Shown: positions 1 to 57,007 of the stretch, one piece after another | Layout: the number at the start of each line of letters is the position of its first letter | Position numbering within the stretch: the stretch's first letter is position 1 | Virus record (IMG/VR): IMGVR_UViG_3300046780_000292 | Location: 1 to 57,007 of that record | DNA from: a virus | Lineage: Duplodnaviria; Caudoviricetes | Length of the DNA: 57,007 nucleotides | Reading direction: 5' to 3' (one strand) | Position numbers and translations under genes: made by a program | The notes under the pieces: model-generated | Database searches by the model: none | Seen by the model: the letters and a program-made list of their open reading frames with translations, nothing else | Told to the model about the DNA's origin: nothing

Positions 1-194
1 GGCGGCCAGCCGGTGCCACGCTTCAGCAAGGTGTGCTGCGGGAGGGGCATCATCGCGGACTGAATGGTGACGACCGTCTGCTTCGTCGACTGGCCGGCCG
101 AGCCTTCGCCGCGCAGATACGAGTTGTACGTGTGGTACGAGCTGCCCGTGTACGACTTGATCGCGGACTTCTGCTCCGCCGACCACTTGATCCC
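1..194 (+). repeat. Terminal direct repeat, left copy (circular-assembly overlap)
   Basis: Identical to 56814-57007 except C95 vs T56908; lies in the middle of a CDS. Confidence 0.95.
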
Positions 195-3100
195 GTTGGC
201 CTTCATGTAGGCGTCCTGGGCTTCCTGCGCCTGGCTAGCGTTGGCGGCGTGGAATGCCGACGCGGGCAGGCTTTCGTCGTGCGGGCCCGGCCCGGCGAGC
301 TTCTGCACCTTCTGGCCGGGCTCCAGCGTCACACCCTTGGGCAGGTCGATCTCGCCGGACAGCTGCTTGACGACCTTGCTGTCGGGGGTGGAGTGGGCTT
401 CCGCGTACTGCTTGCCTGCGGCGGTGCCGAGCCAGTCGGTGATCTTCTTGTGGAGCATGCCGGAGTTGCCGACGCCCAGGTTCTTCGAGTGGGTCTCGTC
501 GATGGTCTTGAGGACCTGGTCGACGGACAGCCCGTCAGAGACGGTCTTGCCGTGTGCGGCGGCCAGGTTGACGAGGTTGCCGAAGATGTCCTCGGCCGGG
601 TCGGCGAGGTACTTGCCGGAGGGCATGGCCTTGAAGTCGCTGGTGATCTGCTTCTTCAGGGGGGTGGGGATGTGGGCGATCGAGGAGTCCCCGCCGCCGA
701 GCTTTACTGGTTCGGCCGGGCCAGCGTTTTCGATCTTGGAAGTTGATGAGGCCGAACTGGGAGAACCCAGCTTCTCCGCCTTCTTCTCCGACGCCGTCTG
801 GTGCACGACGGCATGCTTCGGGCCGACCTTCGCCACCATGTAGTGCTTCGCCGTGTGCGCCTTGCCGTAGTTCGGGCCGGAGTAGCCGGAGGTCTTGTAG
901 TAGCCGGACTCGGCGGCTGCCGCCTTGACGGCCGGGGCGTCCAGCTTCGGCAGGGACCGCTTCTTCAGCCCCACATCCGTGCGGATCTTGTCGAGGCGGG
1001 CCTGCGCCTCCTTGTGCACCGAGGCCGCCTTCGACTCCAGGACCTGCCGGTGCATGACCGCGTTCAGCCAAGCCTTCTTCTCCGGACCGGCCAGCTCGAA
1101 ACCGGTCTCCGGGTCGGTGGGGACGTTCAGCTTCGCCGTGTGCTCCTGCGCGTGCGCGGTCGCGAGCATCCCGGACAGGGCCTTCAGGTCCCCGAGGTTC
1201 TGCGTCAACGGCGCGTACTCGGGGTGGGCCTTCATGTCCTGCTTCTGGGCGTACGTCTTCACCCCGTACAGGACAGCCTTGCTGGCGTGGTCGGACCACG
1301 CCTTCGAGTAGGACTCGCCGATGGTGGCGACGTCGTAGTCGGACAGCTTGATCGGCTCGGCGGGCGTCTCGGTTGCCGTCTTCGCTGCGGCGTGGAACTG
1401 GGCCTCCGCTTTGTCGAGCTTCTCCGTGGTCTGCGTCAGGGTCGTGTCGAGGTACCCGTGGGACTGCTTGACCAGCTGGATGTGCTTGACGATGACCTTC
1501 TGGTCCTGCGGGGTCAGCTTCGCGCCGGTGATGCTGTGCCCGGAGTCGGCGATGGCCAGGTGGTGCTTCTCGAAGTGCTCGAAAAGCTTCTTCTTGTTCT
1601 CCAGGGTGGCGTAGTGCTGCGTGGACGAGTTGACGAGGCCCTGGTACTTCGCGGAGATGGCAGGCGAGGATGCTTCGAGGCCCGGGTACTCCTTCAGCAG
1701 GGCGGCGGCGTACGCCTTGCCCTTCACGTTGGCGTCTTTGACCTCGGTGAGGCTGAGGTTCACCTTCGGGTTGACGCCTGCCTCGCCGAGCAGCTCCTTG
1801 GCCCGGTCGGCGATCTGCGCGTTGCTCATGTCGGCGACGGCTGGCGCGTTGGCCTTCTTCAGCCCGGCGTGCACGGCGTCGTCGAGCTGCTTCTTCGCCA
1901 GGGTGGCGGCGTCCTGAAGCTGGGTGAGGTGTTCGGGGCTGGTGTCGACCGGGTGTGTGAGCAGGTGCTGCCGGTACTTGATCAGGAACGCCTTCTCGAC
2001 GGGACTGATGTCCGGGTCGGCCAGCTTGGCGTTGACCTTGTTGAACGCCTTCTCCTTGGCGTTCTTGACGGCGTAGGCGTGCAGGTTGGCGGTGGCCACC
2101 TGCTCGAAGTGCTGGATGGCCGCGAAGACTTCAGGCTGCTTGAGCACGGAGGCGGGCGCGCCCTTGGTGCTGATCTCCGCGAGGGTCTTGGCGGTGACTG
2201 CGGCGTTCTGCGCGAGTTCTGCCGAGTCGGGGTTTTCCGTGAGGTCGGCGGCCTTCTTCGCGACGAGGTAGGTCGAGAAGACGCCGGTATTGGCGGCCAG
2301 CTCCTTGGCCTGGGCCTGGGTGACGGAGTGGTCGTGCAGGTGGGTGGAGATCCCGATTTTCGCCGGGGGTGCGGCCTTGTCGGCCGGGCCGTGAAGGGCG
2401 ACCTGCTCGTTCTTGCCCAGGTGGATGCTCGCGCCGCCCGGCGGCTTGATGACGTAGTGGCCGGTGCCGGATCCGATGCCGGTGACCTGGGAGAGCTGGG
2501 CGTGCTTGTCGGAGTCCTCGAAGCCGATGACGTGTTCGACGCCGCCGTGGCTGATCTTCACCAGGCCGTGCTTCTGGATCTCCGTGACGAGACCCTTCGG
2601 CGTCACGTGGGTGACAGCTGCTTCCGGGGTGAGCTTCTCGGCCTCGGTCGTGTGAGCCTTGGCCAGGCCGCCCTTGAACTTCTGGAGCAGCTCCTTGGTG
2701 GCGGCGATCTTCTTCGGGTCGAGGAACTTCGTCGTGCCCTTGGCCAGCTCCGCGACGATCTTGGACTGGATGTCGGGGGGCAGCGCCGCGTACTCCTCGG
2801 CGGACAGCTTCTGGTAGGCGGCCAGGTGGTTCTTCGACCAGGTCGCGCCGGGGGCCTCGCCCTTGGCCATGGCGATGGCTTCCTGGACGTGCTTGGGAAG
2901 GTCCTTCGGCTTCTCGCTGGCGGGGATCTTCGCGCTGGTGTGCACGGCCGTGGCCGGGGTGGCGATGTCCGACAGCTTCGCCGGTTCGACCTTCTTGCCG
3001 TTCTCGTGCTTGGTGACCGGCAGCGCTCCGACGACCTTGAAGCCGTTCTGCTTCTGCGAGCTGGTCAGCGGGGTGGCGAGGGCATTGGCCTCGGACTTGT

Positions 3101-4610
3101 GGAAGCCCCACACGACGACCGGCCCGTCGTGGCCCTTCTGGACCAGGCTGGCGTGCGTGTAGTCGGCGGTGCTGGTGCGGGTGATGGTCTCCCCGTTGTG
3201 CACCACCGTGTAGGTGTGCTTCGGCTTGGCGGCGGTCGTCTTGACCTTCTCGCCGAGCGATTCCGTCTTGGGCGGCTCGGGCGCGGCAGCCTTGGCGGCG
3301 GCCTTCTCGATGCCCTCCTTGACGTTGCCCGACTTCGCCTTCTCGTGGTGGGCGACCATCTTCGCGACCAGCGGGGGAAGGCCCGGCTTGCCTTCCTTGA
3401 TGTGGTCGGCGATCTCCTTGTGGAACTCGCCGATGCCGACGCCGTTCGCGCCGTGGCCGAGGCCGGGCATCTGGTCGGCGTGGGCCTGCTTGAGGGCGGC
3501 CTGCGCGTAGGCGTTGACCATGGCCTTGAACGCCTGGTGGTCTTCGACGGTCCCCTTGGCCTTCATCTTGTCGAAGGCGTCCTGGAACATCGCGGTGCCG
3601 CTGGCCTTCTTGACGCCGGGGATGGCGTCGTTGATGGCCACGGCTGCTTCGGCCTGCGCCTGGCTGGTGACCTTGGTCGGTGACGGGTGCGTGGTGGGCG
3701 GGTTTTCCAGGTCCTTGAGGGTGACCTTCTGGTAGACCTTGCCGCTCGGCGCGGTGATGGTGTCGGGCTTCTCGGCGAGCTTGGTCAGCAGGTCGTCGGC
3801 CTTCTTCTGCTGCGGCCCGAACCCATCCTTTTTGATCTTGAGCAGTTCGCCCCGGATCACGGCCTTGTCATCGTGCGACAGCCCGTTCCACTGCTCCGGG
3901 GTGATCGCGGCGGCCTTGTCGAGCTTGTACTGCGGGGTGACCTTCTCCTGGGCGATGACGAACGCGATGCCCTTCGACATCACCGTCGGCTTCTTGCCCT
4001 TCGGGCCCTTCTCCCCGCTGTTCTGCGGGATCGCCTTGACGGCCTGCCCCAGGCTGATCTTGCCGGGCTCCTTGACGTGCACACCGGCAGCGTCGGAGAC
4101 GGCCTTACCAGCAGCGTGGGCCTCGCCGGTGGCGGCGTTGGCGGTCTTGCCCGCGTTCGGGTGCTGCTTGGCGACGATCGGCTGGAGCAGCTTGTGGGGG
4201 ATCGGCTTGCCCTGGGCCTTGAGGGCTTCGATCTTCTTGATGCGGGTGTGGTTGGCCTTCTCGACGCGGGCGGCTTCCAGGGCGTGCCAGGCGGCCGGGG
4301 AGACGGAGTGCAGCGTGCCCTTCCAGCCTTTGCAGGGTCCGGGGTGCAGCGGGTTCAGGCAGGCGGTGAGGGTGCAGGTGTCGTGGGCGTCGTCGTCCTG
4401 GTGGATGGCGGCGAGGACGGTGGAGGCGATGTTCTCCGGGTTGTAACCGAGCCTGGCATCAACGGCACCGGCAGCGGCGATCAGGGAGCAGACCTGCTTG
4501 ACCGGCTCCAGGGCTTCCTGATCGATGGTCGCCTTGACGAAGAGGGTGGCCTTGCCGTTGCCCTTAGGACCCGGCGTGAAGTCGATCTTGACCAGGTCTT
4601 TCAGCTCCAT
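1..4610 (-). CDS. Giant (~1,635 aa) Lys/Ala/His-rich protein with a C-terminal VIP2-like ADP-ribosyltransferase; 5' part, continuing across the junction to the stop at 56516
   Basis: ATG at 4610 (MELKDLVKIDF...). I read the frame open to position 1, and it joins in frame (4908 nt total) to the 56516-56866 ORF. Motifs: KSYTGSSYHTYNSYLRG, LKRG, FVSTT, ENEMLL. Confidence 0.9.
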   Translation of the reverse strand, partial: MELKDLVKIDFTPGPKGNGKATLFVKATIDQEALEPVKQVCSLIAAAGAVDARLGYNPENIASTVLAAIHQDDDAHDTCTLTACLNPLHPGPCKGWKGTLHSVSPAAWHALEAARVEKANHTRIKKIEALKAQGKPIPHKLLQPIVAKQHPNAGKTANAATGEAHAAGKAVSDAAGVHVKEPGKISLGQAVKAIPQNSGEKGPKGKKPTVMSKGIAFVIAQEKVTPQYKLDKAAAITPEQWNGLSHDDKAVIRGELLKIKKDGFGPQQKKADDLLTKLAEKPDTITAPSGKVYQKVTLKDLENPPTTHPSPTKVTSQAQAEAAVAINDAIPGVKKASGTAMFQDAFDKMKAKGTVEDHQAFKAMVNAYAQAALKQAHADQMPGLGHGANGVGIGEFHKEIADHIKEGKPGLPPLVAKMVAHHEKAKSGNVKEGIEKAAAKAAAPEPPKTESLGEKVKTTAAKPKHTYTVVHNGETITRTSTADYTHASLVQKGHDGPVVVWGFHKSEANALATPLTSSQKQNGFKVVGALPVTKHENGKKVEPAKLSDIATPATAVHTSAKIPASEKPKDLPKHVQEAIAMAKGEAPGATWSKNHLAAYQKLSAEEYAALPPDIQSKIVAELAKGTTKFLDPKKIAATKELLQKFKGGLAKAHTTEAEKLTPEAAVTHVTPKGLVTEIQKHGLVKISHGGVEHVIGFEDSDKHAQLSQVTGIGSGTGHYVIKPPGGASIHLGKNEQVALHGPADKAAPPAKIGISTHLHDHSVTQAQAKELAANTGVFSTYLVAKKAADLTENPDSAELAQNAAVTAKTLAEISTKGAPASVLKQPEVFAAIQHFEQVATANLHAYAVKNAKEKAFNKVNAKLADPDISPVEKAFLIKYRQHLLTHPVDTSPEHLTQLQDAATLAKKQLDDAVHAGLKKANAPAVADMSNAQIADRAKELLGEAGVNPKVNLSLTEVKDANVKGKAYAAALLKEYPGLEASSPAISAKYQGLVNSSTQHYATLENKKKLFEHFEKHHLAIADSGHSITGAKLTPQDQKVIVKHIQLVKQSHGYLDTTLTQTTEKLDKAEAQFHAAAKTATETPAEPIKLSDYDVATIGESYSKAWSDHASKAVLYGVKTYAQKQDMKAHPEYAPLTQNLGDLKALSGMLATAHAQEHTAKLNVPTDPETGFELAGPEKKAWLNAVMHRQVLESKAASVHKEAQARLDKIRTDVGLKKRSLPKLDAPAVKAAAAESGYYKTSGYSGPNYGKAHTAKHYMVAKVGPKHAVVHQTASEKKAEKLGSPSSASSTSKIENAGPAEPVKLGGGDSSIAHIPTPLKKQITSDFKAMPSGKYLADPAEDIFGNLVNLAAAHGKTVSDGLSVDQVLKTIDETHSKNLGVGNSGMLHKKITDWLGTAAGKQYAEAHSTPDSKVVKQLSGEIDLPKGVTLEPGQKVQKLAGPGPHDESLPASAFHAANASQAQEAQDAYMKANGIKWSAEQKSAIKSYTGSSYHTYNSYLRGEGSAGQSTKQTVVTIQSAMMPLPQHTLLKRGTGWP

Positions 4611-4674
4611 GCGGGCATCCTACGCGATCGTTTTCGATCATGAGCCTGTCCCGCGCCGTCCCGTCTTGTCCCGC

Positions 4675-6081
4675 CTAGGCCCGGCCCGCATCCTTCAGCG
4701 TCTTGTTCTCGGCCGCCTTGTGCTGCGCGGCAGCCTTCGCGGCCTTCGCCTTGTGATACGCAGCCCGCTGCGACTTCGACATCTTCGACATCTTCGCCTG
4801 CTCCCGGCGGCGGGCCAGGATCGCATCGGCGCGCTTGCCGAGCGAGTCCTTCTTCCGCTGGTCCCGGTCACGCTGGCGCTGGGCGCGCCGGTCCAGGACG
4901 TCCTGCTGCCGGGTGTCCTGGACGCCGGTCCGCTGCGCCTTCACGTTGTCGCGGGCGGCCTGCTTCAGCGTCTGCTGATGCTTGCCGAGCGCCTTCGCGT
5001 AGTCCCGGACGGCGCGGCGGGCCATGGCCGCCAGCTTCGGGTTGGAGACGGCGTTCTGGGTGGCGACGGCCTGCGCCTGGGCGATGGCCGTGGACAGGCC
5101 CTTGACGGCCACCTGCGCCTTCACGGCCGGGTTCTGCTTGGTGGCGTCCTGCTGGCCGGGTTCGGTCTGCCCGCGCTTCTGGCCCTTGCACAGGCCCGGC
5201 TTGTGGGTCTGCATGCAGAACTGCCCGTCGGTGCACACCTCCTGCATGAGGGTGATCGAGGCGGTCATGTTCTTGTAGCCCCGGTTCTCCATGCTGGTCG
5301 GCTCGCCTTCGACCTCCAGCAGCATGGTGCAGCGGCAGTTGATGACCTCCTGCGGCGGGCCTTCCGGGTCGTGCGGGTACATCATGGCGAAGCCGCCGAC
5401 GTCGAAGGGCTGCCCCCACGGGACGGTCTGCCCGTCGGCCTTCACATGGTCGGGGCGGGTGCGGTGGTCCTCGGTGGCCAGCCAGCGCTTCACGTACGAG
5501 GTGTCCGGGTCGCTCTCGACGAGCATGGAGAAGGCGTCGTACAGCCCACCGTTGTAAGCGCCGACGACCTCGGTTCGTGCAACGGTGCGGGCCCGGTCCT
5601 TCCACTTCTTGGCGTCGGTGGCGTCGAACAGGGCTTCGACCTGGGCGGTGACGTCGGGGATGCTAGCCCCGTTCGTGGTGGCGGAGTCGATGATTTGGGC
5701 GACCGCGCCGTACACCTCGTCGGGGACGGCCTTGAGCCGGTTTTCGCGGGCGGCGATCCAGTTGCGGACGAACGGGCGGGAGTTGAACAGGGTGCCGTCA
5801 CCCAGCAGGTCCTTGTATGGCGAAGCAAGCACTTCGCGGGCGACATCCTCGGAGTACTTGTCGGCGAGGGCGTCCCACTTCGGGGTCTGCGAGAACACCG
5901 ACATGGGGTCGGGGACGAGGCCGAGCTTCGCGACGCCTCCGGCGAACATGGCCGCCTTCACGGCGGCCAGCCACTCGACCATCATCTCCAGGTAAGCCTC
6001 ATACAGGGGCGGCTCGTACTGGGCGAACACTTCGACGGCGGCCTGCTTCTGCGCGGCGGCGTCAGGTAGTTGCTGCGGCAC
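4675..6081 (-). CDS. MuF-like (SPP1 gp7) minor head protein with a Cys/His motif and a basic C-terminal extension
   Basis: ARTE, KRWLATEDHRTRPDH, YPHDP..EVINCRC motifs; located downstream of the portal. Confidence 0.9.
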   Translation of the reverse strand: MPQQLPDAAAQKQAAVEVFAQYEPPLYEAYLEMMVEWLAAVKAAMFAGGVAKLGLVPDPMSVFSQTPKWDALADKYSEDVAREVLASPYKDLLGDGTLFNSRPFVRNWIAARENRLKAVPDEVYGAVAQIIDSATTNGASIPDVTAQVEALFDATDAKKWKDRARTVARTEVVGAYNGGLYDAFSMLVESDPDTSYVKRWLATEDHRTRPDHVKADGQTVPWGQPFDVGGFAMMYPHDPEGPPQEVINCRCTMLLEVEGEPTSMENRGYKNMTASITLMQEVCTDGQFCMQTHKPGLCKGQKRGQTEPGQQDATKQNPAVKAQVAVKGLSTAIAQAQAVATQNAVSNPKLAAMARRAVRDYAKALGKHQQTLKQAARDNVKAQRTGVQDTRQQDVLDRRAQRQRDRDQRKKDSLGKRADAILARRREQAKMSKMSKSQRAAYHKAKAAKAAAQHKAAENKTLKDAGRA

Positions 6082-6084
6082 GCT

Positions 6085-6348
6085 TCACCCCCACAATCCG
6101 AGCCGCCAGGAGGCGGCGGCGACGGCGACGTCTACGAGCGAGCAGCAGGCCAACAGGGTGAGGATCGTTCGGCATCCTGCGCTCGTCATTACTCTCTGTA
6201 CTAGATCGCGGGTGCTGGGCCGGGAATCAGGGCACCCGTACTCGCGAGTAACCCTCTTTGTCCCGTATGTCGTTACGCTGCGTGGAACCTCGGGACCAGG
6301 GATGACCGGCACCAGGAGCGGCGCGGCGTGCCTGCCGACGTACATCAC
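6085..6348 (-). CDS. Hypothetical protein, possibly membrane-associated
   Basis: Coupled to the upstream ORF; hydrophobic C-terminus. Confidence 0.4.
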   Translation of the reverse strand: MMYVGRHAAPLLVPVIPGPEVPRSVTTYGTKRVTREYGCPDSRPSTRDLVQRVMTSAGCRTILTLLACCSLVDVAVAAASWRLGLWG

Positions 6349-6521
6349 AACTCGCTCGCCGTCTGACGCATCTCGCGCAGCGCCCGGAAGGCGTCACCCA
6401 GGGAGTAGTCGCCGTCCTCCTCGATCTGGTCGGCCCAGTAGATCAGCCGACTTTTGAGGGTCTGGATGGTGGCTTCCTGTTCGCGCAGATTGTCGCGCAT
6501 CTCCGCGTCGTTTTCGATCAT
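6345..6521 (-). CDS. Hypothetical 58-aa protein (MIENDAEMRDN...)
   Basis: ATGA overlap with the portal stop; read manually. Confidence 0.6.
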   Translation of the reverse strand: MIENDAEMRDNLREQEATIQTLKSRLIYWADQIEEDGDYSLGDAFRALREMRQTASEL

Positions 6522-8473
6522 GGTGCGAGTCCGCCCCGAGCATGATGCAGGGTCGCCTTCAGCAGCTCCGAGTCGTGGACGACACCCCGGGTCAGCAGCT
6601 CCGTGCAGTACCCGCCCAGCAACTCCTCCATGGCGTCAGGGTCGACGCCCAGCATGGGGGCCTGGTCACGGATGTGGGTCCACGCACCGGCCAGCAGAGC
6701 AGGTGCGCGCTTCTGGTCCGGAACGACCCGGGTGTGCAACTCATGTTTCGGCACCGAATACCGGGCGCGCTGCGGGCCGGGCACGAGACGCCCACCGGCG
6801 ATCTCCATGGCCCGGCGTACAGCACTGTCGGCGGCGTAGAACACCTGCGTGTCGAACAGGTCGGAGCTGATCGCGGCGGCGAGCGCGCCGAGCTTCTGCT
6901 TCTTGGGCGGGCCGACGTTGCCTGCTTCGGCGTCGGCGACCGACGGGAACTGCGGCAGCCCCTTGGCCCCGGCGTCGGCGGGTTCGGTTCCGGCGGTGTC
7001 GTAGCCGGGGTCTCCGGGCATCAGGTCGCCAGGCTGGGCTGGCGGGGCCGGTGGTGCGGGGAGGCTGATCCTCGGCAGGCCGAGGATCTTCTGTACCTCG
7101 GGGTCACCGGCGTAGGCGGGCTGGGCCAGCACGAGCGCCTTGACCAGGTTGTACTCCAGCTCCTTCGCGTCGGGGGCGTCGTCGTCGGTGAAGGCGGCGT
7201 TGTCGCGGGCCGCCTTGGCGCTGATGTACTCCTTCTCCGCGTACTGGAGGGCCTGGTCGGAGCGGTTGGGGCGGACGGCGAGGGCGGCGATGTCGAACCA
7301 GAGGGTTTTCTTCTCCGGGTCTTTGACGCCTGCGGCTTTGAGGGCGGGCTGGAAGTAGCCGATGTTGAGGGCGTCGGCGAGCTGGATAAGCAGCGGCTCG
7401 ATGTGGATCTTGATCGAGGATTCCTCGATCTGCCACCCCGACCAGTGGTTCGTGCCGCCCATACCCGTCAGCACCTCGGGCGGAATGTCCAGGCTCATCG
7501 CCATCCGCCGGACGGCCGCCTCACGCATCGCCGTGATGTGCTCGGAGATCTGCGAGTCGAACGTCAGATGCTTGATCTTGTCGAGGGCATCGACCGCCAC
7601 CTGCAAGATGATCGGCACGATCGCGGCGGCGTTGTCGCGCTGCTGCAACGACGTCGCCATCGTCTGCTGCAACAGCTGCGAGAAACCCTCGATACCGGTC
7701 GGCTGCGGGTCACCCGGATTGGCCTGCGGCTGACGCGGGAAGTCGATATTGTCGGGCAGCAGCAGGATCCCGGCACCGGCCAGACGCGAATCCAGCTCGG
7801 CGAACACCCGCTTGGTGCACTGCTCCAGCTCCCGCAGCACCGGCAGGATGGCCCGGACGGTGGAGTCGGCGGCATCGTGGCGGCGGGGGTGCGGATTCCA
7901 GCAGCGGATCAGCAGGTCCTTCGCCGCGTCCAGCTTGTAGTTGCCGCCCCCGTGGGTGATGGACCGGCGCACCATGATGTCGTCGCCCCGGCGGAACACC
8001 TCCGACGAGGAGCACACATACCACTTGTCGGTGCCCCCGCCCGGGTCGGCGGTCGACTTGTAGCCCTCGGCGACGATGAACACGTCCCCGGCGGTCATCA
8101 TGTTGATGCCCATGAGCCGCTGCGCCTGGGCTTTCGCGGCGGGACTGCCGAACATGGTTTCGGCGATCAGCTTGGCCTGGTCGTCGGTGGTCTCGTCGCC
8201 TACGGTGCCGTCGTCGGCGATGTCGGCCGCGTACATGCGGCACCGGGAGATGGCGTTGCCGATCCAGTTGACGACGAACCGCATCTCACCGCAGATGTCG
8301 TAGTGCCGCCAGGCTTCCCACTGCCAGCGGTGGTCGCCGAGCTTGAACATCTGCCAGGAGGCGGCGTCACCCAGGTTGATGGGGACGGCGGCGGCCAGCA
8401 GCGCGTTGGCGGGGCGTGTCCCGGGGCCGTCGATACCTCCGGCGGGCTTGGTTTTGCGGGTCAACAGCCCCAC
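6518..8473 (-). CDS. Portal protein
   Basis: 651 aa; WQWEAWRHYD, WNPHP, SRLAGAGILLLP, NHWSGWQI motifs typical of actinophage portals. Confidence 0.9.
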   Translation of the reverse strand: MGLLTRKTKPAGGIDGPGTRPANALLAAAVPINLGDAASWQMFKLGDHRWQWEAWRHYDICGEMRFVVNWIGNAISRCRMYAADIADDGTVGDETTDDQAKLIAETMFGSPAAKAQAQRLMGINMMTAGDVFIVAEGYKSTADPGGGTDKWYVCSSSEVFRRGDDIMVRRSITHGGGNYKLDAAKDLLIRCWNPHPRRHDAADSTVRAILPVLRELEQCTKRVFAELDSRLAGAGILLLPDNIDFPRQPQANPGDPQPTGIEGFSQLLQQTMATSLQQRDNAAAIVPIILQVAVDALDKIKHLTFDSQISEHITAMREAAVRRMAMSLDIPPEVLTGMGGTNHWSGWQIEESSIKIHIEPLLIQLADALNIGYFQPALKAAGVKDPEKKTLWFDIAALAVRPNRSDQALQYAEKEYISAKAARDNAAFTDDDAPDAKELEYNLVKALVLAQPAYAGDPEVQKILGLPRISLPAPPAPPAQPGDLMPGDPGYDTAGTEPADAGAKGLPQFPSVADAEAGNVGPPKKQKLGALAAAISSDLFDTQVFYAADSAVRRAMEIAGGRLVPGPQRARYSVPKHELHTRVVPDQKRAPALLAGAWTHIRDQAPMLGVDPDAMEELLGGYCTELLTRGVVHDSELLKATLHHARGGLAP

Positions 8474-8477
8474 TCGG

Positions 8478-8786
8478 TCACCCCTTCACACGGCCCAGCG
8501 CACCGGCCGTAGCAGACATGGCCAGTCCGAGGGCGGGCACGAACAGCCACGGCGTTTGGCCGTAAGCGTAGATCACGGGGGCGGCGGGGATGGCCAGCCA
8601 GATGGACATGCACCAGGGGCACAGCATCAGGTAGGCGAGACGCTGGTGTTTGCGTTCGACGAGGGCTTCCACGAACGGGTCGCGGATGGGCGCGGTGATG
8701 GTGTCGGAGGTTATGAGCAGCACGACGCGGGCGAACGCCAGCAGGTAGATCACGTATAAGACAGAAGAGCCGGGCATGGCCACCAT
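8478..8786 (-). CDS. DUF1360-like membrane protein
   Basis: Transmembrane helices, D.ITAP.R and CPWC.S.W motifs; sits just upstream of the portal. Confidence 0.75.
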   Translation of the reverse strand: MVAMPGSSVLYVIYLLAFARVVLLITSDTITAPIRDPFVEALVERKHQRLAYLMLCPWCMSIWLAIPAAPVIYAYGQTPWLFVPALGLAMSATAGALGRVKG

Positions 8787-8829
8787 CGTAGGTGGTCAGC
8801 CCGGCTCTTCGGGTGTACGGGGAGCTAGG

Positions 8830-9573
8830 TCAGTAGACCTCGTCGTCGTCCGGGTCGTCGTCGTCCTCGACCTCGGGCTTCTCGTCGAACTGCGGCTCGC
8901 CCATCTCCTCGGCCGTCACGACCCAGTCGGAGGACTTGCCCAGCTTCGCGGCGACCGCGGCGGCCAGGGCGACGACGTCGTCGCCCTCGAACACCTGCAC
9001 GGCGACCTTGGTGGTACCGGACACAGGGACGGTGACGGTGTGGTTGACACGGGCGGGCAGCTTCTCCAGACCGGCGTTCTCCAGGAACGCCTGCGCGTCC
9101 TGGTAGCCCCAGCCCTGCTCGGTGACGCCCTCCTTGAGCATGTTGCGGATGCCGTCCTTCAGACCGGCGAGTCCGGGGATGGAGTCGTTGGCCTCGGGGG
9201 CGTCGGCGGGGCCGGAGAAGAAGACGGGCTCGGCGGTCGTCTTGACGTGGTAGACGTTGTCGTACTGGTCGCTGTAGATGTTGATCTTTCCGGCGGCCAG
9301 GACCCGGGACAGCTCCTGCTGGAACAGCTCCAGGGCCTCCGCGCGGGTGTGGGCGGAGATGCGGCGGCCGTAGTCGCCGGTGATCGCCACACTGACCCGG
9401 TACTCGGAGCGGCTGGTGATCGGGTCGGCGCCGAGCTGGACCAGGCGGGTGTTGACCCAGTCGCGGTCGACGCCGCTGTACTTGGCGGCCGACTTGGCGG
9501 CCTGGGTAAGGGCCTTGCGCAGGTCGTTGGCCTGAGTCGCCTCGGTGTAGGCGTCCTTGTCGCTGGTGTCCAT
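8830..9573 (-). CDS. Hypothetical protein with an acidic tail
   Basis: 247 aa, GGAGG SD, typical codon bias, upstream promoter. Confidence 0.8.
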   Translation of the reverse strand: MDTSDKDAYTEATQANDLRKALTQAAKSAAKYSGVDRDWVNTRLVQLGADPITSRSEYRVSVAITGDYGRRISAHTRAEALELFQQELSRVLAAGKINIYSDQYDNVYHVKTTAEPVFFSGPADAPEANDSIPGLAGLKDGIRNMLKEGVTEQGWGYQDAQAFLENAGLEKLPARVNHTVTVPVSGTTKVAVQVFEGDDVVALAAAVAAKLGKSSDWVVTAEEMGEPQFDEKPEVEDDDDPDDDEVY

Positions 9574-9610
9574 TGGTTCCTCCTCCGTTGGACTTGCTCT
9601 GTCTGCTTAC

Positions 9611-9639
9611 AGCATACACACGCTTGACGTTCCGCGCAA
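9611..9639 (-). promoter_or_regulatory. Sigma70/HrdB-type promoter with a TTGAC-N6-(G/C)xCAA inverted element
   Basis: TTGCGC-17-TATGCT on the minus strand. Confidence 0.6.
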
Positions 9640-9640
9640 G

Positions 9641-9713
9641 TGGCGAGAGCAGGACTCGAACCTGCGGCCTCCGCCTTTTCGGGGCGGCGCTCTTCCGTCT
9701 GAGCTATCTCGCC
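9641..9713 (-). tRNA. tRNA-Phe(GAA)-like RNA with non-canonical C33
   Basis: GGCGAGA/TCTCGCC acceptor stem, GCTC/GAGC D arm, CCGCC-CCGAAAA-GGCGG anticodon arm, GCAGG-TTCGAGT-CCTGC T arm; no encoded CCA. Confidence 0.75.
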
Positions 9714-9872
9714 ATGGATCCCCTACGGGGAGGTTCGCTACCGGCCCGGCTTCAAGCCCGTGATCTCCACCGGGGCCTCCTCACTCCCGCGATGGTGCTG
9801 CGGTTCGACCGTAGGGGCCAGTCATATCCCCCAGGGGCTTACGCCCAGGGCGCTGGGAGAAGCTTTTCATGA

Positions 9873-10094
9873 TCAAAAACGTCGGGAGATGACGCTCTTG
9901 CTGGGCAGCCTATGGAACAGGTGACGCGGATCGTCCTGCCAGCCGAAGCAGGCCAGACACGACGATCCGGTCCAGGCGTCGGGAACACAACCGTGGACGG
10001 TGTCGGTCCCCGCGAGCGCGCCAACCTGGACGGTGGCGCCACCGGCGAGCCGCACGTAGCGGGCGGGCAACTCGACCTCAGCGACGGCGGTCAC
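9873..10094 (-). CDS. Hypothetical protein with CxxC
   Basis: 73 aa, GTGA overlap with the upstream gene, CLAC..W.DDPRH. Confidence 0.6.
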   Translation of the reverse strand: MTAVAEVELPARYVRLAGGATVQVGALAGTDTVHGCVPDAWTGSSCLACFGWQDDPRHLFHRLPSKSVISRRF

Positions 10095-10741
10095 CGGGGG
10101 TCCACGTGCTCGGAAGGGCAGGCGCCTTCTCCGAAATCAGGGTCGCCGAAGTTCGGGCAGCTCGGTTCCCGGCATTTAATGTCCGGATTCGCGGGGGTTT
10201 CGTCGGATCCTGCGGGGTGTTTCCCCGTGTTTTCTGGCACCCGTACCGGCGAGTAACTAGGCATGTGACCAGTGCAGCGCATCTCCGGCCACGAGCATGA
10301 GCCACCGTGCAGCCACTCCGCACCAGCGTCCAGGCCGAACAGCACCCCAGACACCTGCGGCACCTCCGAACCTCCGGCACCCCAGCGCAGGAAGTGCTCC
10401 ACCTCCCGGTCGAACTGCGCCCACGTCTCCGTACCGCCCGGGGCGTTCTCCCCGTGCATCCGCAAGTGCAGCGCGAACTCCAGCAGCCGGTGAGCCTCCT
10501 TGGCCGACTCGTGGTCGGCGGCCTGACGCGCGATCAGGTCAGCACGGTCACGGACAGCCCGGTCGAGGCGAGCGTTGACGCTGATCAGGGCTTTCTCGGC
10601 GTGCGCCTGCTTACGCTCGGCGCGTTCCTTGGCCATCGCCAGCTTGGCGAAGTCCATGTCGATGAAGGCGTCCATGGCGTCGCTGAGGCGCTTGCGGGCC
10701 TGCTCCTTCCAGTCGATGACGGACGGCTCGTCAGTGGTCAC
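10091..10741 (-). CDS. Hypothetical coiled-coil protein with a Cys/His C-terminus
   Basis: GTG start after GGAGG; 216 aa. Confidence 0.7.
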   Translation of the reverse strand: MTTDEPSVIDWKEQARKRLSDAMDAFIDMDFAKLAMAKERAERKQAHAEKALISVNARLDRAVRDRADLIARQAADHESAKEAHRLLEFALHLRMHGENAPGGTETWAQFDREVEHFLRWGAGGSEVPQVSGVLFGLDAGAEWLHGGSCSWPEMRCTGHMPSYSPVRVPENTGKHPAGSDETPANPDIKCREPSCPNFGDPDFGEGACPSEHVDPR

Positions 10742-10769
10742 AGCCCGGCCTCCTTCCGGTGGATGTCCC

Positions 10770-10916
10770 TCACCACAGCCCGGCCTCCTTCCGCTTGATG
10801 TCGTCCTCACGGTTCTTGTCGATGTAGGCCGAGACGACGGCCACCGTGACCGCCTCCACCAGGAAGGCGATAACAGGTAGCAGGATCAGGATCTGGAGCA
10901 GCAGGATCCAGCTCAC
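10770..10916 (-). CDS. Small membrane protein (48 aa)
   Basis: VSWILLLQILILLPVIAFLV...; GTGA coupling. Confidence 0.6.
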   Translation of the reverse strand: MSWILLLQILILLPVIAFLVEAVTVAVVSAYIDKNREDDIKRKEAGLW

Positions 10917-11128
10917 GCGAGCCTCCCCACGAGCAGCCGCACCGACATGGCCGCGTACCGCCTGGCCAGCCGGAACTTGCCCCGCTTCACCGAACGGGCA
11001 GCCGCGACCATCGGGCAGCAGTCCTCGGTGCTCTTCCCGTCACGGCGACCCGGGTAGACCGGCTTACGCCCGTGCTGCGGCTTCACCTTCTGCGGGTTCT
11101 TCGGCTTGCGGTTATGCGACGAGGACAT
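10913..11128 (-). CDS. Small basic protein
   Basis: 71 aa, K/R-rich, abuts the upstream stop. Confidence 0.65.
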   Translation of the reverse strand: MSSSHNRKPKNPQKVKPQHGRKPVYPGRRDGKSTEDCCPMVAAARSVKRGKFRLARRYAAMSVRLLVGRLA

Positions 11129-11269
11129 CTACTTGCCCTTCTTCGGCTTGATCGCCTTGACCTGCTTCTTGTCGCCGTACTTCGGCTTCTGCACCTTGCC
11201 GGGCGGCGTCGTCGACTTTCCGGCCTTGTCGACGGAGCTGTTCTTCAGCCCCCGATTCCACCAGGCCAC
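11129..11269 (-). CDS. Lys-rich microprotein (46 aa, MAWWNRGLKN...KPKKGK)
   Basis: Read manually; start overlaps the upstream TAG. Confidence 0.65.
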   Translation of the reverse strand: MAWWNRGLKNSSVDKAGKSTTPPGKVQKPKYGDKKQVKAIKPKKGK

Positions 11270-11397
11270 TACCGGTGTCCCTTCTTGGGGACGAAACGCT
11301 TGGCGAGGGTTGCCCGCTTGGCGGTGCCCTTCTTCTCCTTGCGTTTCATGGCGTCGGCGATGAGCTTCAGCACGTTCTTGGGCGGGTTCTTACCCAC
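11269..11397 (-). CDS. Lys/Arg-rich microprotein (42 aa, MGKNPPKNVLK...PKKGHR)
   Basis: GGAGG SD before the GTG at 11397. Confidence 0.65.
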   Translation of the reverse strand: MGKNPPKNVLKLIADAMKRKEKKGTAKRATLAKRFVPKKGHR

Positions 11398-11585
11398 TCT
11401 GACCTCCTTCTTTTGCGGTACGGCTGTAGGCTGCCAGACGACGACTCCACGCCGTGGCCTCGGGGGTGTCCCTAGGTGCCGTCTGGCAGCCCGCCCTAAG
11501 CCAGTCCACGTCTGGTCGACACCGGCTTCGGACAGCACGTGCAGGCGTCGTAGGACCGTCGTCCTGACCTGCTCGTGCATCAACG

Positions 11586-11645
11586 TGAGGACGGGAGGGC
11601 TCGAACCTCCGACCGAGCGCGCTCATCCCGTTGAGCTACGTCCCC
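11586..11645 (-). ncRNA. 60-nt tRNA-like RNA lacking the anticodon arm
   Basis: GGGGACG/CGTCCTC acceptor stem, GCTC-AACGGGAT-GAGC D arm, only GCGCTCGGTC as linker, GGAGG-TTCGAGC-CCTCC T arm. Confidence 0.75.
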
Positions 11646-11876
11646 TTGCGTGAGAGGCGGGGTCATGGACTCGCCCGCCTCTCACTCCCGTAGTGCTGGT
11701 CGGGATCGCCAATGCCCCCTCCAGCAATTCGCGGGTCGTGCACTCGCCTTTCCGAGCGGTCAGCACCTTTTGTTCCCGGTGCCGGAGAAGTGCCATCCCC
11801 GCCCCGTACGTCGTGCCGGGTTGCAGTTTCCCGCTTGGTCCCGGTCCCCTCACGTACGAACGCGGTGGTCACCTCG

Positions 11877-11950
11877 TGATGCTGGACGGAGTCGAACCGC
11901 CGACCTCACGCCCGCGGGGGGCGTGCTCTCTGCCACTGAGCTACAGCATC
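11877..11950 (-). ncRNA. tRNA-like RNA with a degenerate C-rich anticodon loop
   Basis: GATGCTG/CAGCATC acceptor stem, D arm, GGCGG-TTCGACT-CCGTC T arm; anticodon region ACGCCCCCCGCGGGCGT has no U33. Confidence 0.7.
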
Positions 11951-12041
11951 CATCCCTTGCTCAGGGGGATGGCGTCGGTTAGCGGCGAGGTGAGCATCGG
12001 TCCACGCGACAACGCGCGGCCGTCCTCGTCGTTCCTTCGCG

Positions 12042-12115
12042 AGGGGAGAGCAGGACTTGAACCTGCACACACCGGGCTATGTTCCCGGCGCCTCTACCAG
12101 TTGGGCTATCTCCCC
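12042..12115 (-). tRNA. tRNA(CAT)-like RNA with non-canonical A32/A33
   Basis: GGGGAGA/TCTCCCC acceptor stem; CCGGG-AACATAG-CCCGG anticodon arm; GCAGG-TTCAAGT-CCTGC T arm. Confidence 0.7.
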
Positions 12116-12313
12116 GGGTGCCCGTCTTTCCGGGCTGTCATCCGGGTGCATCAGGCCCGGAGGTGGCGAGCGGTCCCGCCTCATGCGGTGGTGCATCAGG
12201 GGTACTTCGGGGTTCGTCTCCCTCGGTTGCCCCTGCTTGCCCGATTTTCGTCTCCGTCAACGCCACGGCTGGCGTGCACAACTAGCTCACGGGCTTTTGC
12301 TGGTCTTGGTGGG

Positions 12314-12553
12314 CTACTGCTCGTCCCAGGGGGTTTCGGGCGGCACCTCAGTCGTCTCGACCTGGGCGGCGTCGGGCAGGGAGTTGTACGGGTCGTGGAT
12401 GCGCTTGGTGGCGGTGGTGGCGACCTTCACCGGGACCAGGCGGACGACGCCTGTGTTGTCGTTGCGCGTGGCCGTGTAGTGCGCGCCGGGCGGGACGATG
12501 CCTCCGAGGTTGATGAGGCCGTTGTCGTCGGCCACGTGCAGCGTCAGTTCCAC
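12314..12553 (-). CDS. Hypothetical protein
   Basis: 79 aa, GAGGAG SD. Confidence 0.7.
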   Translation of the reverse strand: MELTLHVADDNGLINLGGIVPPGAHYTATRNDNTGVVRLVPVKVATTATKRIHDPYNSLPDAAQVETTEVPPETPWDEQ

Positions 12554-12702
12554 AGGGGTTCTCCTCAGGGTGCGGATATCTCGGGCGGTGACGGAGGGGA
12601 CCGGTCCGACGGCCCTCCTTGAGCGCCTACGGGGGCATGCGCTCAGGTTGACAGACCGAAGGAGGTGTGAGGCCTTACCGGCCCCCTCCGTCTACTGTGA
12701 CC

Positions 12703-13056
12703 CTACACCATCCGCACGGGGATCTCAGCCTCGCGTACAGGTGGCGTTTGCGGGTCACGCCGGGCCAGGATCTCGGCCCGGAGGTGGGTGAACAGGTTGT
12801 CCCAGTCGCAGTCGGCGGGGGTGCCGTCGAAGGCGAGGTGGGCAGTGCTGGCGGCGAGCAGGCCGACGAGCCAGGCCCGGTCGGAGTTGGTGGCGGCGTT
12901 CTCACCCATCAGGGTGTCAGCCATGGGGCTGCGGTACCAGGGGGTGCTGACGCCGCTGAAGTAGTTCAGGTACGTCTCCTGGTCGAGGGTGTCGAGGCGC
13001 AGCGCCATCAACCGCGCGTCACGGCGGTTGATGGTGTCGGCGATTCCGGCGTCCAT
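12703..13056 (-). CDS. Hypothetical protein (MDAGIADT..., 117 aa)
   Basis: GGAGG SD, TGATG coupling. Confidence 0.7.
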   Translation of the reverse strand: MDAGIADTINRRDARLMALRLDTLDQETYLNYFSGVSTPWYRSPMADTLMGENAATNSDRAWLVGLLAASTAHLAFDGTPADCDWDNLFTHLRAEILARRDPQTPPVREAEIPVRMV

Positions 13057-13217
13057 CAGGACCTCCGGGCGCGGCTGGGGCGGCGAACCTCGCCGGTGCA
13101 GTCGGGCATGTGGGCCTGGATCTTCAGGACTCCGCAGCACGCGCGCCTGTCCTCGGGGGACGAGAGCGCTATGACGGGAGTGAAGGGCCGACGGTCCTCG
13201 GCGATTCCGGTGTCCAT
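13056..13217 (-). CDS. Hypothetical 53-aa protein (MDTGIAED...)
   Basis: TGATG coupling at both ends; read manually. Confidence 0.55.
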   Translation of the reverse strand: MDTGIAEDRRPFTPVIALSSPEDRRACCGVLKIQAHMPDCTGEVRRPSRARRS

Positions 13218-13396
13218 CAGCCGACCACCTTCGCGAGCTGGTGGCGGGAGACGCGCTCGGCGGTGTCGGAGCCGTCGAAGACGACCCAGACGGTGTCGGC
13301 ATCTCCGGCGGGTACGCCGTTGAAGGTGTCGCCGTGGAAGGTGCCGTACTGGTTGCGGCGGCGGTGGCGGATCTGGTCGCCGGTGGTGAGTCGCAT
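13217..13396 (-). CDS. Small hypothetical protein (59 aa)
   Basis: GGAGG SD; upstream TTGACA-17-TAACGT promoter. Confidence 0.65.
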   Translation of the reverse strand: MRLTTGDQIRHRRRNQYGTFHGDTFNGVPAGDADTVWVVFDGSDTAERVSRHQLAKVVG

Positions 13397-13427
13397 GCCT
13401 GCCTCCTTGTTCGATCTGTCGTGTTCC

Positions 13428-13515
13428 ACGTTAGTCGCCGTGGCGGCCTCTGTCAACCCCCGATCTACAGGCGCGTAGGTTTCCGCTTGACATCTGCGGA
13501 TCATCGGTCACGCTG
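13428..13515. promoter_or_regulatory. Divergent sigma70-type promoter pair
   Basis: Minus: TTGACA-17-TAACGT. Plus: TTGACA-16-CACGCT. Confidence 0.5.
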
Positions 13516-13554
13516 GAAGTGGACATACCGACTGAAGTCGCGGGAGGGCGCGAG

Positions 13555-13815
13555 ATGGAGACGCTGGAGAAGGACACGATCGAACGGCCGGTCATCGACT
13601 CGTGGCGGCGTACGCCGTCGGCGGATCAGGTGCGGTACGCCACCGACCTGTGCCGCTCTGAGCTGCCGTACGCCGAGCGCGTGCGGACCATCGCCACCTT
13701 CGGCGCCCTGGACTCGGCCGCCATCTCCGAACTGATCGACGAGCTGGCCGCAGTGCGAGCGAAGCGGATGAGGCGGCTCCGGCGGATGCACCGCTCGCGG
13801 CGTTACGCGCGTTGA
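13555..13815 (+). CDS. Hypothetical protein (86 aa)
   Basis: GGAGG SD, own promoter and terminator. Confidence 0.7.
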   Translation: METLEKDTIERPVIDSWRRTPSADQVRYATDLCRSELPYAERVRTIATFGALDSAAISELIDELAAVRAKRMRRLRRMHRSRRYAR

Positions 13816-13849
13816 GGTACGGTCGACAAGCTCTGTCGACGAGCGCAGG

Positions 13850-13886
13850 AGGCCCGGCCCTACCCCCGTGGGGACCGGGCCTTTCT
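13850..13886 (+). terminator. Rho-independent terminator
   Basis: AGGCCCGG...CCGGGCCT hairpin followed by a short T run. Confidence 0.55.
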
Positions 13887-14068
13887 GTGCCCGGACACGG
13901 GAACGCCCCGGGCCCTGCCGCTCTGCCCGGAGTTGCACCGTGGCCGCGTTGCGGGGTAGCCGGGGCGTCTTTAGGTGCGCAGCACTGCCGCGCTTTCACC
14001 CGTTGTGCCGAACTAATGACGGGGCTTCCGTGGATGGGAGCCAGGCGCCACAGCCGATCGGGGGCAGT

Positions 14069-15487
14069 CTAGTACGGGGAGCTGACCGGCATGAAGCTGT
14101 CGAGGGCCGGGGCTGCGATGCGGATCAGCTTCGACTCTCCGCCCAGCAGGTACAGCTCGGCCTGCACGAGGGCGTCGATCCGGTCGGGGCTTTCCGCCTC
14201 ACCTGGTACCCAGGTGCATTGCTGGTCCTCCAGCTCGACGAACGTGCCGACGTGGTGGATGCGGCCTTGCTCGTAGCGGGCGGCGACCGGTTCGGCGCGC
14301 AGGCGTTTACCGGCGAGGCTGGTGACTTCCTTGATGGGTGCAGGGCCGGGCGGGAACAGTCCGGCGGCCTGCATCGTCTTGTAGGCGTCGGACAGGACGG
14401 TGGTCAGCCACTTCTTGCCCATGTTGGTTTCGACGACCAGCCAGGTGGCGCCGTGGGTGAGGAACACTTCCCAGGCGAGGCGGGCGGCGGGGGCTCCGAC
14501 GATCTTGCGGCTGAAGTCGGCGAGGACGTAGCCCTGTTCCTGGTAGTCGTGGGCGTAGACGATCAGGCCGGTTTCGTCGCTGGAGCCGGAGGCGCCGGGG
14601 TCGATGGAGACGACGGTCTGTTTGAGGGCGGGCAGCTCGGACGGCTTTATGCGATTGTTTTCGATCATGGGGCGCTTCCACAGCGCACCCTCGATGTCCT
14701 CCAGCAACTGCCCGTACAGCTCCTGGAGCCCGGCCCGGGTGCCCTCGTAGATCTTGCGCATTTCCTCGACGACTTCGCGGGAAAGGTTCGCGATGTTGTC
14801 AAACAGGGAGCCGGTGGTGATGACGATCGTGCCGTCGGTTTCGTGCTGCCACTTGATCAGCAGCTTGATGGGCTTCGGGGTGGTGGTGACCACGGCGCGG
14901 GGGCGGTCGCCGATCAGCGGGGCGCGCAGCGACGGCAAGATGCCCTCGTACCAGGCGTCGTACGTGTAGCGCCACTTGGCCAGCTCGTCCAGCCACGCCC
15001 CGGCGGCGTTGTAGCCACGGCCCACGTCGGAGTTGTCGGCGCCCTCGAAGTAGATGAGCTGCCCGGTCTTCAGCTCGATCATCAGCTTCGGGGACTTGCG
15101 GTACTCGAAGTCCTTGCCCTTTTCGTAGCCCATCCGGCGCAGCACGGACAGCAGGCCGGAGTTTCCCTCGATGCAGGCGGTGCGGCAGTCGTTGAGGGTT
15201 TCGGCAATGACCAGCCATTCGGTGCGCTGCCCAAAAGCGTCCACGGGGTGCTTGAAGACGCGGTCGAGGAGGTCCTCAGCACCGGTGCGCGTTTTCCCCC
15301 AGCCTCGGCCGGAGCGGATGAGCCAGACCAGCCAGTCGCCGGGCGGCTTGAACTGCTCGGGACGACCGACCCACCACCAGGCGCCTTTCTGGATCTGGTC
15401 CAGGGTGTCGGGGGTCTGCTGCTTGAGCCAGTTGCGGCGCAGTTGCGGCGGCAGCAGGGCGAGCTTCTGGGCGGCGGACAGACTCAT
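14069..15487 (-). CDS. terL: Terminase large subunit
   Basis: GRGWGKTR Walker A, WLDELA Walker B, IDPG...DETG and SPDRIDA nuclease motifs. Confidence 0.95.
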   Translation of the reverse strand: MSLSAAQKLALLPPQLRRNWLKQQTPDTLDQIQKGAWWWVGRPEQFKPPGDWLVWLIRSGRGWGKTRTGAEDLLDRVFKHPVDAFGQRTEWLVIAETLNDCRTACIEGNSGLLSVLRRMGYEKGKDFEYRKSPKLMIELKTGQLIYFEGADNSDVGRGYNAAGAWLDELAKWRYTYDAWYEGILPSLRAPLIGDRPRAVVTTTPKPIKLLIKWQHETDGTIVITTGSLFDNIANLSREVVEEMRKIYEGTRAGLQELYGQLLEDIEGALWKRPMIENNRIKPSELPALKQTVVSIDPGASGSSDETGLIVYAHDYQEQGYVLADFSRKIVGAPAARLAWEVFLTHGATWLVVETNMGKKWLTTVLSDAYKTMQAAGLFPPGPAPIKEVTSLAGKRLRAEPVAARYEQGRIHHVGTFVELEDQQCTWVPGEAESPDRIDALVQAELYLLGGESKLIRIAAPALDSFMPVSSPY

Positions 15488-15496
15488 GATCGAAAA

Positions 15497-16393
15497 CTAC
15501 GCGGAGAGGCCGGGGAGCTGGGATTCCTTGACGAGACGCTGCACGCCGGTAATCCCCTTTGCGGTGAAGTACGGGGACCAGGTCCAGCCCCGGCCGTTGG
15601 ACCACTCGGTAAGGCGGGCGTGGCCCCAGCCCTGGTCGATGTACCGCTGATAAATCTTGTGGCCGCCGGTCTGGTGATCGGCATAGATGACTCCGAGGTC
15701 CCGCAAGGTGCGGAAGAAAACGATGTGGCCGAAGCCGCAGAGCTGGGCAGCCTCCTTGCCGGTGTAGGACGTCTTGGTATCCGTCAGGGGCGTGATGGCC
15801 TCAACATCCGCCACCCGGCTGCGCACCTGGTCGATCTCTTCGGCCGCCTGGCGAGCCTGGGCGGCGATGCGGCCCATCTCCTCACCATGCTGCTTCATAG
15901 CGGCGGCGTGCTGGGTGATCTGCTGCTGATGCATGTCCTGCACAACACGCTGACGCTCCTGCTCGCGGCGCAGATTCTGGATCTGCTGCAACGACTTCAT
16001 CATGACCTGAAGGTCGTCGTCCCAGGCATCCACCAACTCGGCCTTGCGGGTCTGCACGGCAAAGTACGTCTTGGCCCCGGCGATCTCCGGCTTGCTCGGG
16101 TCACCCTCCATGGCCACCAGGTACGCAGCGTAACGAGTGAGCCGGACGTCCGGGACCTTGTGCCGAGACGGATTATTTTTAACGGTGCCGCTGAAATTGC
16201 TGGTCACGTCCTGCGCAGAGGTGGCGCAGGACAGCTTGGCGGCATCGATAACCCTCGAAAAGCGCTGCCACGTAGAGTAGCCGTAGAGGGGCATCAGTTC
16301 GCGGGCGCTCCACCACTCGCCGAACTCATCGACCTTCTTGAGCTGGTCGAACGGGGAGCCCTGAGCCATGCCGGATACGGGAGCAATAGTCAT
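15497..16393 (-). CDS. Antirepressor: DinD/Bro-like N-terminal domain plus KilAC/ANT C-terminal domain
   Basis: WSARELMP..GY..W..F, LTRYAAYLVAM.GDP.KPE.A.AK.YFA, YQRYIDQG..TAKG. The start may be 16402. Confidence 0.8.
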   Translation of the reverse strand: MTIAPVSGMAQGSPFDQLKKVDEFGEWWSARELMPLYGYSTWQRFSRVIDAAKLSCATSAQDVTSNFSGTVKNNPSRHKVPDVRLTRYAAYLVAMEGDPSKPEIAGAKTYFAVQTRKAELVDAWDDDLQVMMKSLQQIQNLRREQERQRVVQDMHQQQITQHAAAMKQHGEEMGRIAAQARQAAEEIDQVRSRVADVEAITPLTDTKTSYTGKEAAQLCGFGHIVFFRTLRDLGVIYADHQTGGHKIYQRYIDQGWGHARLTEWSNGRGWTWSPYFTAKGITGVQRLVKESQLPGLSA

Positions 16394-16485
16394 GCGCGGC
16401 ATGCTACCGCAGCGCGGCAACGCCTTGCGCGGTGCCCGGGGGTCGCCCATCCGCCCGGCAGGGCGACCCCCGGCCGCGCGCGCCT

Positions 16486-17223
16486 TCACGACGGAGGAGG
16501 TGTCGGAAGGGCGGCGTCCAGTTCGCGAGTCGCCTCCTCGGCGCTCGCGGTCAACTCTTCGTACCCGGCGGCGATCTGCTCCGGGCTCATTCGCTTCACC
16601 AGCTCGTCGAGTCCGGCCATGATCTGGTCGTGGCGCACGCCGACCTCCACGCGCAGCGACGGCTGACCGGCCTCGTCGGCGGAGGTGGACGCGGCGACGG
16701 TGACGGAGGTCTGGGCGGTGCTGGCGCCCTTGTTGAGGGTTTCCAGGCCCAGGGCGGCGCGTTCGATCTTCGCAGCCGTGTCGATCATCAGGATCAGGGC
16801 GTGCGGGGAGATGTCCTTGACGTTCAGGGTTTCCAGCCGGGCCATGGCCTTGGTCAGCATCGTCCCGGCGATCTTGGCGTGCCGCCTGGCCATCTCCTCG
16901 CGGGCGTCGTGCAGCCGAATCGCCTGGATGCGGTCCTGCTCGGCGTCCCATAGTCCGGCGCGCTCGGACCACAGGTTGAAGCGGGCGATGCGGCTCATGA
17001 CGCCGTACGTGATCGGGGACAGCTCGGCGACCTGGCGGATAGTGCGGATGCGGCCGAAGTCGCGGTACATCGTGAAGAACCCGTGGTTGCGGGCCGACTC
17101 GTTCGGCTGCCGCTCCCACGGGTCCAGGTTCGGGTCGTACTCCAGCTTCTTACGCTCCAGAGCGTTGAGCACCTCAGGGTCGCGAGAGTGGTCGTTCGTC
17201 TTGCCGTTCTTACGCTGCCGCAT
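16486..17223 (-). CDS. terS: Probable terminase small subunit
   Basis: PWERQPNES..F..YRD.G..R, W.ERA..WD motifs; upstream of terL; GGAGG SD. Confidence 0.75.
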   Translation of the reverse strand: MRQRKNGKTNDHSRDPEVLNALERKKLEYDPNLDPWERQPNESARNHGFFTMYRDFGRIRTIRQVAELSPITYGVMSRIARFNLWSERAGLWDAEQDRIQAIRLHDAREEMARRHAKIAGTMLTKAMARLETLNVKDISPHALILMIDTAAKIERAALGLETLNKGASTAQTSVTVAASTSADEAGQPSLRVEVGVRHDQIMAGLDELVKRMSPEQIAAGYEELTASAEEATRELDAALPTPPPS

Positions 17224-17248
17224 GGTCCTCCTCCTTGCGAGGACCAGC

Positions 17249-17644
17249 CTACAGACCGGGGAAGAGATCACCGGGGTCGAAGCCGGAGTACAGCACCAGC
17301 AGGTCCGCGCCCTCGGCCCATTCGTCGGCGGCCTCAGCCATGAGCGGCGGGATTTCCTCGGCGGGCACCCGGCGGCCTCGGATGGCGCGCAGGTATTCGT
17401 CCTGGAAGATCGGCGGGCGGAAGACGAGGGCGTCGGTGCGGCCCCGGTCGGTGACCGTCTCGCCGCGCCACTCGTACAGGTAGGCGGAGAACCCCCAGGG
17501 GAACCAGCCGGACCAGACGATCTGTACGGGGGCGGTGGTGTCTGGCGGGACGAAGGCGGCGGCTTCGCCGTCGAACGGTCCGCCGCGCAGCACGATGCGG
17601 GCCTGGTTGTCGGACGGGGTATGTGGCCACGCCCAGTTCGCCAT
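17249..17644 (-). CDS. Hypothetical protein
   Basis: 131 aa, L.GGP.DG motif. Confidence 0.65.
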   Translation of the reverse strand: MANWAWPHTPSDNQARIVLRGGPFDGEAAAFVPPDTTAPVQIVWSGWFPWGFSAYLYEWRGETVTDRGRTDALVFRPPIFQDEYLRAIRGRRVPAEEIPPLMAEAADEWAEGADLLVLYSGFDPGDLFPGL

Positions 17645-17917
17645 CTATCCGTCCTCGTTTTCGATCTTGGGGATGAGCGCCCAGCGCAGGCCGAGCGTCT
17701 CGGCGATGGCGAACAGCTTCGACGCGCCCGGCTCGTGCTTGCCGTTGAGCCATTCGCTGAGCTGCCCGCCGGACACGCCAGGGGTAAGGGCGGCCAGTTC
17801 GGCGCAGGTCAGGGCCTGATCGTGGCGGACGTTGTCCAGGAAGGCCAGGGCATACGGCAGGTCGGGAATGAGGATCGGTTCACCGGCCGCAGCCGGTCCA
17901 TCGGCAGGGGTCTGCAC
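17645..17917 (-). CDS. XRE-family HTH DNA-binding protein
   Basis: LTCAELAA..GVS..QLSEWLNGKHEP; GTG start after GGAG. Confidence 0.75.
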   Translation of the reverse strand: MQTPADGPAAAGEPILIPDLPYALAFLDNVRHDQALTCAELAALTPGVSGGQLSEWLNGKHEPGASKLFAIAETLGLRWALIPKIENEDG

Positions 17918-18227
17918 GGAAGATCTCCTCGTAGGTGTCGGCGTGGTGTTCCTCGTAGAAGGCCCACTGCTTGGCCCCGCCCTCGTGGCCGCAGTGCGAG
18001 CGGACCCACCAGGCGAATGAGTCGTCGCGGGGTAGCCGCTGGTCGGCGGGCCACTGGCCGTCCGGCATCGGCCGTTTGATCCAGATGGTCCCGGACGGGG
18101 CGGCCCGGCCCCCGCGTGCCAGCCAGACGTTCGGCGTGGGGCACGGGGAGCCGGGCTCATGCTTGAACTTGCACTTGTCGCACGACCAGCGGGCCGACGC
18201 GTGGACCTGCGGGGTGCGACTGGGCAT
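17880..18227 (-). CDS. Hypothetical Cys/His protein
   Basis: 115 aa, CxxCxxxH...C. Confidence 0.6.
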   Translation of the reverse strand: MPSRTPQVHASARWSCDKCKFKHEPGSPCPTPNVWLARGGRAAPSGTIWIKRPMPDGQWPADQRLPRDDSFAWWVRSHCGHEGGAKQWAFYEEHHADTYEEIFRADPCRWTGCGR

Positions 18228-18228
18228 C

Positions 18229-19014
18229 TCAGGCCCAGTCGGGGATGGCGGTGGACCGGCGCTTGGTGTTGTAGAGGCGGGTGACGACCCGGGCCACCTG
18301 GACCCACAGGGTGCCGGTGGAGGTCAGTGACTGGCCCCGGGCGTTGCCGACCAGACCGTCCGGGCCGCCAGGAACACCGGCGAGACGCTTGGCCAGGTCG
18401 TCCAGGTTGATGTTCGGTCCGTGCTTGGCGATCAGGCGGCCGACCCCTTCGACGAGGGCGCCCTGCACGGCGACCGGGCGGTGGCCGTAGGCGGCGGTGA
18501 GGACCGCCAGGGCGGCGTCGGCGGCTTCCGGGGACACGTTGTAGACGCGCTCCAGGCTGCCGATGGCCGACAGCTTGCCCTCGCCGTTGTAGGCGGCGAC
18601 GGACCAGCCGTGGCGGGCGATGTACCCGGCGAGCTGCACGGCGTCGGGGTCCTGCTCGACACAGGCCAGCAGGAAGTGATCAACGGCGGTGGGCTTCTTG
18701 GCCGTGTTCAGCTTCCGGAACAGCGCGGCCTCTTCGGGGATGGACAGGCCCTTGTACTGGTTGGTCAGGATCGGGCCGTCGTACTTGGCGATCAGGGCGG
18801 CGTTGACGCGGTGCTGGCCGTCAATGACGTGGATGCGCCGGGCGGAGCGCCACGAGGTGGTCAGCACGCCCAGGGCGTCGGGGTCGAAGTTCTTGGCCAT
18901 CGTCTCGACGCGGGTCTTGCCGAGGGTGCGCTGCACGCCAGGGTCGACGAACAGGTCCCCCACCTTGCACTCGACGATCTCGTGGGTGATCTGGCGGGCC
19001 TTCGGGGTGGTCAT
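18229..19014 (-). CDS. ParB/Srx-like domain protein (DUF6551-like)
   Basis: VDP.VQR.L, VIDGQHR, EEAALF..LN motifs. Confidence 0.75.
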   Translation of the reverse strand: MTTPKARQITHEIVECKVGDLFVDPGVQRTLGKTRVETMAKNFDPDALGVLTTSWRSARRIHVIDGQHRVNAALIAKYDGPILTNQYKGLSIPEEAALFRKLNTAKKPTAVDHFLLACVEQDPDAVQLAGYIARHGWSVAAYNGEGKLSAIGSLERVYNVSPEAADAALAVLTAAYGHRPVAVQGALVEGVGRLIAKHGPNINLDDLAKRLAGVPGGPDGLVGNARGQSLTSTGTLWVQVARVVTRLYNTKRRSTAIPDWA

Positions 19015-19922
19015 GACTGGTTGATCTCCTTCATTTGCCTGATGATCTTTTCGAGCCCGCGTCGAACAACCGCGAGACGTGCATGGACCGGGCCGACCTG
19101 CTCCCAGGTCAGATCCGGGTTGGGCGCTCCAACGGCGGTAAGCCCTTCAGTCAGGCCCTCCAGTTGCGGTAGCGCTCGCTCCCAGGTGGCGAGCTGCTTG
19201 GCGGCGGCAGCCGCCGGGGTGGGTTTCGTCTTGGTCGGCTGGTAGACGCGCTGCGAGCCGTTGAGAGTGGTGTACGCCTCCCAGATGCTGACCGTCCCGG
19301 CGTCCAGGCCTTTCATGACCTTCCGGGCCAGTTCGGCTTTCTCGTCGGGTGCGTTGACGACGCCGGTGGCGACGTTGTAGATCCGCTCGACCCGGCGGGC
19401 GGTGGCGGACTTGATCGAGAACGGCTCGCAGACGACGGACAGCAGATAGTCCTCTTTGCGTTCGCTGGCCCGTCCCGGTCGCCGCAGCCCGGCCTGGGTC
19501 TTCTTGCGCAGCTCGGTGCCTCGCTGCTTGGCGGCGTAGGCCCGGCGGGCAGCGGCGGGGGCGTCCAGACGGCGCAGCGTCTCCCAGAGTCGGCACACTT
19601 CGGTCCACTGCATCGGCTTGGCGAAGCTGTTGCCGCCGGAGTGGGCCTCCAGCAGGGCGTCGTCGTTGTCGCCGATCATGCGCTTGGCGGCGTCCTCGAC
19701 GGTGTCGACGAAGACAGCCTGGATGGCTTCGCGCTTGAGCAGCATGTGGGCGAAGACGCGGCGCTCACCGGAAATGAGGGTGCCGTCTTTCCAGACGGTG
19801 ACGGCGCGGCGCAGACCTTCGGTGTCGATGCTCTGCGCAAGTTTGAGGCAGCTTCCGACGGCAGTTCGGTGGCGGCGCACCCGGATAGCCTCGATGCGGA
19901 CGGTGCGCTCTTCGCTCTGCAT
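19011..19922 (-). CDS. ParB N-terminal domain protein with a probable HTH
   Basis: LAQSI..EGL..AVTV...GTLISGERR motif. Confidence 0.75.
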   Translation of the reverse strand: MQSEERTVRIEAIRVRRHRTAVGSCLKLAQSIDTEGLRRAVTVWKDGTLISGERRVFAHMLLKREAIQAVFVDTVEDAAKRMIGDNDDALLEAHSGGNSFAKPMQWTEVCRLWETLRRLDAPAAARRAYAAKQRGTELRKKTQAGLRRPGRASERKEDYLLSVVCEPFSIKSATARRVERIYNVATGVVNAPDEKAELARKVMKGLDAGTVSIWEAYTTLNGSQRVYQPTKTKPTPAAAAAKQLATWERALPQLEGLTEGLTAVGAPNPDLTWEQVGPVHARLAVVRRGLEKIIRQMKEINQS

Positions 19923-20266
19923 CAGGCGGCCACCAGCTCGCGGGGCTGCCACCAGTCGGCGAAGCCGAGGTCGGTCAGGTGGGCCTCGACAGCGGCAAGC
20001 GGGGTGCGGTGGTCGAGAACGTCGAAGATGACGGGCTCTTCCGGCTCGGGCGTGACGGCAGGCGGGGCGGAGATGACGGGGCTGGTGATTTCGTCCCAGG
20101 GGCGGGGCCGGTAGGAGTCGGGGGTGGCGCTGGCGAGGCCGTGGCGGCTCTGACGTCCGGTGGTGGGTGTCAGCCACTGACTCGGGCGGGACAGGGCGGC
20201 AGCGAAGACCAGGAAGGCCAGGATGGCGGCGGCGGCGGGGATCGGCAGAACGACCGGGTCAAGCAT
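19922..20266 (-). CDS. Membrane-anchored hypothetical protein
   Basis: GGAGG SD, N-terminal TM helix; upstream TTGACA-17-CACTAT promoter. Confidence 0.6.
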   Translation of the reverse strand: MLDPVVLPIPAAAAILAFLVFAAALSRPSQWLTPTTGRQSRHGLASATPDSYRPRPWDEITSPVISAPPAVTPEPEEPVIFDVLDHRTPLAAVEAHLTDLGFADWWQPRELVAA

Positions 20267-20442
20267 GTGGGGCCTCCTCGGGGTTGGGTTGTGGACCATA
20301 GTGAGGTACCCGGTCACCTTTGTCAACCCAGAGGGGACAGTGCGTGTCAAACCTGAGGCGACAATCGATCCTCGCCTACACCCGTGGTGATCCTGTAAGC
20401 TGTCGGCCTACGCTCTGCCCAGTACAGCCCCGAGGACACAAC

Positions 20443-20715
20443 ATGGCCGCACCGAACTACAGGAAGCTTTGGCAGGAGGCGAACGCCGAACTGGAACGCA
20501 CCAGGGAGATCGTCGACCTTGCCGGGATCGCCCGGCACATGCGGGTCGCCCGGTACACCCCGCAGCAGTGGAAGCAGCGCGGCCACCTGCCCCCGGTGGA
20601 CTTCCCTGAGATCGCCGAACCGCTCTGGTACGTCTCCACCATCAAGAAGGGGTTCGTCGAACCGTCCGGCCGTATCTGGTGGGACAACCCTGACGAACTG
20701 TCGCCCGCCGCCTGA
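20443..20715 (+). CDS. Small HTH-like DNA-binding protein
   Basis: VDLAGIARHMRV...TPQQWKQRGHLP; divergent from the parB-like operon. Confidence 0.65.
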   Translation: MAAPNYRKLWQEANAELERTREIVDLAGIARHMRVARYTPQQWKQRGHLPPVDFPEIAEPLWYVSTIKKGFVEPSGRIWWDNPDELSPAA

Positions 20716-20867
20716 CGGGTGCACAATAAGCAGCGCCCCGGGGCAGGAACCCCGAGGCGCTGAAGGTAAATCCGCGTTTCGCCACGCACTACTCGTCGCA
20801 CCCCCGAGTCTACCGACGCCATACAGCTCGGACAACTCGCGAGGGTGCCTTATCTGAAAGAGGCACC

Positions 20868-21725
20868 TTGTCCTTCGAGACCTTGATCTGGGTTCGCACC
20901 CAGAAGACCGGCAACTGCGCTTCCCGCTCCGTGCTCCGCGTCCTCGCCGACCACGCCGGGCAAGATCACTCCTGCTACCTGCGCACCCGGCTGATCGCCT
21001 CCGAGACAGACCTCAGCGAGGCCGGAGTGCGTAAGGCTCTCGCCCGGCTGATCGATGCTGGGCTGGTGCGCGTCTACGACCGGTACGACAACACCGGCAA
21101 GCGGATCTCCAACCGTTACCAGGTGCTGATCGGCGGTGTCGAGACGCCGCCGCCAGACGCCGAGGACTACTCCGACGTGAGGGGGGTGCCCCTCCACGAG
21201 GGGGAGGGGCCCCTCCACGAGGGGGAGGGGCCCCTCCACGAGGGGGAGGGGCCCCTCCACGAGGGAGAGGGACAGACCCTCCAGCAGGGAGAGGGACTTC
21301 CTATTAAGGAAGCATCTAGTTCTGAAGCAACTCCTAAGAAGGGCGGCGCTGCGCGCCCGGCGACAACGGAACCGAAGGCAACTCGGCTTCCCGAGGACTT
21401 CATCCCCACCCCTGGAATGCGGGCGTGGTTCGCCGACGAGAAGCTGCATGAACTTATCGACGCCAGGACCGAGCACGACAAGTTCATGGATCACTGGCTG
21501 TCGGTGCCCGGGGTTAAGGGCCGAAAAATCGACTGGGGTCGGACGTGGCGTAACTGGATGCGTGAGTCTGCCGACCGCGCCAGGCGCTACGGCCGCCGCC
21601 CTGGGACCGCGCTCAGCCCCGTGTCCGGTGCGCCCAGGCACTACCAGAGCACCACCGACGGCAAGGTCATGCAGACCCTTGCCCTCGCCGAGAAGTTCCG
21701 TCAGATGGAGGAGAACCAGCCGTGA
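20868..21725 (+). CDS. Replication initiator (N-terminal winged HTH, internal repeats)
   Basis: VL..LADHA...L...T.LSE..VRKAL..L...GLV; TRLP.DF.P and DW..TWRNW C-terminal motifs. Confidence 0.85.
   Translation: MSFETLIWVRTQKTGNCASRSVLRVLADHAGQDHSCYLRTRLIASETDLSEAGVRKALARLIDAGLVRVYDRYDNTGKRISNRYQVLIGGVETPPPDAEDYSDVRGVPLHEGEGPLHEGEGPLHEGEGPLHEGEGQTLQQGEGLPIKEASSSEATPKKGGAARPATTEPKATRLPEDFIPTPGMRAWFADEKLHELIDARTEHDKFMDHWLSVPGVKGRKIDWGRTWRNWMRESADRARRYGRRPGTALSPVSGAPRHYQSTTDGKVMQTLALAEKFRQMEENQP
21189..21296 (+). repeat. 21-bp tandem iterons (CCCCTCCACGAGGGGGAGGGG x3, one near-perfect and one degenerate copy); probable origin
   Basis: Direct repeats encoding PLHEGEG, followed by an AT-richer tract with the CTTCCTATTAAGGAAG inverted repeat. 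Confidence 0.8.
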
Positions 21726-21901
21726 CGTGGGCTGAATACGCGAGGGCGCAAGAGGACCCCGAATGGCAGGAAGTGCGCGACCGCTATCTAAGCCGGAAGG
21801 CCAGCACGGAGGTGTCTGCCCAGCAGACCATGCTGGACCGACAGTCCGATATTGCTGAAATGTACCGGATTGAAAAGCGATACGAGGAGAACCAGCAGTG
21901 A
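21722..21901 (+). CDS. Hypothetical 59-aa protein
   Basis: GTGA overlaps on both sides; read manually. Confidence 0.6.
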   Translation: MTWAEYARAQEDPEWQEVRDRYLSRKASTEVSAQQTMLDRQSDIAEMYRIEKRYEENQQ

Positions 21902-22416
21902 ACCTGTCCGAAACTGCCCTGATGCTGGGCCAGATGCAGGCGTACGACCAGCGGACCGTCGGTGAATCCGATGTGATCGCCTGGCATGCCCTGCTCGCCG
22001 ATGCGCCTTTCGAGGACTGCCAGGAGGCGGTCCGGCGGCACTACGCGGAGAACACCGACCGGATCATGCCCGCGCACGTCCGGCGGATCGTCCGGGGCAT
22101 CCACGGCGAGCGTGAGATGGCGGCGCGGGCTACCGGCTGGGCCGCCGGTCAGGCGGGGGTGCCGAAGGGTCAGGCGCACCCGGAGATCACCGGGCCGATC
22201 GACAGCAGCAGCATGGCGCCGGAGCTGAAGGCGGCGTTGCGGGAGCTGCTGTCGGAGCGGTTTCCGGAGGCGTCCAGGGAGAAGCTGAAGCCGCGCACGG
22301 TGGCCTGGGAGCGGGAGCACCGGTCGTACGTGCGACTGCGGGACGGGGAGCTGAACCCGCACTACCGGCGCGGCTTCAGCGCCGATCAGGTCTGGGTGGA
22401 TGAGCTGCCTGCTTGA
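21898..22416 (+). CDS. Replicative helicase loader/inhibitor (G39P-like)
   Basis: D.R.VGE.DV.AW..LL...AV..HY...IMPAHV; follows the rep gene. Confidence 0.7.
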   Translation: MNLSETALMLGQMQAYDQRTVGESDVIAWHALLADAPFEDCQEAVRRHYAENTDRIMPAHVRRIVRGIHGEREMAARATGWAAGQAGVPKGQAHPEITGPIDSSSMAPELKAALRELLSERFPEASREKLKPRTVAWEREHRSYVRLRDGELNPHYRRGFSADQVWVDELPA

Positions 22417-22440
22417 CAGGTAGCGTCAGTGGTGTATGCT
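22413..22440 (+). promoter_or_regulatory. Sigma70-type promoter
   Basis: TTGACA-16-TATGCT upstream of ERF. Confidence 0.55.
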
Positions 22441-22476
22441 GTGCGTAGACAGTGAACGTCTACCACGGAGGTACAC

Positions 22477-23391
22477 ATGGAGCACCCGAACCTGGTCGCA
22501 GCCCTAGCCGCGTTCCACGCTGAGGCCCCGAAGGTCATCAAGGACGCCACGGCGAAGGTGACCGGGGAAAGCAAGGACGGCAGCAGGGTCAGCTACTCCT
22601 ACGGGTACGCCGACCTGTCAACCGTCACCGAGGCCCTCAACCCGCTGCTCGGCAAGCACGGGCTCGCGTTCACCTCGAAGCCCACCCTCACCGAGCAGGG
22701 CTTCGGCCTGGTCTACGCCCTGAAGCACGAAAGCGGCGAGGCCGACGAGGGTTTCTGGCCCCTGCCCGACCCGACCCGCGTCAAGCCGCAGGACCTGGGC
22801 TCGTGGATCACCTACTGGCGCCGGTACGCCTTCCTGGCCAGCACCAACACCTTCCCGAGCGGGGAGGACGACGACGGAGCCAAGGCGCAGGCGCAGCCCC
22901 GGGAGAGCTGGGACAACGCTCAGCCTCGCCAGCAGGCCCGGCAGGAGAAGCCCGCCCCGGCACCCGCTCCGGCCGCCGCGAAGAAGGAGTGGACGGACGA
23001 CGAGGTCCTGGACCAGATCGGCCGCCTGTCGACCCTGGACCTGGCAAAGGCAGGGAAGCTGTACGACTGGATGGCCGCCCGCGACCTGCACCACCGGGTC
23101 GTTCAGGAGGTCACCGGCACCCAGGCACTGGCGTTCCGCCTCGCCGACGATGTCACCCTGGCCAGTCCGGGCGTTGCGGAGATCGACACTATCCGCGACT
23201 TCGCCGCCGGGCGCGGCCTGCTGAAGGTCGCCGTGTCGGAGTCGGAGACCCTGGATCAGGTGCTGGTCGAGGGTCGGGCGCGGGCCGTCCGTAACGCCGA
23301 GGCCGCCGAGAAGGCTATGGCCGCCACCGAGACGGCCTTGGCTGCCGCCGGGGGTGCGCCGCTCGACGACCGGCCTGTATCGGTCGAGTGA
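22477..23391 (+). CDS. ERF-family ssDNA-annealing recombinase
   Basis: Y.YADL, L.KHGL, H.SGE, PQ..GS.ITY.RRY, EDDDG motifs. Confidence 0.9.
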   Translation: MEHPNLVAALAAFHAEAPKVIKDATAKVTGESKDGSRVSYSYGYADLSTVTEALNPLLGKHGLAFTSKPTLTEQGFGLVYALKHESGEADEGFWPLPDPTRVKPQDLGSWITYWRRYAFLASTNTFPSGEDDDGAKAQAQPRESWDNAQPRQQARQEKPAPAPAPAAAKKEWTDDEVLDQIGRLSTLDLAKAGKLYDWMAARDLHHRVVQEVTGTQALAFRLADDVTLASPGVAEIDTIRDFAAGRGLLKVAVSESETLDQVLVEGRARAVRNAEAAEKAMAATETALAAAGGAPLDDRPVSVE

Positions 23392-23609
23392 TGAACTCCG
23401 TCACGGCAGTGAACCTGCTGTTCGAGACGGCCGGGTTCCGACTGGTTCGCCAGAAGAACCACCCGATCTGGCGGTGCCCCTGCGGGCACCGGCAGGTCAG
23501 TTCCTCCGGCACTCACTGCGAGGGCCGGGGGGACACCAACGCCCGACTGCTCATACGCCGCGTACTACGCCAATGCCAAGCCCTGCGAGAGGAGGCGAAA
23601 GCCGCATGA
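23388..23609 (+). CDS. HicA-like small RNase
   Basis: L...GF.LVRQKNH.IW pattern; no adjacent HicB seen. Confidence 0.55.
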   Translation: MMNSVTAVNLLFETAGFRLVRQKNHPIWRCPCGHRQVSSSGTHCEGRGDTNARLLIRRVLRQCQALREEAKAA

Positions 23610-24073
23610 ACCAGATACCCGCCATCGTCCGCTTCCGGGGCCGCTGGTCCCTGCTGTGCAACTTCCACCCCGCCCCCGTCGCCTGGCAGGGCATCACCTA
23701 CCCGACCAGCGAACACGCCTTCAACGCGGGCAAGACGTTCGACGCCATCCTGCGGCGCCGGATCGCCCTGGCCCCGACACCGCAGGTCGCCAAGAGGCTG
23801 GGCCGCCGCTACCCGCTACGCCCCGACTGGGACATCGCCGTCCGCTACGACGTGATGCGCGAGGTGCTGCACGCCAAGTTCACCCAGCACCCGTTCCGCC
23901 GGGAGCTGCTGCTGTCCACCGGCGAAGCGCACCTCACCGAGGGCAACACCTGGCACGACCAGCACTGGGGTAACTGCACCTGCGGGATACGCCCCGCCTG
24001 TGACCTGCCCGGCCTCAACTACCTGGGCCGGATGCTCATGCAACTACGAGACGAACTTCGGAGGCAGCCATGA
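23606..24073 (+). CDS. NADAR (YbiA-like) domain protein
   Basis: LCNF, YPTSEHAF.A.K, AKRLGR, M...L.AKF.Q, LL.TG...L.E...D..WG, G.N.LG..LM..R. Confidence 0.9.
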   Translation: MNQIPAIVRFRGRWSLLCNFHPAPVAWQGITYPTSEHAFNAGKTFDAILRRRIALAPTPQVAKRLGRRYPLRPDWDIAVRYDVMREVLHAKFTQHPFRRELLLSTGEAHLTEGNTWHDQHWGNCTCGIRPACDLPGLNYLGRMLMQLRDELRRQP

Positions 24074-24552
24074 CCGAACCCCACGTGCCGACCAAGGCCG
24101 AACAGTTGGCCGCCCTGGACATGTACCTGAAGGCGCTCAAGCCGATCGCTGAGGCCCTGCGCGCCGAGGTCGCCAAGGAGATGGACAGCAACCACGACGA
24201 GCGCAAGGGCGCGTACCTGCCTGACGGTACGAAGATCGCCTCGGTGACCCTCAACGACGGCCGCCGCAGCGCGAGGGTCACCGACGAGGCGAAGGCCGTA
24301 GCGTGGTGCATGAAGCACTACCCCGGCGAGGTCGAGACCCTCTACGCCATCCGCCCGGCGTTCCTGTCGACGATCCTGGCCGCCTCGAAGGACGCTGGGA
24401 CCGGGCTCGACCCGCGCACCGGCGAGGCGCTGCCGTTCGTCGAGGTGAGCACCGGCGACAAGTTCGTGTCGATCCACCCGACCGACGACGGCACGGCCAG
24501 CGTGCTCCGGCTTGCGCACGACTTCCCCGAGATGATCGAGGCGAGGCGCTGA
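24070..24552 (+). CDS. Hypothetical protein
   Basis: 160 aa, ATGA coupling. Confidence 0.75.
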   Translation: MTEPHVPTKAEQLAALDMYLKALKPIAEALRAEVAKEMDSNHDERKGAYLPDGTKIASVTLNDGRRSARVTDEAKAVAWCMKHYPGEVETLYAIRPAFLSTILAASKDAGTGLDPRTGEALPFVEVSTGDKFVSIHPTDDGTASVLRLAHDFPEMIEARR

Positions 24553-24743
24553 TGGCCGGGCGTCGGCGTCGGCATCGTGCGGTGCATGTAGAGCTGATCA
24601 GCCAGGCAACCGGCCTTCCTGCATCGTTTTTGATCATGGATGGCGACACGTTGCACGTCGACCTCAAGGGGGTCGTTCAAGACAGGCGCGGAGGCGTGGA
24701 GATCATCTCCGTGCCCGTCACCATCAAGGCGCACTGCGCCTGA
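24552..24743 (+). CDS. Hypothetical 63-aa protein
   Basis: TGATG coupling. Confidence 0.6.
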   Translation: MAGRRRRHRAVHVELISQATGLPASFLIMDGDTLHVDLKGVVQDRRGGVEIISVPVTIKAHCA

Positions 24744-24757
24744 CCGAGGAGGAGAGC

Positions 24758-25021
24758 ATGAACAAGAAGATCATCGGCTGGATGCTGGGCAGTATCACCG
24801 TCCTGCTGTTCACCACGGCGGCCGGATGCAACCACTCCAGCGACAACGCCAGCGTCGTGCAGCCGACCGGACCGGCCAGCATCATCCAGTTCCCGTACGG
24901 CTTCCGTAACGTGGCCTACAAGTGCGACGGCCCGAACATGGTCTACAGCGGGTCGGCGGGCGCCAGCGACAACCTGTCGCCGTCGATCGCCGTCGTCCCC
25001 AACGACCCCCGGTGCAAGTAG
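24758..25021 (+). CDS. Predicted lipoprotein
   Basis: Signal peptide with AAGC lipobox; strong SD. Confidence 0.75.
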   Translation: MNKKIIGWMLGSITVLLFTTAAGCNHSSDNASVVQPTGPASIIQFPYGFRNVAYKCDGPNMVYSGSAGASDNLSPSIAVVPNDPRCK

Positions 25022-25161
25022 TGGCCGACAACAAAAAGCCGGACAAGATCCACATCAGCCGGAAGACGGCCAAAAAGCTCGCCAAGGCAGCAGGCAAGCT
25101 GCCCGAGGGCAAGGAAGGCGACAGCATGCTGGACGCCATCATCAAGAAGCTGAAGGGCTGA
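25021..25161 (+). CDS. Lys-rich microprotein (46 aa)
   Basis: GTG overlapping the upstream TAG; VADNKKPDKI...KKLKG. Confidence 0.55.
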   Translation: MADNKKPDKIHISRKTAKKLAKAAGKLPEGKEGDSMLDAIIKKLKG

Positions 25162-25179
25162 AGGATTACCCTGACGGGC

Positions 25180-25470
25180 ATGCAGCTCGCGCAGCTTGCC
25201 CGGGACCTCGGCTACGCCATCAGCCGCTCCTTCGCCGCCACCCCCAAGGGGAAGGCGGGGGAGGAGCGGCTTGACGCCTACTGGACCGCCGGAGAGGGCG
25301 CGGCGAAGATCCGCTGGGCCGAGCCGTGCGCCTTCTGCCGATGCCTGGAGCATCTCGGCAAGTACGTCAACCCGAAGCAGGTCAAAGGCCACTGCGCCAA
25401 CCTGGAGAAACGGGCGACCGGCCACTGGCCCAACCCGGAGCACAGCAAGACCCACCACTGCCCCTGCTGA
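25180..25470 (+). CDS. Hypothetical protein with a YWT.GEG.AKIRW..C..C domain
   Basis: Resembles a module seen within head-associated proteins of actinophages. Confidence 0.65.
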   Translation: MQLAQLARDLGYAISRSFAATPKGKAGEERLDAYWTAGEGAAKIRWAEPCAFCRCLEHLGKYVNPKQVKGHCANLEKRATGHWPNPEHSKTHHCPC

Positions 25471-25494
25471 CCCGGGGGCGGGCAGGAGGAAGAC

Positions 25495-25893
25495 GTGAGC
25501 TTCGAGATCGCCAAGGCGACCGCCAGCGCCCGCGCCATGGGCCTCTGTGAAGGCTGTCGGGCGTACACCCACCTGGACGCCCACCACCGGATGACGCGCG
25601 GCTCAGGAGGCGTTCACGGGGCCGCATCCGACGTCTCCAACGACGTCCGCAACCTGCTGATGCTGTGCCGGACCTGTCACGACCACGCCACCAACGACAT
25701 CACCGAGTGCATCGAGGTCGGCTGGGTGGTCGAGCGGCGGGCGGGGGTCGACCCGCGCGAGGTCCCGGCGAAGATCCACACGGTGAACGGCTACGGCTGG
25801 TGGCACCTGACCGACGACGGCGGCTACCGGTGGGCCGACGACTTGAATCTTCAACCCGACTACGCGCTCAGCTACGAGGCCGCCCCGGAGTGA
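25495..25893 (+). CDS. HNH endonuclease
   Basis: CEGC, HHR, N...LC..CH motifs. Confidence 0.85.
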   Translation: MSFEIAKATASARAMGLCEGCRAYTHLDAHHRMTRGSGGVHGAASDVSNDVRNLLMLCRTCHDHATNDITECIEVGWVVERRAGVDPREVPAKIHTVNGYGWWHLTDDGGYRWADDLNLQPDYALSYEAAPE

Positions 25894-26039
25894 AGAGTCG
25901 GGGACGCCGGACGCAGCGCCGGACGCAGCGCCGGGCGCAGGAACGGGCGGAACGCAAAGCCAGGGAGCAGGCGATCGAGCTGTTCCGGCGAGCCGAGAAC
26001 CGCAGGCGCAAGATCAAAAAGAATCAGGAGGAGAGTAGA
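25890..26039 (+). CDS. Arg-rich microprotein (49 aa)
   Basis: GTGA and TAG-ATG coupling; VKSRGRRTQRRTQRR... Confidence 0.5.
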
Positions 26040-26458
26040 TGAAGCAGTACTGGCTGGTGAACGAGCACGGGGCGAAGGTCGAGCCCTTCTCGATGATGGA
26101 CGACGAGTACCTGTCCGACGGGCACCACACGTTCGACGAGCTGTACGACCACCGGCGGGCACTCACAGCCGCCCTGGCGGCCGAACGCGCCGACATCTCC
26201 TGGCGCTCCAAGGCCCACCACCCCGACGACAGCCCCATGTTCGAGGGCGGCTACTTCATCGTCGGGATCGACACCCCGGCCGGGACGATCACCTACCACT
26301 ACAAGCTGACCCACTGGGACGACTTCGCCGAGGTGCCCGAGCTGGAGCACGCCCCCAAGTGGGACGGGGCAGACCCGGGCGAAACGGTAACCCGCCTGCT
26401 GGGCTGGGCCAGGATCGGCCCGTTCACGGCAGGGACCTACGGGCCAAGCAGCGAGTAG
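26039..26458 (+). CDS. WDGH-like domain protein
   Basis: SDG.HTFDELY.HR, WRSK.H, I.YHY, AP.WDG motifs. Confidence 0.7.
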   Translation: MKQYWLVNEHGAKVEPFSMMDDEYLSDGHHTFDELYDHRRALTAALAAERADISWRSKAHHPDDSPMFEGGYFIVGIDTPAGTITYHYKLTHWDDFAEVPELEHAPKWDGADPGETVTRLLGWARIGPFTAGTYGPSSE

Positions 26459-26784
26459 GCCGCCGCCCGGATGTTCGCGTTGTCCGCGTTCCACAACAGC
26501 TGCGAGCCGTAGAACTGGATCGGGAACACCCCGGTCAGCTGCGTCGGGCCCGGCGTGATCGGCACGACGTACGAGCGGGGGCCGGTGGTCAGCCCATCCA
26601 CCCCGGCCACCACCTGCACCGTCACGTTGTGCGGCGACGAGTCGTTGTTGAACAGGGCGAAGAACGTGGCCCCGTCGTTCGGGGTGACGTTCCCGTTAGC
26701 CACATCAGCGAAGACCGTCAGCGAGAAGGAGACCGTCGCGAAACGGCTCAGCGCCGTCACGGGCAACAGGGTGCGTCCGGCCAT
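26437..26784 (-). CDS. Hypothetical beta-rich protein
   Basis: 115 aa, typical codon bias. Confidence 0.7.
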   Translation of the reverse strand: MAGRTLLPVTALSRFATVSFSLTVFADVANGNVTPNDGATFFALFNNDSSPHNVTVQVVAGVDGLTTGPRSYVVPITPGPTQLTGVFPIQFYGSQLLWNADNANIRAAAYSLLGP

Positions 26785-26828
26785 CGGCCCTCGTTTCGAG
26801 TAGCGCTTCGAGTGGGTACCAGTCTGGC

Positions 26829-26993
26829 ATGTTTGCCCTGATCGCTGCGATCGTCTGGTTCCTGGCCGCCTTCGGCCTGCACCTCGGCCCGATCAACATG
26901 CTGCTGTTCGGCCTGGGATTCCTCGGCCTGCACTTCGCGTTCGCGTGGGGGCTGCCGGTCCCCTCCTCGTGGAACCGGCAGCCACCCGCCTAG
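26829..26993 (+). CDS. Small membrane protein (54 aa)
   Basis: MFALIAAIVWFLAAFGLHLG...; read manually. Confidence 0.6.
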   Translation: MFALIAAIVWFLAAFGLHLGPINMLLFGLGFLGLHFAFAWGLPVPSSWNRQPPA

Positions 26994-27205
26994 ACGGTCT
27001 CCCAGTCCTCCGCGAGGAGGTCGGACTGCGACGGGACCCACGGCACCAGGTCACCGTCGACCGGACGCATGAACAGGTACGGCCTGCGCATCTTCGAGTC
27101 CTTGTCGGGGACCTGCATCTCGACGTACATGTTCTGGCCGTTCCAGCCGGTGCGGGCTACCTGCTCGCCGTCCTTGAGCGCTACCAGCGCCTCTCCGAAA
27201 TCCAC
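26990..27205 (-). CDS. DUF2829/Tad2-like anti-defence sponge protein
   Basis: MDFGEAL..LK.G..VAR.GWNG..M, PY..M, VPW.PSQ.D.LAEDW signature. Confidence 0.8.
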   Translation of the reverse strand: MDFGEALVALKDGEQVARTGWNGQNMYVEMQVPDKDSKMRRPYLFMRPVDGDLVPWVPSQSDLLAEDWETV

Positions 27206-27219
27206 TGCCTTACCCCCTC

Positions 27220-27492
27220 CTAGAACGGTCCGGGCTTCGATATGCCCCGGCCGGGTACCAGGCTAGCGGGCACCAGCTGCCGCCCGAGGTTGTCCTTCGG
27301 GTCGACGACCGGCGTGACGTGCCGCCGGGCGTACGCGGTCAGGACGACCTGTAGCGCCCCGGCGGCAGCGTCCACGTAGTGCGCGGCCGTGCCGGTCAGG
27401 ATGCCGGAGGTCTGGAGCACGATCAGGACACCCAGGACCACCGTGCCCCACGCCACCAGCGAGGCGATGGGGGCCTTCTTGAAGGCGTTCAC
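27220..27492 (-). CDS. Holin-like membrane protein
   Basis: Two TM helices and R..VTP motif; GTGA-coupled to the endolysin. Confidence 0.7.
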   Translation of the reverse strand: MNAFKKAPIASLVAWGTVVLGVLIVLQTSGILTGTAAHYVDAAAGALQVVLTAYARRHVTPVVDPKDNLGRQLVPASLVPGRGISKPGPF

Positions 27493-28268
27493 CCCACCGG
27501 CTCCTCTGCGCTCGCCGTGACAGTGCCCGCGCCCAGGATCTTGTCGACGGCCCGCAGGAGCTTGTCGAGGTTCGAGCCCGGGACCACCTTCAGGGTGGCC
27601 GCCGCCTTCGGGTCGACCAGGATGTCCCGCAGGCCCTGCACGTCGTTGTAGTGCATCTGCACCGTGCGGCCCGCGTAGTAGGCGTTGCCGTACGGCACGG
27701 CGAGGAAGTCGTCCTTGAACGCGGCCAGGGCCGCCGTCAGCTCCTTGCCGTCGACCGCGTTCTGCTGGACGGTCGCCAGGATCCAGCTCTTGTCTGCTGC
27801 GGTGAGTGCCACGGGGATGTCCTCCAGGTGCCAGGAAGCCGTCGAGGCTTCCAGATTCGAGTCGTACGAGGCGGAGAAGTGCGCGTGCTCGGTGTGCGGG
27901 CTCGCACCGGTGTAGGTCTTCTGCACCCAGCCGGACGACGCCGACCAGATCCGCCGGTTGTAGATGATGTACCGCAGGCGCTTCTCCGCGCCGGAGCGGC
28001 AGCGGGCCAGCAGGAACTGGACGACCTTCTCCATGGTCAGGTCGGACTCGTTCAGGTTGTTGTCGACGTCGATCGCGTGGACCTCGTTGATGTGGTCCGC
28101 GTCGTGGATCGGCACCTTGCCGGTCTCGTCCGGGTTGTGGTCGGAGACCTCGTTCTGGTGCGCCCGGTCGCCGACCGAGCCGTCCGACGTGTGGTCGCGG
28201 GACGGCGCGATCCGGTCGAACTCCATGAACAGCGCACGCAGGCACGGGATGAGAATCCAGTCAGCCAT
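27489..28268 (-). CDS. Endolysin (Zn peptidase, M15-like)
   Basis: DG..GD..H..SDHNPD, AIDVD, YIIYNRRIW, PH..H.HFS; GGAGG SD; in the lysis cassette. Confidence 0.75.
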   Translation of the reverse strand: MADWILIPCLRALFMEFDRIAPSRDHTSDGSVGDRAHQNEVSDHNPDETGKVPIHDADHINEVHAIDVDNNLNESDLTMEKVVQFLLARCRSGAEKRLRYIIYNRRIWSASSGWVQKTYTGASPHTEHAHFSASYDSNLEASTASWHLEDIPVALTAADKSWILATVQQNAVDGKELTAALAAFKDDFLAVPYGNAYYAGRTVQMHYNDVQGLRDILVDPKAAATLKVVPGSNLDKLLRAVDKILGAGTVTASAEEPVG

Positions 28269-28620
28269 CCACTGCCTCCTCCTTCTGCTGCGGTGGGTGT
28301 CTGCGCCCACCGTACGCCTCCAAGAAGCGGTACCGCCTGCGCAGTTGAAGATCAAAAATGATCCAGGAACGCCAGGCCAGCACCACCGGCATCCCCACGG
28401 CGAACGTCGCCACCCGAAGCCACACGAACCAGGGCGCATCGAACAGGTGGGCAATCGTCGACAGATCCAGCACCCAGGCGATCATCAGCATGTACCAGAA
28501 CACGTGCCAGCCGCCCCGAGACTTCCAGAACCTCGCAGACACGGCGAACACCGCGAACCCGACAGTAGATATGAGGGCGGACAGATACACGCCGATGGTG
28601 CCAACAAGCTCAGGTGTCAC
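28261..28620 (-). CDS. Putative holin / membrane protein
   Basis: Three TM helices; in the lysis cassette. Confidence 0.6.
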   Translation of the reverse strand: MTPELVGTIGVYLSALISTVGFAVFAVSARFWKSRGGWHVFWYMLMIAWVLDLSTIAHLFDAPWFVWLRVATFAVGMPVVLAWRSWIIFDLQLRRRYRFLEAYGGRRHPPQQKEEAVDG

Positions 28621-28831
28621 TCGTGTTACCGCCTCGCAGGAGCGCGTCGATCAGGGGGCCGAAATGATTGTCCGTCCGCAACCTTTGCAATGACGAAGAA
28701 ACCGCTTCGACACGAGGCGACATGGCCTCGGCGCGCTTCTGCTGCTGCTGGGCGTGGTCGCGCAACTCCTCAGCCGCCCGAACAGCCTCGTCGGACTGCT
28801 CCAGCTTCCTGTGCCACGGCCACCAGGTCAC
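28610..28831 (-). CDS. Small lysis-cassette protein
   Basis: WWPW...R..NHF pattern common beside actinophage holins. Confidence 0.6.
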   Translation of the reverse strand: MTWWPWHRKLEQSDEAVRAAEELRDHAQQQQKRAEAMSPRVEAVSSSLQRLRTDNHFGPLIDALLRGGNTSDT

Positions 28832-29142
28832 GAAGGACCACCCCGTCTTTGAGTGTGGTCCCGGTCGGCGCGCTCGCGTAGGGCCTTCAGTACCTTGTCC
28901 TGGTTCTCCGCGAGGACCATCAGCTTCGCCACCGAGTCCACGAGCGACTCCACGCTCTTAGTATTGGCCGCCACCCCGGCTTCAGCGGCGTCGGCCCGCT
29001 TCTCGGCACTTTCCCGCAGCAACTCGGCGACCTTGTTGGGAAGGATCTTGCCCCGGAGCATGGCGTAGAAAACCGCAAGCATCGCCGTGACCAGAACACC
29101 GATCAGATACCAGGGCAAGTTATCCGCATTTACCTCAACCAC
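28828..29142 (-). CDS. Membrane protein with a coiled coil
   Basis: N-terminal TM helix; in the lysis cassette. Confidence 0.65.
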   Translation of the reverse strand: MVEVNADNLPWYLIGVLVTAMLAVFYAMLRGKILPNKVAELLRESAEKRADAAEAGVAANTKSVESLVDSVAKLMVLAENQDKVLKALRERADRDHTQRRGGPS

Positions 29143-29187
29143 TTACCGCCCCGATCTCCCATTACACCTTGCTAATTGTTTCAGAGA

Positions 29188-29802
29188 TCAGGGAGTCGAG
29201 GTCAGCGCCACCATGGCCAAGCTGATGATCGGCGGAGAGCCGGTGTCAGTGTTGATCGGCCCCGCCGGAGTACCGGTCCAAAACGTCTTCATCTCCAGGA
29301 AATCGCCCGCATTCAGCTTCCACATCGTCAGACACGACGCCCAGTCCTGCCCGGTATAGGCAGTAAGCGGGTTGAACTTCGTCCCCTGCGACGTTCCACC
29401 ATTGAGGGTGACCGTGGTCTGAATGGCACCGTTCGCCCCGAATGCCGACCCGATGCTGTACCCGGCGGTCGCCGACACCAGCACCACACAGCCGACCGGC
29501 GCGGTGAGCCTGGTCGGCGACCCGGCCACCCACCAGGTGGCGTTGGCCAGAGGACTGTTCACCCCGTTGTTGACCCGGATCGTGTCGAGAGAGATCGCCG
29601 TCAGCGTGGCCTTGGTAATCGACTGCGCGGCCAGCCGCGTCCCGGTGAACGAGGCGAACTTGGAGAACTCCGCCGCCATCTTCGCCGTACCGACCAGGCC
29701 CGCATCGATGTCGCCAGCCATGTTCTGCACGTCGGCCACGTTCACCACGTCAGAAGTGAACGGGTAGCGGATCCGCTGGTAGGGGGTTTTGCGCGTCGTC
29801 AT
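29188..29802 (-). CDS. Minor tail protein
   Basis: N-terminal IRYP...A.DID motif, beta-rich; end of the tail module. Confidence 0.7.
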   Translation of the reverse strand: MTTRKTPYQRIRYPFTSDVVNVADVQNMAGDIDAGLVGTAKMAAEFSKFASFTGTRLAAQSITKATLTAISLDTIRVNNGVNSPLANATWWVAGSPTRLTAPVGCVVLVSATAGYSIGSAFGANGAIQTTVTLNGGTSQGTKFNPLTAYTGQDWASCLTMWKLNAGDFLEMKTFWTGTPAGPINTDTGSPPIISLAMVALTSTP

Positions 29803-30396
29803 TCAGTTCACCGGCCCCATGTAGACGCCCCAGAAGGTCGATCCGGCGGACAGGCCCTTGCTGGTGCCACCGTTGACCTCCAGCGCAGCGATGGCACTGC
29901 CCCGGTAGATCTGCGCCATGGTGAACACGTTGAGCCATTCCCCGTTGGTGTTCGTCTCGTCGGAGCGCTGCCACGCCTCGGTGGTCGTCGCGACGGCGGA
30001 CACCTGATCGGTGGTGGTGACCAGGATTCCGCCCATCACCATGTCCCCGACGGTGGCACCCACCGGATTGAAGGACAGCACCGTCGCGCCGAACAGCCAC
30101 CAGGAGGGCGGCTGGCTCAGTGGCTGCCGCCACGTGCCCTGGCCGATCGTCACACCACCGGTGTTGTCCCACTGCACCGACTGGGCGAGCAGAAAATCCA
30201 TGCCGGAAAGGAAGCTGGAGCCGTTGGAGGTCTGCGTGAAGATGAACGACGGCCGTCCCACGAATGCCCGGAACGGGTCCCGCACGGAGCGGATGTCCGC
30301 GTCGATCGCCGTGGCCAGCCGGTAGGGGTCCTGCACGTCGGCGAAATCGGCCGGGAGCGGGTACGGGTAGCCTTCGACCGCAGTTGTTCCGCTCAT
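29803..30396 (-). CDS. Minor tail protein
   Basis: MSGTTAVEGYPYP...LA.AID; ATGA coupling. Confidence 0.7.
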   Translation of the reverse strand: MSGTTAVEGYPYPLPADFADVQDPYRLATAIDADIRSVRDPFRAFVGRPSFIFTQTSNGSSFLSGMDFLLAQSVQWDNTGGVTIGQGTWRQPLSQPPSWWLFGATVLSFNPVGATVGDMVMGGILVTTTDQVSAVATTTEAWQRSDETNTNGEWLNVFTMAQIYRGSAIAALEVNGGTSKGLSAGSTFWGVYMGPVN

Positions 30397-31610
30397 ACGA
30401 AATAGTCCGAAATCTTGATGGCGGTCAGCGCCGCGTAGGTGGCCGTGTACGAATTGCTGGTCGACGGAGTGGTCAGGCTGACCGAAGCCTTGGCGGGGGT
30501 CGTCGGGTCGGCGCTGTAAACCATTGTCGAGCCGTGCACGGAGCCGCCGACTCCCCGGTCCCCGGTGTGGTTCGGGTTGGACCGGAACGCCGCCGCAATG
30601 CCGGTGTTGAACAGCCCGGTGCCGCCGATGTTGGCCCAGACGGTGTCGGTGGCGGCCTCCACGAACTGCGCCTCGAACAGCAGCAGCCAGATCCCGGACG
30701 GCAGGTAGATCTGCCGGTTGTCGTAGGCGAGGTTCGTCGGGGTGCCGATGTTGTACTCGACGGTGTTGAAGGTGAAGAACGTGTTGTTGTTGGGCTGGTT
30801 GGTGACGCTGACCCGTACGCGCGGGAACAGTCCGGCCAGGGAGGTGAGCGGGTCGAGGGTGGCCATGGCCGCGTCGGCGGCGTCGGCCAGGGACTCGATG
30901 GCGGTCTGCTTCGGGTAGGGGAAGGCCGGGTCGTAGCACATCGGGTCACCGGTGGCGGGAACCGGCAGGTTGTACGTCGTCGTCGCAACGTTTTGGATCT
31001 TGGCGGTGATCGACGGAGACGCCTGCTCGTCCCGGGCCATGATCCCGACCTGCGTACCCGCCACGTACGGGGTGATGCTGGAATCGGTCACCGACGCCAT
31101 CCACCCGGTCGGCGGGGACGCCGTCGTCAGCCACAGCTTCGACTGCAACGTGTTCAACTGGAGCGCCTGCGACCAGCGAATCGCCGCCATCAGGTTGTAG
31201 ACCGTGTTCGCCACGTACGTCAGACCAGTCGCCACCGTCGCGATCGTCGACAGGCCGCCGCCGACAACCTTCGAGAACCGCAGGCTGATCGCGCCGCCGG
31301 TCGCCACCATCATCGTCGCGTTGTAGTAGTTGCTGGTCGTTCCCAGCTTCGCCACGAACCCGACCGTCGCTAGAGCCGACGCGGGAATCGCGTTCATCGA
31401 CACCTGCGCGGTGATGATCACATCCTGCGTCTGATTGTCGACGTAGCCGATCTTGTCGCCACCCGACGACGGCGCAATCGTCGCCGCGCTGGCTGCCACG
31501 TTGAACTGCGCCGCCGCACCGAACAAGGTGTAGGTCTGCCCGCTGGTCGCCGTGCCGAGACCGCTGGAGACGGTCCTTCCGAACACGTCGGAGTACCCGG
31601 TTGTCGTCAC
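30393..31610 (-). CDS. Minor tail protein
   Basis: D.F.RTVS.G.GTA.SGQ motif plus a PYP..LA.A.D module. Confidence 0.75.
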   Translation of the reverse strand: MTTTGYSDVFGRTVSSGLGTATSGQTYTLFGAAAQFNVAASAATIAPSSGGDKIGYVDNQTQDVIITAQVSMNAIPASALATVGFVAKLGTTSNYYNATMMVATGGAISLRFSKVVGGGLSTIATVATGLTYVANTVYNLMAAIRWSQALQLNTLQSKLWLTTASPPTGWMASVTDSSITPYVAGTQVGIMARDEQASPSITAKIQNVATTTYNLPVPATGDPMCYDPAFPYPKQTAIESLADAADAAMATLDPLTSLAGLFPRVRVSVTNQPNNNTFFTFNTVEYNIGTPTNLAYDNRQIYLPSGIWLLLFEAQFVEAATDTVWANIGGTGLFNTGIAAAFRSNPNHTGDRGVGGSVHGSTMVYSADPTTPAKASVSLTTPSTSNSYTATYAALTAIKISDYFV

Positions 31611-31619
31611 GCCGCCCCC

Positions 31620-32180
31620 CTACAGGACCAGGCAGTCGAGCGGGTACGAACCGCAGAACTGGAGAATGCCGGTGGTGGACGAATCGTAGATCCTCAAGGC
31701 CCCGTTCCCGTCGATGTGCAGGCTGGGCCTGGTCGTGGACTGCGCGCAGATGATCCCGCCGATCTCTGACGGCGGAGCCGGAAGCCCGGCAACGATGACC
31801 GCGCCCGCGCCCTGAATGGCGGCGTTGGTGATCTGCCCGGTGATCTGCACCTCGGACGCCGTCACCCGCCACTGGCCCGGCGGGAACCCCGCGCCCCGGT
31901 CCGTCCAGCCGTTCTGATAGCCCAGCGAGGTGAACGGGTGCCAGCCGTTGACCGCCGACGTGGGCCCCAGGATCAGCCACGACGAGTCCTGCCGGAACAC
32001 GGCCACCGTGTCCCCGACGACCGGAGCGTACGAGGTGACCACCCCGACGCCGGAGGAGAACTGGCCACCCGACACCGAGATCGTCACTCTCGTGCTGGAG
32101 ACGGCCACGACGGTGGCGGTGCGCATGCCGTTGGGGATCCCCGCGTTCTTCTGCACCGCGTGCGGCAGCTTGGTGCTCAC
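31620..32180 (-). CDS. Minor tail protein
   Basis: SY.P.VGD.V..W.ILG motif. Confidence 0.75.
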   Translation of the reverse strand: MSTKLPHAVQKNAGIPNGMRTATVVAVSSTRVTISVSGGQFSSGVGVVTSYAPVVGDTVAVFRQDSSWLILGPTSAVNGWHPFTSLGYQNGWTDRGAGFPPGQWRVTASEVQITGQITNAAIQGAGAVIVAGLPAPPSEIGGIICAQSTTRPSLHIDGNGALRIYDSSTTGILQFCGSYPLDCLVL

Positions 32181-33319
32181 GACGTCACCGGCGCATAGGC
32201 CCGCAGGTTCAACGACATGTCTCCGGCCTCTCGCAGCGGCAGGGTGAACCCGGAGATGACCTGCGTGCTGGCCGCCCCCTCAGCCTTCCCGGCGATCAGG
32301 TCGCCCAGCTCCAGCGAAGCATCCGGGACGATCGAAACCGGATCCCACGTCTGCGTGATGGCGGTGGCCGCCTTCAAGGTGGACTGCGCGGCGGACAGGC
32401 ACTGCGACTGCGTCAACGCCGCCTGGTTCTGCACCAGAAGGGGCTTCTTGCCGAAGTTGCCCAGGTAGTAGGTGGGGCTCGTCTTGTCCAGGTCCCGGGC
32501 GATGGCGTACACGGGCGTCGAGCCGTCCTGCCGTTCCGAGGTGAACACCACCGAGTTGTAGACGCCCGTACGGGACACGGTGATCGACCAGTCGGCGAGG
32601 GCGTTGTTCACGCCCGGGGCTGCGTCGGTGCCGTCGGCGAAGGCGACCTGCGCGACCTGGCCTGGCTTCGTCCACGGGGTCAGCCGCTGCACGAAGGATC
32701 CGTCGGCGAGTGGATACCACAGCATCGCGACGGTGGCCGACATGTCGTCGAGGGCCTGCGCCCGGTCGGACTGCCAGGCGATCGGGGCGATCTTCACACC
32801 GGTCAGGTCCGAGGTGCCGAACGTCGCATCGGGCAGCGCGTCGCGCACCAGCCGCCGGAACTCGGCTGTGATCGTGTTGGTGGTGACCGACGACTGGGGC
32901 ACCTCGAACTGGGCGTCCACCACATCGGCGGCCAAATCGTTGCCGGTGACGGTGACGGACCCGGACCGGCTCATCGCGACCGTCTCGATCCGGCCGTAGA
33001 AGACGGGGAAGCTGGCCACCGAGCCGTCCCCGTACGTGATGCCCCGGAACGCCCGCAGCCGGTTGCCGAAGGGGGCCAGGAGCCCGCCTGTGTCGACGCT
33101 GCCGTTGGACAGCAGCGGGAACCAGGACCGGTCTACCGTCAAGCTCAGAACACGCGCTACGCGGCTGTTGAGGGTGGCGCGCACGTTGCCGTCGATGAAC
33201 GACAGGTCGGACTTGAGTACCGTGCCGTCACGGGCCAGCACATCCACCCGGTTGTAGACGGTGTGTGGGCGGGTCAGCGCGTCCCGGTACTGCGCGTCGA
33301 GACCCCCGGCCCAGACCAT
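32177..33319 (-). CDS. Minor tail / hub protein (DUF5047-like)
   Basis: L.PFG..L...RG, PD..LE.GD motifs. Confidence 0.8.
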   Translation of the reverse strand: MVWAGGLDAQYRDALTRPHTVYNRVDVLARDGTVLKSDLSFIDGNVRATLNSRVARVLSLTVDRSWFPLLSNGSVDTGGLLAPFGNRLRAFRGITYGDGSVASFPVFYGRIETVAMSRSGSVTVTGNDLAADVVDAQFEVPQSSVTTNTITAEFRRLVRDALPDATFGTSDLTGVKIAPIAWQSDRAQALDDMSATVAMLWYPLADGSFVQRLTPWTKPGQVAQVAFADGTDAAPGVNNALADWSITVSRTGVYNSVVFTSERQDGSTPVYAIARDLDKTSPTYYLGNFGKKPLLVQNQAALTQSQCLSAAQSTLKAATAITQTWDPVSIVPDASLELGDLIAGKAEGAASTQVISGFTLPLREAGDMSLNLRAYAPVTS

Positions 33320-34611
33320 CAGCCCGCCAGCCCGTCGAGGACCTGCGTCCAGGTCAGCCCGGCCGCGTTCACCGCACCCCAGGTGGCGTACCGGTTGCAG
33401 GTGTCGGACCAGCGCGCCCCGACGGTGCCCTGCATCGGGCCGCCCGGCGCGGAGACGACGGTGAACGGCAGCGAGAAGACCCTGATCGGGATCCGGTGAT
33501 CGGGCAGCACCCGCCCGTCAGCAGTGGTCCCGACCGAAATGTACTGGTCCGGCAGCCCGTACTCGTCGGGCACCTGGAACAGCAGCGGCGAGCCGGGGGC
33601 AAGCAGCGCATCCAGGCGGGCCTCATCGGCGAACGTCCGGCTCACCAGCGTCAGCGTGGACGACACCGAACTGCGCACCTTCGCGACAACCACCGGGTTG
33701 ACCTGGTTGTTGATGTCGAACGTGGCCGCATTGGCACCCTTGCTCTTGACGTCCAGCGACTGCCAGAAGATCCCCTCGGTCGGCGTGCACAGCGGGTTCG
33801 GATCCCAGCAGAAGTCGACGCGCACGTTGTTGCCGGGCCGCAGCGGATCCTTCAGCTGGCATGAGCCCAGCGACGCCAGCAGGATCCCGCCGGAGGTTGC
33901 CGAACCGGCCGCGTTGGTCAAGTTGATCGAGGCGATGTTCGCCGTGGTGCCCGCCCCGGGAGTGCCGGACATCAGCACGAACAGCCGGGCCGCAACCGTG
34001 TTGGCCGGTGCCGTCCCGGACGCGACGATCGTCGTCGTGGCCAGCACGGTCGCCGACGCCGACGGGGCCGACAGGATCGCACCGGTGGAGTCGAGGAAGT
34101 GGATGCCGACGGTCACCCCGTTCGCGCCGGACGTGGACACGACCAGCGTGGCCGTCAAAGTCGCCCCGGGGGTGGCCGGGACGTCCTCGGCCCTGATCGT
34201 CGGGGACGCGGTAGCCCCGCCCGTGTAGAAGGACAGGAAGTTCTGCCCGGCCGTGTTCGTCGTGATCCGCATCGTGATGGCCGGGTCGGTCACGAACCAC
34301 GGGTCGACGAAGCCGCCAGCGAACGTCGGGTTGGCGTTCAAGGTGGCAACCGGCGCGGTGGCCGTGTAGTAGACCGAGGTGTCCAACGGCGCTTCGGTGT
34401 CGTACAGGACCGCCTTGTACCCGGCCTGCATCGGCGCGTACGCGACACTGCCGACAGTCACCGACGCCCCGTGCCCGCGTACCTGCGTGGTCGCACCGGT
34501 CAGCGCATCAACCCGATTCACCAAGGCGTACGGGGCGTCGATGTCGGAGAAGTCCAGGTCGAGGCGAACCTGCGATTTCGCGTTGTCGGCGGTGGCGGTG
34601 ATCGTCGACAC
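33319..34611 (-). CDS. Distal tail protein with an inserted carbohydrate-binding-like domain
   Basis: D.EAPL, LKDP.RP and TW..V repeats; follows the tape measure gene. Confidence 0.75.
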   Translation of the reverse strand: MSTITATADNAKSQVRLDLDFSDIDAPYALVNRVDALTGATTQVRGHGASVTVGSVAYAPMQAGYKAVLYDTEAPLDTSVYYTATAPVATLNANPTFAGGFVDPWFVTDPAITMRITTNTAGQNFLSFYTGGATASPTIRAEDVPATPGATLTATLVVSTSGANGVTVGIHFLDSTGAILSAPSASATVLATTTIVASGTAPANTVAARLFVLMSGTPGAGTTANIASINLTNAAGSATSGGILLASLGSCQLKDPLRPGNNVRVDFCWDPNPLCTPTEGIFWQSLDVKSKGANAATFDINNQVNPVVVAKVRSSVSSTLTLVSRTFADEARLDALLAPGSPLLFQVPDEYGLPDQYISVGTTADGRVLPDHRIPIRVFSLPFTVVSAPGGPMQGTVGARWSDTCNRYATWGAVNAAGLTWTQVLDGLAG

Positions 34612-34614
34612 CCG

Positions 34615-37020
34615 TCACCTCGTCCCGTAGGCAAGCTCGTTGGCCTGGCTGTCCAGCTTCTTGTCGATCTGCACGTTGAGAATATCCGTGATCTCCCTGG
34701 TGCCCAGGTACACCTTGATCGACGTTGCTTCGGCGTGGCTGGCACTGCCGAGCATGTCGAGCAGGCCGGTGCTCCGGGCGACCGCGCGGGCCCGCGCCGG
34801 ATCACTCATCGGCACGACCGCCTCCGGCCCGGCCTCGCCGACCAGCGCCAGAGTGGGGGCCTTGATCAGTCCGCCGGTGGCAAGCATCGGAATGTGCGGC
34901 AACCCGATGTGGATGACACCCGCAACCCGGTCGATGCCCGCGTTGAAGCCGCCGATGACGGCGTTGATGCCCGACTTGAGGCCGCCGAGGATGTCGTGCC
35001 CGACGTTGCGCATGAACCCGGAGATCCGGCCAGGCAGGGACCGCACAAAGTTCACAACCCAGTCACCGCCCTGGCGGACCTCACGCTTCGCCCACTCCCA
35101 GGCGGAGCGGAACGCCCCGCCGATGATGCCGGGCAGCCGGTTCACGAACGCGGCGATCCGGCCGGGCAGCACGGTGAAGATGAAGACGACGGCGGCGATA
35201 CCGGCCCGAAGGACCGCCTCGCCCGCAGACAGGGCCATGTGCCACAGGTCGACGAACATGTGCCCGATCGCCTTGATGGCGTCCCAGATCCAGATGGGCA
35301 GCTTGATGAAGACGGCGAGCATCAGGCCGACGCCGATACCGATCGCCTCACCGGCCGCGTGCAGGGCGTCGAGGAACAGTCCGCCGAGCAGGCCGGGCAG
35401 CGCCTGGAGGGCGGCCCAGATCTTGCCGGGGATGGAGGCGAAGAAGTTGGGCAGGGTGACGGTGAACCAGTTGCCGATGTCTTTGCCGACGGAGACGATC
35501 CAGTGCCAGATGCCCTCGAAGAAACCCGCGATGGCGTGCCAGGCCGACTCCAGCGCCTTGGTGACGACGCCCCAGTTCTTGTAGATCAGGTACGCCCCGG
35601 CGGCGATGGCGGCGATGGCCAGGATGATCCAGCCGACCGGGTTCAGGGCGTCCACGATCGCCTCGTAGACGGCGACCGCGACCAGGGCACCCCGGTAGAC
35701 CAGCCACGCGGCAGCGGCAGCCTTGAGCAGGTCGGGGTGCTTGCCGAGCCAGGTCGCGACGGTCACCAGCAGCGGCGTGATCTTCAGCAGGGCGGTGGTG
35801 AGGCCACCGGCGAACGCGGACACCAGATCACCGATGGCCGGGAGCAGCGGGGTCAGGATCTGCTGGAGGCTGGAGAGGGCCGTGTTCAGCAGCATGAAGA
35901 TGTTGGCGAGCATCTCCTTGCCCTGGGCGGTGGCGAAGAACGCGGCGAGCTGCCCGACCAGCGCCGACAGGAATCCGAGGGCCTGGCCGCCGTCGGCCTG
36001 GAGGGCGGTGATGATCGACGTGACAAGATCGAAAACGTTGTGGAGAAAGCCGCCCAGCTGCTGAAGGATCACCAGGGCGTCGTTGAAGAACTTGGTCAAC
36101 GCACCCGAGTCGGCCGCCTGATTGATGAAGGCCGAGAACATCGTCAGCAGACGCGCGAACCCGCCCGACAAGCTGACCAGCAGCGGCCCGGCAGCGGCGG
36201 CGATCGTCAGGAACGCGCCCGCCACGTGACCCAGGGCCGGGATGAACGGCTTGATCGCCTCATGCGCAGAGGTAAAGATCGCCGCAATGTTCGCCTGCGA
36301 CCGGCCGCTCCCGAAGGCGCGCAGGAAGTTGTCGGCCACCTTACCCAGGTCCACCGACAGGCTCACCATCCCCCGATGCAGCGTCGGCAGCAGGGTCCGC
36401 GACACCGTGGTCAGGGTGCCTTCAAGCTGGTTGAAGAAGACCTGCTGCACGTCCTGCTGGAGCTGATGGAACGCCGGATGAAGCTTCTGGATCTCCTTGA
36501 CGAACCCCTGAGCGGAGGGCGCAAGCTTCTTCATCGCCGCATCGAACTGGGCGGCCTTCGCCGGATCGAAGGCGAACTTCAGCGCGTCCCCGACGCCCTT
36601 GGTGGCCATCTTCAGCGTCACCAGCGAGGCAGCCATGGTGCTGATCGCAGCGGGGATGGTCGCGGCCAGCGCCGTGGCCGCCGGTGCCAGCGCTGCGACC
36701 AGTTCGACGGCGAGACCGATCAGGGTCGGCATGAACGCGGCGGCCCCGAACTTGAACCCGGCGGACAGGCCCTTCCACAGCGAGTTGCCGCCCTTGCGGC
36801 CCTCCCGGTCCATGTTCGGCTCAAGCTTGTCGTCGAGACCCTTGGCCAGCTCGTCGGCGGCCCGCCCGCCCGCCTCACGCGACGACTTGTCCAGCTCGTC
36901 GAAGGGCATCCCCTTCGTCTGCTCGTCCAGCGACTCCTTGATCTTCTGTCGCAGGCCGGGGGTGAATTTGGACAGGTCGGCAAAGACCTCCACAAACGCG
37001 CGCCCCAGAGATCCAGCCAT
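34615..37020 (-). CDS. Tape measure protein
   Basis: 801 aa, helical Ala/Leu-rich, NPVGWII, C-terminal LATGG...VGEAGPEAVVP. Confidence 0.9.
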   Translation of the reverse strand: MAGSLGRAFVEVFADLSKFTPGLRQKIKESLDEQTKGMPFDELDKSSREAGGRAADELAKGLDDKLEPNMDREGRKGGNSLWKGLSAGFKFGAAAFMPTLIGLAVELVAALAPAATALAATIPAAISTMAASLVTLKMATKGVGDALKFAFDPAKAAQFDAAMKKLAPSAQGFVKEIQKLHPAFHQLQQDVQQVFFNQLEGTLTTVSRTLLPTLHRGMVSLSVDLGKVADNFLRAFGSGRSQANIAAIFTSAHEAIKPFIPALGHVAGAFLTIAAAAGPLLVSLSGGFARLLTMFSAFINQAADSGALTKFFNDALVILQQLGGFLHNVFDLVTSIITALQADGGQALGFLSALVGQLAAFFATAQGKEMLANIFMLLNTALSSLQQILTPLLPAIGDLVSAFAGGLTTALLKITPLLVTVATWLGKHPDLLKAAAAAWLVYRGALVAVAVYEAIVDALNPVGWIILAIAAIAAGAYLIYKNWGVVTKALESAWHAIAGFFEGIWHWIVSVGKDIGNWFTVTLPNFFASIPGKIWAALQALPGLLGGLFLDALHAAGEAIGIGVGLMLAVFIKLPIWIWDAIKAIGHMFVDLWHMALSAGEAVLRAGIAAVVFIFTVLPGRIAAFVNRLPGIIGGAFRSAWEWAKREVRQGGDWVVNFVRSLPGRISGFMRNVGHDILGGLKSGINAVIGGFNAGIDRVAGVIHIGLPHIPMLATGGLIKAPTLALVGEAGPEAVVPMSDPARARAVARSTGLLDMLGSASHAEATSIKVYLGTREITDILNVQIDKKLDSQANELAYGTR

Positions 37021-37022
37021 GG

Positions 37023-37592
37023 TCAGGATCCTACGGGCACAGGTGGGCGGGCCTGCCCCATCAGGGCCGTAAACGCATCCTCGGCGGCCCGCGCGTCGTA
37101 CATCTCCTCCGTGGTCACCCCTTCAACCCCGATCGGGGGCACCCGCAGGTCGATGTCGAACTTGCTGCGCTCCTGCTCATCCATGGTCCGCACACACACC
37201 ACGTAGATGGCGTTCAAGGCGGCGGCCAGCGACACCCGGTCCAGGTCCACACCCAGCCGGGTCAGCTCCCCGCCGATGATGTGCCAGTCCCGCCCGGACG
37301 AACGGATCAGCCGGTCCGCCTCCCACCACGGCCGCCCGGCAGCCGCCGTCAGCAGCTCCCGCGAGCGGGTGACGATCAGGTCCACGTCGATGTCGCCGTC
37401 CAGCAGCATGTCGCCGATCCGCTCGTCGGCGTCCCGCCCCATCAGGCCGGGGATCAGCGGCAGCGCGGTCTCCTCGTCGAGGATGGCCAGGAACCAGTCG
37501 GCGGCTGGCCGGGGTGGCACCGTGAAGGTTTCCCCGGCCAGGTCCACGTCGATTGCCCAGATCCGCAGCGCGGCGAGGGCGTCGGTCGGCAC
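37023..37592 (-). CDS. Tail assembly chaperone-like protein
   Basis: Directly upstream of the tape measure gene; GRPWW.A.RL motif. Confidence 0.6.
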   Translation of the reverse strand: MPTDALAALRIWAIDVDLAGETFTVPPRPAADWFLAILDEETALPLIPGLMGRDADERIGDMLLDGDIDVDLIVTRSRELLTAAAGRPWWEADRLIRSSGRDWHIIGGELTRLGVDLDRVSLAAALNAIYVVCVRTMDEQERSKFDIDLRVPPIGVEGVTTEEMYDARAAEDAFTALMGQARPPVPVGS

Positions 37593-37594
37593 GG

Positions 37595-37939
37595 CTACAG
37601 CAGATCCTGGTGCGGTTCGGACAGGATCCGGTGCACCGGCTCACCCGGCACCCGGCCGCGCCGCACGATGGCGTCACGCTGCGCGGCCTGATATCCCTGC
37701 CGGTAGGCGACCTTGCGCAGGTGGTCGTGCCGCCAGAAGTGGAACGGCAGCCATACGGCCAGGGTCACGTAGGCGACCAGCTGCACCGGCCAGGGGACGT
37801 ACCGGGCGATGTACTCGGTCCACGGGATGGTGCCCGCCGGATGGAAAACCCCGGCAACGACCTCCATGACGATCGCGACCAGGGTGATACCCAGGAAGAT
37901 GATCGTCCAGACCAGTCGCTTGACGTTGAGGCCGCTCAC
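37595..37939 (-). CDS. Membrane protein
   Basis: Two TM helices, W...HF motif. Confidence 0.65.
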   Translation of the reverse strand: MSGLNVKRLVWTIIFLGITLVAIVMEVVAGVFHPAGTIPWTEYIARYVPWPVQLVAYVTLAVWLPFHFWRHDHLRKVAYRQGYQAAQRDAIVRRGRVPGEPVHRILSEPHQDLL

Positions 37940-38175
37940 GTGTCCCCCCGCTCCAGCTCATCCCGCTCGGCGATGGCCTGCCGCAAGTAGCAAGCCAGGT
38001 CCAGCGCCTCTTCATACGCATCGCGGAGCGCGTCGCGTCCGTTGAATGCCTGCAACGGGGTGCCGTACCGTTCGACGCCGACACGGAGCCGGGTTGACAG
38101 GTCATCGATGACCATGCCCTGGACGGATGGGCGCTCGCTGGGTGTCGGCATGGGCTGTTCGGTCGGGGCGGTCAC
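37936..38175 (-). CDS. Small helical protein, possibly MazG-like
   Basis: G..RYG..L...NGRD.L.DA.EE..D...YL. Confidence 0.55.
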   Translation of the reverse strand: MTAPTEQPMPTPSERPSVQGMVIDDLSTRLRVGVERYGTPLQAFNGRDALRDAYEEALDLACYLRQAIAERDELERGDT

Positions 38176-38528
38176 CGACGCCGCCGGACGGGGGCGGCCT
38201 TCTTGGCGGGGGCGGCGGAGCCGTTGAACTTCTCGCCTGCGACCTTGATGGAGCCGAAGACGTCCTCGGCGGTCACGTTGCCGTCGATCATGGCGTCGTC
38301 GAGCCAGCCCTTGTCGTCCTCCTTGACGATCATGGCTTCGACGATCTTGCCGAGGGTGCCGAGGTCCCGGACCAGGCGGTCGCGCATCTCGTCGGTTATC
38401 TCGCCAACGTTTTCGATCTTGGGAATGCCCCGGAACGCCCGCGACAACACCACCAGCGCACCATCGGTCGGCTTGCGCATCTCGATCTCACGGCCCCCCA
38501 ACGGGACCAGCACCGTCAACTCAGCCAT
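38172..38528 (-). CDS. Tail assembly chaperone-like protein
   Basis: 118 aa, strong SD, basic RRRR tail, position in the tail module. Confidence 0.6.
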   Translation of the reverse strand: MAELTVLVPLGGREIEMRKPTDGALVVLSRAFRGIPKIENVGEITDEMRDRLVRDLGTLGKIVEAMIVKEDDKGWLDDAMIDGNVTAEDVFGSIKVAGEKFNGSAAPAKKAAPVRRRR

Positions 38529-38539
38529 AACTCCTCCTC

Positions 38540-38983
38540 CTACAGGGTCCCGCCAGAATCCGTGGCGGCCGTGCTCTGCATCTTGTAGCCCTCTTGCGCA
38601 GCGACCTCACGCAGTGCGTCCCTCAGCCAAGGCTTACCTCGCCGGGCGGGCTGATTGACCCACTTACGCACCATCGGCTGACCGTGCCAGTGGAATGCGA
38701 GGGCCTGCTTCTTCTTCGGGTAGATGACCAGCTGCCGCCGCCCCTCGTGGACGGGCAGCGCGTACTTCACCTTGTTGTTGACCTCGCCGATCTGGCGGGT
38801 CTCCGTCGACTTGAACTTGATCCCATGGGCGGCCCGCAGGTTCCCCTGGTCCACCGGGCACAGGACCTGCGCCCGGCTGAGCACCCGCATCGTTACCCGG
38901 AAGGTCTCCTTGCCCGCCATCTCATGCAGGACGGACTTGATGACCGGCCGGTAAAGCTCAACCCTTACCTGTTTCACCGGCAT
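38540..38983 (-). CDS. HK97 gp10-like neck/tail completion protein
   Basis: PVD.G.LR, YA..VHEG, L.F.W.G, PWLRDAL motifs. Confidence 0.75.
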   Translation of the reverse strand: MPVKQVRVELYRPVIKSVLHEMAGKETFRVTMRVLSRAQVLCPVDQGNLRAAHGIKFKSTETRQIGEVNNKVKYALPVHEGRRQLVIYPKKKQALAFHWHGQPMVRKWVNQPARRGKPWLRDALREVAAQEGYKMQSTAATDSGGTL

Positions 38984-39203
38984 GCTTGGCCTCCTGAACC
39001 CGCTCCGGCGCTGCCTCCGGCGGAGCATCCCCCGACTCGGCGTGCGACGCGGGCGGCTCGTCCGTCACATCGCGAAGATAGCCGTGCTCGGTGTGCATGG
39101 TGGACCAGTTGTCAGCGGGCTGGCTGAACCGCTCCCCCCTGTTCAGGGCGTCGAAGGACACGACCACCTCGTACACCCGGTTCTTACGGCTCGTCCCCGC
39201 CAT
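38958..39203 (-). CDS. Hypothetical protein
   Basis: 81 aa in the tail operon. Confidence 0.55.
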   Translation of the reverse strand: MAGTSRKNRVYEVVVSFDALNRGERFSQPADNWSTMHTEHGYLRDVTDEPPASHAESGDAPPEAAPERVQEAKHAGETGKG

Positions 39204-39227
39204 CACTTGTCTCCCATGTCCGGCTCC

Positions 39228-41150
39228 TCAGCAGTCCCCGCACGGTGCCATCACCGACACGGTCACCCGGATCGTACCGCCGGTACAGCCACCCTCCACC
39301 GGCAGCGGATTCCACTCCCCGACGGCCCGCCGCTGTGTCGGGGCGAAGCAGCACGCCGCCGCCCGCCGCATCAGCGTCTGATGCTGCTGCTGCGTCGTGA
39401 AGGCGGTCTGCCAGTCGGCGGTGCTGGGCGGGTCGATGTTCTCGAAACTGTCGTCGGAATCCGACCAGGGCATGCAGTACGCGGAGCCCATCTCCAGCAC
39501 CACGGCGTAGGCGAGCGGCCCGCACGGCAGCCAGTCGTAATCCGGGCTCGGGAACGAATCCCACGACGGGTATACGTTCGCGACCCGCACCCAGGCCAGA
39601 CCGGCGCAGCACTCGTCCACGTTCGGCCCGATCAGGGGCCCCGTGTCCGTCCCGACCCGCAGCTGAACGTATTTGGGCGGGGAGGGCAGATTGTTCATCT
39701 GCTCGGTGAGGCAGGCCAGCAGCGCGTTGGCGACCGGCGTGGCGATCGGGTCGACGGGCCCGGACGGCGAGGAGAGCCGCGCGACCATGCTGGCGTTCGC
39801 CGACAGCGCGGCGGCCACCCGCGCCTCGGTCACAGGGGAGGCCGTCAGGCTGGCGTTGGCGACCAGGGCCGCCGCCGCTCGCGCTTCGGTGACCATCGTC
39901 GCGGCCAGGCTGGCGTTGGCCGACAGGTTCGCGGCGACGATCACGTCCCCGCCGCCGGAGGCGGTGAAGGCCGGGTCGACGAAGTACGCCCCGCCGCTGA
40001 ACGAGTCGTACGGATAGGTGTTGGGCGGCTGGCCGATCTTGAAGACGCCGTTGTAAAGGCCACCGAACGGCGCGGTGCGGGTCTGGAGGCCGGTGATGTG
40101 CCCGTTCACCAGCGACGACGACGCGAAGAAGTTGCTGGTCGCCACGTAGGAGACGCCGGTGGCGTTGTACGCGATCCGGTAGACGTGCGAGGTGTCCACG
40201 GACACCGGCGAAGGCAGGTAGACGGTGTTGTAGACGCTCGGCACGCATGCCGCCCCGTCGATGGCCTGACTGGACAGGCGGGTACCGGCTGGCGCGCCGT
40301 CGTCCAGGCCGTCCACCCGCCACACCTCAACGGTGATCGTCGGGTTGGTGGACTGAACGTTCGGGTGCGCGAAGAACCGGACGGCGTTGATCTGCCCGAC
40401 AGTGTCGAAGGTGACCGTCGTGGCGAAGGTGCTGCCCGGCAGGCTGCCGTCGGTGAAGTTCCCGGCAGGGTTGGTGGTGAACAGGGTCGCCCCGGCGCTG
40501 GAGGCCGCCTTGATCTCGACGCCGGAAATCACCCACGCGAGCGCGCCAGCAGGGACATGCTCGGAGAGGGTGTACGCGCCGATGCCCGTAACCGGGGTGT
40601 AGCCGAAGTACTGGACGCTGTTCGACCCGACGTGACCGTCGAACAGGCCGGTCTCGACGGTGGTCAGCGGCGAGTAGGCGCGGCCTGCCGGGTCGCGGCT
40701 GTTCAGGTCGACGGAGGCCCACGACATGACCGAGTTGTCGGCGGTCGTCGTGAACCCGGAGATCATGTCCCCGCCACTACCGGTGAATACGGTGAATACG
40801 GCAGGAGTGACAGCCAGGACGGCATTGCCCCACCGTTCGACGACCATCGAATGGCGGGTGGCGGTCGTCGGCATCGCCGCAGAGATCGAAAACGATCCGG
40901 GAGATCCCGACACGGTGCACGTATAGGTCGCCGACCAGCCCTTGAACCCGCCCGGGGCAGTGATCTGGTTGGCCGTGTACGTCTGGCCGCCGCCGGACGG
41001 GGCAGCCATCGGCGCGCCGGTGTCCCACGTGGTCAGCTTGACCACGATCACTTCCCCGTTGGCCGGGGTGAAGGCAGGCGTCGTCAGCGTCGAGGTGTCG
41101 GTACCCGGGGAGTAGACCGGATACGAGGCGATCAGGTTCGGCTTGGCCAT
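39228..41150 (-). CDS. Fusion protein: beta-rich domains (DUF4082-like) plus a Cys-rich tail-terminator-like domain
   Basis: G.I..VRF...YFVD (DUF4082-like); C-terminal LLACL, CC.G.AWVR, LE.G, GGC.GG. Confidence 0.65.
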   Translation of the reverse strand: MAKPNLIASYPVYSPGTDTSTLTTPAFTPANGEVIVVKLTTWDTGAPMAAPSGGGQTYTANQITAPGGFKGWSATYTCTVSGSPGSFSISAAMPTTATRHSMVVERWGNAVLAVTPAVFTVFTGSGGDMISGFTTTADNSVMSWASVDLNSRDPAGRAYSPLTTVETGLFDGHVGSNSVQYFGYTPVTGIGAYTLSEHVPAGALAWVISGVEIKAASSAGATLFTTNPAGNFTDGSLPGSTFATTVTFDTVGQINAVRFFAHPNVQSTNPTITVEVWRVDGLDDGAPAGTRLSSQAIDGAACVPSVYNTVYLPSPVSVDTSHVYRIAYNATGVSYVATSNFFASSSLVNGHITGLQTRTAPFGGLYNGVFKIGQPPNTYPYDSFSGGAYFVDPAFTASGGGDVIVAANLSANASLAATMVTEARAAAALVANASLTASPVTEARVAAALSANASMVARLSSPSGPVDPIATPVANALLACLTEQMNNLPSPPKYVQLRVGTDTGPLIGPNVDECCAGLAWVRVANVYPSWDSFPSPDYDWLPCGPLAYAVVLEMGSAYCMPWSDSDDSFENIDPPSTADWQTAFTTQQQHQTLMRRAAACCFAPTQRRAVGEWNPLPVEGGCTGGTIRVTVSVMAPCGDC

Positions 41151-41160
41151 GGCCGCCGCC

Positions 41161-41559
41161 CTACTGCTGCGAGACGGTCAGCGTCCCAGCGAGGATCCGG
41201 ACGACACCGCCAGCGTTGACGACCTGCGGCGCTACGGCAGCCCCCCACCACCAGCGGAACGGGGTTCCGTTGCTGTCCCACAGCTCCGCGCCGACGACCG
41301 TGCAGGCGGGCATGTTCGTGAACACCACGTCCGCCAAGTTGCCGACCGGCGCACCGTTCCCGACAGCCGCCGGGAACGCCACCGACTGCGGCGAGTACGT
41401 GGAGCCACCCGAGTTGGCCACCTCGGTACCGGCCGCCGAGTCGGAGCCGTTCGCCGTCATGAGCCGCGTCATGTACGGCATGGTCGGCGCGGTCGTCGAG
41501 TTGCCGGTCAGCCAGTTCAGGGCGCGGGCCTCGGCCAGGTCGGTCAGGTTGTCTGCCAT
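41161..41559 (-). CDS. Virion structural (fibre/collar-like) protein
   Basis: Y..Q...F, N...V.F..MPA, .WD..G motifs. Confidence 0.6.
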   Translation of the reverse strand: MADNLTDLAEARALNWLTGNSTTAPTMPYMTRLMTANGSDSAAGTEVANSGGSTYSPQSVAFPAAVGNGAPVGNLADVVFTNMPACTVVGAELWDSNGTPFRWWWGAAVAPQVVNAGGVVRILAGTLTVSQQ

Positions 41560-41567
41560 CTGCTACC

Positions 41568-42377
41568 TCACGGCCAGGTCGTCATGCGAATAGGGGACTG
41601 ATCCATCGAGAAGACCTGCGGTGACTGTGCGAGACGGCCAGGGTTGAACTGCACCACCAGCTGGTCGACCTCGTTGAGGCCGGTCAGCCCACGATCAAGA
41701 TACGTGTTCACGCCGGGGAACTGCACCGAGACGCCCTGGCGGGTCAGTGACTGCATGCGCTGCGGCAGGCGGCACGGCTGCCCGGCGATGGCCTTGCCGA
41801 TCTCGCAGGCCAGCAGACTCGCCGCGTCCAGCGCCTCAGCAGGCACCGGGCGGCCGAACACGCCGACGACGGACCAGGTGTTCGCCACGCCCAGGTTCTT
41901 GTCGAGGTCCTGGCACTGCGGCCAGCACGCGCCGTCGGTGCGCACCAGCCAGCGGCCGTTGTCGACCCGGTACGCCGACGGGTCCACGGTCGCGCCATCG
42001 ACGGTTACGGAGGTGACGGACACGGTTCGGGGAAGCTCCACCTCGCAGGTGGCCCCGCAGCAGTTGATGCCCCGGCAGCCCGCGTTGTGCCAGACGCCGT
42101 TGGAGATGTAGAGCGGGTAATAGCTGCTGCCCTCGTCGGTGCCCCACGGGTTGAGCAGGTTCACCGGGTACGTCTGGTACAGCGGCGGCAGGCCCGGCGC
42201 GTTGCAGGGCCTCAGCGTGGCCGTGACGGTCCCGAACTGGCGGCCCGTCAGCGAGTACAGGGTGAACGCGGCCAGGCGCAGAGCAAGGGCCTGCTGGTCC
42301 CCCGACAGGGCCGTCCAGGTCGTCGAGCAGCCCGCGAAGTTCGTGACGGTCCAGCCGTCCGGCACCGCGCTAACCAT
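41568..42377 (-). CDS. Head-to-tail adaptor
   Basis: LTGRQFG...RPC, WP.CQDL, LACE, CRLP, RQGVS, TG..EVD motifs. Confidence 0.8.
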   Translation of the reverse strand: MVSAVPDGWTVTNFAGCSTTWTALSGDQQALALRLAAFTLYSLTGRQFGTVTATLRPCNAPGLPPLYQTYPVNLLNPWGTDEGSSYYPLYISNGVWHNAGCRGINCCGATCEVELPRTVSVTSVTVDGATVDPSAYRVDNGRWLVRTDGACWPQCQDLDKNLGVANTWSVVGVFGRPVPAEALDAASLLACEIGKAIAGQPCRLPQRMQSLTRQGVSVQFPGVNTYLDRGLTGLNEVDQLVVQFNPGRLAQSPQVFSMDQSPIRMTTWP

Positions 42378-42391
42378 CACCCCTCCTTATG

Positions 42392-42432
42392 TGTGATGGG
42401 GGCCGCCTCGCTCCCGTGGCGGCCCCCATCAC
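42392..42432 (-). terminator. Hairpin after the major tail gene
   Basis: GTGATGGGGGCCGCC...GGCGGCCCCCATCAC inverted repeat. Confidence 0.55.
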
Positions 42433-42462
42433 GTCCCGGCCTAACCCCCCGACCGGAAAGGC

Positions 42463-43155
42463 TCAGCTCGCGCAACCGCACGAGGCGGCAGGCGGAGCCA
42501 GGTACGTCCACTGAAGGTGCCGGTGCGTGTCGCTCGGCAGAGCGATCAGCAGCTTCTCGGAGATCCCAGTGGTCATGTTGGCGAGCACGTTCTTGGGGCC
42601 GGTGCCCCAGTTGGTGCCCTGCTTGGTGCGGCCCTTCACCGAGAACGACACCGCGCCGTTTTCGATCTTCAGGTCGCCGACAGTGCCCTCGACCACGTTC
42701 GGCAGCAGGAAGTAGCCGTACGGCACCAGCGAGAACGTGCCGAGCGTGACGCACGTCGGCGCGGAAATGTTCGTCCACACCTCCAGCGCGAACTGCCCGG
42801 CCGCGTAGTTACTGGTGCGCGTCTGGAAGCCGACCGCCTTCGGCGACGCCGAGTCGTCCAGGACCAGCGTCGAGCCGGTCACCAAGTTGAACAACTCGGG
42901 GTCGACGTTGCAGAAGGTGATCGTCACATCGATCCACTTCAGCTGCTTCGGCGACTTCTCGTTGACGCACATCAGACCGGCCGCGTTCAGGACAACGATC
43001 TCCTGACCGGACTCGACCTGATCCTGCATCTCCACCGACACGAAGCCGGTCGAAACGGCCGACACGCAGGAACCCGTAGCCGGGGTACCACACGAGTTGA
43101 TCGTCTGGACCCGCATGGTGGTGCCCTGGATAGGGACCTGACATACGGCCGTCAT
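42463..43155 (-). CDS. Major tail protein
   Basis: R....CG.P, GFVSV, NA.G..C, FC.VDP, FALEVW, YGYFLLP motifs. Confidence 0.85.
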   Translation of the reverse strand: MTAVCQVPIQGTTMRVQTINSCGTPATGSCVSAVSTGFVSVEMQDQVESGQEIVVLNAAGLMCVNEKSPKQLKWIDVTITFCNVDPELFNLVTGSTLVLDDSASPKAVGFQTRTSNYAAGQFALEVWTNISAPTCVTLGTFSLVPYGYFLLPNVVEGTVGDLKIENGAVSFSVKGRTKQGTNWGTGPKNVLANMTTGISEKLLIALPSDTHRHLQWTYLAPPAASCGCAS

Positions 43156-43158
43156 CTG

Positions 43159-43470
43159 CTACTCCCTGGTGGCCTTGCCCGGCCGCGTCTTGCGGACCGG
43201 CGGGGTGTTCGGGTCGTTGTCGTTGTCGGCTTCCGCCGACTCGTCCTCGGCGGGCCAGCGGTCGGCGCGGTCGGCCTCGAAGGCGTCGGCGACGTCCTGC
43301 GGGACGCGGAAGGACAGACCGGCGTCGTGCTCGCCGCGCTGCGCCTCAACGGTCCGGGCGTCGTAGCCCTTCTCGTCGGCCAGCTCCAGCAGGCGGCCCG
43401 AGACTTCACCCTCAGGCTCGTTCTGGTTGACGATCACGATCGCGATCGGGTAGTCGGTTCCAGTAGGCAT
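43159..43470 (-). CDS. Hypothetical structural-region protein
   Basis: 103 aa, LL..A...F.VP motif. Confidence 0.65.
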   Translation of the reverse strand: MPTGTDYPIAIVIVNQNEPEGEVSGRLLELADEKGYDARTVEAQRGEHDAGLSFRVPQDVADAFEADRADRWPAEDESAEADNDNDPNTPPVRKTRPGKATRE

Positions 43471-43480
43471 GATCAGCTCC

Positions 43481-43750
43481 TTATTCCGTGGTGTAGGCGA
43501 GGACCGAGAGCGTCGTGGAAGCCGAGCCGACGTCAGGCCCGACCACCCACAGACTCTCTCCGCTTACCCGGAAGGGGCCGCTGAACAACAGCGCCGAGTC
43601 GGACGGGTTGACGTCCTCATCGCCGATGTACGCGGGGGCAGGGCCGGAGCCGGTGACGAACATTTCGTACGCCTGCGCAGTGTCTTCGCCCGCCAGTAGC
43701 TCCACTGCCGGATCCCCCGCGTGCAGGACGATCTTCTTGCTGACCAGCAT
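43481..43750 (-). CDS. Hypothetical protein
   Basis: 89 aa, GGAG SD. Confidence 0.65.
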   Translation of the reverse strand: MLVSKKIVLHAGDPAVELLAGEDTAQAYEMFVTGSGPAPAYIGDEDVNPSDSALLFSGPFRVSGESLWVVGPDVGSASTTLSVLAYTTE

Positions 43751-43759
43751 GCGTATCTC

Positions 43760-44713
43760 CTACCACTGCGCCGTGGAGGCTGCCGGGTTGGTGCCCCGCG
43801 TCATGCTGTCCAACTCGACCAGCACGAAGAAGGCCACACAATCCACGGTGATCGCCATCGCCTGCGAGGCGACGGTCTGCCACGCGTTACCGGACCTGTC
43901 GAACGTGCGCTCCGGCGGGCTGACGTACACCTTCGGGTCCCGCCACACCGTGGTCACGCCGGTGGCCACCAGGTAGGCGGTACCGGCCGCCGGTGGGACC
44001 GCGTCGTTGGTGGGCTTGTTGCCGGAGTAGCCGCGCCCGAACGACCACACGTTGCCCATCGGCGTCAGCTGCGGCAGCAGCGGTGACCCCTTGGTGGCGC
44101 GCACCGGGATCGGGGCGAGCGACCGCTCCACCACGTACGGAGCGACCAGCGGCCGGGCGTGCAGGATGCCCGGGTAGCTGTAGGCGGCCAGCGCGTCCTC
44201 CAGCAGGCCGACACCGTATTCGAGCGTGACGGCCGTGCCAGGCGTCGGGGTGACGTCCAGGATGCCGGGGTTCGAGGTGTTCGTGTTGCCGTTGAACTCC
44301 GTGCGCTGAAGCACCGACTGCACGTCGGCGGTACCGCCCCAGAACGCCTGTTCGGCGATGTACTGGGAGTTGTCGTTCAGCCGGATGCGGGCGCGCCGCT
44401 CAACCTCGGTCGCGTCGTACGGGACCGCGCCGATCTTGAGGGTGGCGATGTTCTGGAACGGCAGACCGACCGCTGTCGCGTCGCAGCCGTCGATCGGCAG
44501 CAGTCCGCCGTTGACGGTCGCACCGGAACAGGAGGCCGCCGCCCACAGGTGCGAGTTGCCGCAATGCTCCTGGACGTAGGTGACGCCGCCGATGTCGCCG
44601 TGGTCCGGCATGTCGAAGGGGCCGTTGGCCGCCGTGAACAGGCCGTAGCGGATGTTGCCGACCGCTGGCTGGTCGACGATGACCGGCCCGGCCATCGGGG
44701 TGAGAGCTGCCAC
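43760..44713 (-). CDS. Major capsid pentamer-like protein
   Basis: YGLF.A, E..FW, TP.GN.W.FG.GY, ATG motifs; follows the hexamer gene. Confidence 0.75.
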   Translation of the reverse strand: MAALTPMAGPVIVDQPAVGNIRYGLFTAANGPFDMPDHGDIGGVTYVQEHCGNSHLWAAASCSGATVNGGLLPIDGCDATAVGLPFQNIATLKIGAVPYDATEVERRARIRLNDNSQYIAEQAFWGGTADVQSVLQRTEFNGNTNTSNPGILDVTPTPGTAVTLEYGVGLLEDALAAYSYPGILHARPLVAPYVVERSLAPIPVRATKGSPLLPQLTPMGNVWSFGRGYSGNKPTNDAVPPAAGTAYLVATGVTTVWRDPKVYVSPPERTFDRSGNAWQTVASQAMAITVDCVAFFVLVELDSMTRGTNPAASTAQW

Positions 44714-44745
44714 CGGGGTTTTCCCTCCTTCCCGTGGTTGGGTTC

Positions 44746-44776
44746 CTGGGGGCCGCCCCAAGGTGACGGCCCCCAG
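44746..44776 (-). terminator. Hairpin between the two capsid genes
   Basis: CTGGGGGCCG...CGGCCCCCAG. Confidence 0.5.
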
Positions 44777-44785
44777 AAGTCTCGG

Positions 44786-46648
44786 TTACGGGTTGGTCGG
44801 GAACAGGCCCTGGGTGAGGACCGTCGACTGCGCGTTGAGCGCGTAGGCACCCGCGCCGTCCGGGATCAGGCCGCCACCGATGTTGCCGATGGTGTAGACG
44901 CGGCTGTCGAAGCAGGTCTTGGCCGCCAGGATGCCCTGCTCGGTGAACAGCTGGGTGGTCTTGTTCTGCGCCAGCAGGGTGCTGTCGTAGACGGTGTCGA
45001 GGGTGATGATGTCGGCGTTGCCACGCACCCAGGTACCGGCCGCGTACAGCAGGAACTGCATGGTGTGCGGGAAGTCCTGCACGAAGTCGGTGGACGTCGA
45101 GGACTGGCCGAACTGCTGCCAGGCCGACGGCGCGCCGGTCGGGTAGGCCGCCCAGTAGTAGGCGTCCTGCCAGTCGTAGATCCACTGGACGCGGGCACCG
45201 CGCACGGCGAGCCAGGAGTTGATGCGCTCCATGGTCAGGTTGAACTGGTCGGTGGTCGCGTCGCTGTCGTAGAAGTTCTTACGCGCGATGTCGGACCGGA
45301 TCCAGGCCAGCGCCCAGTATGGGAACACGACTTCCAGGGTGGCGTTGAGCGACATCCGCTGGCGGTACTTGTAGTCCATGATCGCCATGTCCATGGCGGT
45401 CAGCAGGGTCGTGACCACGGAGTGGTCGGTGGCCCAGGTGGTGCCAGCGCCGGGGGTGTGGCTGGTGGTGCCGCTCGGCAGGGCGAGGGCGGTCGAGCCG
45501 GTCACCAGGGCGTTGATCATGAACTGGTTGATCTTGTGGGTGTGCGCGACCATCGCACCCCGCACGAACCGGGCGATCAGCTCCGGGTAACCCCGCAACT
45601 GAAGCAGGTCCGTCTGAATCGCCAGACCGTCCGCCTCCAGGCGGGTGTCCGTGAACGACGGGCACGGCACCGGCATCGTCGGCTTCGTGACACCCGAGAT
45701 GATCTGCGCCTCGGTGTAGTGGAAGTACCCCGAGCCGGTGTAGATCGAAGAGAAGTCCGGGCCGGTCGTGTACTTGATGCCACCCCGCGAAACGTTGATC
45801 TCCGGAATGTCCAGCAGGCCGTCCGACGACTCCAGCTCACACAGGTCATAGATGACCTCCGACGGGGCACACCAGCCCGTACCGGCCGCCGTCAGCGAGT
45901 TCGGCGCACCGGCCGCCTGAGCCTGCTTGCGCTTGATGTCCACCGACGCCAGCAGCGAGCCGCCCGGCAGGCGGGACTCCTTCGACGCGAACTCGATGAC
46001 CCGCGTCGCGTCCTCCTGGAGGCCACCCGACGCGGTCAGCTCCTTCGGGTACTCCAGCTTGAACTGCGCGATCGGGTCACGCCGCGAACCACCGGCACCA
46101 CCGAACGCCGAGTACTGGAGGAACCGCTTCTCGACCGCCGCGCCGACCTTGTCCCAGTTCAGCTCCTCGCCGACCTGGAAGTCGGAGTTGTTGGCCCCGG
46201 CGAGGATGACGGCGGGTGCCTGACGCGGCACAGCGTCGGTCGGAACGGCGGCAGGGGCAGTCTGGGAGGCCACCTCGGCGACACCCGGCGTCGCAGGCTT
46301 GGCAGCTGCGGCAGTGGTGGTCGCGGGGGCAGGCGTCTCCACGGTGCCCTCGGGGGCGTCCGGCTCGTCGGTGTCGTCATCGTCGCCGAGGCTGTCGGAG
46401 AGGGCGGCGAAGGCACCAGCCGCGCCACTGCGGCGGCTGCGCTCCTCGTCGACACCCTTGGTGATGGTGGTCAGCTCGCGCATCGTCGCGATGTCGTCGG
46501 CGGTGACGTCGGAGACGTCCATGTCCGCGTATCCGGCGGCTGCGTCGCGGACCTGCGAGCGGATCGAAGTCAGGTCTTCCGTGGAGAGCGTGGAGAAGGC
46601 GTAGGAGCCGTCCTCGTTCTTCGGAACCTGGAAGGGCAGGTTAGGCAC
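44786..46648 (-). CDS. Major capsid (hexamer) protein with a scaffold-like N-terminus
   Basis: SLTAAG.GWCAPSE..YDLC, DG..D.PE...RGG, YDS..L..N....LFTE motifs. Confidence 0.9.
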   Translation of the reverse strand: MPNLPFQVPKNEDGSYAFSTLSTEDLTSIRSQVRDAAAGYADMDVSDVTADDIATMRELTTITKGVDEERSRRSGAAGAFAALSDSLGDDDDTDEPDAPEGTVETPAPATTTAAAAKPATPGVAEVASQTAPAAVPTDAVPRQAPAVILAGANNSDFQVGEELNWDKVGAAVEKRFLQYSAFGGAGGSRRDPIAQFKLEYPKELTASGGLQEDATRVIEFASKESRLPGGSLLASVDIKRKQAQAAGAPNSLTAAGTGWCAPSEVIYDLCELESSDGLLDIPEINVSRGGIKYTTGPDFSSIYTGSGYFHYTEAQIISGVTKPTMPVPCPSFTDTRLEADGLAIQTDLLQLRGYPELIARFVRGAMVAHTHKINQFMINALVTGSTALALPSGTTSHTPGAGTTWATDHSVVTTLLTAMDMAIMDYKYRQRMSLNATLEVVFPYWALAWIRSDIARKNFYDSDATTDQFNLTMERINSWLAVRGARVQWIYDWQDAYYWAAYPTGAPSAWQQFGQSSTSTDFVQDFPHTMQFLLYAAGTWVRGNADIITLDTVYDSTLLAQNKTTQLFTEQGILAAKTCFDSRVYTIGNIGGGLIPDGAGAYALNAQSTVLTQGLFPTNP

Positions 46649-46757
46649 TGCGGTCTCTCTTCAACTTCGAGCGCTCGGCCGGACCGTGGCAGCACCGATA
46701 CACCTGGCCGCGATCATAGCGGGTACCCTGCGCTTTACGGAGGAGGAGGCCGTAAAC

Positions 46758-48455
46758 ATGTCGGAAACTCATGATCATTTCACGCCTGATGCGTTGGACG
46801 AGAGCATCAGGCTGGCCGAGGTAATCGGTGCAAAACTTCACCTCGACCGGGCCGTCAACCCGCGCGCCGGAGAGAAGGTGTGCATCGGCACCCCACACCT
46901 CAACGAGGCGGGCTGGAACTACGTCGAGTCACTCTGGCGGATGGCCGCCTACGACAAGGCCCACGGGAACCACCTGCTGCACAACTCCGGGCTGATGAAC
47001 AACGGCTCGTTCTGCCCCGTCTGGGGCCGCTCCATGGAGCTGTCGCACGCCCGCAACACCGCGACCGCCGCGTTCCTGTCCAGCGAATCGGACTGGCTGC
47101 TCTGGATCGACTCCGACATCGGCTTCGAGCAGGACGCCCTGGAGAAGCTGCTGGACCGCGCCCATCCCGACACCGCGCCGATCGTCGGCGGGCTGTGCTT
47201 CATCGAAGGCGACTACACGCACGACATGCGCGGCGGGCTGCGCTCCAGCCTCGCCCCCACCCTGTACGACTGGGCCTGGGTCGAGCCGAAGAACGGCATG
47301 CCCGGCGCGTACAAGATGGTCACCCGCTCGTCATGGCCGGAGGACATCGCAACCCGGGTCGGGGCGACCGGCTGCGGCCTGCTGCTGACCCACCGGTCCG
47401 TCTACGAGAAGATCTCCTACTGGCTGCGGGAGCAGGGCGCACCCCCGCACATCTGGTTCGACCGGATTCCCGGCCCCGACGGTGAGCTGTGCGGCGAGGA
47501 CGTGTCGTTCTGCCTGCGCGCCCACCAGGTGGATCTGCCGGTCCTCGTGCACACGGGCGTGACCACCACCCACCAGAAGACGATCTGGTACGGGGTGCCG
47601 GAGTACAAGGCGAAGCCGTTCACGCCGCCCGCGTCGAACCTGCTGCTGCTGCCCCCGGACCAGTGGCCGAAGCTGATGATCAACCAGAACGCCGTCGAGC
47701 AGGCCGCCCGCAACTCCCCCATGGGCGAGAAGCAGGTTCCGGAGACCACCGAAGAGGTGGCCATCATCGTGCCAGTCGCGCAGCGGAACAACAGCGCCAC
47801 GTTCCTGGAGAGCCTCGAAGCGTCCCTCACGGAGCAGCAGCGCCGGACCGTGGCCGTATACGTGATGACCGACGAGGACGACGACCACACCGAGCAGTCC
47901 TGGTACCTCGCGTCGCTCGATCACCACCTGACAACGGCCATCGACCACCACCGTTATCCGCGCCCGATGGGTTCCTTCGCCGAGAAGGTGAACCGGGGCT
48001 ACGAAACCTCCTGGCAGCCGTGGATCTTCCTGGTCGGCGACGATGTCCGCTTCCACAAGGGCTGGCTGGACCACGCGATGGAGACGGCCAGGTCCACGGG
48101 CAAGGCCGTGATCGGCACCAACGACCTGGGCAACCCGGCGGTCATGGCCGGGACGCACGCGACCCACATGTTCATCCGCCGTGACTACGTCGACATCGAG
48201 GGCGCGTCGTGGGACGGTCCGGGCGTCGTCTGCCACGAGGGATACCGGCACTGGTTCGTTGACGACGAGATCGTCAACGTGGCGAAGATCCGCGACCAGT
48301 GGGCCCCGAGTCTGTCGTCTCACGTCGAGCATCTGCACCCGTACTGGGGCAAGGCCGAGCGGGACAAGGTGTACGCCATCGGCGCGGCGGCGGCGGACGG
48401 TGACGCGGGCCTTTGGGCGGAGCGGGTGCGGCAGTACGCAGGAGGAGAGTCATGA
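46758..48455 (+). CDS. Tandem-domain GT-A glycosyltransferase
   Basis: ARN..WIDSD, G.G.LL.HR, GED..FC; second domain IIVP, K.N.G, GDD, H.F.DDE, H.HP. Confidence 0.85.
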   Translation: MSETHDHFTPDALDESIRLAEVIGAKLHLDRAVNPRAGEKVCIGTPHLNEAGWNYVESLWRMAAYDKAHGNHLLHNSGLMNNGSFCPVWGRSMELSHARNTATAAFLSSESDWLLWIDSDIGFEQDALEKLLDRAHPDTAPIVGGLCFIEGDYTHDMRGGLRSSLAPTLYDWAWVEPKNGMPGAYKMVTRSSWPEDIATRVGATGCGLLLTHRSVYEKISYWLREQGAPPHIWFDRIPGPDGELCGEDVSFCLRAHQVDLPVLVHTGVTTTHQKTIWYGVPEYKAKPFTPPASNLLLLPPDQWPKLMINQNAVEQAARNSPMGEKQVPETTEEVAIIVPVAQRNNSATFLESLEASLTEQQRRTVAVYVMTDEDDDHTEQSWYLASLDHHLTTAIDHHRYPRPMGSFAEKVNRGYETSWQPWIFLVGDDVRFHKGWLDHAMETARSTGKAVIGTNDLGNPAVMAGTHATHMFIRRDYVDIEGASWDGPGVVCHEGYRHWFVDDEIVNVAKIRDQWAPSLSSHVEHLHPYWGKAERDKVYAIGAAAADGDAGLWAERVRQYAGGES

Positions 48456-49102
48456 TCGAAAACGAGAGGCAGTTGCCAGTCAAGCTGCACCCCTTCCCGC
48501 ATCTGGTGGCGGACGGGCTGTTCCACGACAGCATCCTGGAGAACGTCCTGAAGGAGTTCCCCGCGCCCGACGCGGCAGGCTGGCGTTCGTTCTCCAACAG
48601 TACGGAGCGGAAGCTGGAAGGCAGCAGCCCGCGCATGTGGGGGGTGGCCACAACGCTGGTCCTGCGTCAGATGGAGCTTCAGGCCCCCGGTCTGGCGAAG
48701 GCGTTCGGTACGCCGCCGCTGACGATGGAGACGACCGGCGGGGGCTACCACCTGATCGAGCCGGGCGGCTACCTGGCGATGCACGCCGACTTCTCCCGCT
48801 CCCCCGCGACCGGCCTGTACCGGTGGCTGAACATGCTGGTCTACCTCAACCATGACTGGGATGAGGAGGGCGGCTGCCTTCAGCTCTGGGACGACGACGG
48901 CCCGGCCGTCACGGTCGCACCGCAGTTCAACCGGACCGTCGTGTTCCGCACCTCCGGATCGTCGTGGCATGGGCATCCCGTGCCGAACACCCGGCCGCGC
49001 CGTTCGGTGGCCGCCTACTTCTACGCCTCGGAGCCGCCGCCCGGCTATGCGGGTGACCACTCGACCCGCTGGCACCCGAAGGCGGGGCAGCCCGGTGCAT
49101 GA
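48452..49102 (+). CDS. 2OG-Fe(II) oxygenase (prolyl-hydroxylase-like)
   Basis: PFPH...D, GGG.H, H-A-D, YLN..W...GG.L.LW, FNR.V.F, SWHG, R.S...Y. Confidence 0.9.
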   Translation: MIENERQLPVKLHPFPHLVADGLFHDSILENVLKEFPAPDAAGWRSFSNSTERKLEGSSPRMWGVATTLVLRQMELQAPGLAKAFGTPPLTMETTGGGYHLIEPGGYLAMHADFSRSPATGLYRWLNMLVYLNHDWDEEGGCLQLWDDDGPAVTVAPQFNRTVVFRTSGSSWHGHPVPNTRPRRSVAAYFYASEPPPGYAGDHSTRWHPKAGQPGA

Positions 49103-49703
49103 GGCAGTCCTGGCCTGGGTGGGCCAGTTCCGGACCGATGAGGATCTGGCTGTGCTGGACATCGGCGGCCGGGACCTCAACGGCAGTACGCGCGTCCTGT
49201 TCCCGAACGCGAACCCGTATCACGTCCTGGATCTGCGGCCCGGCAAGGGCGTCGACTTCGTCGCCGACGCGGCCGACTGGCGGCCTGACCGCCGGTACGA
49301 CCTCGTCGTGTGCACCGAGACGTTCGAGCATGCCGAGAAGTGGCGGGAGATCATCCTGACCGCCTGGGATGCGCTACGGCCCGGCGGCTGGTTCATCTTC
49401 ACCTGCGCCGGACCTGGGCGGCCGGAACACTCCGGTGTTGAGGCGGTGTGGGGTCTGATCGACGGCGAGTGGTATGCCAACGTGTCGCCGGAGGAGATCC
49501 GCGAGGAGTTGCAGGATCAGGGCTGGGTGGAGATCGAGGCCCGTACGCACGGCCTGGACACCCAGGGCAAGGCGGTCAAGCCGTACGAGACTCCGCCGCT
49601 GATCCGAGCGGAAGAGGTTGTGATCGGCGACCAGAGCTTCCGCGACGTGATCCTGACGGTCGGACCGATGACGCGGACTTCTGGCAGGCCGGGCACTTCC
49701 TGA
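49095..49703 (+). CDS. Class I SAM-dependent methyltransferase
   Basis: VLDIGG.D.NG, G.GVD.V.D, D.V...E.FEH, L.PGG motifs. Confidence 0.85.
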   Translation: MHEAVLAWVGQFRTDEDLAVLDIGGRDLNGSTRVLFPNANPYHVLDLRPGKGVDFVADAADWRPDRRYDLVVCTETFEHAEKWREIILTAWDALRPGGWFIFTCAGPGRPEHSGVEAVWGLIDGEWYANVSPEEIREELQDQGWVEIEARTHGLDTQGKAVKPYETPPLIRAEEVVIGDQSFRDVILTVGPMTRTSGRPGTS

Positions 49704-49872
49704 CGTGCAGCGGCTGGCCGGTCTGGGACTCTCCGTCGAAGACCAGCCAGCCGCGTACGCGCAGTGCATCGTTCGAGGCCCATGCCCCGGTCAGGCAGGT
49801 GTCGCACGCCTGATGTTCGCGGGCTTCCAGTTCGACTTTCAGCTGGGCTGTGACGTCGAACAGGGGCTCCAT
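49576..49872 (-). CDS. Small Zn-ribbon-like protein
   Basis: CDTC...GW...CPAC; its 3' end overlaps the methyltransferase convergently. Confidence 0.55.
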   Translation of the reverse strand: MEPLFDVTAQLKVELEAREHQACDTCLTGAWASNDALRVRGWLVFDGESQTGQPLHVRKCPACQKSASSVRPSGSRRGSSGRRSQPLPLGSAAESRTA

Positions 49873-50012
49873 TACCGCCTCCCGACCGTCTCGATGACGG
49901 CGGCGATCAGGAACACGATGACGAACGCGGCGGCGAGGGCGATCAGGTAGGGGCTGAGGATCAGCAGGATCAGGCCGATCGCGAACGGGTGACGCCGGGC
50001 GACGTGGTTCAT
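49872..50012 (-). CDS. Small membrane protein (46 aa)
   Basis: AGGAGG SD, hydrophobic. Confidence 0.6.
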   Translation of the reverse strand: MNHVARRHPFAIGLILLILSPYLIALAAAFVIVFLIAAVIETVGRR

Positions 50013-50043
50013 GGGGGCTCCTCCTTGGGGTCTGTCTGCCTTG

Positions 50044-50084
50044 AGGATACATCGCTTGCGCATCCCGTCAACCGCGTGTATGCT
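50044..50084. promoter_or_regulatory. Overlapping divergent promoters with a TTGCG-N6-GTCAA element
   Basis: Plus: TTGCGC-17-TATGCT. Minus: TTGACG-16-TATCCT. Confidence 0.55.
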
Positions 50085-50103
50085 GATAGCAGACGACATC
50101 GGG

Positions 50104-50326
50104 TTGCTGGTGAACAACGTCGTTAAAGGTGGAAACCAGCACAGCAGTAAGGCGTTGCGGACCAATGTCCGTTCGGGTGATCCCAGAGATCGGAAGACCC
50201 TGCATCCACTGGCCATGCCAGCAAGGAGGGTTAGCGCCTACAACTGAATCGGGGACCGGCCAGGACCCCCGGCGGAGAAGGCGATTGAGTCGCGCCGCTG
50301 GGCCGTAGAGCCTGGTCAGGTCCCCA
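50104..50326 (+). ncRNA. Two candidate structured RNAs (50104-50224 and 50251-50326)
   Basis: Closing stems TTGCTGG/CCAGCAA and GGGGACC/GGTCCCC with internal hairpins; no plausible ORF. Confidence 0.45.
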
Positions 50327-50333
50327 TCTTCTT

Positions 50334-50401
50334 GGGCCTGTAGCTCATTGGGGAGCGCCGCTGCGGCGGGAGGGGGGCGGGTTCGATTCCCGTCAGGTCC
50401 A
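50334..50401 (+). ncRNA. tRNA-like RNA with a collapsed anticodon arm and G3-U70
   Basis: GGGCCTG/CAGGTCC+A acceptor stem; GCTC-ATTGGG-GAGC D arm; GCCGCTGCGGC mini-hairpin; GCGGG-TTCGATT-CCCGT T arm. Confidence 0.7.
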
Positions 50402-50433
50402 CGGGGAAATTCCCCCTCCGATCGGAGGAATTC

Positions 50434-50946
50434 ATGCGCAACAAGATCTGGGCGGCCTTGGCGGCGTTCGCGGCGATGTCGTTGGCCGTGTTCGGCTTCG
50501 CGGCACCGGCGATGGCCACGGGCGGGCCCTACATGAACTGCGCCTACCTGAACGTGTGCCTGTTCCAGAACATCAACTACAACGCCAACCAGTGGCACAG
50601 CTCGATCGCCAACATCGACCTGCACACCAACGAGTGTCTGACCATCCCGCCCGCTCAGTACGCCGACGGCAACAACGTCAGCGACGGGTCCAGCTCCCTG
50701 GTGGTCAACAGCGACACGGCCAACGGAAACCCGTGGCAGTACTACACGATCTACTTCTTCAACTGGATCAACTGCAACTCGGACGGCGGGGTCCGGGCGT
50801 TCCCGATGACGGCCATCACCCACATTCCGAGCCTCTACAGCTGGAGCTACTACAACGTGCCATCGATCAGCATGGCGCGGACGATCACCAGCATCGAAGT
50901 CATCCCGAACAGCTTCGCCCCGAAGAACGGCGTCCCGACCAGCTGA
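50434..50946 (+). CDS. Secreted protein, peptidase-inhibitor I36 / beta-gamma-crystallin-like
   Basis: Signal peptide ending AMA; C....VCLF...NY and D..SS..VN motifs; Asn-rich. Confidence 0.65.
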   Translation: MRNKIWAALAAFAAMSLAVFGFAAPAMATGGPYMNCAYLNVCLFQNINYNANQWHSSIANIDLHTNECLTIPPAQYADGNNVSDGSSSLVVNSDTANGNPWQYYTIYFFNWINCNSDGGVRAFPMTAITHIPSLYSWSYYNVPSISMARTITSIEVIPNSFAPKNGVPTS

Positions 50947-50952
50947 CCCCAG

Positions 50953-51004
50953 ACACACGAAAGGCCCGGCCCCAAGGGAAGAGGGGCCGGGCCTTTCGTG
51001 TGTC
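50953..51004. terminator. Bidirectional terminator
   Basis: ACACACGAAAGGCCCGGCCCC...GGGGCCGGGCCTTTCGTGTGT between convergent genes. Confidence 0.75.
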
Positions 51005-51005
51005 T

Positions 51006-51164
51006 TCAGGACGTCTTACGCCAGGTCGAGCCGGGGTTCTTCGCGGCGAACACCGTCACCTCGGTCTCCTTCACGGCGCTGAACGTCTTGAGCAGCTTGC
51101 CGTTGGCGTCCTTCACCTCATAGTTGGCGAGCGCCGAACCGCCGCCACCGCAGTTGCATCCCAT
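51006..51164 (-). CDS. Small MGCNCG protein (52 aa)
   Basis: Read manually; GGAGG SD. This type commonly follows the maturation protease. Confidence 0.7.
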   Translation of the reverse strand: MGCNCGGGGSALANYEVKDANGKLLKTFSAVKETEVTVFAAKNPGSTWRKTS

Positions 51165-51176
51165 AGGGACCTCCTC

Positions 51177-53195
51177 CTACTCCACCAGGGCGACGAGAAG
51201 ATCGCCCACGGCCTCAGCATAATCGGCCGCGCTGGAGTCGGCCGTGGCCGACGCGAGCAGCTCCCGCCACTCGGCGGCCCGCGCCTGCTGCTCGGCGATG
51301 GCCGCATTCTCGGCCGCCATACCCCGCGCGACAGCCCGGCCCAGCGCCTCCATGTCGACGCCGCCCGGAAGGCCCTGCTCTTCGTCGTCGATGACGCGGG
51401 GGAGGACACCTGCGGCCGTCAGGGACAGCACCTCGTCGTCCTCGGTAAAACCGCTGATCATCGAGGCGACCAGGACCCGGGGGATGGGGAAGCCTGCCGT
51501 GTTGACGTGCAGGGCGGCCACCATCTCCAGGTTGCCGCCGATCCGCCGCCAGTCGCCCGACAGGGGTGCGGCGCGCATGGCCCGGACAGCGGTGTCGTCG
51601 GCGTCAGGGGCGAGGGTGCCAGACACCCAAATGCCATGCTCGTCCTCACCGGCGCGCACGAGGGCACCGACGTTGGACGTCTGGTCGTAGTGCTCGGCCG
51701 CCGCCCGGTAGCCGAGGTTCGGCTGAGCGTGCCCGCCGCCGTATGTCAGGCGGCCCACAGCGACCCGGGAGCCGTCATCGGTGGCCACCTCGCCGGTGTG
51801 GAAGTAGGCGTACGACGTGAGGGACTTGGGTGGCTTGACGCAGGAGTCGCCGATGCCGACGTGGCAGGTGTCCCAGACGGCGACGTGCCCGTAGACGCGG
51901 CCGTCGTCGCCGATGTGCAGCGGGGTCGGGCCGGGCAGCTTCGGGTCGTCGAACCAGCCCTTGGGAGGGGCGACCGGGGCGGCCCCGGCCATGAGCGCGG
52001 CCATCTTCTCTCCGGCCTTCCAGTTGTCGGGCAGGCTGCCCTCGCAGCCCTTGCGCTTCGCGATGGCCGTCAGGCGGCTCTTGAACTCGGCGTACGGGAT
52101 CTTCGGGTTGGCCCGGCCGTACGAGGAGACCGCGTCGGGGATGTCGGCGCAGGAGGCGATCGGGAAGCGGCGGCCCTTCGGGTCGACGAAGTCCGCGTCG
52201 TCGAGCTTCTTACGCACGGCGGTCTTGGTGACGTCGGGCCCGCCGGGGGCGTAGTCGCTGTCTCCCCGATAGGTGCCGCCGCCCTGGGCCTGCTCGCCGT
52301 CGGTGCCCTGCATCTCCGGCTGGTTGGCCTTGTTCGGGCGAGGCAGCTTCTTCGCGAACTCCTCGAACTCGGTATCCGAGAGCCAGATGCCGGATCCGAA
52401 CTCCTCGTCGTCCTGGTTGCCCTTGACCTTCTCGGGATCAAGCTTGCGCTTCTTGGCGGCCATCTCGCCGTCGTTTTCGATCTTGTCGTCGCTCGGGTCC
52501 ACACCGCCCCACTCGACTCCGGCCCAGTCGAACAACCCCGCCATGTCAGTGAAGTCGGCGGCCGTTGCCATCATCGCGGAGGAGGTGGTGCCGTCCACGT
52601 TCGGATCCGACGAGTCGATCGGGGTGAGCTTCGCGTGCCCGGACAGTTCGGCGAACGCGGGAATGTGCACCAGCGTGGCCGACGCCATCCGGCCCGAACG
52701 GATCATCCGCAGGCGTGGCCCGTCGTAGGCCTCTTCGGCCATCACCGGATCGGAGCCGCAACCGCAGTCCCCGCCGCTGGCCTTCGAGTGGGCCATCTTC
52801 GCGGCCTTCAGCTTCCCAGCCTGCATCTTCTTCCAGGCGGTGTACGCCTTGGGCTCGGGGACGTGCTCAACTTCCTGCTGGTCGAGGTCGACGCTGGGTC
52901 CGATGACCTTGTTCTCGGTGAACTTCTTCGCGGCGATGGCCGCGTTGCGCACCTCGTCGGGCCACGACTCGTCGTCGTAGAACTCTCCCTTGGCCGGGAG
53001 GAGGCCGTCCTTCTCCCGGCCAATCTTGGAGATGTGCCCGACGATCACCGCGTTCTGGTGGCCGCCGGAGTCCTGGGCGACGTACCGGAACGGGAGCGGC
53101 AGGTCCCGGTGCCCGAGAGCGCCCGGGTCGAACTGGCGGCCGTCGCCGGTGGGCTTCCCGATGACGGCGAGCGGCATCTGCCAGGCGGTTCCCAT
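51177..53195 (-). CDS. Capsid maturation protease, multidomain (with DUF6582-like insert)
   Basis: W...LA..G.PTGDGR, ATLV.IPAF, GRVYGH.A.W..CH, SGDWR, VN..GFP motifs. Confidence 0.85.
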   Translation of the reverse strand: MGTAWQMPLAVIGKPTGDGRQFDPGALGHRDLPLPFRYVAQDSGGHQNAVIVGHISKIGREKDGLLPAKGEFYDDESWPDEVRNAAIAAKKFTENKVIGPSVDLDQQEVEHVPEPKAYTAWKKMQAGKLKAAKMAHSKASGGDCGCGSDPVMAEEAYDGPRLRMIRSGRMASATLVHIPAFAELSGHAKLTPIDSSDPNVDGTTSSAMMATAADFTDMAGLFDWAGVEWGGVDPSDDKIENDGEMAAKKRKLDPEKVKGNQDDEEFGSGIWLSDTEFEEFAKKLPRPNKANQPEMQGTDGEQAQGGGTYRGDSDYAPGGPDVTKTAVRKKLDDADFVDPKGRRFPIASCADIPDAVSSYGRANPKIPYAEFKSRLTAIAKRKGCEGSLPDNWKAGEKMAALMAGAAPVAPPKGWFDDPKLPGPTPLHIGDDGRVYGHVAVWDTCHVGIGDSCVKPPKSLTSYAYFHTGEVATDDGSRVAVGRLTYGGGHAQPNLGYRAAAEHYDQTSNVGALVRAGEDEHGIWVSGTLAPDADDTAVRAMRAAPLSGDWRRIGGNLEMVAALHVNTAGFPIPRVLVASMISGFTEDDEVLSLTAAGVLPRVIDDEEQGLPGGVDMEALGRAVARGMAAENAAIAEQQARAAEWRELLASATADSSAADYAEAVGDLLVALVE

Positions 53196-53231
53196 GCGCT
53201 ACCCCTTCGGTCGTTGCCGACCAGGATACGG

Positions 53232-53567
53232 CTAGGAGAGCTTCGGGGGATCAACAACCTGCTGGGGGCGGGGAACGGATCCGGCCCGGCCGGTGTCGTG
53301 GCGGATCCCGGCCCGCACGGCCGAGTCTTTCCCGGCGATCAGGCCGTTGAGTGCCGTGGCCAGCTCGGGGGAGTCGGTGGTGATCCGCTGGATGATGCGC
53401 ACGGCTGCCTCATAGAAGGGCATCGAGTACGCCTGGAGCTGTTCGGGCAGGTGGGTGAAGGTGAGCCACTGGAGTCCGTCGGCGATGCCGGGGTGGCGGC
53501 CCTCGGTGACCATGCGGGCATGTTCGGGACTGCCGTACTCGGGGATGTCCATGTTGGTGATGGGCAT
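53232..53567 (-). CDS. Helical-hairpin protein, possibly Acb2/Tad1-like
   Basis: F.HLP..LQ..S.PF...A...PE...AL..L...KD.AVRA. Confidence 0.55.
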   Translation of the reverse strand: MPITNMDIPEYGSPEHARMVTEGRHPGIADGLQWLTFTHLPEQLQAYSMPFYEAAVRIIQRITTDSPELATALNGLIAGKDSAVRAGIRHDTGRAGSVPRPQQVVDPPKLS

Positions 53568-53578
53568 GCTTCTTCTCC

Positions 53579-53722
53579 TTAGGCACCGAGCAGGCCAGCG
53601 ATGACGCAGCCCGTCCCGACGATGATCAGTGCGATGCCCAGGGACAGGTCGGCCACCAGTGCGGCGACCGGGCCGGGCCGGTACATCGTCTTGAGTGAAC
53701 GGTCCTTCAGGGCGGTGCTCAC
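53579..53722 (-). CDS. Small membrane protein (47 aa)
   Basis: GTGA coupling; C-terminal TM helix. Confidence 0.5.
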   Translation of the reverse strand: MSTALKDRSLKTMYRPGPVAALVADLSLGIALIIVGTGCVIAGLLGA

Positions 53723-53931
53723 GCCTTCACCCACTTGTACGTCTGATGCCCGTCGCTGTCGATGCCGCTCGGCTGGCAGGACAGGCTGACCCGCTTGCTG
53801 CCGTTGGTGTGCGTGTAGTACTCGCCGGGGTTGTCGCACTTCTGGCCAGCGGCCGGGTCGCAGCCGGTCACGACCATCAATGCGAGCACGGCGAAGGCGG
53901 CGAGGGCGATCAGGGGACGGATGTGGTTCAT
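53719..53931 (-). CDS. Predicted small lipoprotein
   Basis: Signal peptide with VTGC lipobox. Confidence 0.65.
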   Translation of the reverse strand: MNHIRPLIALAAFAVLALMVVTGCDPAAGQKCDNPGEYYTHTNGSKRVSLSCQPSGIDSDGHQTYKWVKA

Positions 53932-54009
53932 GAGGGTTTCTTCCTTCTGTCGGTCGACATGGTACAGCCCCCCACCCAGGTGGATGAGGGGCTTCCGTGC
54001 TGGGGAGTT

Positions 54010-55158
54010 TCAGCGGTGCGTAGCGGCCGTCAGCTTGGCGGTCAGACCGTCCAGCTCGTTCCGGTACTCCAGGTTGCCGATCCAGTGCGACGGGAACGCC
54101 TTCAGCCCGTACGCGGCACCCGCCAGAGCGCCCGTGATCGAGGCGATGCTGTCCGAGTCGCCGTCGGTGAACGCGGCCCGCCGGAGGGCGTTGGTCGGGT
54201 CGTCGGGGAAGCACAGCAGGGTGTGCAGGGAAGCGGCAAGGGCCTCTTCGGCGATCCAGCCGCCCCCGGCCACGTCGCACGGGTCCTGCTCCTGCTTGCG
54301 GGGCCGGTCGTAGATGCCCAGCAGGGCGTCGATGACTTCGTCCCAGCCCCGGTTGATGTACTCCTTCGGGGACCGGGCGGCAGCCCTGGAAGGCATGGGC
54401 AGCGGGGGAAGCTCAGCAAGGGTCAGCCCTGCCGCGTCCTCCCACCAGTTCATCCGGCGGGCGGCCAGCGGCTTCGGCTTGAAGACCGGCTGCGGCGGGA
54501 CTGCCTCCCAGATGTGGCCGAGCCACTCACCGTGGTACGTGTCGCGCTGGTCGTAGGCGTAGGCCAGCAGGTGGTCGAGCAGTGTCTCTCCGGGCTGGGC
54601 GAAGCCCTCCAGCAGCATCCGGACGGCGACGGCGGTCAGCTCTGCGGCGGCCAGGGCGGTGGGGTGGCCGTGGGTGATGGCGGCCTGGAGCTGTGCGGCC
54701 CCGGCCAGCTGCGCCCAGGTCCAGTCGGTGCGCAACGCCAGGGGGGCGACGCGCATGTTGGCCCCGTTGCCCTTGGAGTTGGGGCGTGACGCGAGCTGCC
54801 ACTGTGCCGGGTTGCGCTGGAGCGAGGAGACGGCCCCCATGCAGGTGCTGCCGGGGGCCCGCTTGCCGTCGGTGCTCTTGGGGTCACGCTGCCAGGCGAT
54901 GAACTCCATCACGAACTGGTAGGTGAGGTTTTCGGGGGTGGGCTTGCCGAGGGCGGCCTTGGCGACGGCGATGGACATCTGGGTGTCGTCGGTGACGATG
55001 CCCTGCTGGGGCCGGTTGAGGCCGACCTGCTTGCGGAAGGGGGTGCCGAACTTGGCGATGGCGCTGGCCTTCATGAACTCGGTGGGGCGGCCGAGGGCGT
55101 CGCCGTAGGCGAGGCCGAACATGATGCCTTTGCGGCGGTCGGCGGTCGGGTTCTTCAT
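54010..55158 (-). CDS. ADP-ribosylglycohydrolase (DraG/ARH family)
   Basis: G.A.GDALG.P.EF, TDDTQM, GNGA.MR..P, TH, GDSDS.A...GAL.GA metal-binding motifs are intact. Confidence 0.95.
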   Translation of the reverse strand: MKNPTADRRKGIMFGLAYGDALGRPTEFMKASAIAKFGTPFRKQVGLNRPQQGIVTDDTQMSIAVAKAALGKPTPENLTYQFVMEFIAWQRDPKSTDGKRAPGSTCMGAVSSLQRNPAQWQLASRPNSKGNGANMRVAPLALRTDWTWAQLAGAAQLQAAITHGHPTALAAAELTAVAVRMLLEGFAQPGETLLDHLLAYAYDQRDTYHGEWLGHIWEAVPPQPVFKPKPLAARRMNWWEDAAGLTLAELPPLPMPSRAAARSPKEYINRGWDEVIDALLGIYDRPRKQEQDPCDVAGGGWIAEEALAASLHTLLCFPDDPTNALRRAAFTDGDSDSIASITGALAGAAYGLKAFPSHWIGNLEYRNELDGLTAKLTAATHR

Positions 55159-55181
55159 GTCTGTCTCCTCCTGGTTGTGCT

Positions 55182-55370
55182 TCAGGCGTGGTTGCGGCGG
55201 GCGACTTCCTCGTTCGACTTCTTGATGGCGTAGGTGAGCATGTCGCCTTTGATGCCGGTGTTGAGGGCGTTCAGGAGGGCGTTTCCTTCGGCGGTCAGCG
55301 GCCCGATGGGGACGATCGCCATGGTCGCGGCGGGGGTCTGGGTGGTCTGCTTGCGGCCGAAGAGCTTCAT
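55182..55370 (-). CDS. Hypothetical 62-aa protein
   Basis: GGAGG SD; first gene after the 55397-55426 promoter. Confidence 0.65.
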   Translation of the reverse strand: MKLFGRKQTTQTPAATMAIVPIGPLTAEGNALLNALNTGIKGDMLTYAIKKSNEEVARRNHA

Positions 55371-55396
55371 TTACTGCCTCCTTGATGTATGCCCTT

Positions 55397-55426
55397 AGCC
55401 TACACCCTACTTGACGATCCTGTCAA
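55397..55426 (-). promoter_or_regulatory. Sigma70-type promoter with a CTTGAC-N6-GTCAAG operator-like palindrome
   Basis: TTGACA-18-TAGGCT. Confidence 0.7.
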
Positions 55427-55850
55427 GCCGCTCCTTCAGCACCTCCCGCACCTCCTTGACGTACACCTCCCGATCGACCGCCGAACGAGTCGGTGCAGCC
55501 TTCAACGTCCCCCGCGACACCAGCTCGTGCACCCACTGCCGCGAGCAGTCCAGCACCGCAGCCGCTGCCGTCCGGCTCAGCGAATCCCGGCCGAACCCGC
55601 CAGCAGCGAACAACACCCGGCCCAGCGGCAGGGCCCAGAACTCCGTGCTGTCGAGGTCGCCCGGGTCGACGACGCTGCGCACCTTCGCGACAGCCGCCGG
55701 GTCCTCGTTACGCAGGCCCTCAGCGAGGACGTGCGCGGTGGTCAGGAAGTGCTCCTGGGGGTCCTGGAAGTAGTTGTCCCCGAAGGCGACCTTCCAGCGG
55801 ATGTGCAGCAGGGCGAGCCGTTCGGCCAGGTCGGTGGTGACGTCTTTCAT
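55407..55850 (-). CDS. HTH DNA-binding protein
   Basis: LSRTAAAAVLDCSRQWVHELVSRGTL helix-turn-helix. Confidence 0.75.
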   Translation of the reverse strand: MKDVTTDLAERLALLHIRWKVAFGDNYFQDPQEHFLTTAHVLAEGLRNEDPAAVAKVRSVVDPGDLDSTEFWALPLGRVLFAAGGFGRDSLSRTAAAAVLDCSRQWVHELVSRGTLKAAPTRSAVDREVYVKEVREVLKERLDRIVK

Positions 55851-55871
55851 GATGTCCTCCTCGGGACGCAG

Positions 55872-55897
55872 GAGGCCCCGGCCGAAGCCGGGGCCTC
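55872..55897 (-). other. Stable cUUCGg hairpin between genes
   Basis: 11-bp stem GAGGCCCCGGC-TTCG-GCCGGGGCCTC; no U-tract. Confidence 0.55.
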
Positions 55898-55910
55898 ACG
55901 GTGGTGGGGG

Positions 55911-56246
55911 TCAGCCCGCCGCGTTGAGCAGCCGGGCCAGCAGGACGTGCAGGCGGGGAACGACGTAGGTGTAGACCGAAACCTCGTTCACCCGGGCCGG
56001 GGAGACGCCGAGGGGGGCACCGTCGGCGTCCTCCAGGATCTCGGTGGTGATGGCGAAGCGTCCGGCGGTGTCCTGGGTGTCGGGGACCAGTCGGCCAGAG
56101 CGCTGGATGCGGATGATGCTTTGCGGGTCGGCGGTGTCGCACAGGATGTCCATGACGGGCTTGCCTTCGAGGACGACCAGGTGCCGGGCGACGGTGCCCG
56201 TGGTGCTGTCGTACTTGATCTCGTCTGCGCTGTGTCCGAGCTTCAT
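55911..56246 (-). CDS. Hypothetical protein (111 aa)
   Basis: GGAGGAG SD; promoter directly upstream. Confidence 0.7.
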   Translation of the reverse strand: MKLGHSADEIKYDSTTGTVARHLVVLEGKPVMDILCDTADPQSIIRIQRSGRLVPDTQDTAGRFAITTEILEDADGAPLGVSPARVNEVSVYTYVVPRLHVLLARLLNAAG

Positions 56247-56283
56247 GGTGTTCTCCTCCGGGTCTGTCAACCTGTGTAGACCC

Positions 56284-56313
56284 ATCATAGACACCACTTG
56301 ACGCAGACGTCAA
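56284..56313 (-). promoter_or_regulatory. Sigma70-type promoter with a TTGAC-N6-GTCAA palindrome
   Basis: TTGACG-18-TATGAT. Confidence 0.7.
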
Positions 56314-56516
56314 CCCTTCTTGGCAACCTTCTTCGCCGCATCCCGCAACGACTGCCCAGCCCGGATCACCGGACGCAGCCCCCGCAGAAACGCCCCCGCC
56401 TCCTTGCCGCTCATCCCGCTGCCCTTACCACCGGTCGGCTCATCCACCAGCCTCAAACCGAGATCCCCATAGTGGTCGTCCAGGTGCTGCTGCTTCGGGT
56501 CGATCTGCTCAGCCAT
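56310..56516 (-). CDS. 68-aa protein translationally coupled to the ART gene (candidate immunity protein/partner)
   Basis: TGATG overlap with the ART stop; MAEQIDPKQQH... Confidence 0.65.
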   Translation of the reverse strand: MAEQIDPKQQHLDDHYGDLGLRLVDEPTGGKGSGMSGKEAGAFLRGLRPVIRAGQSLRDAAKKVAKKG

Positions 56517-57007
56517 CACTTGTCTCCTACGATCCGAACCCGCAAAACCGTGTGGCCGCCCGTGGTCTTCTCCACGGACAACACCTTGAACTTCGTTCCC
56601 GCCGCCAACAGCATCTCGTTCTCCTGGTTCTTGAAGTGCGAGACACCGTTCACGAACGCCGCCGGGGTGCCCTTCGGGGCCTCGATGATCAGCTGGAGCG
56701 GCTGCCCGGAGAAGTGGCCACTCGATCCGGCGACGGTCGTCGACACGAACGCCGGATCCTCGAAGGTCTTCCCGAGCAGCTTGTGCGGGTCGCTCTGGAA
56801 CGACTTCAGCTCGGGCGGCCAGCCGGTGCCACGCTTCAGCAAGGTGTGCTGCGGGAGGGGCATCATCGCGGACTGAATGGTGACGACCGTCTGCTTCGTC
56901 GACTGGCTGGCCGAGCCTTCGCCGCGCAGATACGAGTTGTACGTGTGGTACGAGCTGCCCGTGTACGACTTGATCGCGGACTTCTGCTCCGCCGACCACT
57001 TGATCCC
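56516..57007 (-). CDS. 3' end (VIP2-like ART catalytic domain) of the giant gene starting at 4610
   Basis: YNSYLRG, LKRG (catalytic R), FVSTT (STS motif), ENE (ExE motif), stop at 56516. Confidence 0.9.
   Translation of the reverse strand, partial: GIKWSAEQKSAIKSYTGSSYHTYNSYLRGEGSASQSTKQTVVTIQSAMMPLPQHTLLKRGTGWPPELKSFQSDPHKLLGKTFEDPAFVSTTVAGSSGHFSGQPLQLIIEAPKGTPAAFVNGVSHFKNQENEMLLAAGTKFKVLSVEKTTGGHTVLRVRIVGDK
56814..57007 (+). repeat. Terminal direct repeat, right copy
   Basis: Matches 1-194 with one mismatch. Confidence 0.95.

Follow-up and report, generated by a model that had tools for sequence, protein, structure and literature searches.

Phage-borne ADP-ribosyltransferases

Several phage systems are known or predicted in which an enzyme enters the host together with the viral DNA. 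Alt of phage T4 is described as a packaged and injected arginine ADP-ribosyltransferase (ART) that acts on host proteins at the start of infection (PMC9503650, in the sections consulted). For toxins joined to MuF head proteins, loading into the head and delivery along with the phage DNA have been proposed (Jamet et al., 2017; PMC5576092, in the part available). In the same consulted sections of PMC9503650, Iyer, Aravind and colleagues describe head proteins fused to ART or NUDIX domains, for which packaging is predicted, and note that ARG/ARH domains occur sporadically in actinophages. Head-packaged ARTs are predicted to be widespread, while few have been tested.

Here we describe a gene in a 57,007-nucleotide stretch of DNA (the window, positions 1 to 57,007 of IMG/VR record IMGVR_UViG_3300046780_000292) whose 1,635-residue product would add to this set. 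Arginine depletion tied to an ART, exchange of ART for NUDIX, and linkage to an ADP-ribosylglycohydrolase (ARH) come together in its carrier family.

A giant gene across the ends of the record

The record is classed as linear, and positions 1..194 of the window (no strand) repeat positions 56814..57007 except for a single mismatch, position 95 being C and position 56908 T, which places either Gly or Ser at residue 1506. On the minus strand, an open reading frame (ORF) at 3..4610 begins with an ATG at 4610, extends for 1,536 aa and is open at the window start, while a second frame at 56516..57007 (163 aa) is open at the window end. Because of the terminal repeat, joining the two ends as they stand breaks the frame: the plain circular join yields 1,584 aa, out of frame past ...KRGTGWP and with a stop at 56863. 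Once the overlap is collapsed, leaving a circle of 56,813 bases, a single ORF of 1,635 aa runs from 4610 (minus strand) to a stop at 56516-56518. A preliminary description of this DNA had proposed an ORF of this extent across the junction, to be checked by rotating and translating the contig, and with the 194 bases counted once the reading is indeed unbroken. In window coordinates, codons 1-1536 lie at 3..4610 (minus strand, with AGGA 7 nt upstream of the ATG), and codons 1473-1635 plus the stop lie at 56516..57007 (minus strand), the latter segment containing the entire catalytic ART domain (R1500, R1531, S1561-T-T, E1601-N-E1603).

A database protein, P0002, is letter-identical to the 1,635-aa product and is encoded unbroken on a separate contig of 22,519 bases. 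On a Logan contig of equal length from run X1, positions 289-1496 cover window 55800-57007 and the sequence continues beyond the window end; since X1 may be the source sample, the contig is best counted as a second assembly and not as a second sample. In run X2, from a different sample and study, a 791-base contig spans 56428-57007 and continues 211 bases further. GC content at the three codon positions of the giant frame (0.63/0.43/0.94) has the profile of coding sequence in this genome of 67% GC. The linear classification and the discordant base between the end copies are what an assembly artefact or a dead gene might leave behind, yet such an origin is scarcely credible when the exact product recurs on a second contig, GC3 stays at 0.94 over the entire frame and 112 long homologues have intact catalytic residues. 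As this case shows, the largest gene of a phage can be concealed when a circular contig is linearised.

The C-terminal ADP-ribosyltransferase

The last 163 residues of the giant protein match PF03496 ADPrib_exo_Tox in Pfam (E 1.7e-21; 76.9 bits against a gathering cut-off of 23.4; profile positions 17-184 of 196). Sequence matches in the PDB comprise Lmo0066, Vip2, C2-I, CDTa, iota, Vis and C3 with R, STT and ExE in register, such that R1531, S1561-T-T and E1601-N-E1603 match the catalytic motifs in Lmo0066 and Vip2. In an alignment-based count over the long ART-type relatives, the catalytic R and S are each kept in 112/112 and both glutamates in 111/112. The fold was modelled on the closest intact homologue (L024:4585-5634, 79.7% identical) in place of the window protein: the C-terminal module of that homologue gave an AF2 model with a pLDDT of 90.3, whose best Foldseek match is 8za7_B (E 8.8e-13, TMt 0.81), followed by C3 (TMt ~0.72), Vip2, C2-I and iota. 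Identity in fold alignments to VIP2/C2-I/iota/C3-type structures is approximately 22-25%. Alignment A4 comprised 49 rows, 13 of 62 with less than about 26% identity to the first sequence having been dropped.

Family membership, motifs and the fold of the homologue thus support the C-terminus as a VIP2/C3-type R-S-ExE ART. The preliminary description had read YNSYLRG, KRG, FVSTT and ENE as the motifs of a VIP2/C2-type ART; every one of them is found in the giant protein, and the domain-wise AlphaFold modelling that it recommended, performed on the homologue, recovers the fold. As to what such an enzyme modifies, ExE is a rule for arginine acceptors rather than proof, and ART folds can also be NADases.

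The carrier and its family

No Pfam or PHROG family matches the N-terminal ~1,470 residues, a search of the ESM Atlas with residues 750-1450 gave no usable match, and self-comparison revealed no internal repeats, so that the earlier impression of about 1,400 N-terminal residues lacking a recognisable domain agrees with the Pfam, PHROG, ESM Atlas and Foldseek searches. Pfam and PHROG recognise one enzyme domain in the entire protein. By sequence comparison, the giant protein is a member of an uncultured soil-phage family that combines a constant N-terminal domain with swappable enzyme ends: family proteins of at least 1,000 aa number 112 with an ART, 57 with a NUDIX and 7 with another end or none. 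Neither megablast of window 1-9000 nor tblastn of the 1,536-aa part gave a match among 50,697 phage records, so that the N-terminal part has no cultured relative there, and searching 185,579 species genomes with the N-terminal domain gave a single weak match, in a Roseovarius MAG, which offers neither a host clue nor a sign of a prophage.

The constant domain (aa ~41-290; 3741..4490, minus strand) is common to the NUDIX-type relatives and is proposed as a packaging or anchoring module. Within it lies the invariant motif H76-x2-C79-x4-C84-x4-H89-PGP-C93-KGWK (aa 76-97; 4320..4385, minus strand), whose H-C-C-H-C residues possibly bind metal. The AF2 model of the domain (aa 29-303, 66-row alignment) is mostly helical, with a pLDDT of 74.7 and a pTM of 0.36, and since the best Foldseek match in BFVD has an E of 0.08 and a TM of at most 0.19, no fold is assigned; given these values, it is position and constancy that suggest a role in packaging. 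Further along the chain are a small mobile domain (aa 465-535) that also occurs alone, a second module common to ART and NUDIX types (aa ~561-650; 2661..2930, minus strand), and a region confined to the ART type (aa ~760-1472; 195..2333, minus strand) that includes a helical pre-ART subdomain (aa ~1300-1470).

Between the N-terminal domain and the ART stretch ~1,200 Lys/Ala-rich residues with no recognised fold, models having been made outside aa 304-1285. Giant packaged proteins are known from other phages, such as P1 DarB and N4 vRNAP, and a polypeptide this long, rich in Lys and Ala, free of repeats, with a net charge of about +36 and with models that leave out aa 304-1285, could be chiefly structural, as an internal protein of the head or as an ejection protein, with an accessory and secondary enzyme at its end. 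The strict conservation of the catalytic residues, however, and the ability of Actinoplanes phage phiAsp2 to build heads without a giant protein, render a mainly structural role very unlikely.

The head module and the d1-d2-ARH cassette

The head and tail genes lie on one strand in the order terminase, portal, MuF, giant gene, protease-like gene, major head and tail genes. As the preliminary description had stated, the portal gene (6518..8473, minus strand; phrog_776, E 6e-153) and the MuF-like head morphogenesis gene (4675..6081, minus strand; PF04233, E 2.8e-13), which encodes a separate polypeptide of 468 aa, are directly upstream of the giant gene. The closest cultured relative by portal is phiAsp2. 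In that phage the Pas7 gene directly follows MuF, and the giant gene together with its cassette therefore constitutes an insertion at this point; the next head-module gene past the inserted block encodes a 672-aa protein (51177..53195, minus strand) that belongs to the phiAsp2 Pas7-like part of phrog_859.

The cassette consists of d1 (55911..56297, minus strand; conserved start probably Met18, MKLGH), which belongs to no known family, d2 (55407..55850, minus strand), with a weak HTH_17 match below the cut-off, and the ARH gene (54010..55158, minus strand; PF03747, E 1.1e-59), whose product has DraG (3.7e-21) and Tri1 (4.4e-18) as its nearest solved relatives. The entry that contains the best ART match, 8za7, is itself an ART-ARH effector-immunity pair, and its ARH chain also matches this ARH; a literature search on Lmo0066 returned nothing on its ART-ARH pair. 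A promoter-like site lies just past the ART gene. The d1-d2-ARH cassette accompanies the ART type in 12/12 close loci, some of which are near-duplicates (L006/L007, L022/L023), and the NUDIX type in 0/14 loci. In all twelve, the ARH homologue is on the same strand, 0.95-1.6 kb downstream, and in three of seven distant ART loci it is on the other strand, 3.6-4.3 kb downstream; the other four have none within 2.6-6.8 kb downstream, and none is present in the 14 NUDIX loci. The ART gene is thus genetically linked to an ARH gene, as effector and immunity genes are. The predicted complex of the ART domain with d1 scored 0.27 against a mark of 0.32, a value compatible with binding and with its absence.

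This arrangement could also belong to a toxin or host-takeover enzyme that is made late, stays in the cytoplasm without ever being packaged and works in the producer cell or in superinfection exclusion, with the ARH timing or limiting its action. The ARH and the two small genes look like co-transcribed neighbours, as in toxin-immunity modules, the promoter-like site follows immediately upon the ART gene, and packaging of the giant protein itself is something that we infer. We nevertheless consider an unpackaged toxin unlikely, as the giant gene is flanked by MuF on one side and by the protease-like and major head genes on the other, its family's design of one constant N-terminal domain and interchangeable enzyme ends is that of delivered effectors, and a carrier of 1,470 residues is hard to explain if the enzyme acts where it is made. 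Gene position, the constant domain with its exchangeable enzymes, and the analogy with MuF toxins and T4 Alt instead suggest that the giant protein may be packaged and co-injected.

Arginine depletion of the ART-type carriers

Of the 1,635 residues of the giant protein, 15 (0.9%) are Arg, and Lys makes up 11.4%. Arg content is 4.1-6.8% in eight larger proteins encoded by this phage (231-835 aa), 1.7 and 3.2% in two others, and 4.2-9.5% in the small d1-d4 proteins. The carrier family provides a natural experiment, in that the same carrier occurs with an ART or with a NUDIX: the 112 long ART-type proteins have 0.8-3.8% Arg (median 1.2) and the 57 NUDIX-type proteins 4.9-6.9% (median 5.5), ranges that do not overlap, whereas the median of K+R is 12.2% in both. 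The difference extends to the 260 shared columns of the N-terminal domain (1.36% Arg in the ART type, 4.52% in the NUDIX type), where 3/11 NUDIX-type Arg columns remain Arg in the ART type. In seven ART/NUDIX pairs, Arg in the NUDIX type stands opposite Lys in the ART type in 6-14 columns each, and the reverse occurs in 0-1. In a FastTree phylogeny of the N-terminal domain, built on 302 columns that themselves contain the R/K signal, 10/10 independent ART/NUDIX pairs on supported branches differ in the same direction (sign test p 0.002). MuF Arg, portal Arg and locus GC show no difference between ART-type and NUDIX-type phages. As for the Arg that remain in the window protein, at 11/15 positions Arg is shared by at least half of 66 close relatives, five of these positions being invariant or nearly so. 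From the ART-type carriers the presumed acceptor residue has thus been purged cleanly and at constant charge, which would be a clue to residue specificity obtainable from sequence alone.

Counter-examples are found among shorter proteins: those of 444-653 aa with the HPGPCKGW motif and a distant ExE ART have normal Arg (5.3-8.3%), as do two short MuF-ART fusions of cultured phages (7.2 and 5.1%), so that ExE does not force depletion. These fusions, together with the existence of ART-fold NADases (PMC13285283, in the part consulted), would be compatible with an ART that does not modify protein arginine but is an NAD+ glycohydrolase or has a nucleic acid or small-molecule target, the depletion having some other cause, such as Lys-specific DNA contacts in the head or resistance to an Arg-directed protease. 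That depletion follows ART versus NUDIX in every independent pair with K+R constant, that the linked ARH has its nearest solved relatives in DraG and Tri1, both hydrolases of arginine-ADP-ribose, and that both glutamates are kept in all but one of the long relatives make this distinctly improbable. ExE, the arginine-poor carrier and the DraG/Tri1-like hydrolase point instead, indirectly, to arginine as the presumed acceptor.

We advance, with a confidence that falls a little short of even, the broader proposal that arginine deserts are a recurrent evolutionary answer to tethering an arginine-specific ART on a long polypeptide, Arg giving way to Lys at constant charge with each NUDIX-to-ART swap, and that such proteins with their three-gene antidote cassette would represent a new class of injected effector. 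On that view, the composition of the carrier could reveal which residue an uncharacterised ART modifies. Literature outside subscription journals yielded no description of arginine-depleted ART carriers.

Proposed mechanism

The account that we somewhat favour is that of an arginine-specific ART that is packaged in the head and injected, is borne on a tether free of arginine and has a DraG/Tri1-like hydrolase as its antidote. In an uncultured soil actinophage, the giant protein would be a large effector carried inside the virion, made late alongside the head proteins and loaded into the procapsid beside portal and MuF by its constant N-terminal domain (aa ~41-290). At infection it would exit together with the DNA and transfer ADP-ribose to arginines in proteins of the host. 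Tethering the ART to a very long polypeptide would turn the arginines of the carrier into cis-substrates at very high local concentration, and these may have been replaced, mostly by Lys, until only conserved ones were left in an 'arginine desert'. The d1-d2-ARH cassette may serve as the antidote of the producer cell, its DraG/Tri1-like hydrolase stripping ADP-ribose from arginines modified before packaging. The scheme offers a testable idea of how tethered modifying enzymes avoid self-modification.

Comparison with known systems

The arrangement is similar to that of actinophage MuF-ART fusions (e.g., Microbacterium phage Alakazam gp6), in which a VIP2-type ART lies just past the portal and is followed by small genes. 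Unlike in MuF toxins, however, MuF is here a separate 468-aa protein, and the giant protein contains no PF04233 domain or MuF PHROG; the ART resides instead on an unrelated carrier of 1,470 residues with its own conserved N-terminal domain, arginine-free (0.9%) where Alakazam gp6 has 7.2% Arg, and belonging to a family that, unlike the fusions of cultured phages, is not found among the 50,697 phage records. The consulted sections on head-associated ART and NUDIX proteins (PMC9503650) mention neither arginine depletion nor alternation of ART and NUDIX on one carrier family.

Like T4 Alt, the giant protein would be a head-carried ART, an analogy that presupposes its packaging, but it is 2.4 times longer, belongs to a siphovirus-like actinophage and is linked to a hydrolase. 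Alt-like PHROG matches cover only 50-70 residues (phrog_802 and phrog_26651, E 4e-5 to 1.1e-4), and beyond these partial, weak matches the giant protein shows no full-length similarity to the Alt family profile. The R-S-ExE core and fold are shared with VIP2, C2-I, iota Ia, CDTa and C3 (PF03496); in contrast to the binary toxins, the giant protein has no adaptor domain, its pre-ART subdomain being helical and without a match, and its presumed targets are bacterial. The polyvalent proteins of Iyer (2017) reportedly carry two or more effector domains per polypeptide; the giant protein has one recognisable enzyme domain, along with a mobile domain (aa 465-535) that also stands alone.

Linked ART and ARH genes are likewise found in Listeria Lmo0066/Lmo0067 (8za7), Serratia Tre1/Tri1 (6dre) and DraT/DraG (2woc), the ART being closest to Lmo0066 in both sequence and fold, and the ARH matching DraG, Tri1 and Lmo0067. 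Those are bacterial secretion-system or regulatory pairs encoded by adjacent genes, whereas here two additional small genes separate the ART and ARH genes, all within the head module of a phage, and the antidote role of the ARH is putative. Finally, ubiquitin-system proteins have lysine deserts, in which the neighbourhood of a modifying enzyme is purged of the acceptor residue; the arginine desert may be their counterpart by analogy, in another residue, another chemistry and another kingdom.

A single gene across the ends of the record

The window, a whole IMG/VR virus record (57,007 b, 67.2% GC, linear class, CheckV completeness of 100), carries on its minus strand one ORF that begins with ATG at 4610 and meets no stop down to base 3 (1,536 codons), and a second frame that is open at 57007 and stops at 56516. 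In a plain end-to-end join the two frames are out of register, giving 1,584 aa that leave the ADP-ribosyltransferase (ART) domain after KRGTGWP and stop at 56863. An identical 64 residues are encoded by both ends, and window 1-194 repeats 56814-57007 with one differing base (99% identity; 95 C vs 56908 T), which specifies Gly or Ser at residue 1506 of the giant protein. This lone mismatch is probably the reason that the record was not classed with end repeats. Once the overlap is collapsed into a circle of 56,813 b, rotation and translation give a single unbroken ORF of 1,635 aa, from 4610 to the stop at 56516, which is exactly the junction-crossing gene proposed in the preliminary description.

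A rival reading takes the giant ORF to be an artefact, and against it an unbroken gene has independent support. Firstly, the database protein P0002 is the same 1,635-aa sequence, encoded on a contig of 22,519 b. Secondly, a 22,519-b Logan contig from sequencing run X1 holds window 55800-57007 at its positions 289-1496 and extends further, although X1 is possibly the source sample and its contig counts as a second assembly, not a second sample; a 791-b contig from X2, another sample in another study, spans 56428-57007 and extends 211 b more. Additionally, GC at codon positions 1/2/3 (0.63/0.43/0.94) resembles that of other genes of the window, and AGGA lies 7 nt 5' of the ATG. As in the window, a contig end falls within the giant gene in 36 of 80 related viral loci (L004-L083), suggesting that assembly breaks tend to fall there, perhaps owing to strain variation; the Gly/Ser polymorphism is present in the window's own end overlap.

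The C-terminal ADP-ribosyltransferase domain

The last 163 residues (window 56519-57007, minus strand) match PF03496 with 76.9 bits (E 1.7e-21; cut-off 23.4 bits) and phrog_3895 (E 1.6e-24). Their best PDB sequence match is Lmo0066 (8za7_B, 3e-9), with further matches to Vip2, C2-I, CDTa, iota Ia, Vis and C3, and the alignment sets LLKRG on the catalytic Arg strand, FVSTT on the STS motif, and QENEML on EEAEVL and SEKEIL. Among long ART-type relatives, the catalytic Arg and Ser are each present in 112/112 and each Glu in 111/112, the only exception, P0165, having gaps at the Glu columns. The C-terminal 350 residues of L024, the closest intact homologue (79.7% identical over this stretch), were modelled from a 49-row alignment (pLDDT 90.3, pTM 0.73); Foldseek against the PDB returned 8za7_B as best match (E 8.8e-13, TMt 0.81), many C3 structures (TMt about 0.7), Plx2A, Vip2, C2-I, iota and CDTa, over about 200 columns, and no PDB match for the 170 helical residues preceding the ART. 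Profile score, motif alignment and the homologue's modelled fold thus uphold the initial assignment to the VIP2/C2-type ARTs with R-S-ExE motifs.

A carrier shared by two enzyme types

Consistent with the preliminary description, which recognised no domain there, Pfam and PHROG searches assign no family to the N-terminal 1,470 residues, and no relative of them was found in any cultured phage searched. A large protein collection gave 131 relatives (120 listed), and an exhaustive search with residues 1-1200 against 1.84 billion representatives found 125. Family proteins of at least 1,000 aa, among the matches listed, end in an ART in 112 cases, carry a NUDIX domain instead in 57, and have another domain or none in 7; P0142 has a PI3/PI4-kinase-like stretch in this place. 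Extra domains, HipA_C (PF07804) or PF20411, stand beside the ART in P0114, P0014 and P0021. Residues ~41-280 and ~561-650 are common to both types, with H76, C79, C84, H89 and C93 of the motif HxxCxxxxCxxxxHPGPCKGWK invariant in both, while residues ~760-1635 are confined to the ART type. A stand-alone form of residues 465-535 (window ~3006-3216, minus strand), in proteins of 69-546 aa, exists in the representative library too, so this stretch of ~70 residues looks like a small mobile domain. Contigs with giant-family genes are typically 54-60 kb, and the window's sequence was found in runs from soil, rhizosphere and root metagenomes.

Delivered polymorphic effectors have this same architecture, in which a constant N-domain is combined with different enzyme domains. 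For ARTs and NUDIX domains fused to MuF, head loading is proposed in passages of PMC5576092 and PMC9503650.

Arginine depletion of the ART carriers

Arg makes up 0.9% of the giant protein (15 residues) and Lys 11.4%. Among the phage's other proteins, eight larger ones (231-835 aa) have 4.1-6.8% Arg and the products of the small neighbouring genes d1-d4 4.2-9.5%; low-Arg exceptions are the major tail protein (1.7%) and one other (3.2%). Among the matches listed, Arg is 0.8-3.8% in all 112 long ART-type relatives (median 1.2), 4.9-6.9% in all 57 NUDIX-type relatives (median 5.5) and 6.6-14.3% in the 7 other members. Median K+R is 12.2% in ART and NUDIX classes alike, so that charge is retained and the guanidinium group alone is avoided. 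Within 260 well-aligned N-domain columns, Arg stands at 1.36% in the ART type vs 4.52% in the NUDIX type; of the 11 columns dominated by Arg in NUDIX proteins, 3 remain Arg in ART proteins. Seven ART/NUDIX pairs each show 6-14 columns in which the NUDIX protein has Arg and the ART protein Lys, against 0-1 columns with the opposite exchange.

The depletion is not a single inherited event on an N-domain tree (FastTree, 176 rows, 302 columns), where the ART/NUDIX label changes at least 17 times and ART goes with low Arg in 10/10 independent pairs on supported branches (sign test p 0.002), this being a quick tree made from columns that themselves bear the R/K signal. A genome-wide effect is likewise rejected: ART and NUDIX loci are alike in median Arg of MuF (7.3 vs 7.8%) and portal (6.8 vs 6.4%) and in GC (66.8 vs 68.9%).

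The surviving arginines are mostly constrained: at 11 of the 15 positions, at least half of 66 close relatives also have Arg, and R123, R1210, R1218 and the catalytic R1531 never vary among them. R1210 and R1218 (window ~957-981, minus strand; aa 1210-1218) lie within IRTDVGLKKRSLPK, in a region otherwise arginine-free, and this stretch could be a cleavage or binding site.

Short proteins of 444-653 aa (L015:623-1972, L019:6708-8102, L056:3281-4615, L081:2769-4250; also P0166 and P0200) join the same motif, CxxxxC...HPGPCKGW, straight onto a distant ExE ART, after which come another Cys motif and a basic tail; their Arg is normal (5.3-8.3%), and on these contigs their genes apparently lie just before a giant gene. 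Among four fusions from cultured phages, two short MuF-ART proteins (471 and 683 aa) have normal Arg (7.2 and 5.1%), whereas two long head-protein-ART fusions of unrelated phages (1,129-1,179 aa), prophiFSAT01-1 gp53 (L087; R 2.3%, K 9.7%) and the ZQG1 minor head protein (L088; R 3.5%, K 8.9%), are Arg-poor and Lys-rich. The rule therefore seems limited to long carriers or to the giant protein's ART subfamily.

Head-module setting and the ARH cassette

PHROG and Pfam searches place on the minus strand, in order, the large terminase (14072-15496), portal (6521-8473), MuF (4678-6081), the giant gene, d1-d3, an ADP-ribosylglycohydrolase (ARH; 54013-55158, PF03747 E 1.1e-59), d4 and a 672-aa head protein gene (51180-53195, phrog_859 match), so that the giant gene follows portal and MuF as first described. 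A DUF1360 (PF07098) protein gene (8478-8786, minus strand) lies just 5' of the portal gene. Beyond the 672-aa gene, a plus-strand island (46605-49099) interrupts the minus-strand structural module, encoding a two-domain glycosyltransferase (616 aa) and a 2OG-Fe(II) oxygenase (232 aa), and is followed by the major head protein, adaptor, major tail protein, tape measure and tail proteins.

The portal's nearest cultured phage is Actinoplanes phage phiAsp2 (38% identity), in which the counterpart of the 672-aa gene lies directly 3' of the MuF gene; this arrangement indicates that the giant gene and the d1-d2-ARH cassette, which separate the two in the window, are an insertion in the head module. 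MuF and the 672-aa protein match phrog_859 (807 positions) at 143-298 and 379-789, so in some phages the two form one protein.

The ART and ARH genes are linked. By tblastn, 12/12 close ART loci with enough 3' sequence (L006/L007 and L022/L023 being apparent duplicates) have a same-strand ARH homologue 0.95-1.6 kb downstream, accompanied in each by d1 and d2; distant ART loci have one in 3/7, at 3.6-4.3 kb on the opposite strand. None was detected with the window's ARH in 14/14 NUDIX-type loci, where the 672-aa gene is almost directly 3' of the giant gene. The nearest ARH matches are DraG (3.7e-21) and Tri1 (4.4e-18), both arginine-ADP-ribose hydrolases, and others are ARH1, ARH3 and Lmo0067. 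In PDB entry 8za7 Lmo0067 is paired with the ART's best match, and the Foldseek output titles this entry 'ART-ARH type toxin effector-immunity protein pair'.

Proposed role and comparison with known systems

The most economical reading of the gene, domain, homologue's fold, family, compositional link and gene linkage observed here is that of an ART specific for arginine, carried into the cell from the head on a tether free of arginine, and countered in the producer by an antidote based on ARH. The giant protein would be loaded in the phage head and injected on infection. Arginine is the inferred acceptor residue, which would also account for its avoidance in the carrier, and ARH, d1 and d2 may guard the producing cell. 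Rival readings are a toxin that is never packaged, an ART that acts as an NADase or on another acceptor, and a mainly structural protein.

No description of arginine-depleted ART carriers was found in a literature search that covered few subscription journals. As a kind, phage ARTs that are encoded in the head module and packaged are already known (PMC5576092, PMC9503650). Membership of the Alt family is rejected, and because MuF is a separate protein here, whereas in MuF toxins it is part of the toxin polypeptide, the giant protein is not a MuF toxin. Relative to these systems, what is new is a carrier family with ART/NUDIX alternation, a repeated, charge-neutral arginine purge, and a d1-d2-ARH cassette specific to the ART type.

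What the first reader, a model, noticed from the sequence alone, without database searches (positions are those of the whole stretch)
725..52485. About 18 copies of an AT-rich 14-mer (CAWGATCRAAAACG) across the genome, overriding codon bias
Seen as CGTTTTYGATCWTG-like at 725, 3827, 4629, 6509, 14656, 17656, 24625, 30989, 38408, 42657, 52472, and in the reverse orientation at 9868, 15485, 26009, 28347, 36024, 40881, 48451. Twelve carry the exact core GATCGAAAAC; a rough estimate at ~68% GC expects well under 0.1 copy. Most are intragenic and use codons rare here (GTT TTC GAT CTT in the tape measure, TTT TCG ATC TCT at 40881, ATT TTT GAT CTT at 28347) or recur as K/M-I-E-N. Mean spacing is about 3 kb, 12 sense and 6 antisense. 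Known: L5-type stoperators are polar relative to transcription; these are not. Inference: a non-polar protein-binding lattice for genome organisation, partition, packaging or protection. It might be read by the two ParB-like or the HTH proteins. Every copy contains GATC, so methylation could gate binding.
Basis: partly seen in the sequence, partly recalled or inferred. Interest (0 to 1): 0.85.

Follow-up and report, generated by a model that had tools for sequence, protein, structure and literature searches.

The report
Genome-wide protein-landing DNA word in phage
An uncultured soil phage and all its close relatives keep about 17 scattered copies of one 17-letter DNA word, even inside essential genes, which most likely serves as the landing site of a still unidentified DNA-binding protein acting on the whole genome.

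Summary
The window is a whole 57,007-bp virus record. It holds exactly 18 copies of yCAWGATCRAAAACGAy. Their PSSM scores are 21.9-31.9 and the next best site scores 10.2. Shuffles give 0.0-0.4 and a codon-usage model gives 0.003.

All 15 complete relatives (~76% nt identity) carry 14-22 copies. Three complete outgroup phages carry none, or two weak matches. Some positions are fixed in 16/16 genomes, with silent sites frozen: identity 0.89 against 0.58 in flanks. Others turn over, giving 75 positions in all.

Where coding does not constrain it, orientation is 42:42 relative to transcription. The intragenic sense bias is explained by codon cost. This makes it a double-stranded DNA signal, not an L5-type polar stoperator, promoter or peptide repeat. 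It is not a host genome word in the 406 Actinomycetota genomes searched.

The reader protein is unknown. The best candidate is an orphan ParB/Noc/KorB-fold protein (19011-19922). The window's HTH_3 and HTH_17 genes are excluded, and GATC as such is not special (418 copies). Similar dispersed words were noted earlier in this scan on other phage DNA.

The parts
725..738 (-). motif copy inside the giant ART-ending gene 3-4610(-), sense, frame K-I-E-N
   Evidence: PSSM 28.0; context; same position occupied in 5 of 16 genomes
3827..3840 (-). motif copy (variant ...AAAAAGG) inside gene 3-4610(-), sense
   Evidence: PSSM 26.3; 3 of 16 genomes. The aligned relatives show it decaying
4629..4642 (-). 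intergenic copy upstream of the giant gene: motif, 6 nt, TAGGAT, 6 nt, ATG
   Evidence: PSSM 31.9; sequence. Two clusters at this place hold 4 + 8 genomes. TANNNT sits 5-6 nt after the motif in 17 of 285 sites, against 0.22 expected per offset
6509..6522 (-). copy on an ATGA stop/start overlap (stop of 6518-8473, start of 6345-6521); its ATG is the start codon
   Evidence: PSSM 29.9; 9 of 16 genomes
9868..9881 (+). junction copy, antisense to neighbouring gene 9873-10094(-)
   Evidence: PSSM 28.7; singleton position
14656..14669 (-). copy 818 nt into the large terminase gene, sense
   Evidence: PSSM 30.1; 16 of 16 genomes at the same offset. Third-codon identity is 0.90 in the motif against 0.65 in flanks
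15485..15498 (+). copy covering the TerL start codon in antisense; 831 bp from the previous copy, diverging from it
   Evidence: PSSM 28.5; 13 of 16 genomes. The 831-bp pair shows in the position lists
17656..17669 (-). copy at the 3' end of the window-specific HTH_3 gene, 11 nt before the start of 17249-17644
   Evidence: PSSM 30.1. A sense copy lies 11-497 nt upstream of the 17249-17644 orthologue in 15 of 16 genomes
24625..24638 (-). junction copy among plus-strand early genes, antisense
   Evidence: PSSM 31.5; singleton by flank clustering
26009..26022 (+). weak intergenic copy, followed by AGGAGG and the ATG of 26039-26458
   Evidence: PSSM 21.9; singleton
28347..28360 (+). copy inside the membrane-protein ORF 28261-28620(-), antisense (ATT TTT GAT CTT)
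   Evidence: PSSM 23.0; ORF read; 15 of 16 genomes
30989..31002 (-). copy (GATCC variant) in tail-region gene 30393-31610(-), sense
   Evidence: PSSM 24.0; 5 of 16 genomes
36024..36037 (+). copy in the 792-aa putative tape measure gene 34615-36993(-), antisense
   Evidence: PSSM 30.2; 12 of 16 genomes. Third-codon identity 0.89 against 0.63. The gene name rests on size and position only
38408..38421 (-). copy in gene 38172-38528(-), sense
   Evidence: PSSM 30.4; 16 of 16 genomes. Third-codon identity 0.96 against 0.52
40881..40894 (+). copy in gene 39228-41150(-), antisense
   Evidence: PSSM 22.7; 6 of 16 genomes
42657..42670 (-). copy in gene 42463-43065(-), sense
   Evidence: PSSM 24.9; 13 of 16 genomes
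48451..48464 (+). copy on the ATGA overlap between the glycosyltransferase and 2OG-Fe(II) oxygenase genes; its ATG is the start codon
   Evidence: PSSM 29.1; 10 of 16 genomes
52472..52485 (-). copy in gene 51177-53195(-), sense
   Evidence: PSSM 30.4. K-I-E-N aligns in 5 of 5 orthologues compared, which joins it to a 10-genome cluster
19011..19922 (-). candidate reader: orphan ParB/Noc/KorB-fold protein (303 aa) with a GxRR box, a helical DNA-binding region and a C-terminal coiled coil
   Evidence: PHROG ParB-like families. S51 G52 R54 R55 are invariant in 16 of 16. AF2 pLDDT 80.8. Foldseek hits to Noc, ParB and KorB, E 4e-6 to 4e-3. Present in 15 of 15 relatives. Not found in its clade form in 3 outgroups
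18229..19014 (-). second ParB-fold protein (DUF6551, DGQHR motif), overlapping the previous gene by 4 nt
   Evidence: Pfam PF20188, E 7.6e-13; sequence. Present in 15 of 15 relatives and, at 32%, in motif-less G016
20443..20715 (+). weaker candidate reader: first gene of the rightward early operon, probably a MerR/excisionase-type winged HTH
   Evidence: DLAGIA-HM..R.TPQQW.QR is invariant in 16 of 16. Atlas look-alikes are MerR_1/HTH_17, scores 0.91-0.93. No Pfam hit. AF2 pLDDT 47. Homologues exist in motif-less G425 and G426

Best explanation
The word yCAWGATCRAAAACGAy, with unconstrained optimum CATGATCAAAAACGATG plus a weak GGAGAW tail, is a lineage-specific binding site in double-stranded DNA for a sequence-specific protein. 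A clade of uncultured ~57-kb soil siphoviruses keeps it at 14-22 dispersed places per genome, in either orientation. The host is probably an actinobacterium; Streptomycetaceae is only a lead.

The most likely reader is phage-encoded. The best single candidate is the orphan ParB/Noc/KorB-fold protein gp19011-19922, possibly working with its DGQHR ParB-fold neighbour. By analogy with KorB on RK2 and Noc on the Bacillus chromosome, it would load at these sites and spread or slide. That would mark, organise or silence the whole phage chromosome, rather than block transcription in a polar way.

Shown: the motif, its selection at DNA level, its independence of orientation, its restriction to the clade, and the fold of the candidate.

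Inferred: that a protein binds the site, which protein it is, and what binding achieves.
For: 1. Enrichment is far beyond composition and codon usage: 18 copies against 0.0-0.4 in shuffles and 0.003 under the codon model.
2. The motif is held in all 15 complete relatives at about 76% nt identity, 14-22 copies each. The reversed control gives 0 in all.
3. There is purifying selection on silent sites. Pairwise identity at third-codon positions is 0.89 in the motif against 0.58 in flanks, Mann-Whitney p 5e-9. Two positions are fixed in 16 of 16 genomes.
4. Positions turn over while the number stays roughly constant: 285 sites fall at 75 positions. This points to selection on density as well as on place.
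5. Junction copies are 42 sense: 42 antisense. The sense reading frame K/M-I-E-N holds 98% of chance probability under codon usage, so the intragenic sense bias (158:43) needs no polarity.
6. Unconstrained copies prefer T at position 3 (17 of 24 positions, against 5 of 38 intragenic sense). They also prefer A at position 8 (12 of 24 against 10 of 38). The coding copies are therefore compromises on one optimum.
7. The word was not found as a host genome word. It has 0 hits in 5 Streptomyces/Kitasatospora genomes. In 401 Actinomycetota genomes no genome has more than 2 hits.
8. gp19011-19922 has a confident ParB/Noc/KorB-like fold and an invariant GxRR box. Its clade form occurs only where the motif occurs. 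A conserved copy lies just downstream of its gene cassette in 15 of 16 genomes.
9. Sites lie singly, as expected for loading sites. Minimum gaps are mostly above 400 bp. Spacing is somewhat more even than random: the CV is below the simulated mean in 15 of 16 related, hence non-independent, genomes.
Against: - No binding was measured, and nothing links any particular protein to the word.
- Sites of known ParB-family proteins are palindromes (KorB OB and OA in PMC11790492). This word is asymmetric, with only a weak dyad.
- The predicted HTH recognition helix of gp19011-19922 varies among orthologues although the motif does not.
- Several other proteins have the same phylogenetic profile: TerS, 17880-18227, 17249-17644, 13555-13815 and 12703-13056.
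- Outgroup G016 keeps a diverged GERR-box homologue and the DUF6551 protein. I found no analogous dispersed word there.
- No ParA, KorA-like partner or integrase was seen among the roughly 60 proteins scanned.
- About a quarter of copies sit directly upstream of a same-strand start codon (70 of 285). 17 of 285 sit at a fixed distance from a TANNNT box. So part of the set may act in gene expression.
Confidence: 0.4

Rival explanations
1. The copies are operator-type sites of a transcription regulator, for example the early winged-HTH protein gp20443-20715. They would be a dispersed operator set like P1 C1 operators or L5 operators/stoperators, used for temporal control or for silencing in a carrier state.
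For: - The copy upstream of the giant gene lies over the -35/spacer region of a TAGGAT-6 nt-ATG arrangement in about 12 genomes.
- 70 of 285 copies lie within 25 nt upstream of, or on, a same-strand start codon.
- gp20443 has an invariant HTH-like core in 16 of 16 genomes, and its Atlas look-alikes are MerR/excisionase proteins.
- Monomeric repressors reading asymmetric 13-mers at more than 20 sites are known (PMC9283540 passages).
Against: - About 70% of copies are deep inside genes.
- Orientation is not tied to transcription at unconstrained copies, 42:42. Polarity is a defining trait of stoperators.
- No copy lies in the divergent early promoter region 20327-20442.
- gp20443 homologues carrying a TP[QN]QW[RK]Q helix occur in G425 and G426, which have 0 and 2 weak copies.
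- No integrase or repressor was found, and no prophage relative exists in 185,579 species genomes.
Confidence: 0.2
2. The word is the binding site of a conserved host protein (a nucleoid protein or global regulator) that the phage recruits.
For: - The motif is invariant across phages whose candidate readers are only 45-66% identical.
- It is AT-rich with an A-tract, set in a 67% GC genome.
Against: - No enrichment was seen in 5 + 401 Actinomycetota genomes. The maximum is 2 per genome, and the total is 45 against 10 for the reversed control.
- Three outgroup phages of like GC content and gene order lack it.
- The host is not identified, so the right genome may not have been sampled.
Confidence: 0.1
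3. The copies are sites of an enzymatic DNA transaction: sequence-specific nicks (as in T5, tf and phiKMV-like phages; recalled), site-specific modification, or terminase/TerS recognition.
For: - Three conserved copies bracket the TerS-TerL region.
- An HNH endonuclease gene is conserved.
- The number and length of the sites resemble nick-site consensus sets (recalled).
Against: - The copies lie on both strands and all round the genome.
- The HNH gene and the 25180-25470 gene are also present in outgroups that lack the motif.
- No DNA methyltransferase was found among the proteins scanned.
- Headful packaging needs one pac site, not 17 (general knowledge).
- Only assembled contigs of DNA runs were on offer, so read ends could not be examined.
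Confidence: 0.1
4. The word is an RNA- or translation-level element, either a start-associated sequence as in Cluster K mycobacteriophages (recalled) or a phage-specific promoter.
For: - 54 copies lie 6-19 nt upstream of a same-strand start codon, and 12 provide the ATG themselves.
- A purine-rich GGAGAW tail resembles a Shine-Dalgarno box.
Against: - Junction copies are as often antisense as sense.
- The tail is also present at antisense intragenic copies.
- Conserved copies sit in mid-gene, for example TerL +818 in 16 of 16 genomes.
- The hairpin GATCG-AAAA-CGATC is broken in the preferred A8 variant.
- No RNA polymerase or sigma gene was found among the proteins scanned.
Confidence: 0.05

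Closest known systems
Operators/stoperators of Cluster A mycobacteriophages (L5 gp71, TipsytheTRex repressor; PMC9283540, passages read)
   Same: A short asymmetric word (13 bp there, 14-17 bp here) occurs at more than 20 (there) or 14-22 (here) places spread over a ~50-57 kb actinophage-like genome. It is conserved within a lineage.
   Different: - Stoperators lie in promoters and short intergenic gaps, and their orientation follows transcription. Reversed sites fail.
- Here about 70% of copies are intragenic and unconstrained copies are 42:42.
- No gp71-like repressor, integrase or parABS was seen, and no copy lies at the early promoters.
KorB OB operators on plasmid RK2 (PMC11790492, passages read) and Noc binding sites on the Bacillus chromosome (recalled)
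   Same: - A ParB-fold CTP-switch protein without a segregation role loads at dispersed sites, some far from any promoter, and acts at a distance.
- The window encodes a ParB/Noc/KorB-fold protein with a GxRR box.
- The replicon size (~60 kb) and site number are of the same order. The figure of 12 OB sites on RK2 is recalled, not seen in the passages.
   Different: - OB, OA and NBS sites are perfect palindromes; this word is asymmetric.
- No KorA or IncC/ParA partner was found.
- CTP binding and site binding were not tested.
- The element is a probably lytic phage, not a plasmid.
C1 operators of phage P1 (recalled, no call)
   Same: An asymmetric 17-bp operator occurs at many places dispersed over a phage genome that also encodes a ParB.
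   Different: P1 operators sit at promoters of a temperate plasmid-prophage with a known repressor. Here most copies are intragenic and lysogeny functions were not found.
Genome-wide host words: DNA uptake sequences and Chi (recalled)
   Same: Density is about one per few kb, on both strands. Copies are written into genes in the cheapest reading frame.
   Different: Those words fill the host chromosome. This one was not found above chance in 406 Actinomycetota genomes, and at 17 bp it is much longer than Chi.
Start-associated sequences of Cluster K and 17-bp palindromes of Cluster O mycobacteriophages (recalled; PMC3203893 seen only in the listing)
   Same: These are lineage-specific short repeats of unknown reader in actinophage genomes. 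A quarter of the copies here abut start codons.
   Different: SAS are sense-oriented and always next to start codons. Cluster O repeats are palindromic and intergenic. Neither holds here.

Membership tests
Cluster A stoperator system | Many dispersed copies of one short asymmetric word | tested here: met
   18 copies in the window and 14-22 in each of 15 relatives
Cluster A stoperator system | Orientation of the copies follows the direction of transcription | tested here: not met
   Junction copies are 42 sense: 42 antisense. The intragenic bias of 158:43 is weaker than the 98:2 expected from codon cost alone
Cluster A stoperator system | Copies lie at promoters and in short intergenic gaps | tested here: not met
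   203 of 285 copies are inside called genes. None lies in the early divergent promoter region
Cluster A stoperator system | A gp71-type two-domain repressor and a temperate life style | tested here: inconclusive
   No repressor, integrase or ParA family hit among about 60 proteins scanned. No prophage relative in genome contigs. gp71 itself was not used as a query
ParB/KorB/Noc CTP-switch with dispersed loading sites | A protein with the ParB N-terminal fold, an arginine box and an adjoining helical DNA-binding domain | tested here: met
   GxRR is invariant in 16 of 16. AF2 pLDDT 80.8. Foldseek hits Noc, ParB and KorB over about 240 columns, E 4e-6 to 4e-3, though TM is only 0.2-0.4
ParB/KorB/Noc CTP-switch with dispersed loading sites | A palindromic 13-16 bp loading site | tested here: not met
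   The word is asymmetric. Only the outer CAT/ATG and ATC/GAT positions are dyad-related
ParB/KorB/Noc CTP-switch with dispersed loading sites | CTP binding and site-dependent clamp closure | not testable with these tools
   Needs biochemistry. PMC12704722 reports that phage DUF6551-type ParB folds bind CTP or ATP (passages)
ParABS partition system | A ParA ATPase partner and a centromere cluster | tested here: not met
   No ParA family hit among the proteins scanned. The copies are dispersed singly, with minimum gaps mostly above 400 bp
Host genome-wide words (DUS/USS, Chi) | The same word is over-represented in the host chromosome | tested here: not met
   0 hits in 5 Streptomyces/Kitasatospora genomes. 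In 401 Actinomycetota genomes, 44 have 1-2 hits. The host is not identified, so this holds only for the genomes searched
Start-associated sequences (Cluster K) | Sense orientation immediately upstream of start codons | tested here: not met
   Only 70 of 285 copies are next to a same-strand start codon. Junction copies are equally often antisense
Localized nick sites (T5, tf, phiKMV-like) | Single-strand interruptions at the consensus in virion DNA | not testable with these tools
   Only assembled contigs of DNA runs were offered

The most novel reading that the evidence does not exclude
An orphan ParB-fold nucleotide switch with no ParA and an asymmetric site, perhaps working with its DGQHR ParB-fold neighbour, uses about 17 loading sites written through the genes of a non-integrating, probably lytic phage. 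It would coat or organise the entire viral chromosome. This would be a virus-encoded self-DNA marking system of a kind known so far only for plasmid RK2 (KorB) and bacterial chromosomes (Noc, ParB).
Probability: 0.2. Interest if true: 0.8.

Novelty: new variant of a known kind. Interest (0 to 1): 0.6.

Why it matters
Phage genomes are usually read as strings of genes. Here a 17-bp DNA word overrides codon choice and even amino-acid choice: [KM]IEN occurs 8 times against 0.07 expected. It does so in the terminase, the tape measure and other core genes of a whole, widespread soil phage clade, so some whole-genome process depends on it.

The same clade carries orphan ParB-fold proteins. A 2025 survey found this class to be common in phages and able to bind CTP or ATP, with no known role (PMC12704722, passages read). 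A defined, testable DNA target for such a protein would open that question to experiment.

Practically, the word is a sharp marker for the clade. It is also a caution for recoding or synthetic redesign of phage genomes.

Tried and rejected
1. Mosaic-junction or recombination hotspot. Copies lie no nearer to BLAST block ends than random gene ends do (mean 3.1 against 4.4 relatives, p 0.89; junction copies 5.25 against 4.37, p 0.30). No large inversions were seen among the first five relatives.
2. Hairpin. GATCG-AAAA-CGATC can pair, but the G8-C13 pair is lost in the preferred A8 variant.
3. GATC-centred idea. The genome has 418 GATC copies.
4. An analogous word in the outgroup G016. The top k-mers are codon strings, and GGAGAGAG (17 copies) is its ribosome-binding site.
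5. Literature. The four 10-mers gave only primers and unrelated hits (200 papers held a term; the 20 listed were looked at as listing only). I found no paper on this word or clade in searches.
6. Relatives among cultured phages. There was no megablast hit, and TerL reaches at most 38.8% identity.
7. Prophage relatives. There were none in genome contigs with the profile of the putative portal protein (6518-8473).
8. More distant homologues of gp19011-19922. The 25 viral loci and the best 120 of 209 proteins all belong to the clade.
9. gp20443 structure. The AF2 model has pLDDT 47, so no fold search was run. Pfam on its 16 orthologues gave only coiled-coil noise.
10. Complex prediction of gp19011-19922 with gp18229-19014. 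No verdict: score 0.02, mark 0.32. This is evidence neither way.
11. The look-up of sequencing runs. No RNA holder was listed, and only Logan contigs of DNA runs were offered. The four runs holding at least half of the sampled words are labelled soil or rhizosphere metagenomes, and one of them may be the source.
12. TTGAC-N6-GTCAA, noted earlier in this scan. It has 3 matches at up to 1 mismatch against 0.78 expected, and 5 of 100 shuffles reach 3. This is weak.
13. Supplements were not asked for. Dataset S4 of PMC12704722, which lists the phage DUF6551 proteins tested, may bear on the ParB-fold candidates.

Full report
**What the window is.** The window is a whole IMG/VR virus record of 57,007 bp, with a CheckV completeness of 100 and 67% GC. 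I mapped genes by third-position GC. Most genes lie on the minus strand.
- Family hits name a large terminase (14069-15487), a MuF-like protein (4675-6081) and a giant protein with a weak ADP-ribosyltransferase match (3-4610).
- They also name an ERF recombinase, a replication initiator, a TerS, an HNH endonuclease and a major head protein.
- An inverted cassette carries a glycosyltransferase, a 2OG oxygenase and a methyltransferase.
- Two adjacent genes encode ParB-like proteins.
- I call 6518-8473 the portal and 34615-36993 the tape measure by position and size only.
- No integrase, ParA or repressor family turned up among about 60 proteins scanned.
- Nothing close exists among 50,697 GenBank phage records. 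TerL reaches at most 38.8% identity.

- The 14-mer has 10 exact copies against 0.00 in shuffles. The 10-mer core has 12 against 0.03. With up to 2 mismatches there are 19 against 0.40.
- A PSSM separates 18 sites (scores 21.9-31.9) from everything else (at most 10.2).
- The motif has a sharp 5' edge and runs over positions 0-16, yCAWGATCRAAAACGAy. A weak purine tail, GGAGAW, lies about 5 nt further on. The tail is seen in sense, antisense and junction copies alike.

**It is written against the coding grain.**
- Synonymous-codon shuffling lowers the 14 cores to a mean of 5.0, and codon permutation lowers them to 2.2. What remains is the unshuffled junction copies.
- A codon-usage model expects 0.003 copies per genome.
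- All 8 Ile-Glu-Asn tripeptides use ATC GAA AAC, although GAA is the minor Glu codon (180 of 869). [KM]IEN occurs 8 times against 0.07 expected. The DNA word therefore dictates peptide sequence.

**It is a property of a clade.**
- A search with the putative portal protein (6518-8473) found 46 IMG/VR loci. Of these, 44 are 73-85% identical in this protein, and all of those carry the core.
- Fifteen complete relatives align to 35-43 kb of the window at about 76% nt identity (measured for the first five). They carry 11-17 exact cores, and the reversed control gives 0. By PSSM they carry 14-22 sites each, 285 in 16 genomes.
- Three complete outgroup phages (G016, G425, G426) share structural proteins at 24-57% identity. 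They have 0, 0 and 2 weak matches.
- Among the first 118 stretches of viral contigs holding one exact 14-mer, every locus with 3 or more strong copies belongs to the clade.

**Selection acts on place and on number.**
- Flank clustering gives 75 positions.
- Some positions are fixed or nearly so: TerL +818 and 38408 in 16 of 16 genomes, 28347 in 15, the TerL start codon in 13, 42657 in 13, and 36024 in 12.
- A copy lies upstream of the 17249-17644 orthologue in 15 of 16 genomes. 52472 aligns with a 10-genome cluster.
- In the seven clusters with at least 12 genomes, pairwise identity is 0.91 in the motif against 0.66 in flanks. At third-codon positions it is 0.89 against 0.58 (p 5e-9). These clusters were chosen for having the motif, so only the two 16-of-16 positions are free of that bias.
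- Other positions are lineage-specific, yet each genome keeps 14-22 copies.
- Spacing tends to be more even than random. For the window the CV is 0.54 against 0.93, p 0.004. The CV is below the simulated mean in 15 of 16 genomes, which are related.

**Orientation.**
- Inside genes, 158 copies are sense (154 of them in one frame) and 43 antisense. At junctions the split is 42:42. After placing two copies in the missed ORF, the totals are 158 sense, 45 antisense and 82 junction.
- Under codon usage the K/M-I-E-N frame holds 98% of chance probability. The sense excess is therefore a cost effect, and antisense copies are over-represented relative to cost.
- Unconstrained copies prefer CATG over CAAG and A over G at position 8. 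This gives the optimum CATGATCAAAAACGATG. The coding copies are Lys/Glu compromises on it.
- This pattern argues for a double-stranded DNA signal read without regard to transcription. It argues against stoperators, whose polarity is essential (PMC9283540 passages). It also argues against promoters and RNA elements.

**Links to gene expression exist but are partial.**
- 70 of 285 copies abut a same-strand start codon.
- 17 of 285 precede a TANNNT box by 5-6 nt. This is chiefly the copy upstream of the giant gene: motif, 6 nt, TAGGAT, 6 nt, ATG.
- Intergenic gaps are short, so junction copies necessarily lie near ribosome-binding sites.
- No copy lies in the divergent early promoter region.

**It is not a host word.**
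- The ADP-ribosylglycohydrolase gene has its best bacterial relatives in Streptomyces and Kitasatospora, at 43-46% identity. This is only a lead to the host.
- The 14-mer is absent from five such genomes. In 401 Actinomycetota genomes it occurs at most twice per genome, 45 hits in all against 10 for the reversed control.

**Who reads it?**
- The window's HTH_3 gene and the Bro/KilAC gene are absent from all 15 relatives. The HTH_17 gene is absent from 6 of them. These three are out.
- The following are present in all 15 relatives and not detected in the three outgroups: gp19011-19922, TerS, 17880-18227 (Cys/His-rich), 17249-17644, 13555-13815, 12703-13056, ERF and a few others.
- gp19011-19922 has an invariant GxRR box and a confident model (pLDDT 80.8). 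The model matches Noc, ParB and KorB over both the N-terminal and DNA-binding domains, E 4e-6 to 4e-3 with low TM. Proteins of this family are the known users of dispersed loading sites (KorB: PMC11790492 passages).
- Three points count against gp19011-19922: the site is not palindromic, the predicted recognition helix varies, and G016 keeps a diverged GERR-box homologue with no word that I could find.
- gp20443-20715 has an invariant HTH-like core and MerR/excisionase look-alikes in the Atlas. However, homologues of it occur in G425 and G426, which lack the motif.
- The DUF6551 protein, the HNH endonuclease and 25180-25470 also occur in outgroups.

**Verdict.** This is a real, strongly selected, clade-specific DNA word that is indifferent to orientation. 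It is most likely a protein-landing site acting at the scale of the whole genome. The closest known systems are stoperators (same look, different logic) and the KorB/Noc site sets (same logic, different site symmetry). The reader protein and the function remain to be shown.

Noticed in passing
window 28261-28620 (-): A 119-aa hydrophobic ORF, probably a holin-like membrane protein, fills the apparent 300-bp gap after 27489-28268. My GC3 gene caller missed it. Motif copy 28347 lies inside it in antisense.
   Followed up: partly
window 4590-4642 (-): The giant ART-ending gene is preceded by TAGGAT, 6 nt, then ATG, a leaderless-type actinobacterial promoter arrangement. The motif occupies about -32 to -19. 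The same layout occurs in roughly 12 relatives.
   Followed up: partly
window, 6 places (12-mer GGAGGGGCCCCT): A GC-rich palindromic 12-mer occurs 6 times. GGGGCCCCT occurs 7 times against 0.39 expected under a Markov model. These look like terminator-type hairpin stems.
   Followed up: no
window 54010-55158 (-): The ADP-ribosylglycohydrolase has its best bacterial relatives in Streptomyces and Kitasatospora, at 43-46% identity (80 best of 578). This is a lead to the host lineage. The gene is present in only 9 of 15 relatives.
   Followed up: partly
window 25180-25470 (+): This 96-aa Cys/His-rich protein (phrog_6439) is the most conserved small protein of the clade, with 52% invariant residues. 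It lies next to the HNH endonuclease and is also present in all three outgroups.
   Followed up: partly
window 17880-18227 (-): This Cys/His-rich 115-aa protein lies between the ParB-fold genes and TerS. It is conserved in 15 of 15 relatives and absent from the outgroups. It may be a zinc-binding DNA-binding protein.
   Followed up: no
window 14656-15498: Two motif copies, diverging and exactly 831 bp apart, bracket the first 818 nt of the terminase gene. This holds in the window and in at least 12 relatives.
   Followed up: partly
G016 (L217-L220), 17 places: The outgroup phage uses GGAGAGAG as a near-uniform ribosome-binding site, usually 0-8 nt before ATG.
   Followed up: yes
window 50334-50402 (+): ARAGORN calls a tRNA-like gene with a two-base anticodon. 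Three ordinary tRNA genes (Phe, Arg, Met) lie at 9640-12115 on the minus strand.
   Followed up: no
window 55411-55426 and 56298-56313: Two exact TTGAC-N6-GTCAA palindromes occur. With the 1-mismatch copy there are 3 against 0.78 expected, which is only weakly above chance.
   Followed up: partly

Follow-up and report, generated by a model that had tools for sequence, protein, structure and literature searches.

A non-decoding, tRNA-Ala-derived element behind a conserved structured RNA in the leader of an actinophage moron, and its possible part in RNA processing

The window analysed here, a stretch of 57,007 nucleotides, is a complete actinophage record, and two further runs (X2 and X3) contain the same phage sequence; a distant search over 1.2 kb and a near search over 13 kb each gave 0 matches in a GenBank phage collection. 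A promoter-to-terminator "moron" is present at positions 50056-51005, with head genes on either side of this variable spot, and its features are as follows.

50071-50044, minus strand: divergent promoter-like site TTGACG-16-TATCCT, listed by a sigma-70 scan and overlapping the plus-strand promoter.
50056-50084, plus strand: promoter, with TTGCGC at 50056-50061, a 17-nt spacer and TATGCT at 50079-50084, by sequence reading.
50095-50140, plus strand: module A, with a conserved 5' tail GACAT, a 6-bp stem (50106-50111/50135-50140) and a nearly invariant 23-nt loop.
50141-50239, plus strand: lineage-specific insert, lying 3' of module A and 5' of the linker.
50240-50250, plus strand: conserved linker ACAACTGAATC, directly 5' of module B, from alignments.
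50251-50325, plus strand: module B, a four-tier hairpin, from a covariance model, covariation and fold z-score.
50334-50401, plus strand: non-decoding tRNA-like element derived from tRNA-Ala, from ARAGORN, Rfam and comparison with phage tRNA-Ala genes.
50403-50428, plus strand: two small hairpins, at 50404-50414 and 50415-50428 (CCTCC-GATC-GGAGG).
50434-50946, plus strand: ORF of 170 aa, whose N terminus reads as a Sec-type signal peptide (MRNK..., AMA-T) and whose mature part contains four Cys.
50951-51005, not assigned to one strand: bidirectional terminator hairpin.

The locus has been read before from its letters only, and that sequence-only reading located a TTGCGC-17-TATGCT promoter, which we also read at 50056-50084. 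Counted by hand, its hexamers agree with the sigma-70 consensus at 3/6 and 4/6 positions, and a generic sigma-70 scan did not list it. The 57 kb contain one instance of the form TTGCG[CT]-N16-18-TA[TG]GCT on each strand. In the group it recurs upstream of the modules: in 11 of 17 loci from same-group phages it lies 21-163 nt 5' of the core of the first module. We note that in the 43-kb phages modules A and B are not beside a recognisable promoter. The terminator that had been placed after the ORF is borne out by a perfect 23-bp stem (-52 kcal/mol, z -9.3); the hairpin is common to this unit and the head-protease operon that converges on it from the minus strand, and relatives keep it. Promoter, leader, ORF and terminator are thus all present, as expected of the self-contained unit that had been proposed, and the leader includes real structured RNA; that the unit is also RNA-regulated, as it was labelled, is something we infer. 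The best explanation of the region is a phage moron with its own conserved promoter, the transcript of which starts with a modular structured leader that would run from module A through a private insert and the linker to module B. The locus is a hot spot at which leaders and cargo are exchanged freely.

The 170-aa product had been described as a secreted I36-like protein. Pfam is silent on this, with no match even at E 10, PF03995 included, and the name survives as a lead from a protein atlas: PF03995 is carried by 28-90% of the members of the nearest clusters (scores 0.95 and 0.93), and among the atlas structures (TM 0.47-0.65) one aligned part reaches the bar for a name, such that the protein may be distantly I36/beta-gamma-crystallin-like. 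It has 36% identity to ORFs at the same place in two relatives, L004 and L005 (E 5e-19), and a pattern search of IMG/VR gave no relative. The inverted repeat said to occlude the Shine-Dalgarno (SD) sequence of this gene does cover it, in the form of the hairpin at 50415-50428, 5 nt 5' of the ATG at 50434, but the stability of the fold (-12.6 kcal/mol for 50403-50428) is not beyond that of shuffles (z -0.63, 49/200), and its conservation is partial.

The 5' part of the leader had been seen as one multibranch element at 50104-50224. It does not hold together as a conserved unit, for it consists of module A and the lineage-specific insert, which supplies its bulk, and the stability predicted for 50098-50245 lies within the range of shuffled sequences (z -0.95). 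Module A is represented by 15 distinct copies with 34 of 65 columns invariant; 93.3% of the cells in its stem are paired, and double changes are seen in three of the six pairs, in few events. The insert has no relative among the fetched viral loci, the best match to 50141-50239 being a 14-nt chance hit, and it is missing from four loci in which module A directly adjoins the linker or module B (L012, L020, L025 and L026). In run X6, a near-identical variant of the phage, 68 different letters replace 50085-50239. Modules A and B, the latter together with the linker, recur in related and in distant IMG/VR phages, and in three loci (L014, L023 and L209) module A occurs alone, directly 5' of an SD and ORF. 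The linker motif is also found in an unrelated locus (L285), 5 nt before a tRNA-like that has no anticodon arm.

Module B corresponds to a GGGGACC/GGTCCCC element of the sequence-only reading, and it is a real structure: its minimum free energy (MFE) of -48.1 kcal/mol has a z-score of -3.76, with 0 of 200 shuffles as stable, and it is conserved with covariation. It is built of P1 (50251-57/50319-25, with a bulged A at 50318), P2 (50258-64/50311-17), P3 (50268-75/50295-302) and P4 (50281-85/50289-93), and its apical block GAGAAGGCGAT..AGTCGCGC is invariant. A covariance model, R1, scores the sense strand at 97.7 bits against 20.7 bits for the antisense, and finds 19 distinct sense matches in 1.05 Mb. 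When 19 distinct copies are aligned by fitting to the model, 94.1% of cells are paired and double changes are present in 17 of 26 pairs (56 cells); the observed pairing is reached by none of 500 shuffles, and slid controls do not exceed 50.8%. A MAFFT alignment of 13 sequences yields 91.2% paired, 7 pairs and 14 cells, with 0/500 shuffles on cells. RNAalifold, run on a plain MAFFT alignment of the 19 copies, recovered no more than the apical stem, the stems being misaligned, and the model-based alignment was used instead. By these comparative measures modules A and B qualify as a structured RNA family that is strand-specific and whose base pairs appear to be kept by compensatory change. No match to Rfam 15 was found up to E 10 over 50095-50333, nor in the loci of relatives, and the earlier suggestion of an Rfam search thus met with success for the tRNA mimic described below and with none for modules A and B. 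The modules are a phage-specific RNA family outside Rfam, of which an earlier listing in the supplements of PMC5737381 (224 motifs) or PMC4201824 is possible.

In most relatives an SD and ORF, or a terminator, come right after module B. As a U-rich run follows module B in 6 of about 12 group members, B was considered as the terminator of a riboswitch; this is unlikely in view of its invariant apical part and of its occurrence at the head of non-coding cargo as well. A peptide-coding reading was set aside, since relatives differ in P3 by 1-nt indels that disrupt every frame. An invariant 20-mer of module B is present in 52 GTDB genome contigs, where complementary flanks are absent, the longest contiguous pairing of the flanks being at most 6 and mostly 1-3; these read as chance hits in coding regions, and a match in an IMG/VR locus, L135, is another.

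Downstream of the promoter, 8 nt 3' of module B and 32 nt 5' of the ATG, lies the tRNA-like element. Its acceptor stem GGGCCTG/CAGGTCC comprises 7 bp and includes G1-C72, G2(50335)-C71(50399) and G3(50336)-T70(50398), the last being G3-U70 in the RNA; A73 is at 50401 and an encoded CCA is absent. The T arm is canonical (GGTTCGATTCC), and U8, A14, G18G19, the T-loop TTCGA and G53-C61 can be read, whereas the D loop is shortened, to 6 nt, and R15 and A21 are lost by reading. The anticodon arm is reduced to CCGC-TGCG-GCGG, a 4-bp stem with a UGCG loop, which falls short of the 5-bp stem, 7-nt loop and 3-nt anticodon of a decoding tRNA (6 nt against 11 central model positions). The Rfam tRNA model (RF00005) matches over its positions 1-71 with 40.2 bits, above the gathering score of 29 (E 8.6e-7), although the scan with default filters missed the element; ARAGORN reports it as "tRNA-???" with a 2-nt anticodon. 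The RNAfold MFE structure of 50334-50401 does not recover the T arm and is not beyond shuffles (z -1.29). Acceptor and D stems are common to this element and ordinary phage tRNA-Ala genes, the acceptor stem being identical to that of genes with TGC or CGC anticodons. The non-decoding tRNA mimic with G1-C72, G2-C71, G3-U70 and A73 that had been proposed is therefore confirmed by reading, by Rfam and by ARAGORN, and to judge from its sequence the element is a genuine tRNA-Ala derivative in which the anticodon loop has been lost. An attP remnant was considered and rejected, as both tRNA halves are present and no integrase was found among 63 ORFs of the window; neither ARAGORN nor Rfam calls a tmRNA at the locus.

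One possible consequence, which takes up the alanylatable RNA of the sequence-only reading and which we regard as unlikely, is that alanyl-tRNA synthetase (AlaRS) charges the tRNA-like once it is excised and CCA-tailed, and that the alanyl-RNA has a role of its own, be it as a non-decoding aminoacyl donor, as a sink for EF-Tu or AlaRS, or as a tmRNA-like entrant into stalled ribosomes. AlaRS ignores the anticodon and charges minihelices. The bacterial alanine identity set, as tabulated in PMC9976931, consists of A73, G2-C71, G3-U70, G4-C69 and G20; the first three are present, on an acceptor stem that ordinary phage tRNA-Ala genes share in full, and argue for charging, whereas 4:69 is C-G in place of the G4-C69 of the E. 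coli set, and G20 has no assignable counterpart because the D loop is shortened. The C4-G69 pair is shared by ordinary phage tRNA-Ala genes that have this acceptor stem. G3-U70 may, moreover, be mere inheritance from the parent gene.

The distribution of the tRNA-like bears on this and on a further alternative. In run X6 it is absent, position 50325 being joined to 50434 via 32 other letters, and the same ORF is kept with 2 differences in 106 nt; nor is it found in any of the 33 related loci scanned, and the unit must therefore be able to work without it. Its absence from X6 speaks against a role for alanyl-RNA, and this indel polymorphism between near-identical phages, together with the 33 empty loci, the free swapping of leaders and cargo and the shortened D loop, would suit neutral decay, in which a phage tRNA-Ala gene that entered the locus, a recombination hot spot, has no function in the unit and, as a pseudogene, is losing its anticodon arm. 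In locus L007 the sequence ...TTGGGCCAC... occupies the same place and resembles the remnant that would be expected if the acceptor-stem ends GGGCC and GGTCC had been joined by a deletion. Several observations make neutral decay improbable, however. Random deletion would rarely leave a perfect 4-bp stem with a UNCG-type loop, and runs X2 and X3 carry the same phage sequence. A sister copy exists in a relative (L088:9855-9924), between two same-strand lipoprotein ORFs of which the second is an Ltp protein (PF07553, E 5e-21); there the anticodon stem is capped by a GUA loop, as against C(UGCG)G in the window, and yet neither copy has lost any of the four stems, and the T arm and 3' acceptor strand are identical (28/28 nt). 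The sister copy also has G3-U70 and A73, as does a tRNA-like that lacks any anticodon arm in an AT-rich metagenome contig (L212), a point in favour of alanylation.

Against it stand three distant phages in which a non-decoding tRNA-like begins 4-8 nt 3' of module B or of a hairpin resembling it. The first (L145) scores 47.4 bits as an Rfam tRNA and has a 75-nt insert in the anticodon region, the second (L137) is a cloverleaf with arms capped by tetraloops, and the third (L206) has a 12-bp hairpin for an anticodon arm. At 3:70 all of them have G-C or C-G, and therefore alanine identity is not the conserved feature, whereas the position after module B recurs.

Truncation of the anticodon arm is widespread among phage contigs, with at least 119 stretches recovered by one narrow pattern; of the armless subset, 21 of 26 keep at least 6 of 7 acceptor pairs, and five of six truncated loci tested score 38-48 bits as tRNA. 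That many independent phage tRNA-likes have lost exactly this arm and kept 6-7 acceptor pairs is a further argument against a pseudogene. G-U with A73 is seen in 7 of the 57 truncated elements with at least 6 acceptor pairs, which lends something to alanylation, but identities across the class are diverse, which takes from it. Several of the elements are preceded by a stop codon and followed by the next SD, and a weak test of context finds a same-strand ORF start within 150 nt downstream of 23/50 elements versus 14/50 for the opposite strand, or 12 versus 6 when an SD-like motif is required. This census suggests that many phage "tRNA" and pseudo-tRNA calls conceal a non-decoding class, which bears on annotation and on the debate over why phages carry tRNAs. 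Phage tRNAs have been proposed (PMC10264068) to counter tRNA-targeting defences, and the abundance of truncated bodies with diverse acceptor identities would fit an anti-defence decoy that soaks up a host factor hitting acceptor ends or elbows, for example toxin nucleases or nucleotidyltransferases, during infection. We consider this very unlikely here, given that a defence or counter-defence gene linked to the element is absent and that a decoy leaves the 5' UTR placement unexplained. A wider proposition, and a doubtful one, is that modules A and B and the non-decoding tRNA-likes that follow them make up one new composite phage RNA class in which the tRNA body is functional, with armless bodies serving widely as punctuation or decoys; the body would be a handle for host tRNA enzymes, with an aminoacylated end in alanine-type members, and the class would parallel, on a small scale, the ornate RNAs GOLLD and ROOL, which are associated with tRNAs.

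The reading that we favour, if tentatively, is that the tRNA-like acts as a phage "t-element", the equivalent of the plant-mitochondrial elements of that name or of the mascRNA of MALAT1, cut out by RNase P and RNase Z in a way that separates the leader RNA from the mRNA. The t-elements are described in PMC1920247 as directing RNase P/Z cleavage that forms mRNA ends, and the window has the corresponding arrangement, a tRNA-like fold with a kept T arm inside an mRNA leader. Host RNase P would cut at 50333/50334, and RNase Z or an equivalent 3' activity just after A73 (50401). The predicted products are a leader RNA ending a few nt 3' of the module B hairpin, a tRNA-like RNA of about 68 nt, and an mRNA whose new 5' end would present the small hairpin and the SD hairpin ahead of the ORF for the secreted I36-like protein; the excised RNA, with its main alanine determinants kept, could gain CCA and alanine as a by-product. 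Every cleavage, and any stabilising role of the new ends, is a prediction of this scheme, and a function for modules A and B beyond that of conserved structured RNA is likewise presumptive. Processing is favoured because the features read by tRNA-processing enzymes are kept (40.2 bits, a 7-bp acceptor stem and the elbow), because both known copies, in the window and in L088, are in transcribed spacer, because non-decoding tRNA-likes recur just after module B in three distant phages, because the phage's own tRNA-Phe, tRNA-Arg and tRNA-Met genes are also without an encoded CCA, so that the host must process and CCA-tail such transcripts, and because truncated tRNA-likes, several of them flanked by a stop and an SD, are common in phage contigs; the different caps (UGCG and GUA) on four intact stems fit selection for the fold. 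The same reading is weakened because the element is dispensable in X6 and absent from the 33 related loci, because the D loop is shortened and the RNAfold structure lacks the T arm (z -1.29), and because the same-strand ORF context test is weak across the wider class.

Whatever the fate of the transcript, uncultured soil actinophages yield in modules A and B an RNA family that covariation supports and that is experimentally tractable, there being natural variants with and without each module. Among known systems, the plant-mitochondrial t-elements (PMC1920247) are tRNA-like processing signals of mRNA leaders and trailers, and the element in the window resembles them in that its cloverleaf is non-canonical, lies in an mRNA leader and has preserved its T arm well. 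In mitochondria, cleavage at either end by RNase P and RNase Z generates the termini of mRNAs and releases a small, stable tRNA-like RNA to which C/A that is not encoded can be added. The present case differs in its setting, a DNA phage of Actinomycetota-like composition, in its clear derivation from tRNA-Ala, in its position after a conserved structured leader, and in that cleavage here is only predicted. In MALAT1-mascRNA and MEN-beta the tRNA-like, whose anticodon region is defective, comes directly after a long structured non-coding RNA, the 3' end of which is set by RNase P cleavage. That system is eukaryotic and nuclear, whereas in the window an ORF follows and a triple-helix end is absent. 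The tRNA-like domain of tmRNA, like the mimic, has alanine identity through G3-U70 without an anticodon, but the mimic is a closed cloverleaf with a D arm and has no tag reading frame, and its acceptor stem is not formed, as that of tmRNA is, by distant 5' and 3' ends.

YrlA (PMC4201824), a Y RNA-like tRNA mimic of bacteria and phages, is likewise non-coding and borne by phages, and its tRNA-like module serves tRNA enzymes as a substrate, as the mimic in the window is predicted to do; its topology differs, in that the Ro-binding stem takes the place of the anticodon and the "acceptor" is closed, and the locus studied here has no Rfam match of this kind, nor do the 63 phage ORFs include a Ro/TROVE-like hit. 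GOLLD and ROOL (PMC5737381) are functionally uncharacterised ornate RNAs that frequently occur close to tRNAs and within prophages. At about 135 nt, modules A and B together are far smaller than these (580-800 nt) and have no Rfam similarity to them, and they resemble them in travelling with tRNA-likes in phages. Our literature search found no account of tRNA-like punctuation for phage operons, whereas punctuation of mRNA by tRNA-likes is established in organelles and in eukaryotic lncRNAs; if the predicted cuts occur, phages would likewise be borrowing the most reliable RNA-processing enzymes of the host to tailor the ends of their accessory mRNAs and leaders.

The 57,007 bases of the window are an entire IMG/VR virus record rated complete, and PHROG scans of its 63 ORFs reveal a tailed actinophage-like genome encoding portal, terminase, tape measure, replication initiator and Erf proteins, with no integrase among these ORFs. 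The unit considered here is a short plus-strand island, flanked on one side by a 672-aa ORF and on the other by a small, divergently transcribed minus-strand gene for a membrane protein, and no phage in GenBank is similar to the region. Its features and two neighbouring genes are as follows.

44786-46648, minus strand: major head protein gene (PHROG scan)
50056-50061 and 50079-50084, plus strand: promoter, TTGCGC, 17-nt spacer, TATGCT (sequence reading)
up to 50433, plus strand: leader (sequence reading)
50095-50140, plus strand: module A, a 6-bp stem closing a 23-nt loop
50240-50250, plus strand: linker, ACAACTGAATC (alignment)
50251-50325, plus strand: module B, a hairpin in four tiers whose apical block is invariant
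50334-50401, plus strand: tRNA-like element (ARAGORN, Rfam tRNA model)
50434-50946, plus strand: 170-aa ORF with a Sec-type signal peptide (sequence reading)
50951-51005: terminator hairpin with a 23-bp perfect stem, which also ends the convergent head operon
51177-53195, minus strand: the adjoining 672-aa ORF, matching head-maturation protease and scaffold families

Two further observations concern the surrounding genes. A plus-strand block (46686-49703) interrupts the minus-strand head and tail operon and encodes a two-domain glycosyltransferase, a 2OG-Fe(II) oxygenase and a SAM methyltransferase, and may be a virion-modification cassette. The minus-strand ORF at 54010-55158, among the head genes, matches ADP-ribosylglycohydrolase families (PHROG E 1e-35 to 1e-49).

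The sequence-only reading proposed a promoter, structured RNAs, an alanine-type tRNA mimic and an I36-like gene with a covered Shine-Dalgarno (SD) site and a terminator, and both ends of this unit hold. The plus-strand promoter site is missing from the list of a generic promoter scan; we accept it because it is conserved in relatives and not because of its match to a consensus, as 11 of the 17 loci in the same phage group have the motif TTGCG[CT]-N16-18-TA[TG]GCT just 5' of the leader modules, and it has one match per strand in the whole genome. The sole other match (~9639, minus strand) is directly at the 3' side of tRNA-Phe (9641-9713). The terminator is strong (-52 kcal/mol, z -9.3). The interior fares less evenly: the inverted repeat over the SD does form a hairpin, although its stability is within chance and its conservation is partial, and the 170-aa protein has no family in Pfam or PHROG, whereas its nearest protein-atlas clusters are actinobacterial and carry Inhibitor_I36, with a predicted-structure TM of 0.47-0.65. 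The I36-like label is a reasonable lead only.

The 672-aa ORF has 221 confirmed IMG/VR relatives, of which 80 loci were retained for comparison by blastn with window positions 46-54 kb. Eleven loci match positions 50240-50326 at 82-94% identity although the genes on either side match at only ~75%, and 50075-50143 are likewise conserved in nine; neither the tRNA-like element nor the ORF was found in these loci. Alignment separates the leader into module A, the linker and module B. The 23-nt loop of module A is almost invariant among 15 distinct copies, and in its stem some C-G pairs have become U-A and some U-A pairs C-G, which gives modest covariation support since these changes come from few events. 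A covariance model of module B, trained on 13 copies and searched in 1.05 Mb of phage loci, yields 21 sense hits (19 distinct), some of them in phages whose outer stems are quite unlike the others (L133, L137, L138, L144, L145 and L151), at ~97 bits in sense versus ~20 bits in antisense. In the model-fitted alignment, which is biased towards the model, 94.1% of cells are paired and double changes occur in 17 of 26 pairs (56 cells); none of 500 shuffles reaches the observed value, and slid controls reach at most 50.8%. An independent MAFFT alignment of 13 sequences gives 91.2% paired, with double changes in 7 pairs and 14 cells, and again none of 500 shuffles matches it in cells or in score. 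Four complete phage genomes of 40-43 kb contain one copy of module B apiece, and a fifth has none. Being conserved, strand-biased and present once per genome, modules A and B count as a real RNA family, of which we found no published account. Rfam 15 has no match for either module in the window or its relatives. The invariant 20-mer of module B also occurs in 52 bacterial genome contigs, in none of them with pairing flanks, and these were rejected as coding-region coincidences.

What had been described as a single multibranch element proves to be composite. Module A directly abuts the linker in L012, L020, L025 and L026; positions 50141-50239 have no relative among all fetched loci, and different inserts are present in other lineages; and the fold of 50098-50245 is no more stable than shuffles. 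One of these other inserts, a third shared RNA block of ~32 nt called module C (GTTACTTACCCATGTGGG.TCGATGAGACTGG), lies between A and B in L015 and after B in L139, and these differing positions indicate that modules are shuffled. ORFs are preceded by A without B (L014, L023, L209) or B without A (L003, L008, L013), A and B have nothing but a terminator after them in L020 (identical to L025) and L139, and L004 has the promoter region and an ORF homologue without either module. Because these combinations vary among loci, the comparison identifies the locus as a hot spot of leader-module and cargo shuffling. An alternative first ORF after the leader (L008, L009, L012, L023 = L208, L209) encodes a small basic Gly/Pro-rich protein with a CC(P/S)MV motif and a C-terminal RGK(F/Y)RLA.RYA..S.RL segment. 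In 43-kb phages with direct terminal repeats, a ~600-nt non-coding stretch (L213 = G001:23920-27000, about 1310-1900; L145/L214; L206) contains modules A and B and at least two oversized or capped tRNA-likes in series.

The tRNA mimic itself is well founded. ARAGORN calls it as a tRNA whose anticodon has 2 nt, and a sensitive scan of 1.1 kb with the Rfam tRNA model scores 40.2 bits (gathering score 29), a match missed by the whole-window scan at gathering threshold with default filters. The element has its acceptor stem (GGGCCTG/CAGGTCC, with G3-U70), its discriminator A and its D stem in common with ordinary phage tRNA-Ala genes with anticodons TGC, CGC or GGC, and the G3-C70 version of this stem is never on alanine tRNAs in the same phage tRNA set. 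Relative to those genes the element has lost ~5 nt of the anticodon arm, leaving CCGC-UGCG-GCGG, and one D-loop nucleotide; it lacks an encoded CCA, as do the phage's tRNA-Phe, tRNA-Arg and tRNA-Met.

The alanine-type acceptor features suggested alanylation, which we consider unlikely. Elsewhere, too, tRNA-likes follow module B. The window's element starts 8 nt past module B; L145 has, 5 nt past B, a tRNA whose anticodon region contains a 75-nt insert (Rfam 47.4 bits), L137 a cloverleaf with tetraloop-capped arms 4 nt past B, L206 a cloverleaf with a 12-bp hairpin for an anticodon arm 7 nt past a B-like hairpin (unscored by the module B model), and L133 a three-way acceptor/T-arm structure ~70 nt further on from B. 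None of these four has G3-U70. What recurs is a tRNA body that does not decode and comes directly after B; alanine identity does not recur.

Copies of the element vary. A related phage carries a sister copy (L088:9855-9924) that lies 28 kb away from the head genes and is flanked by two lipoprotein ORFs, of which the second encodes an Ltp protein; this copy has the arm CCGC-GUA-GCGG and a T arm and 3' strand identical to the window's; its decoding status is ambiguous because ARAGORN can also call tRNA-Ala(AGC) with a 3-bp stem. A metagenome scan added a copy on an AT-rich contig (L212) that shares the acceptor stem and lacks the anticodon arm entirely, and one with a GAAA cap and degenerate acceptor stem (L211). 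Two tRNA-likes with the window's 5' acceptor strand GGGCCTG (L092:887-973, L114:8255-8329) have an enlarged anticodon region (6-bp stem, ~17-nt loop) and a 2:71 mismatch. Contigs of two other sequencing runs, X2 and X3, match the window sequence without a change and cover the element or the start of it, and in a third, X6, 32 other letters connect 50325 to 50434 and 68 others replace 50085-50239, with the ORF kept (2 differences in 106 nt). The element is therefore an insertion/deletion difference among close relatives, a polymorphism that would suit neutral decay, to which we give about one chance in five. L007 carries ...TTGGGCCAC... in place of the window's TTGGGCC[...]AC, which looks exactly like what a deletion between the near-repeat acceptor-stem ends would leave.

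Truncated tRNA-likes are widespread. A narrow pattern (D arm, at most 23 nt, then T loop) matches at least 119 stretches in phage contigs. Among the matches listed, 77 distinct elements were analysed: 26 leave no space for an anticodon arm, at least 6 of 7 acceptor pairs are kept in 21 of these 26, and acceptor identities are diverse, with G-U and A73 in 7 of 57. Five of six tested loci pass the Rfam tRNA threshold (38-48 bits) with 3 nt replacing the arm. Such abundance and diversity could reflect a decoy role, which we think improbable. Several truncated elements follow a stop codon and precede the next SD, and a crude context count among the matches listed (23/50 same-strand versus 14/50) weakly favours same-strand placement. 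Many 57-60-nt tRNA-likes in IMG/VR loci L217-L296 (e.g. L226:1566-1623, L230:1944-2001, L285:2781-2838) lack precisely the anticodon arm, with acceptor, D and T arms intact. The motif ACAACTGAAT of the linker before module B (50240-50250) recurs at L285:2765-2780, 5 nt before a tRNA-like lacking the anticodon arm in a 40-kb virus record that is not related, and may be a common 5' leader signal for acceptor-like stems.

We tentatively favour an RNase P/Z processing signal, at somewhat under even odds, because the element keeps the acceptor/T-arm stack and elbow read by RNase P, RNase Z and the CCA-adding enzyme, has lost the part read by the ribosome, and lies in a transcribed spacer in both the window and L088, because tRNA-likes recur next to module B without a common identity, and because there is a precedent. 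Processing would release the leader RNA and a small tRNA-like RNA, and would yield an mRNA starting with the hairpin at 50404-50414. The precedent is the t-element of plant mitochondria, which directs RNase P and Z cuts that form mRNA ends (PMC1920247), and is the closest documented mechanism to the phage tRNA-like.
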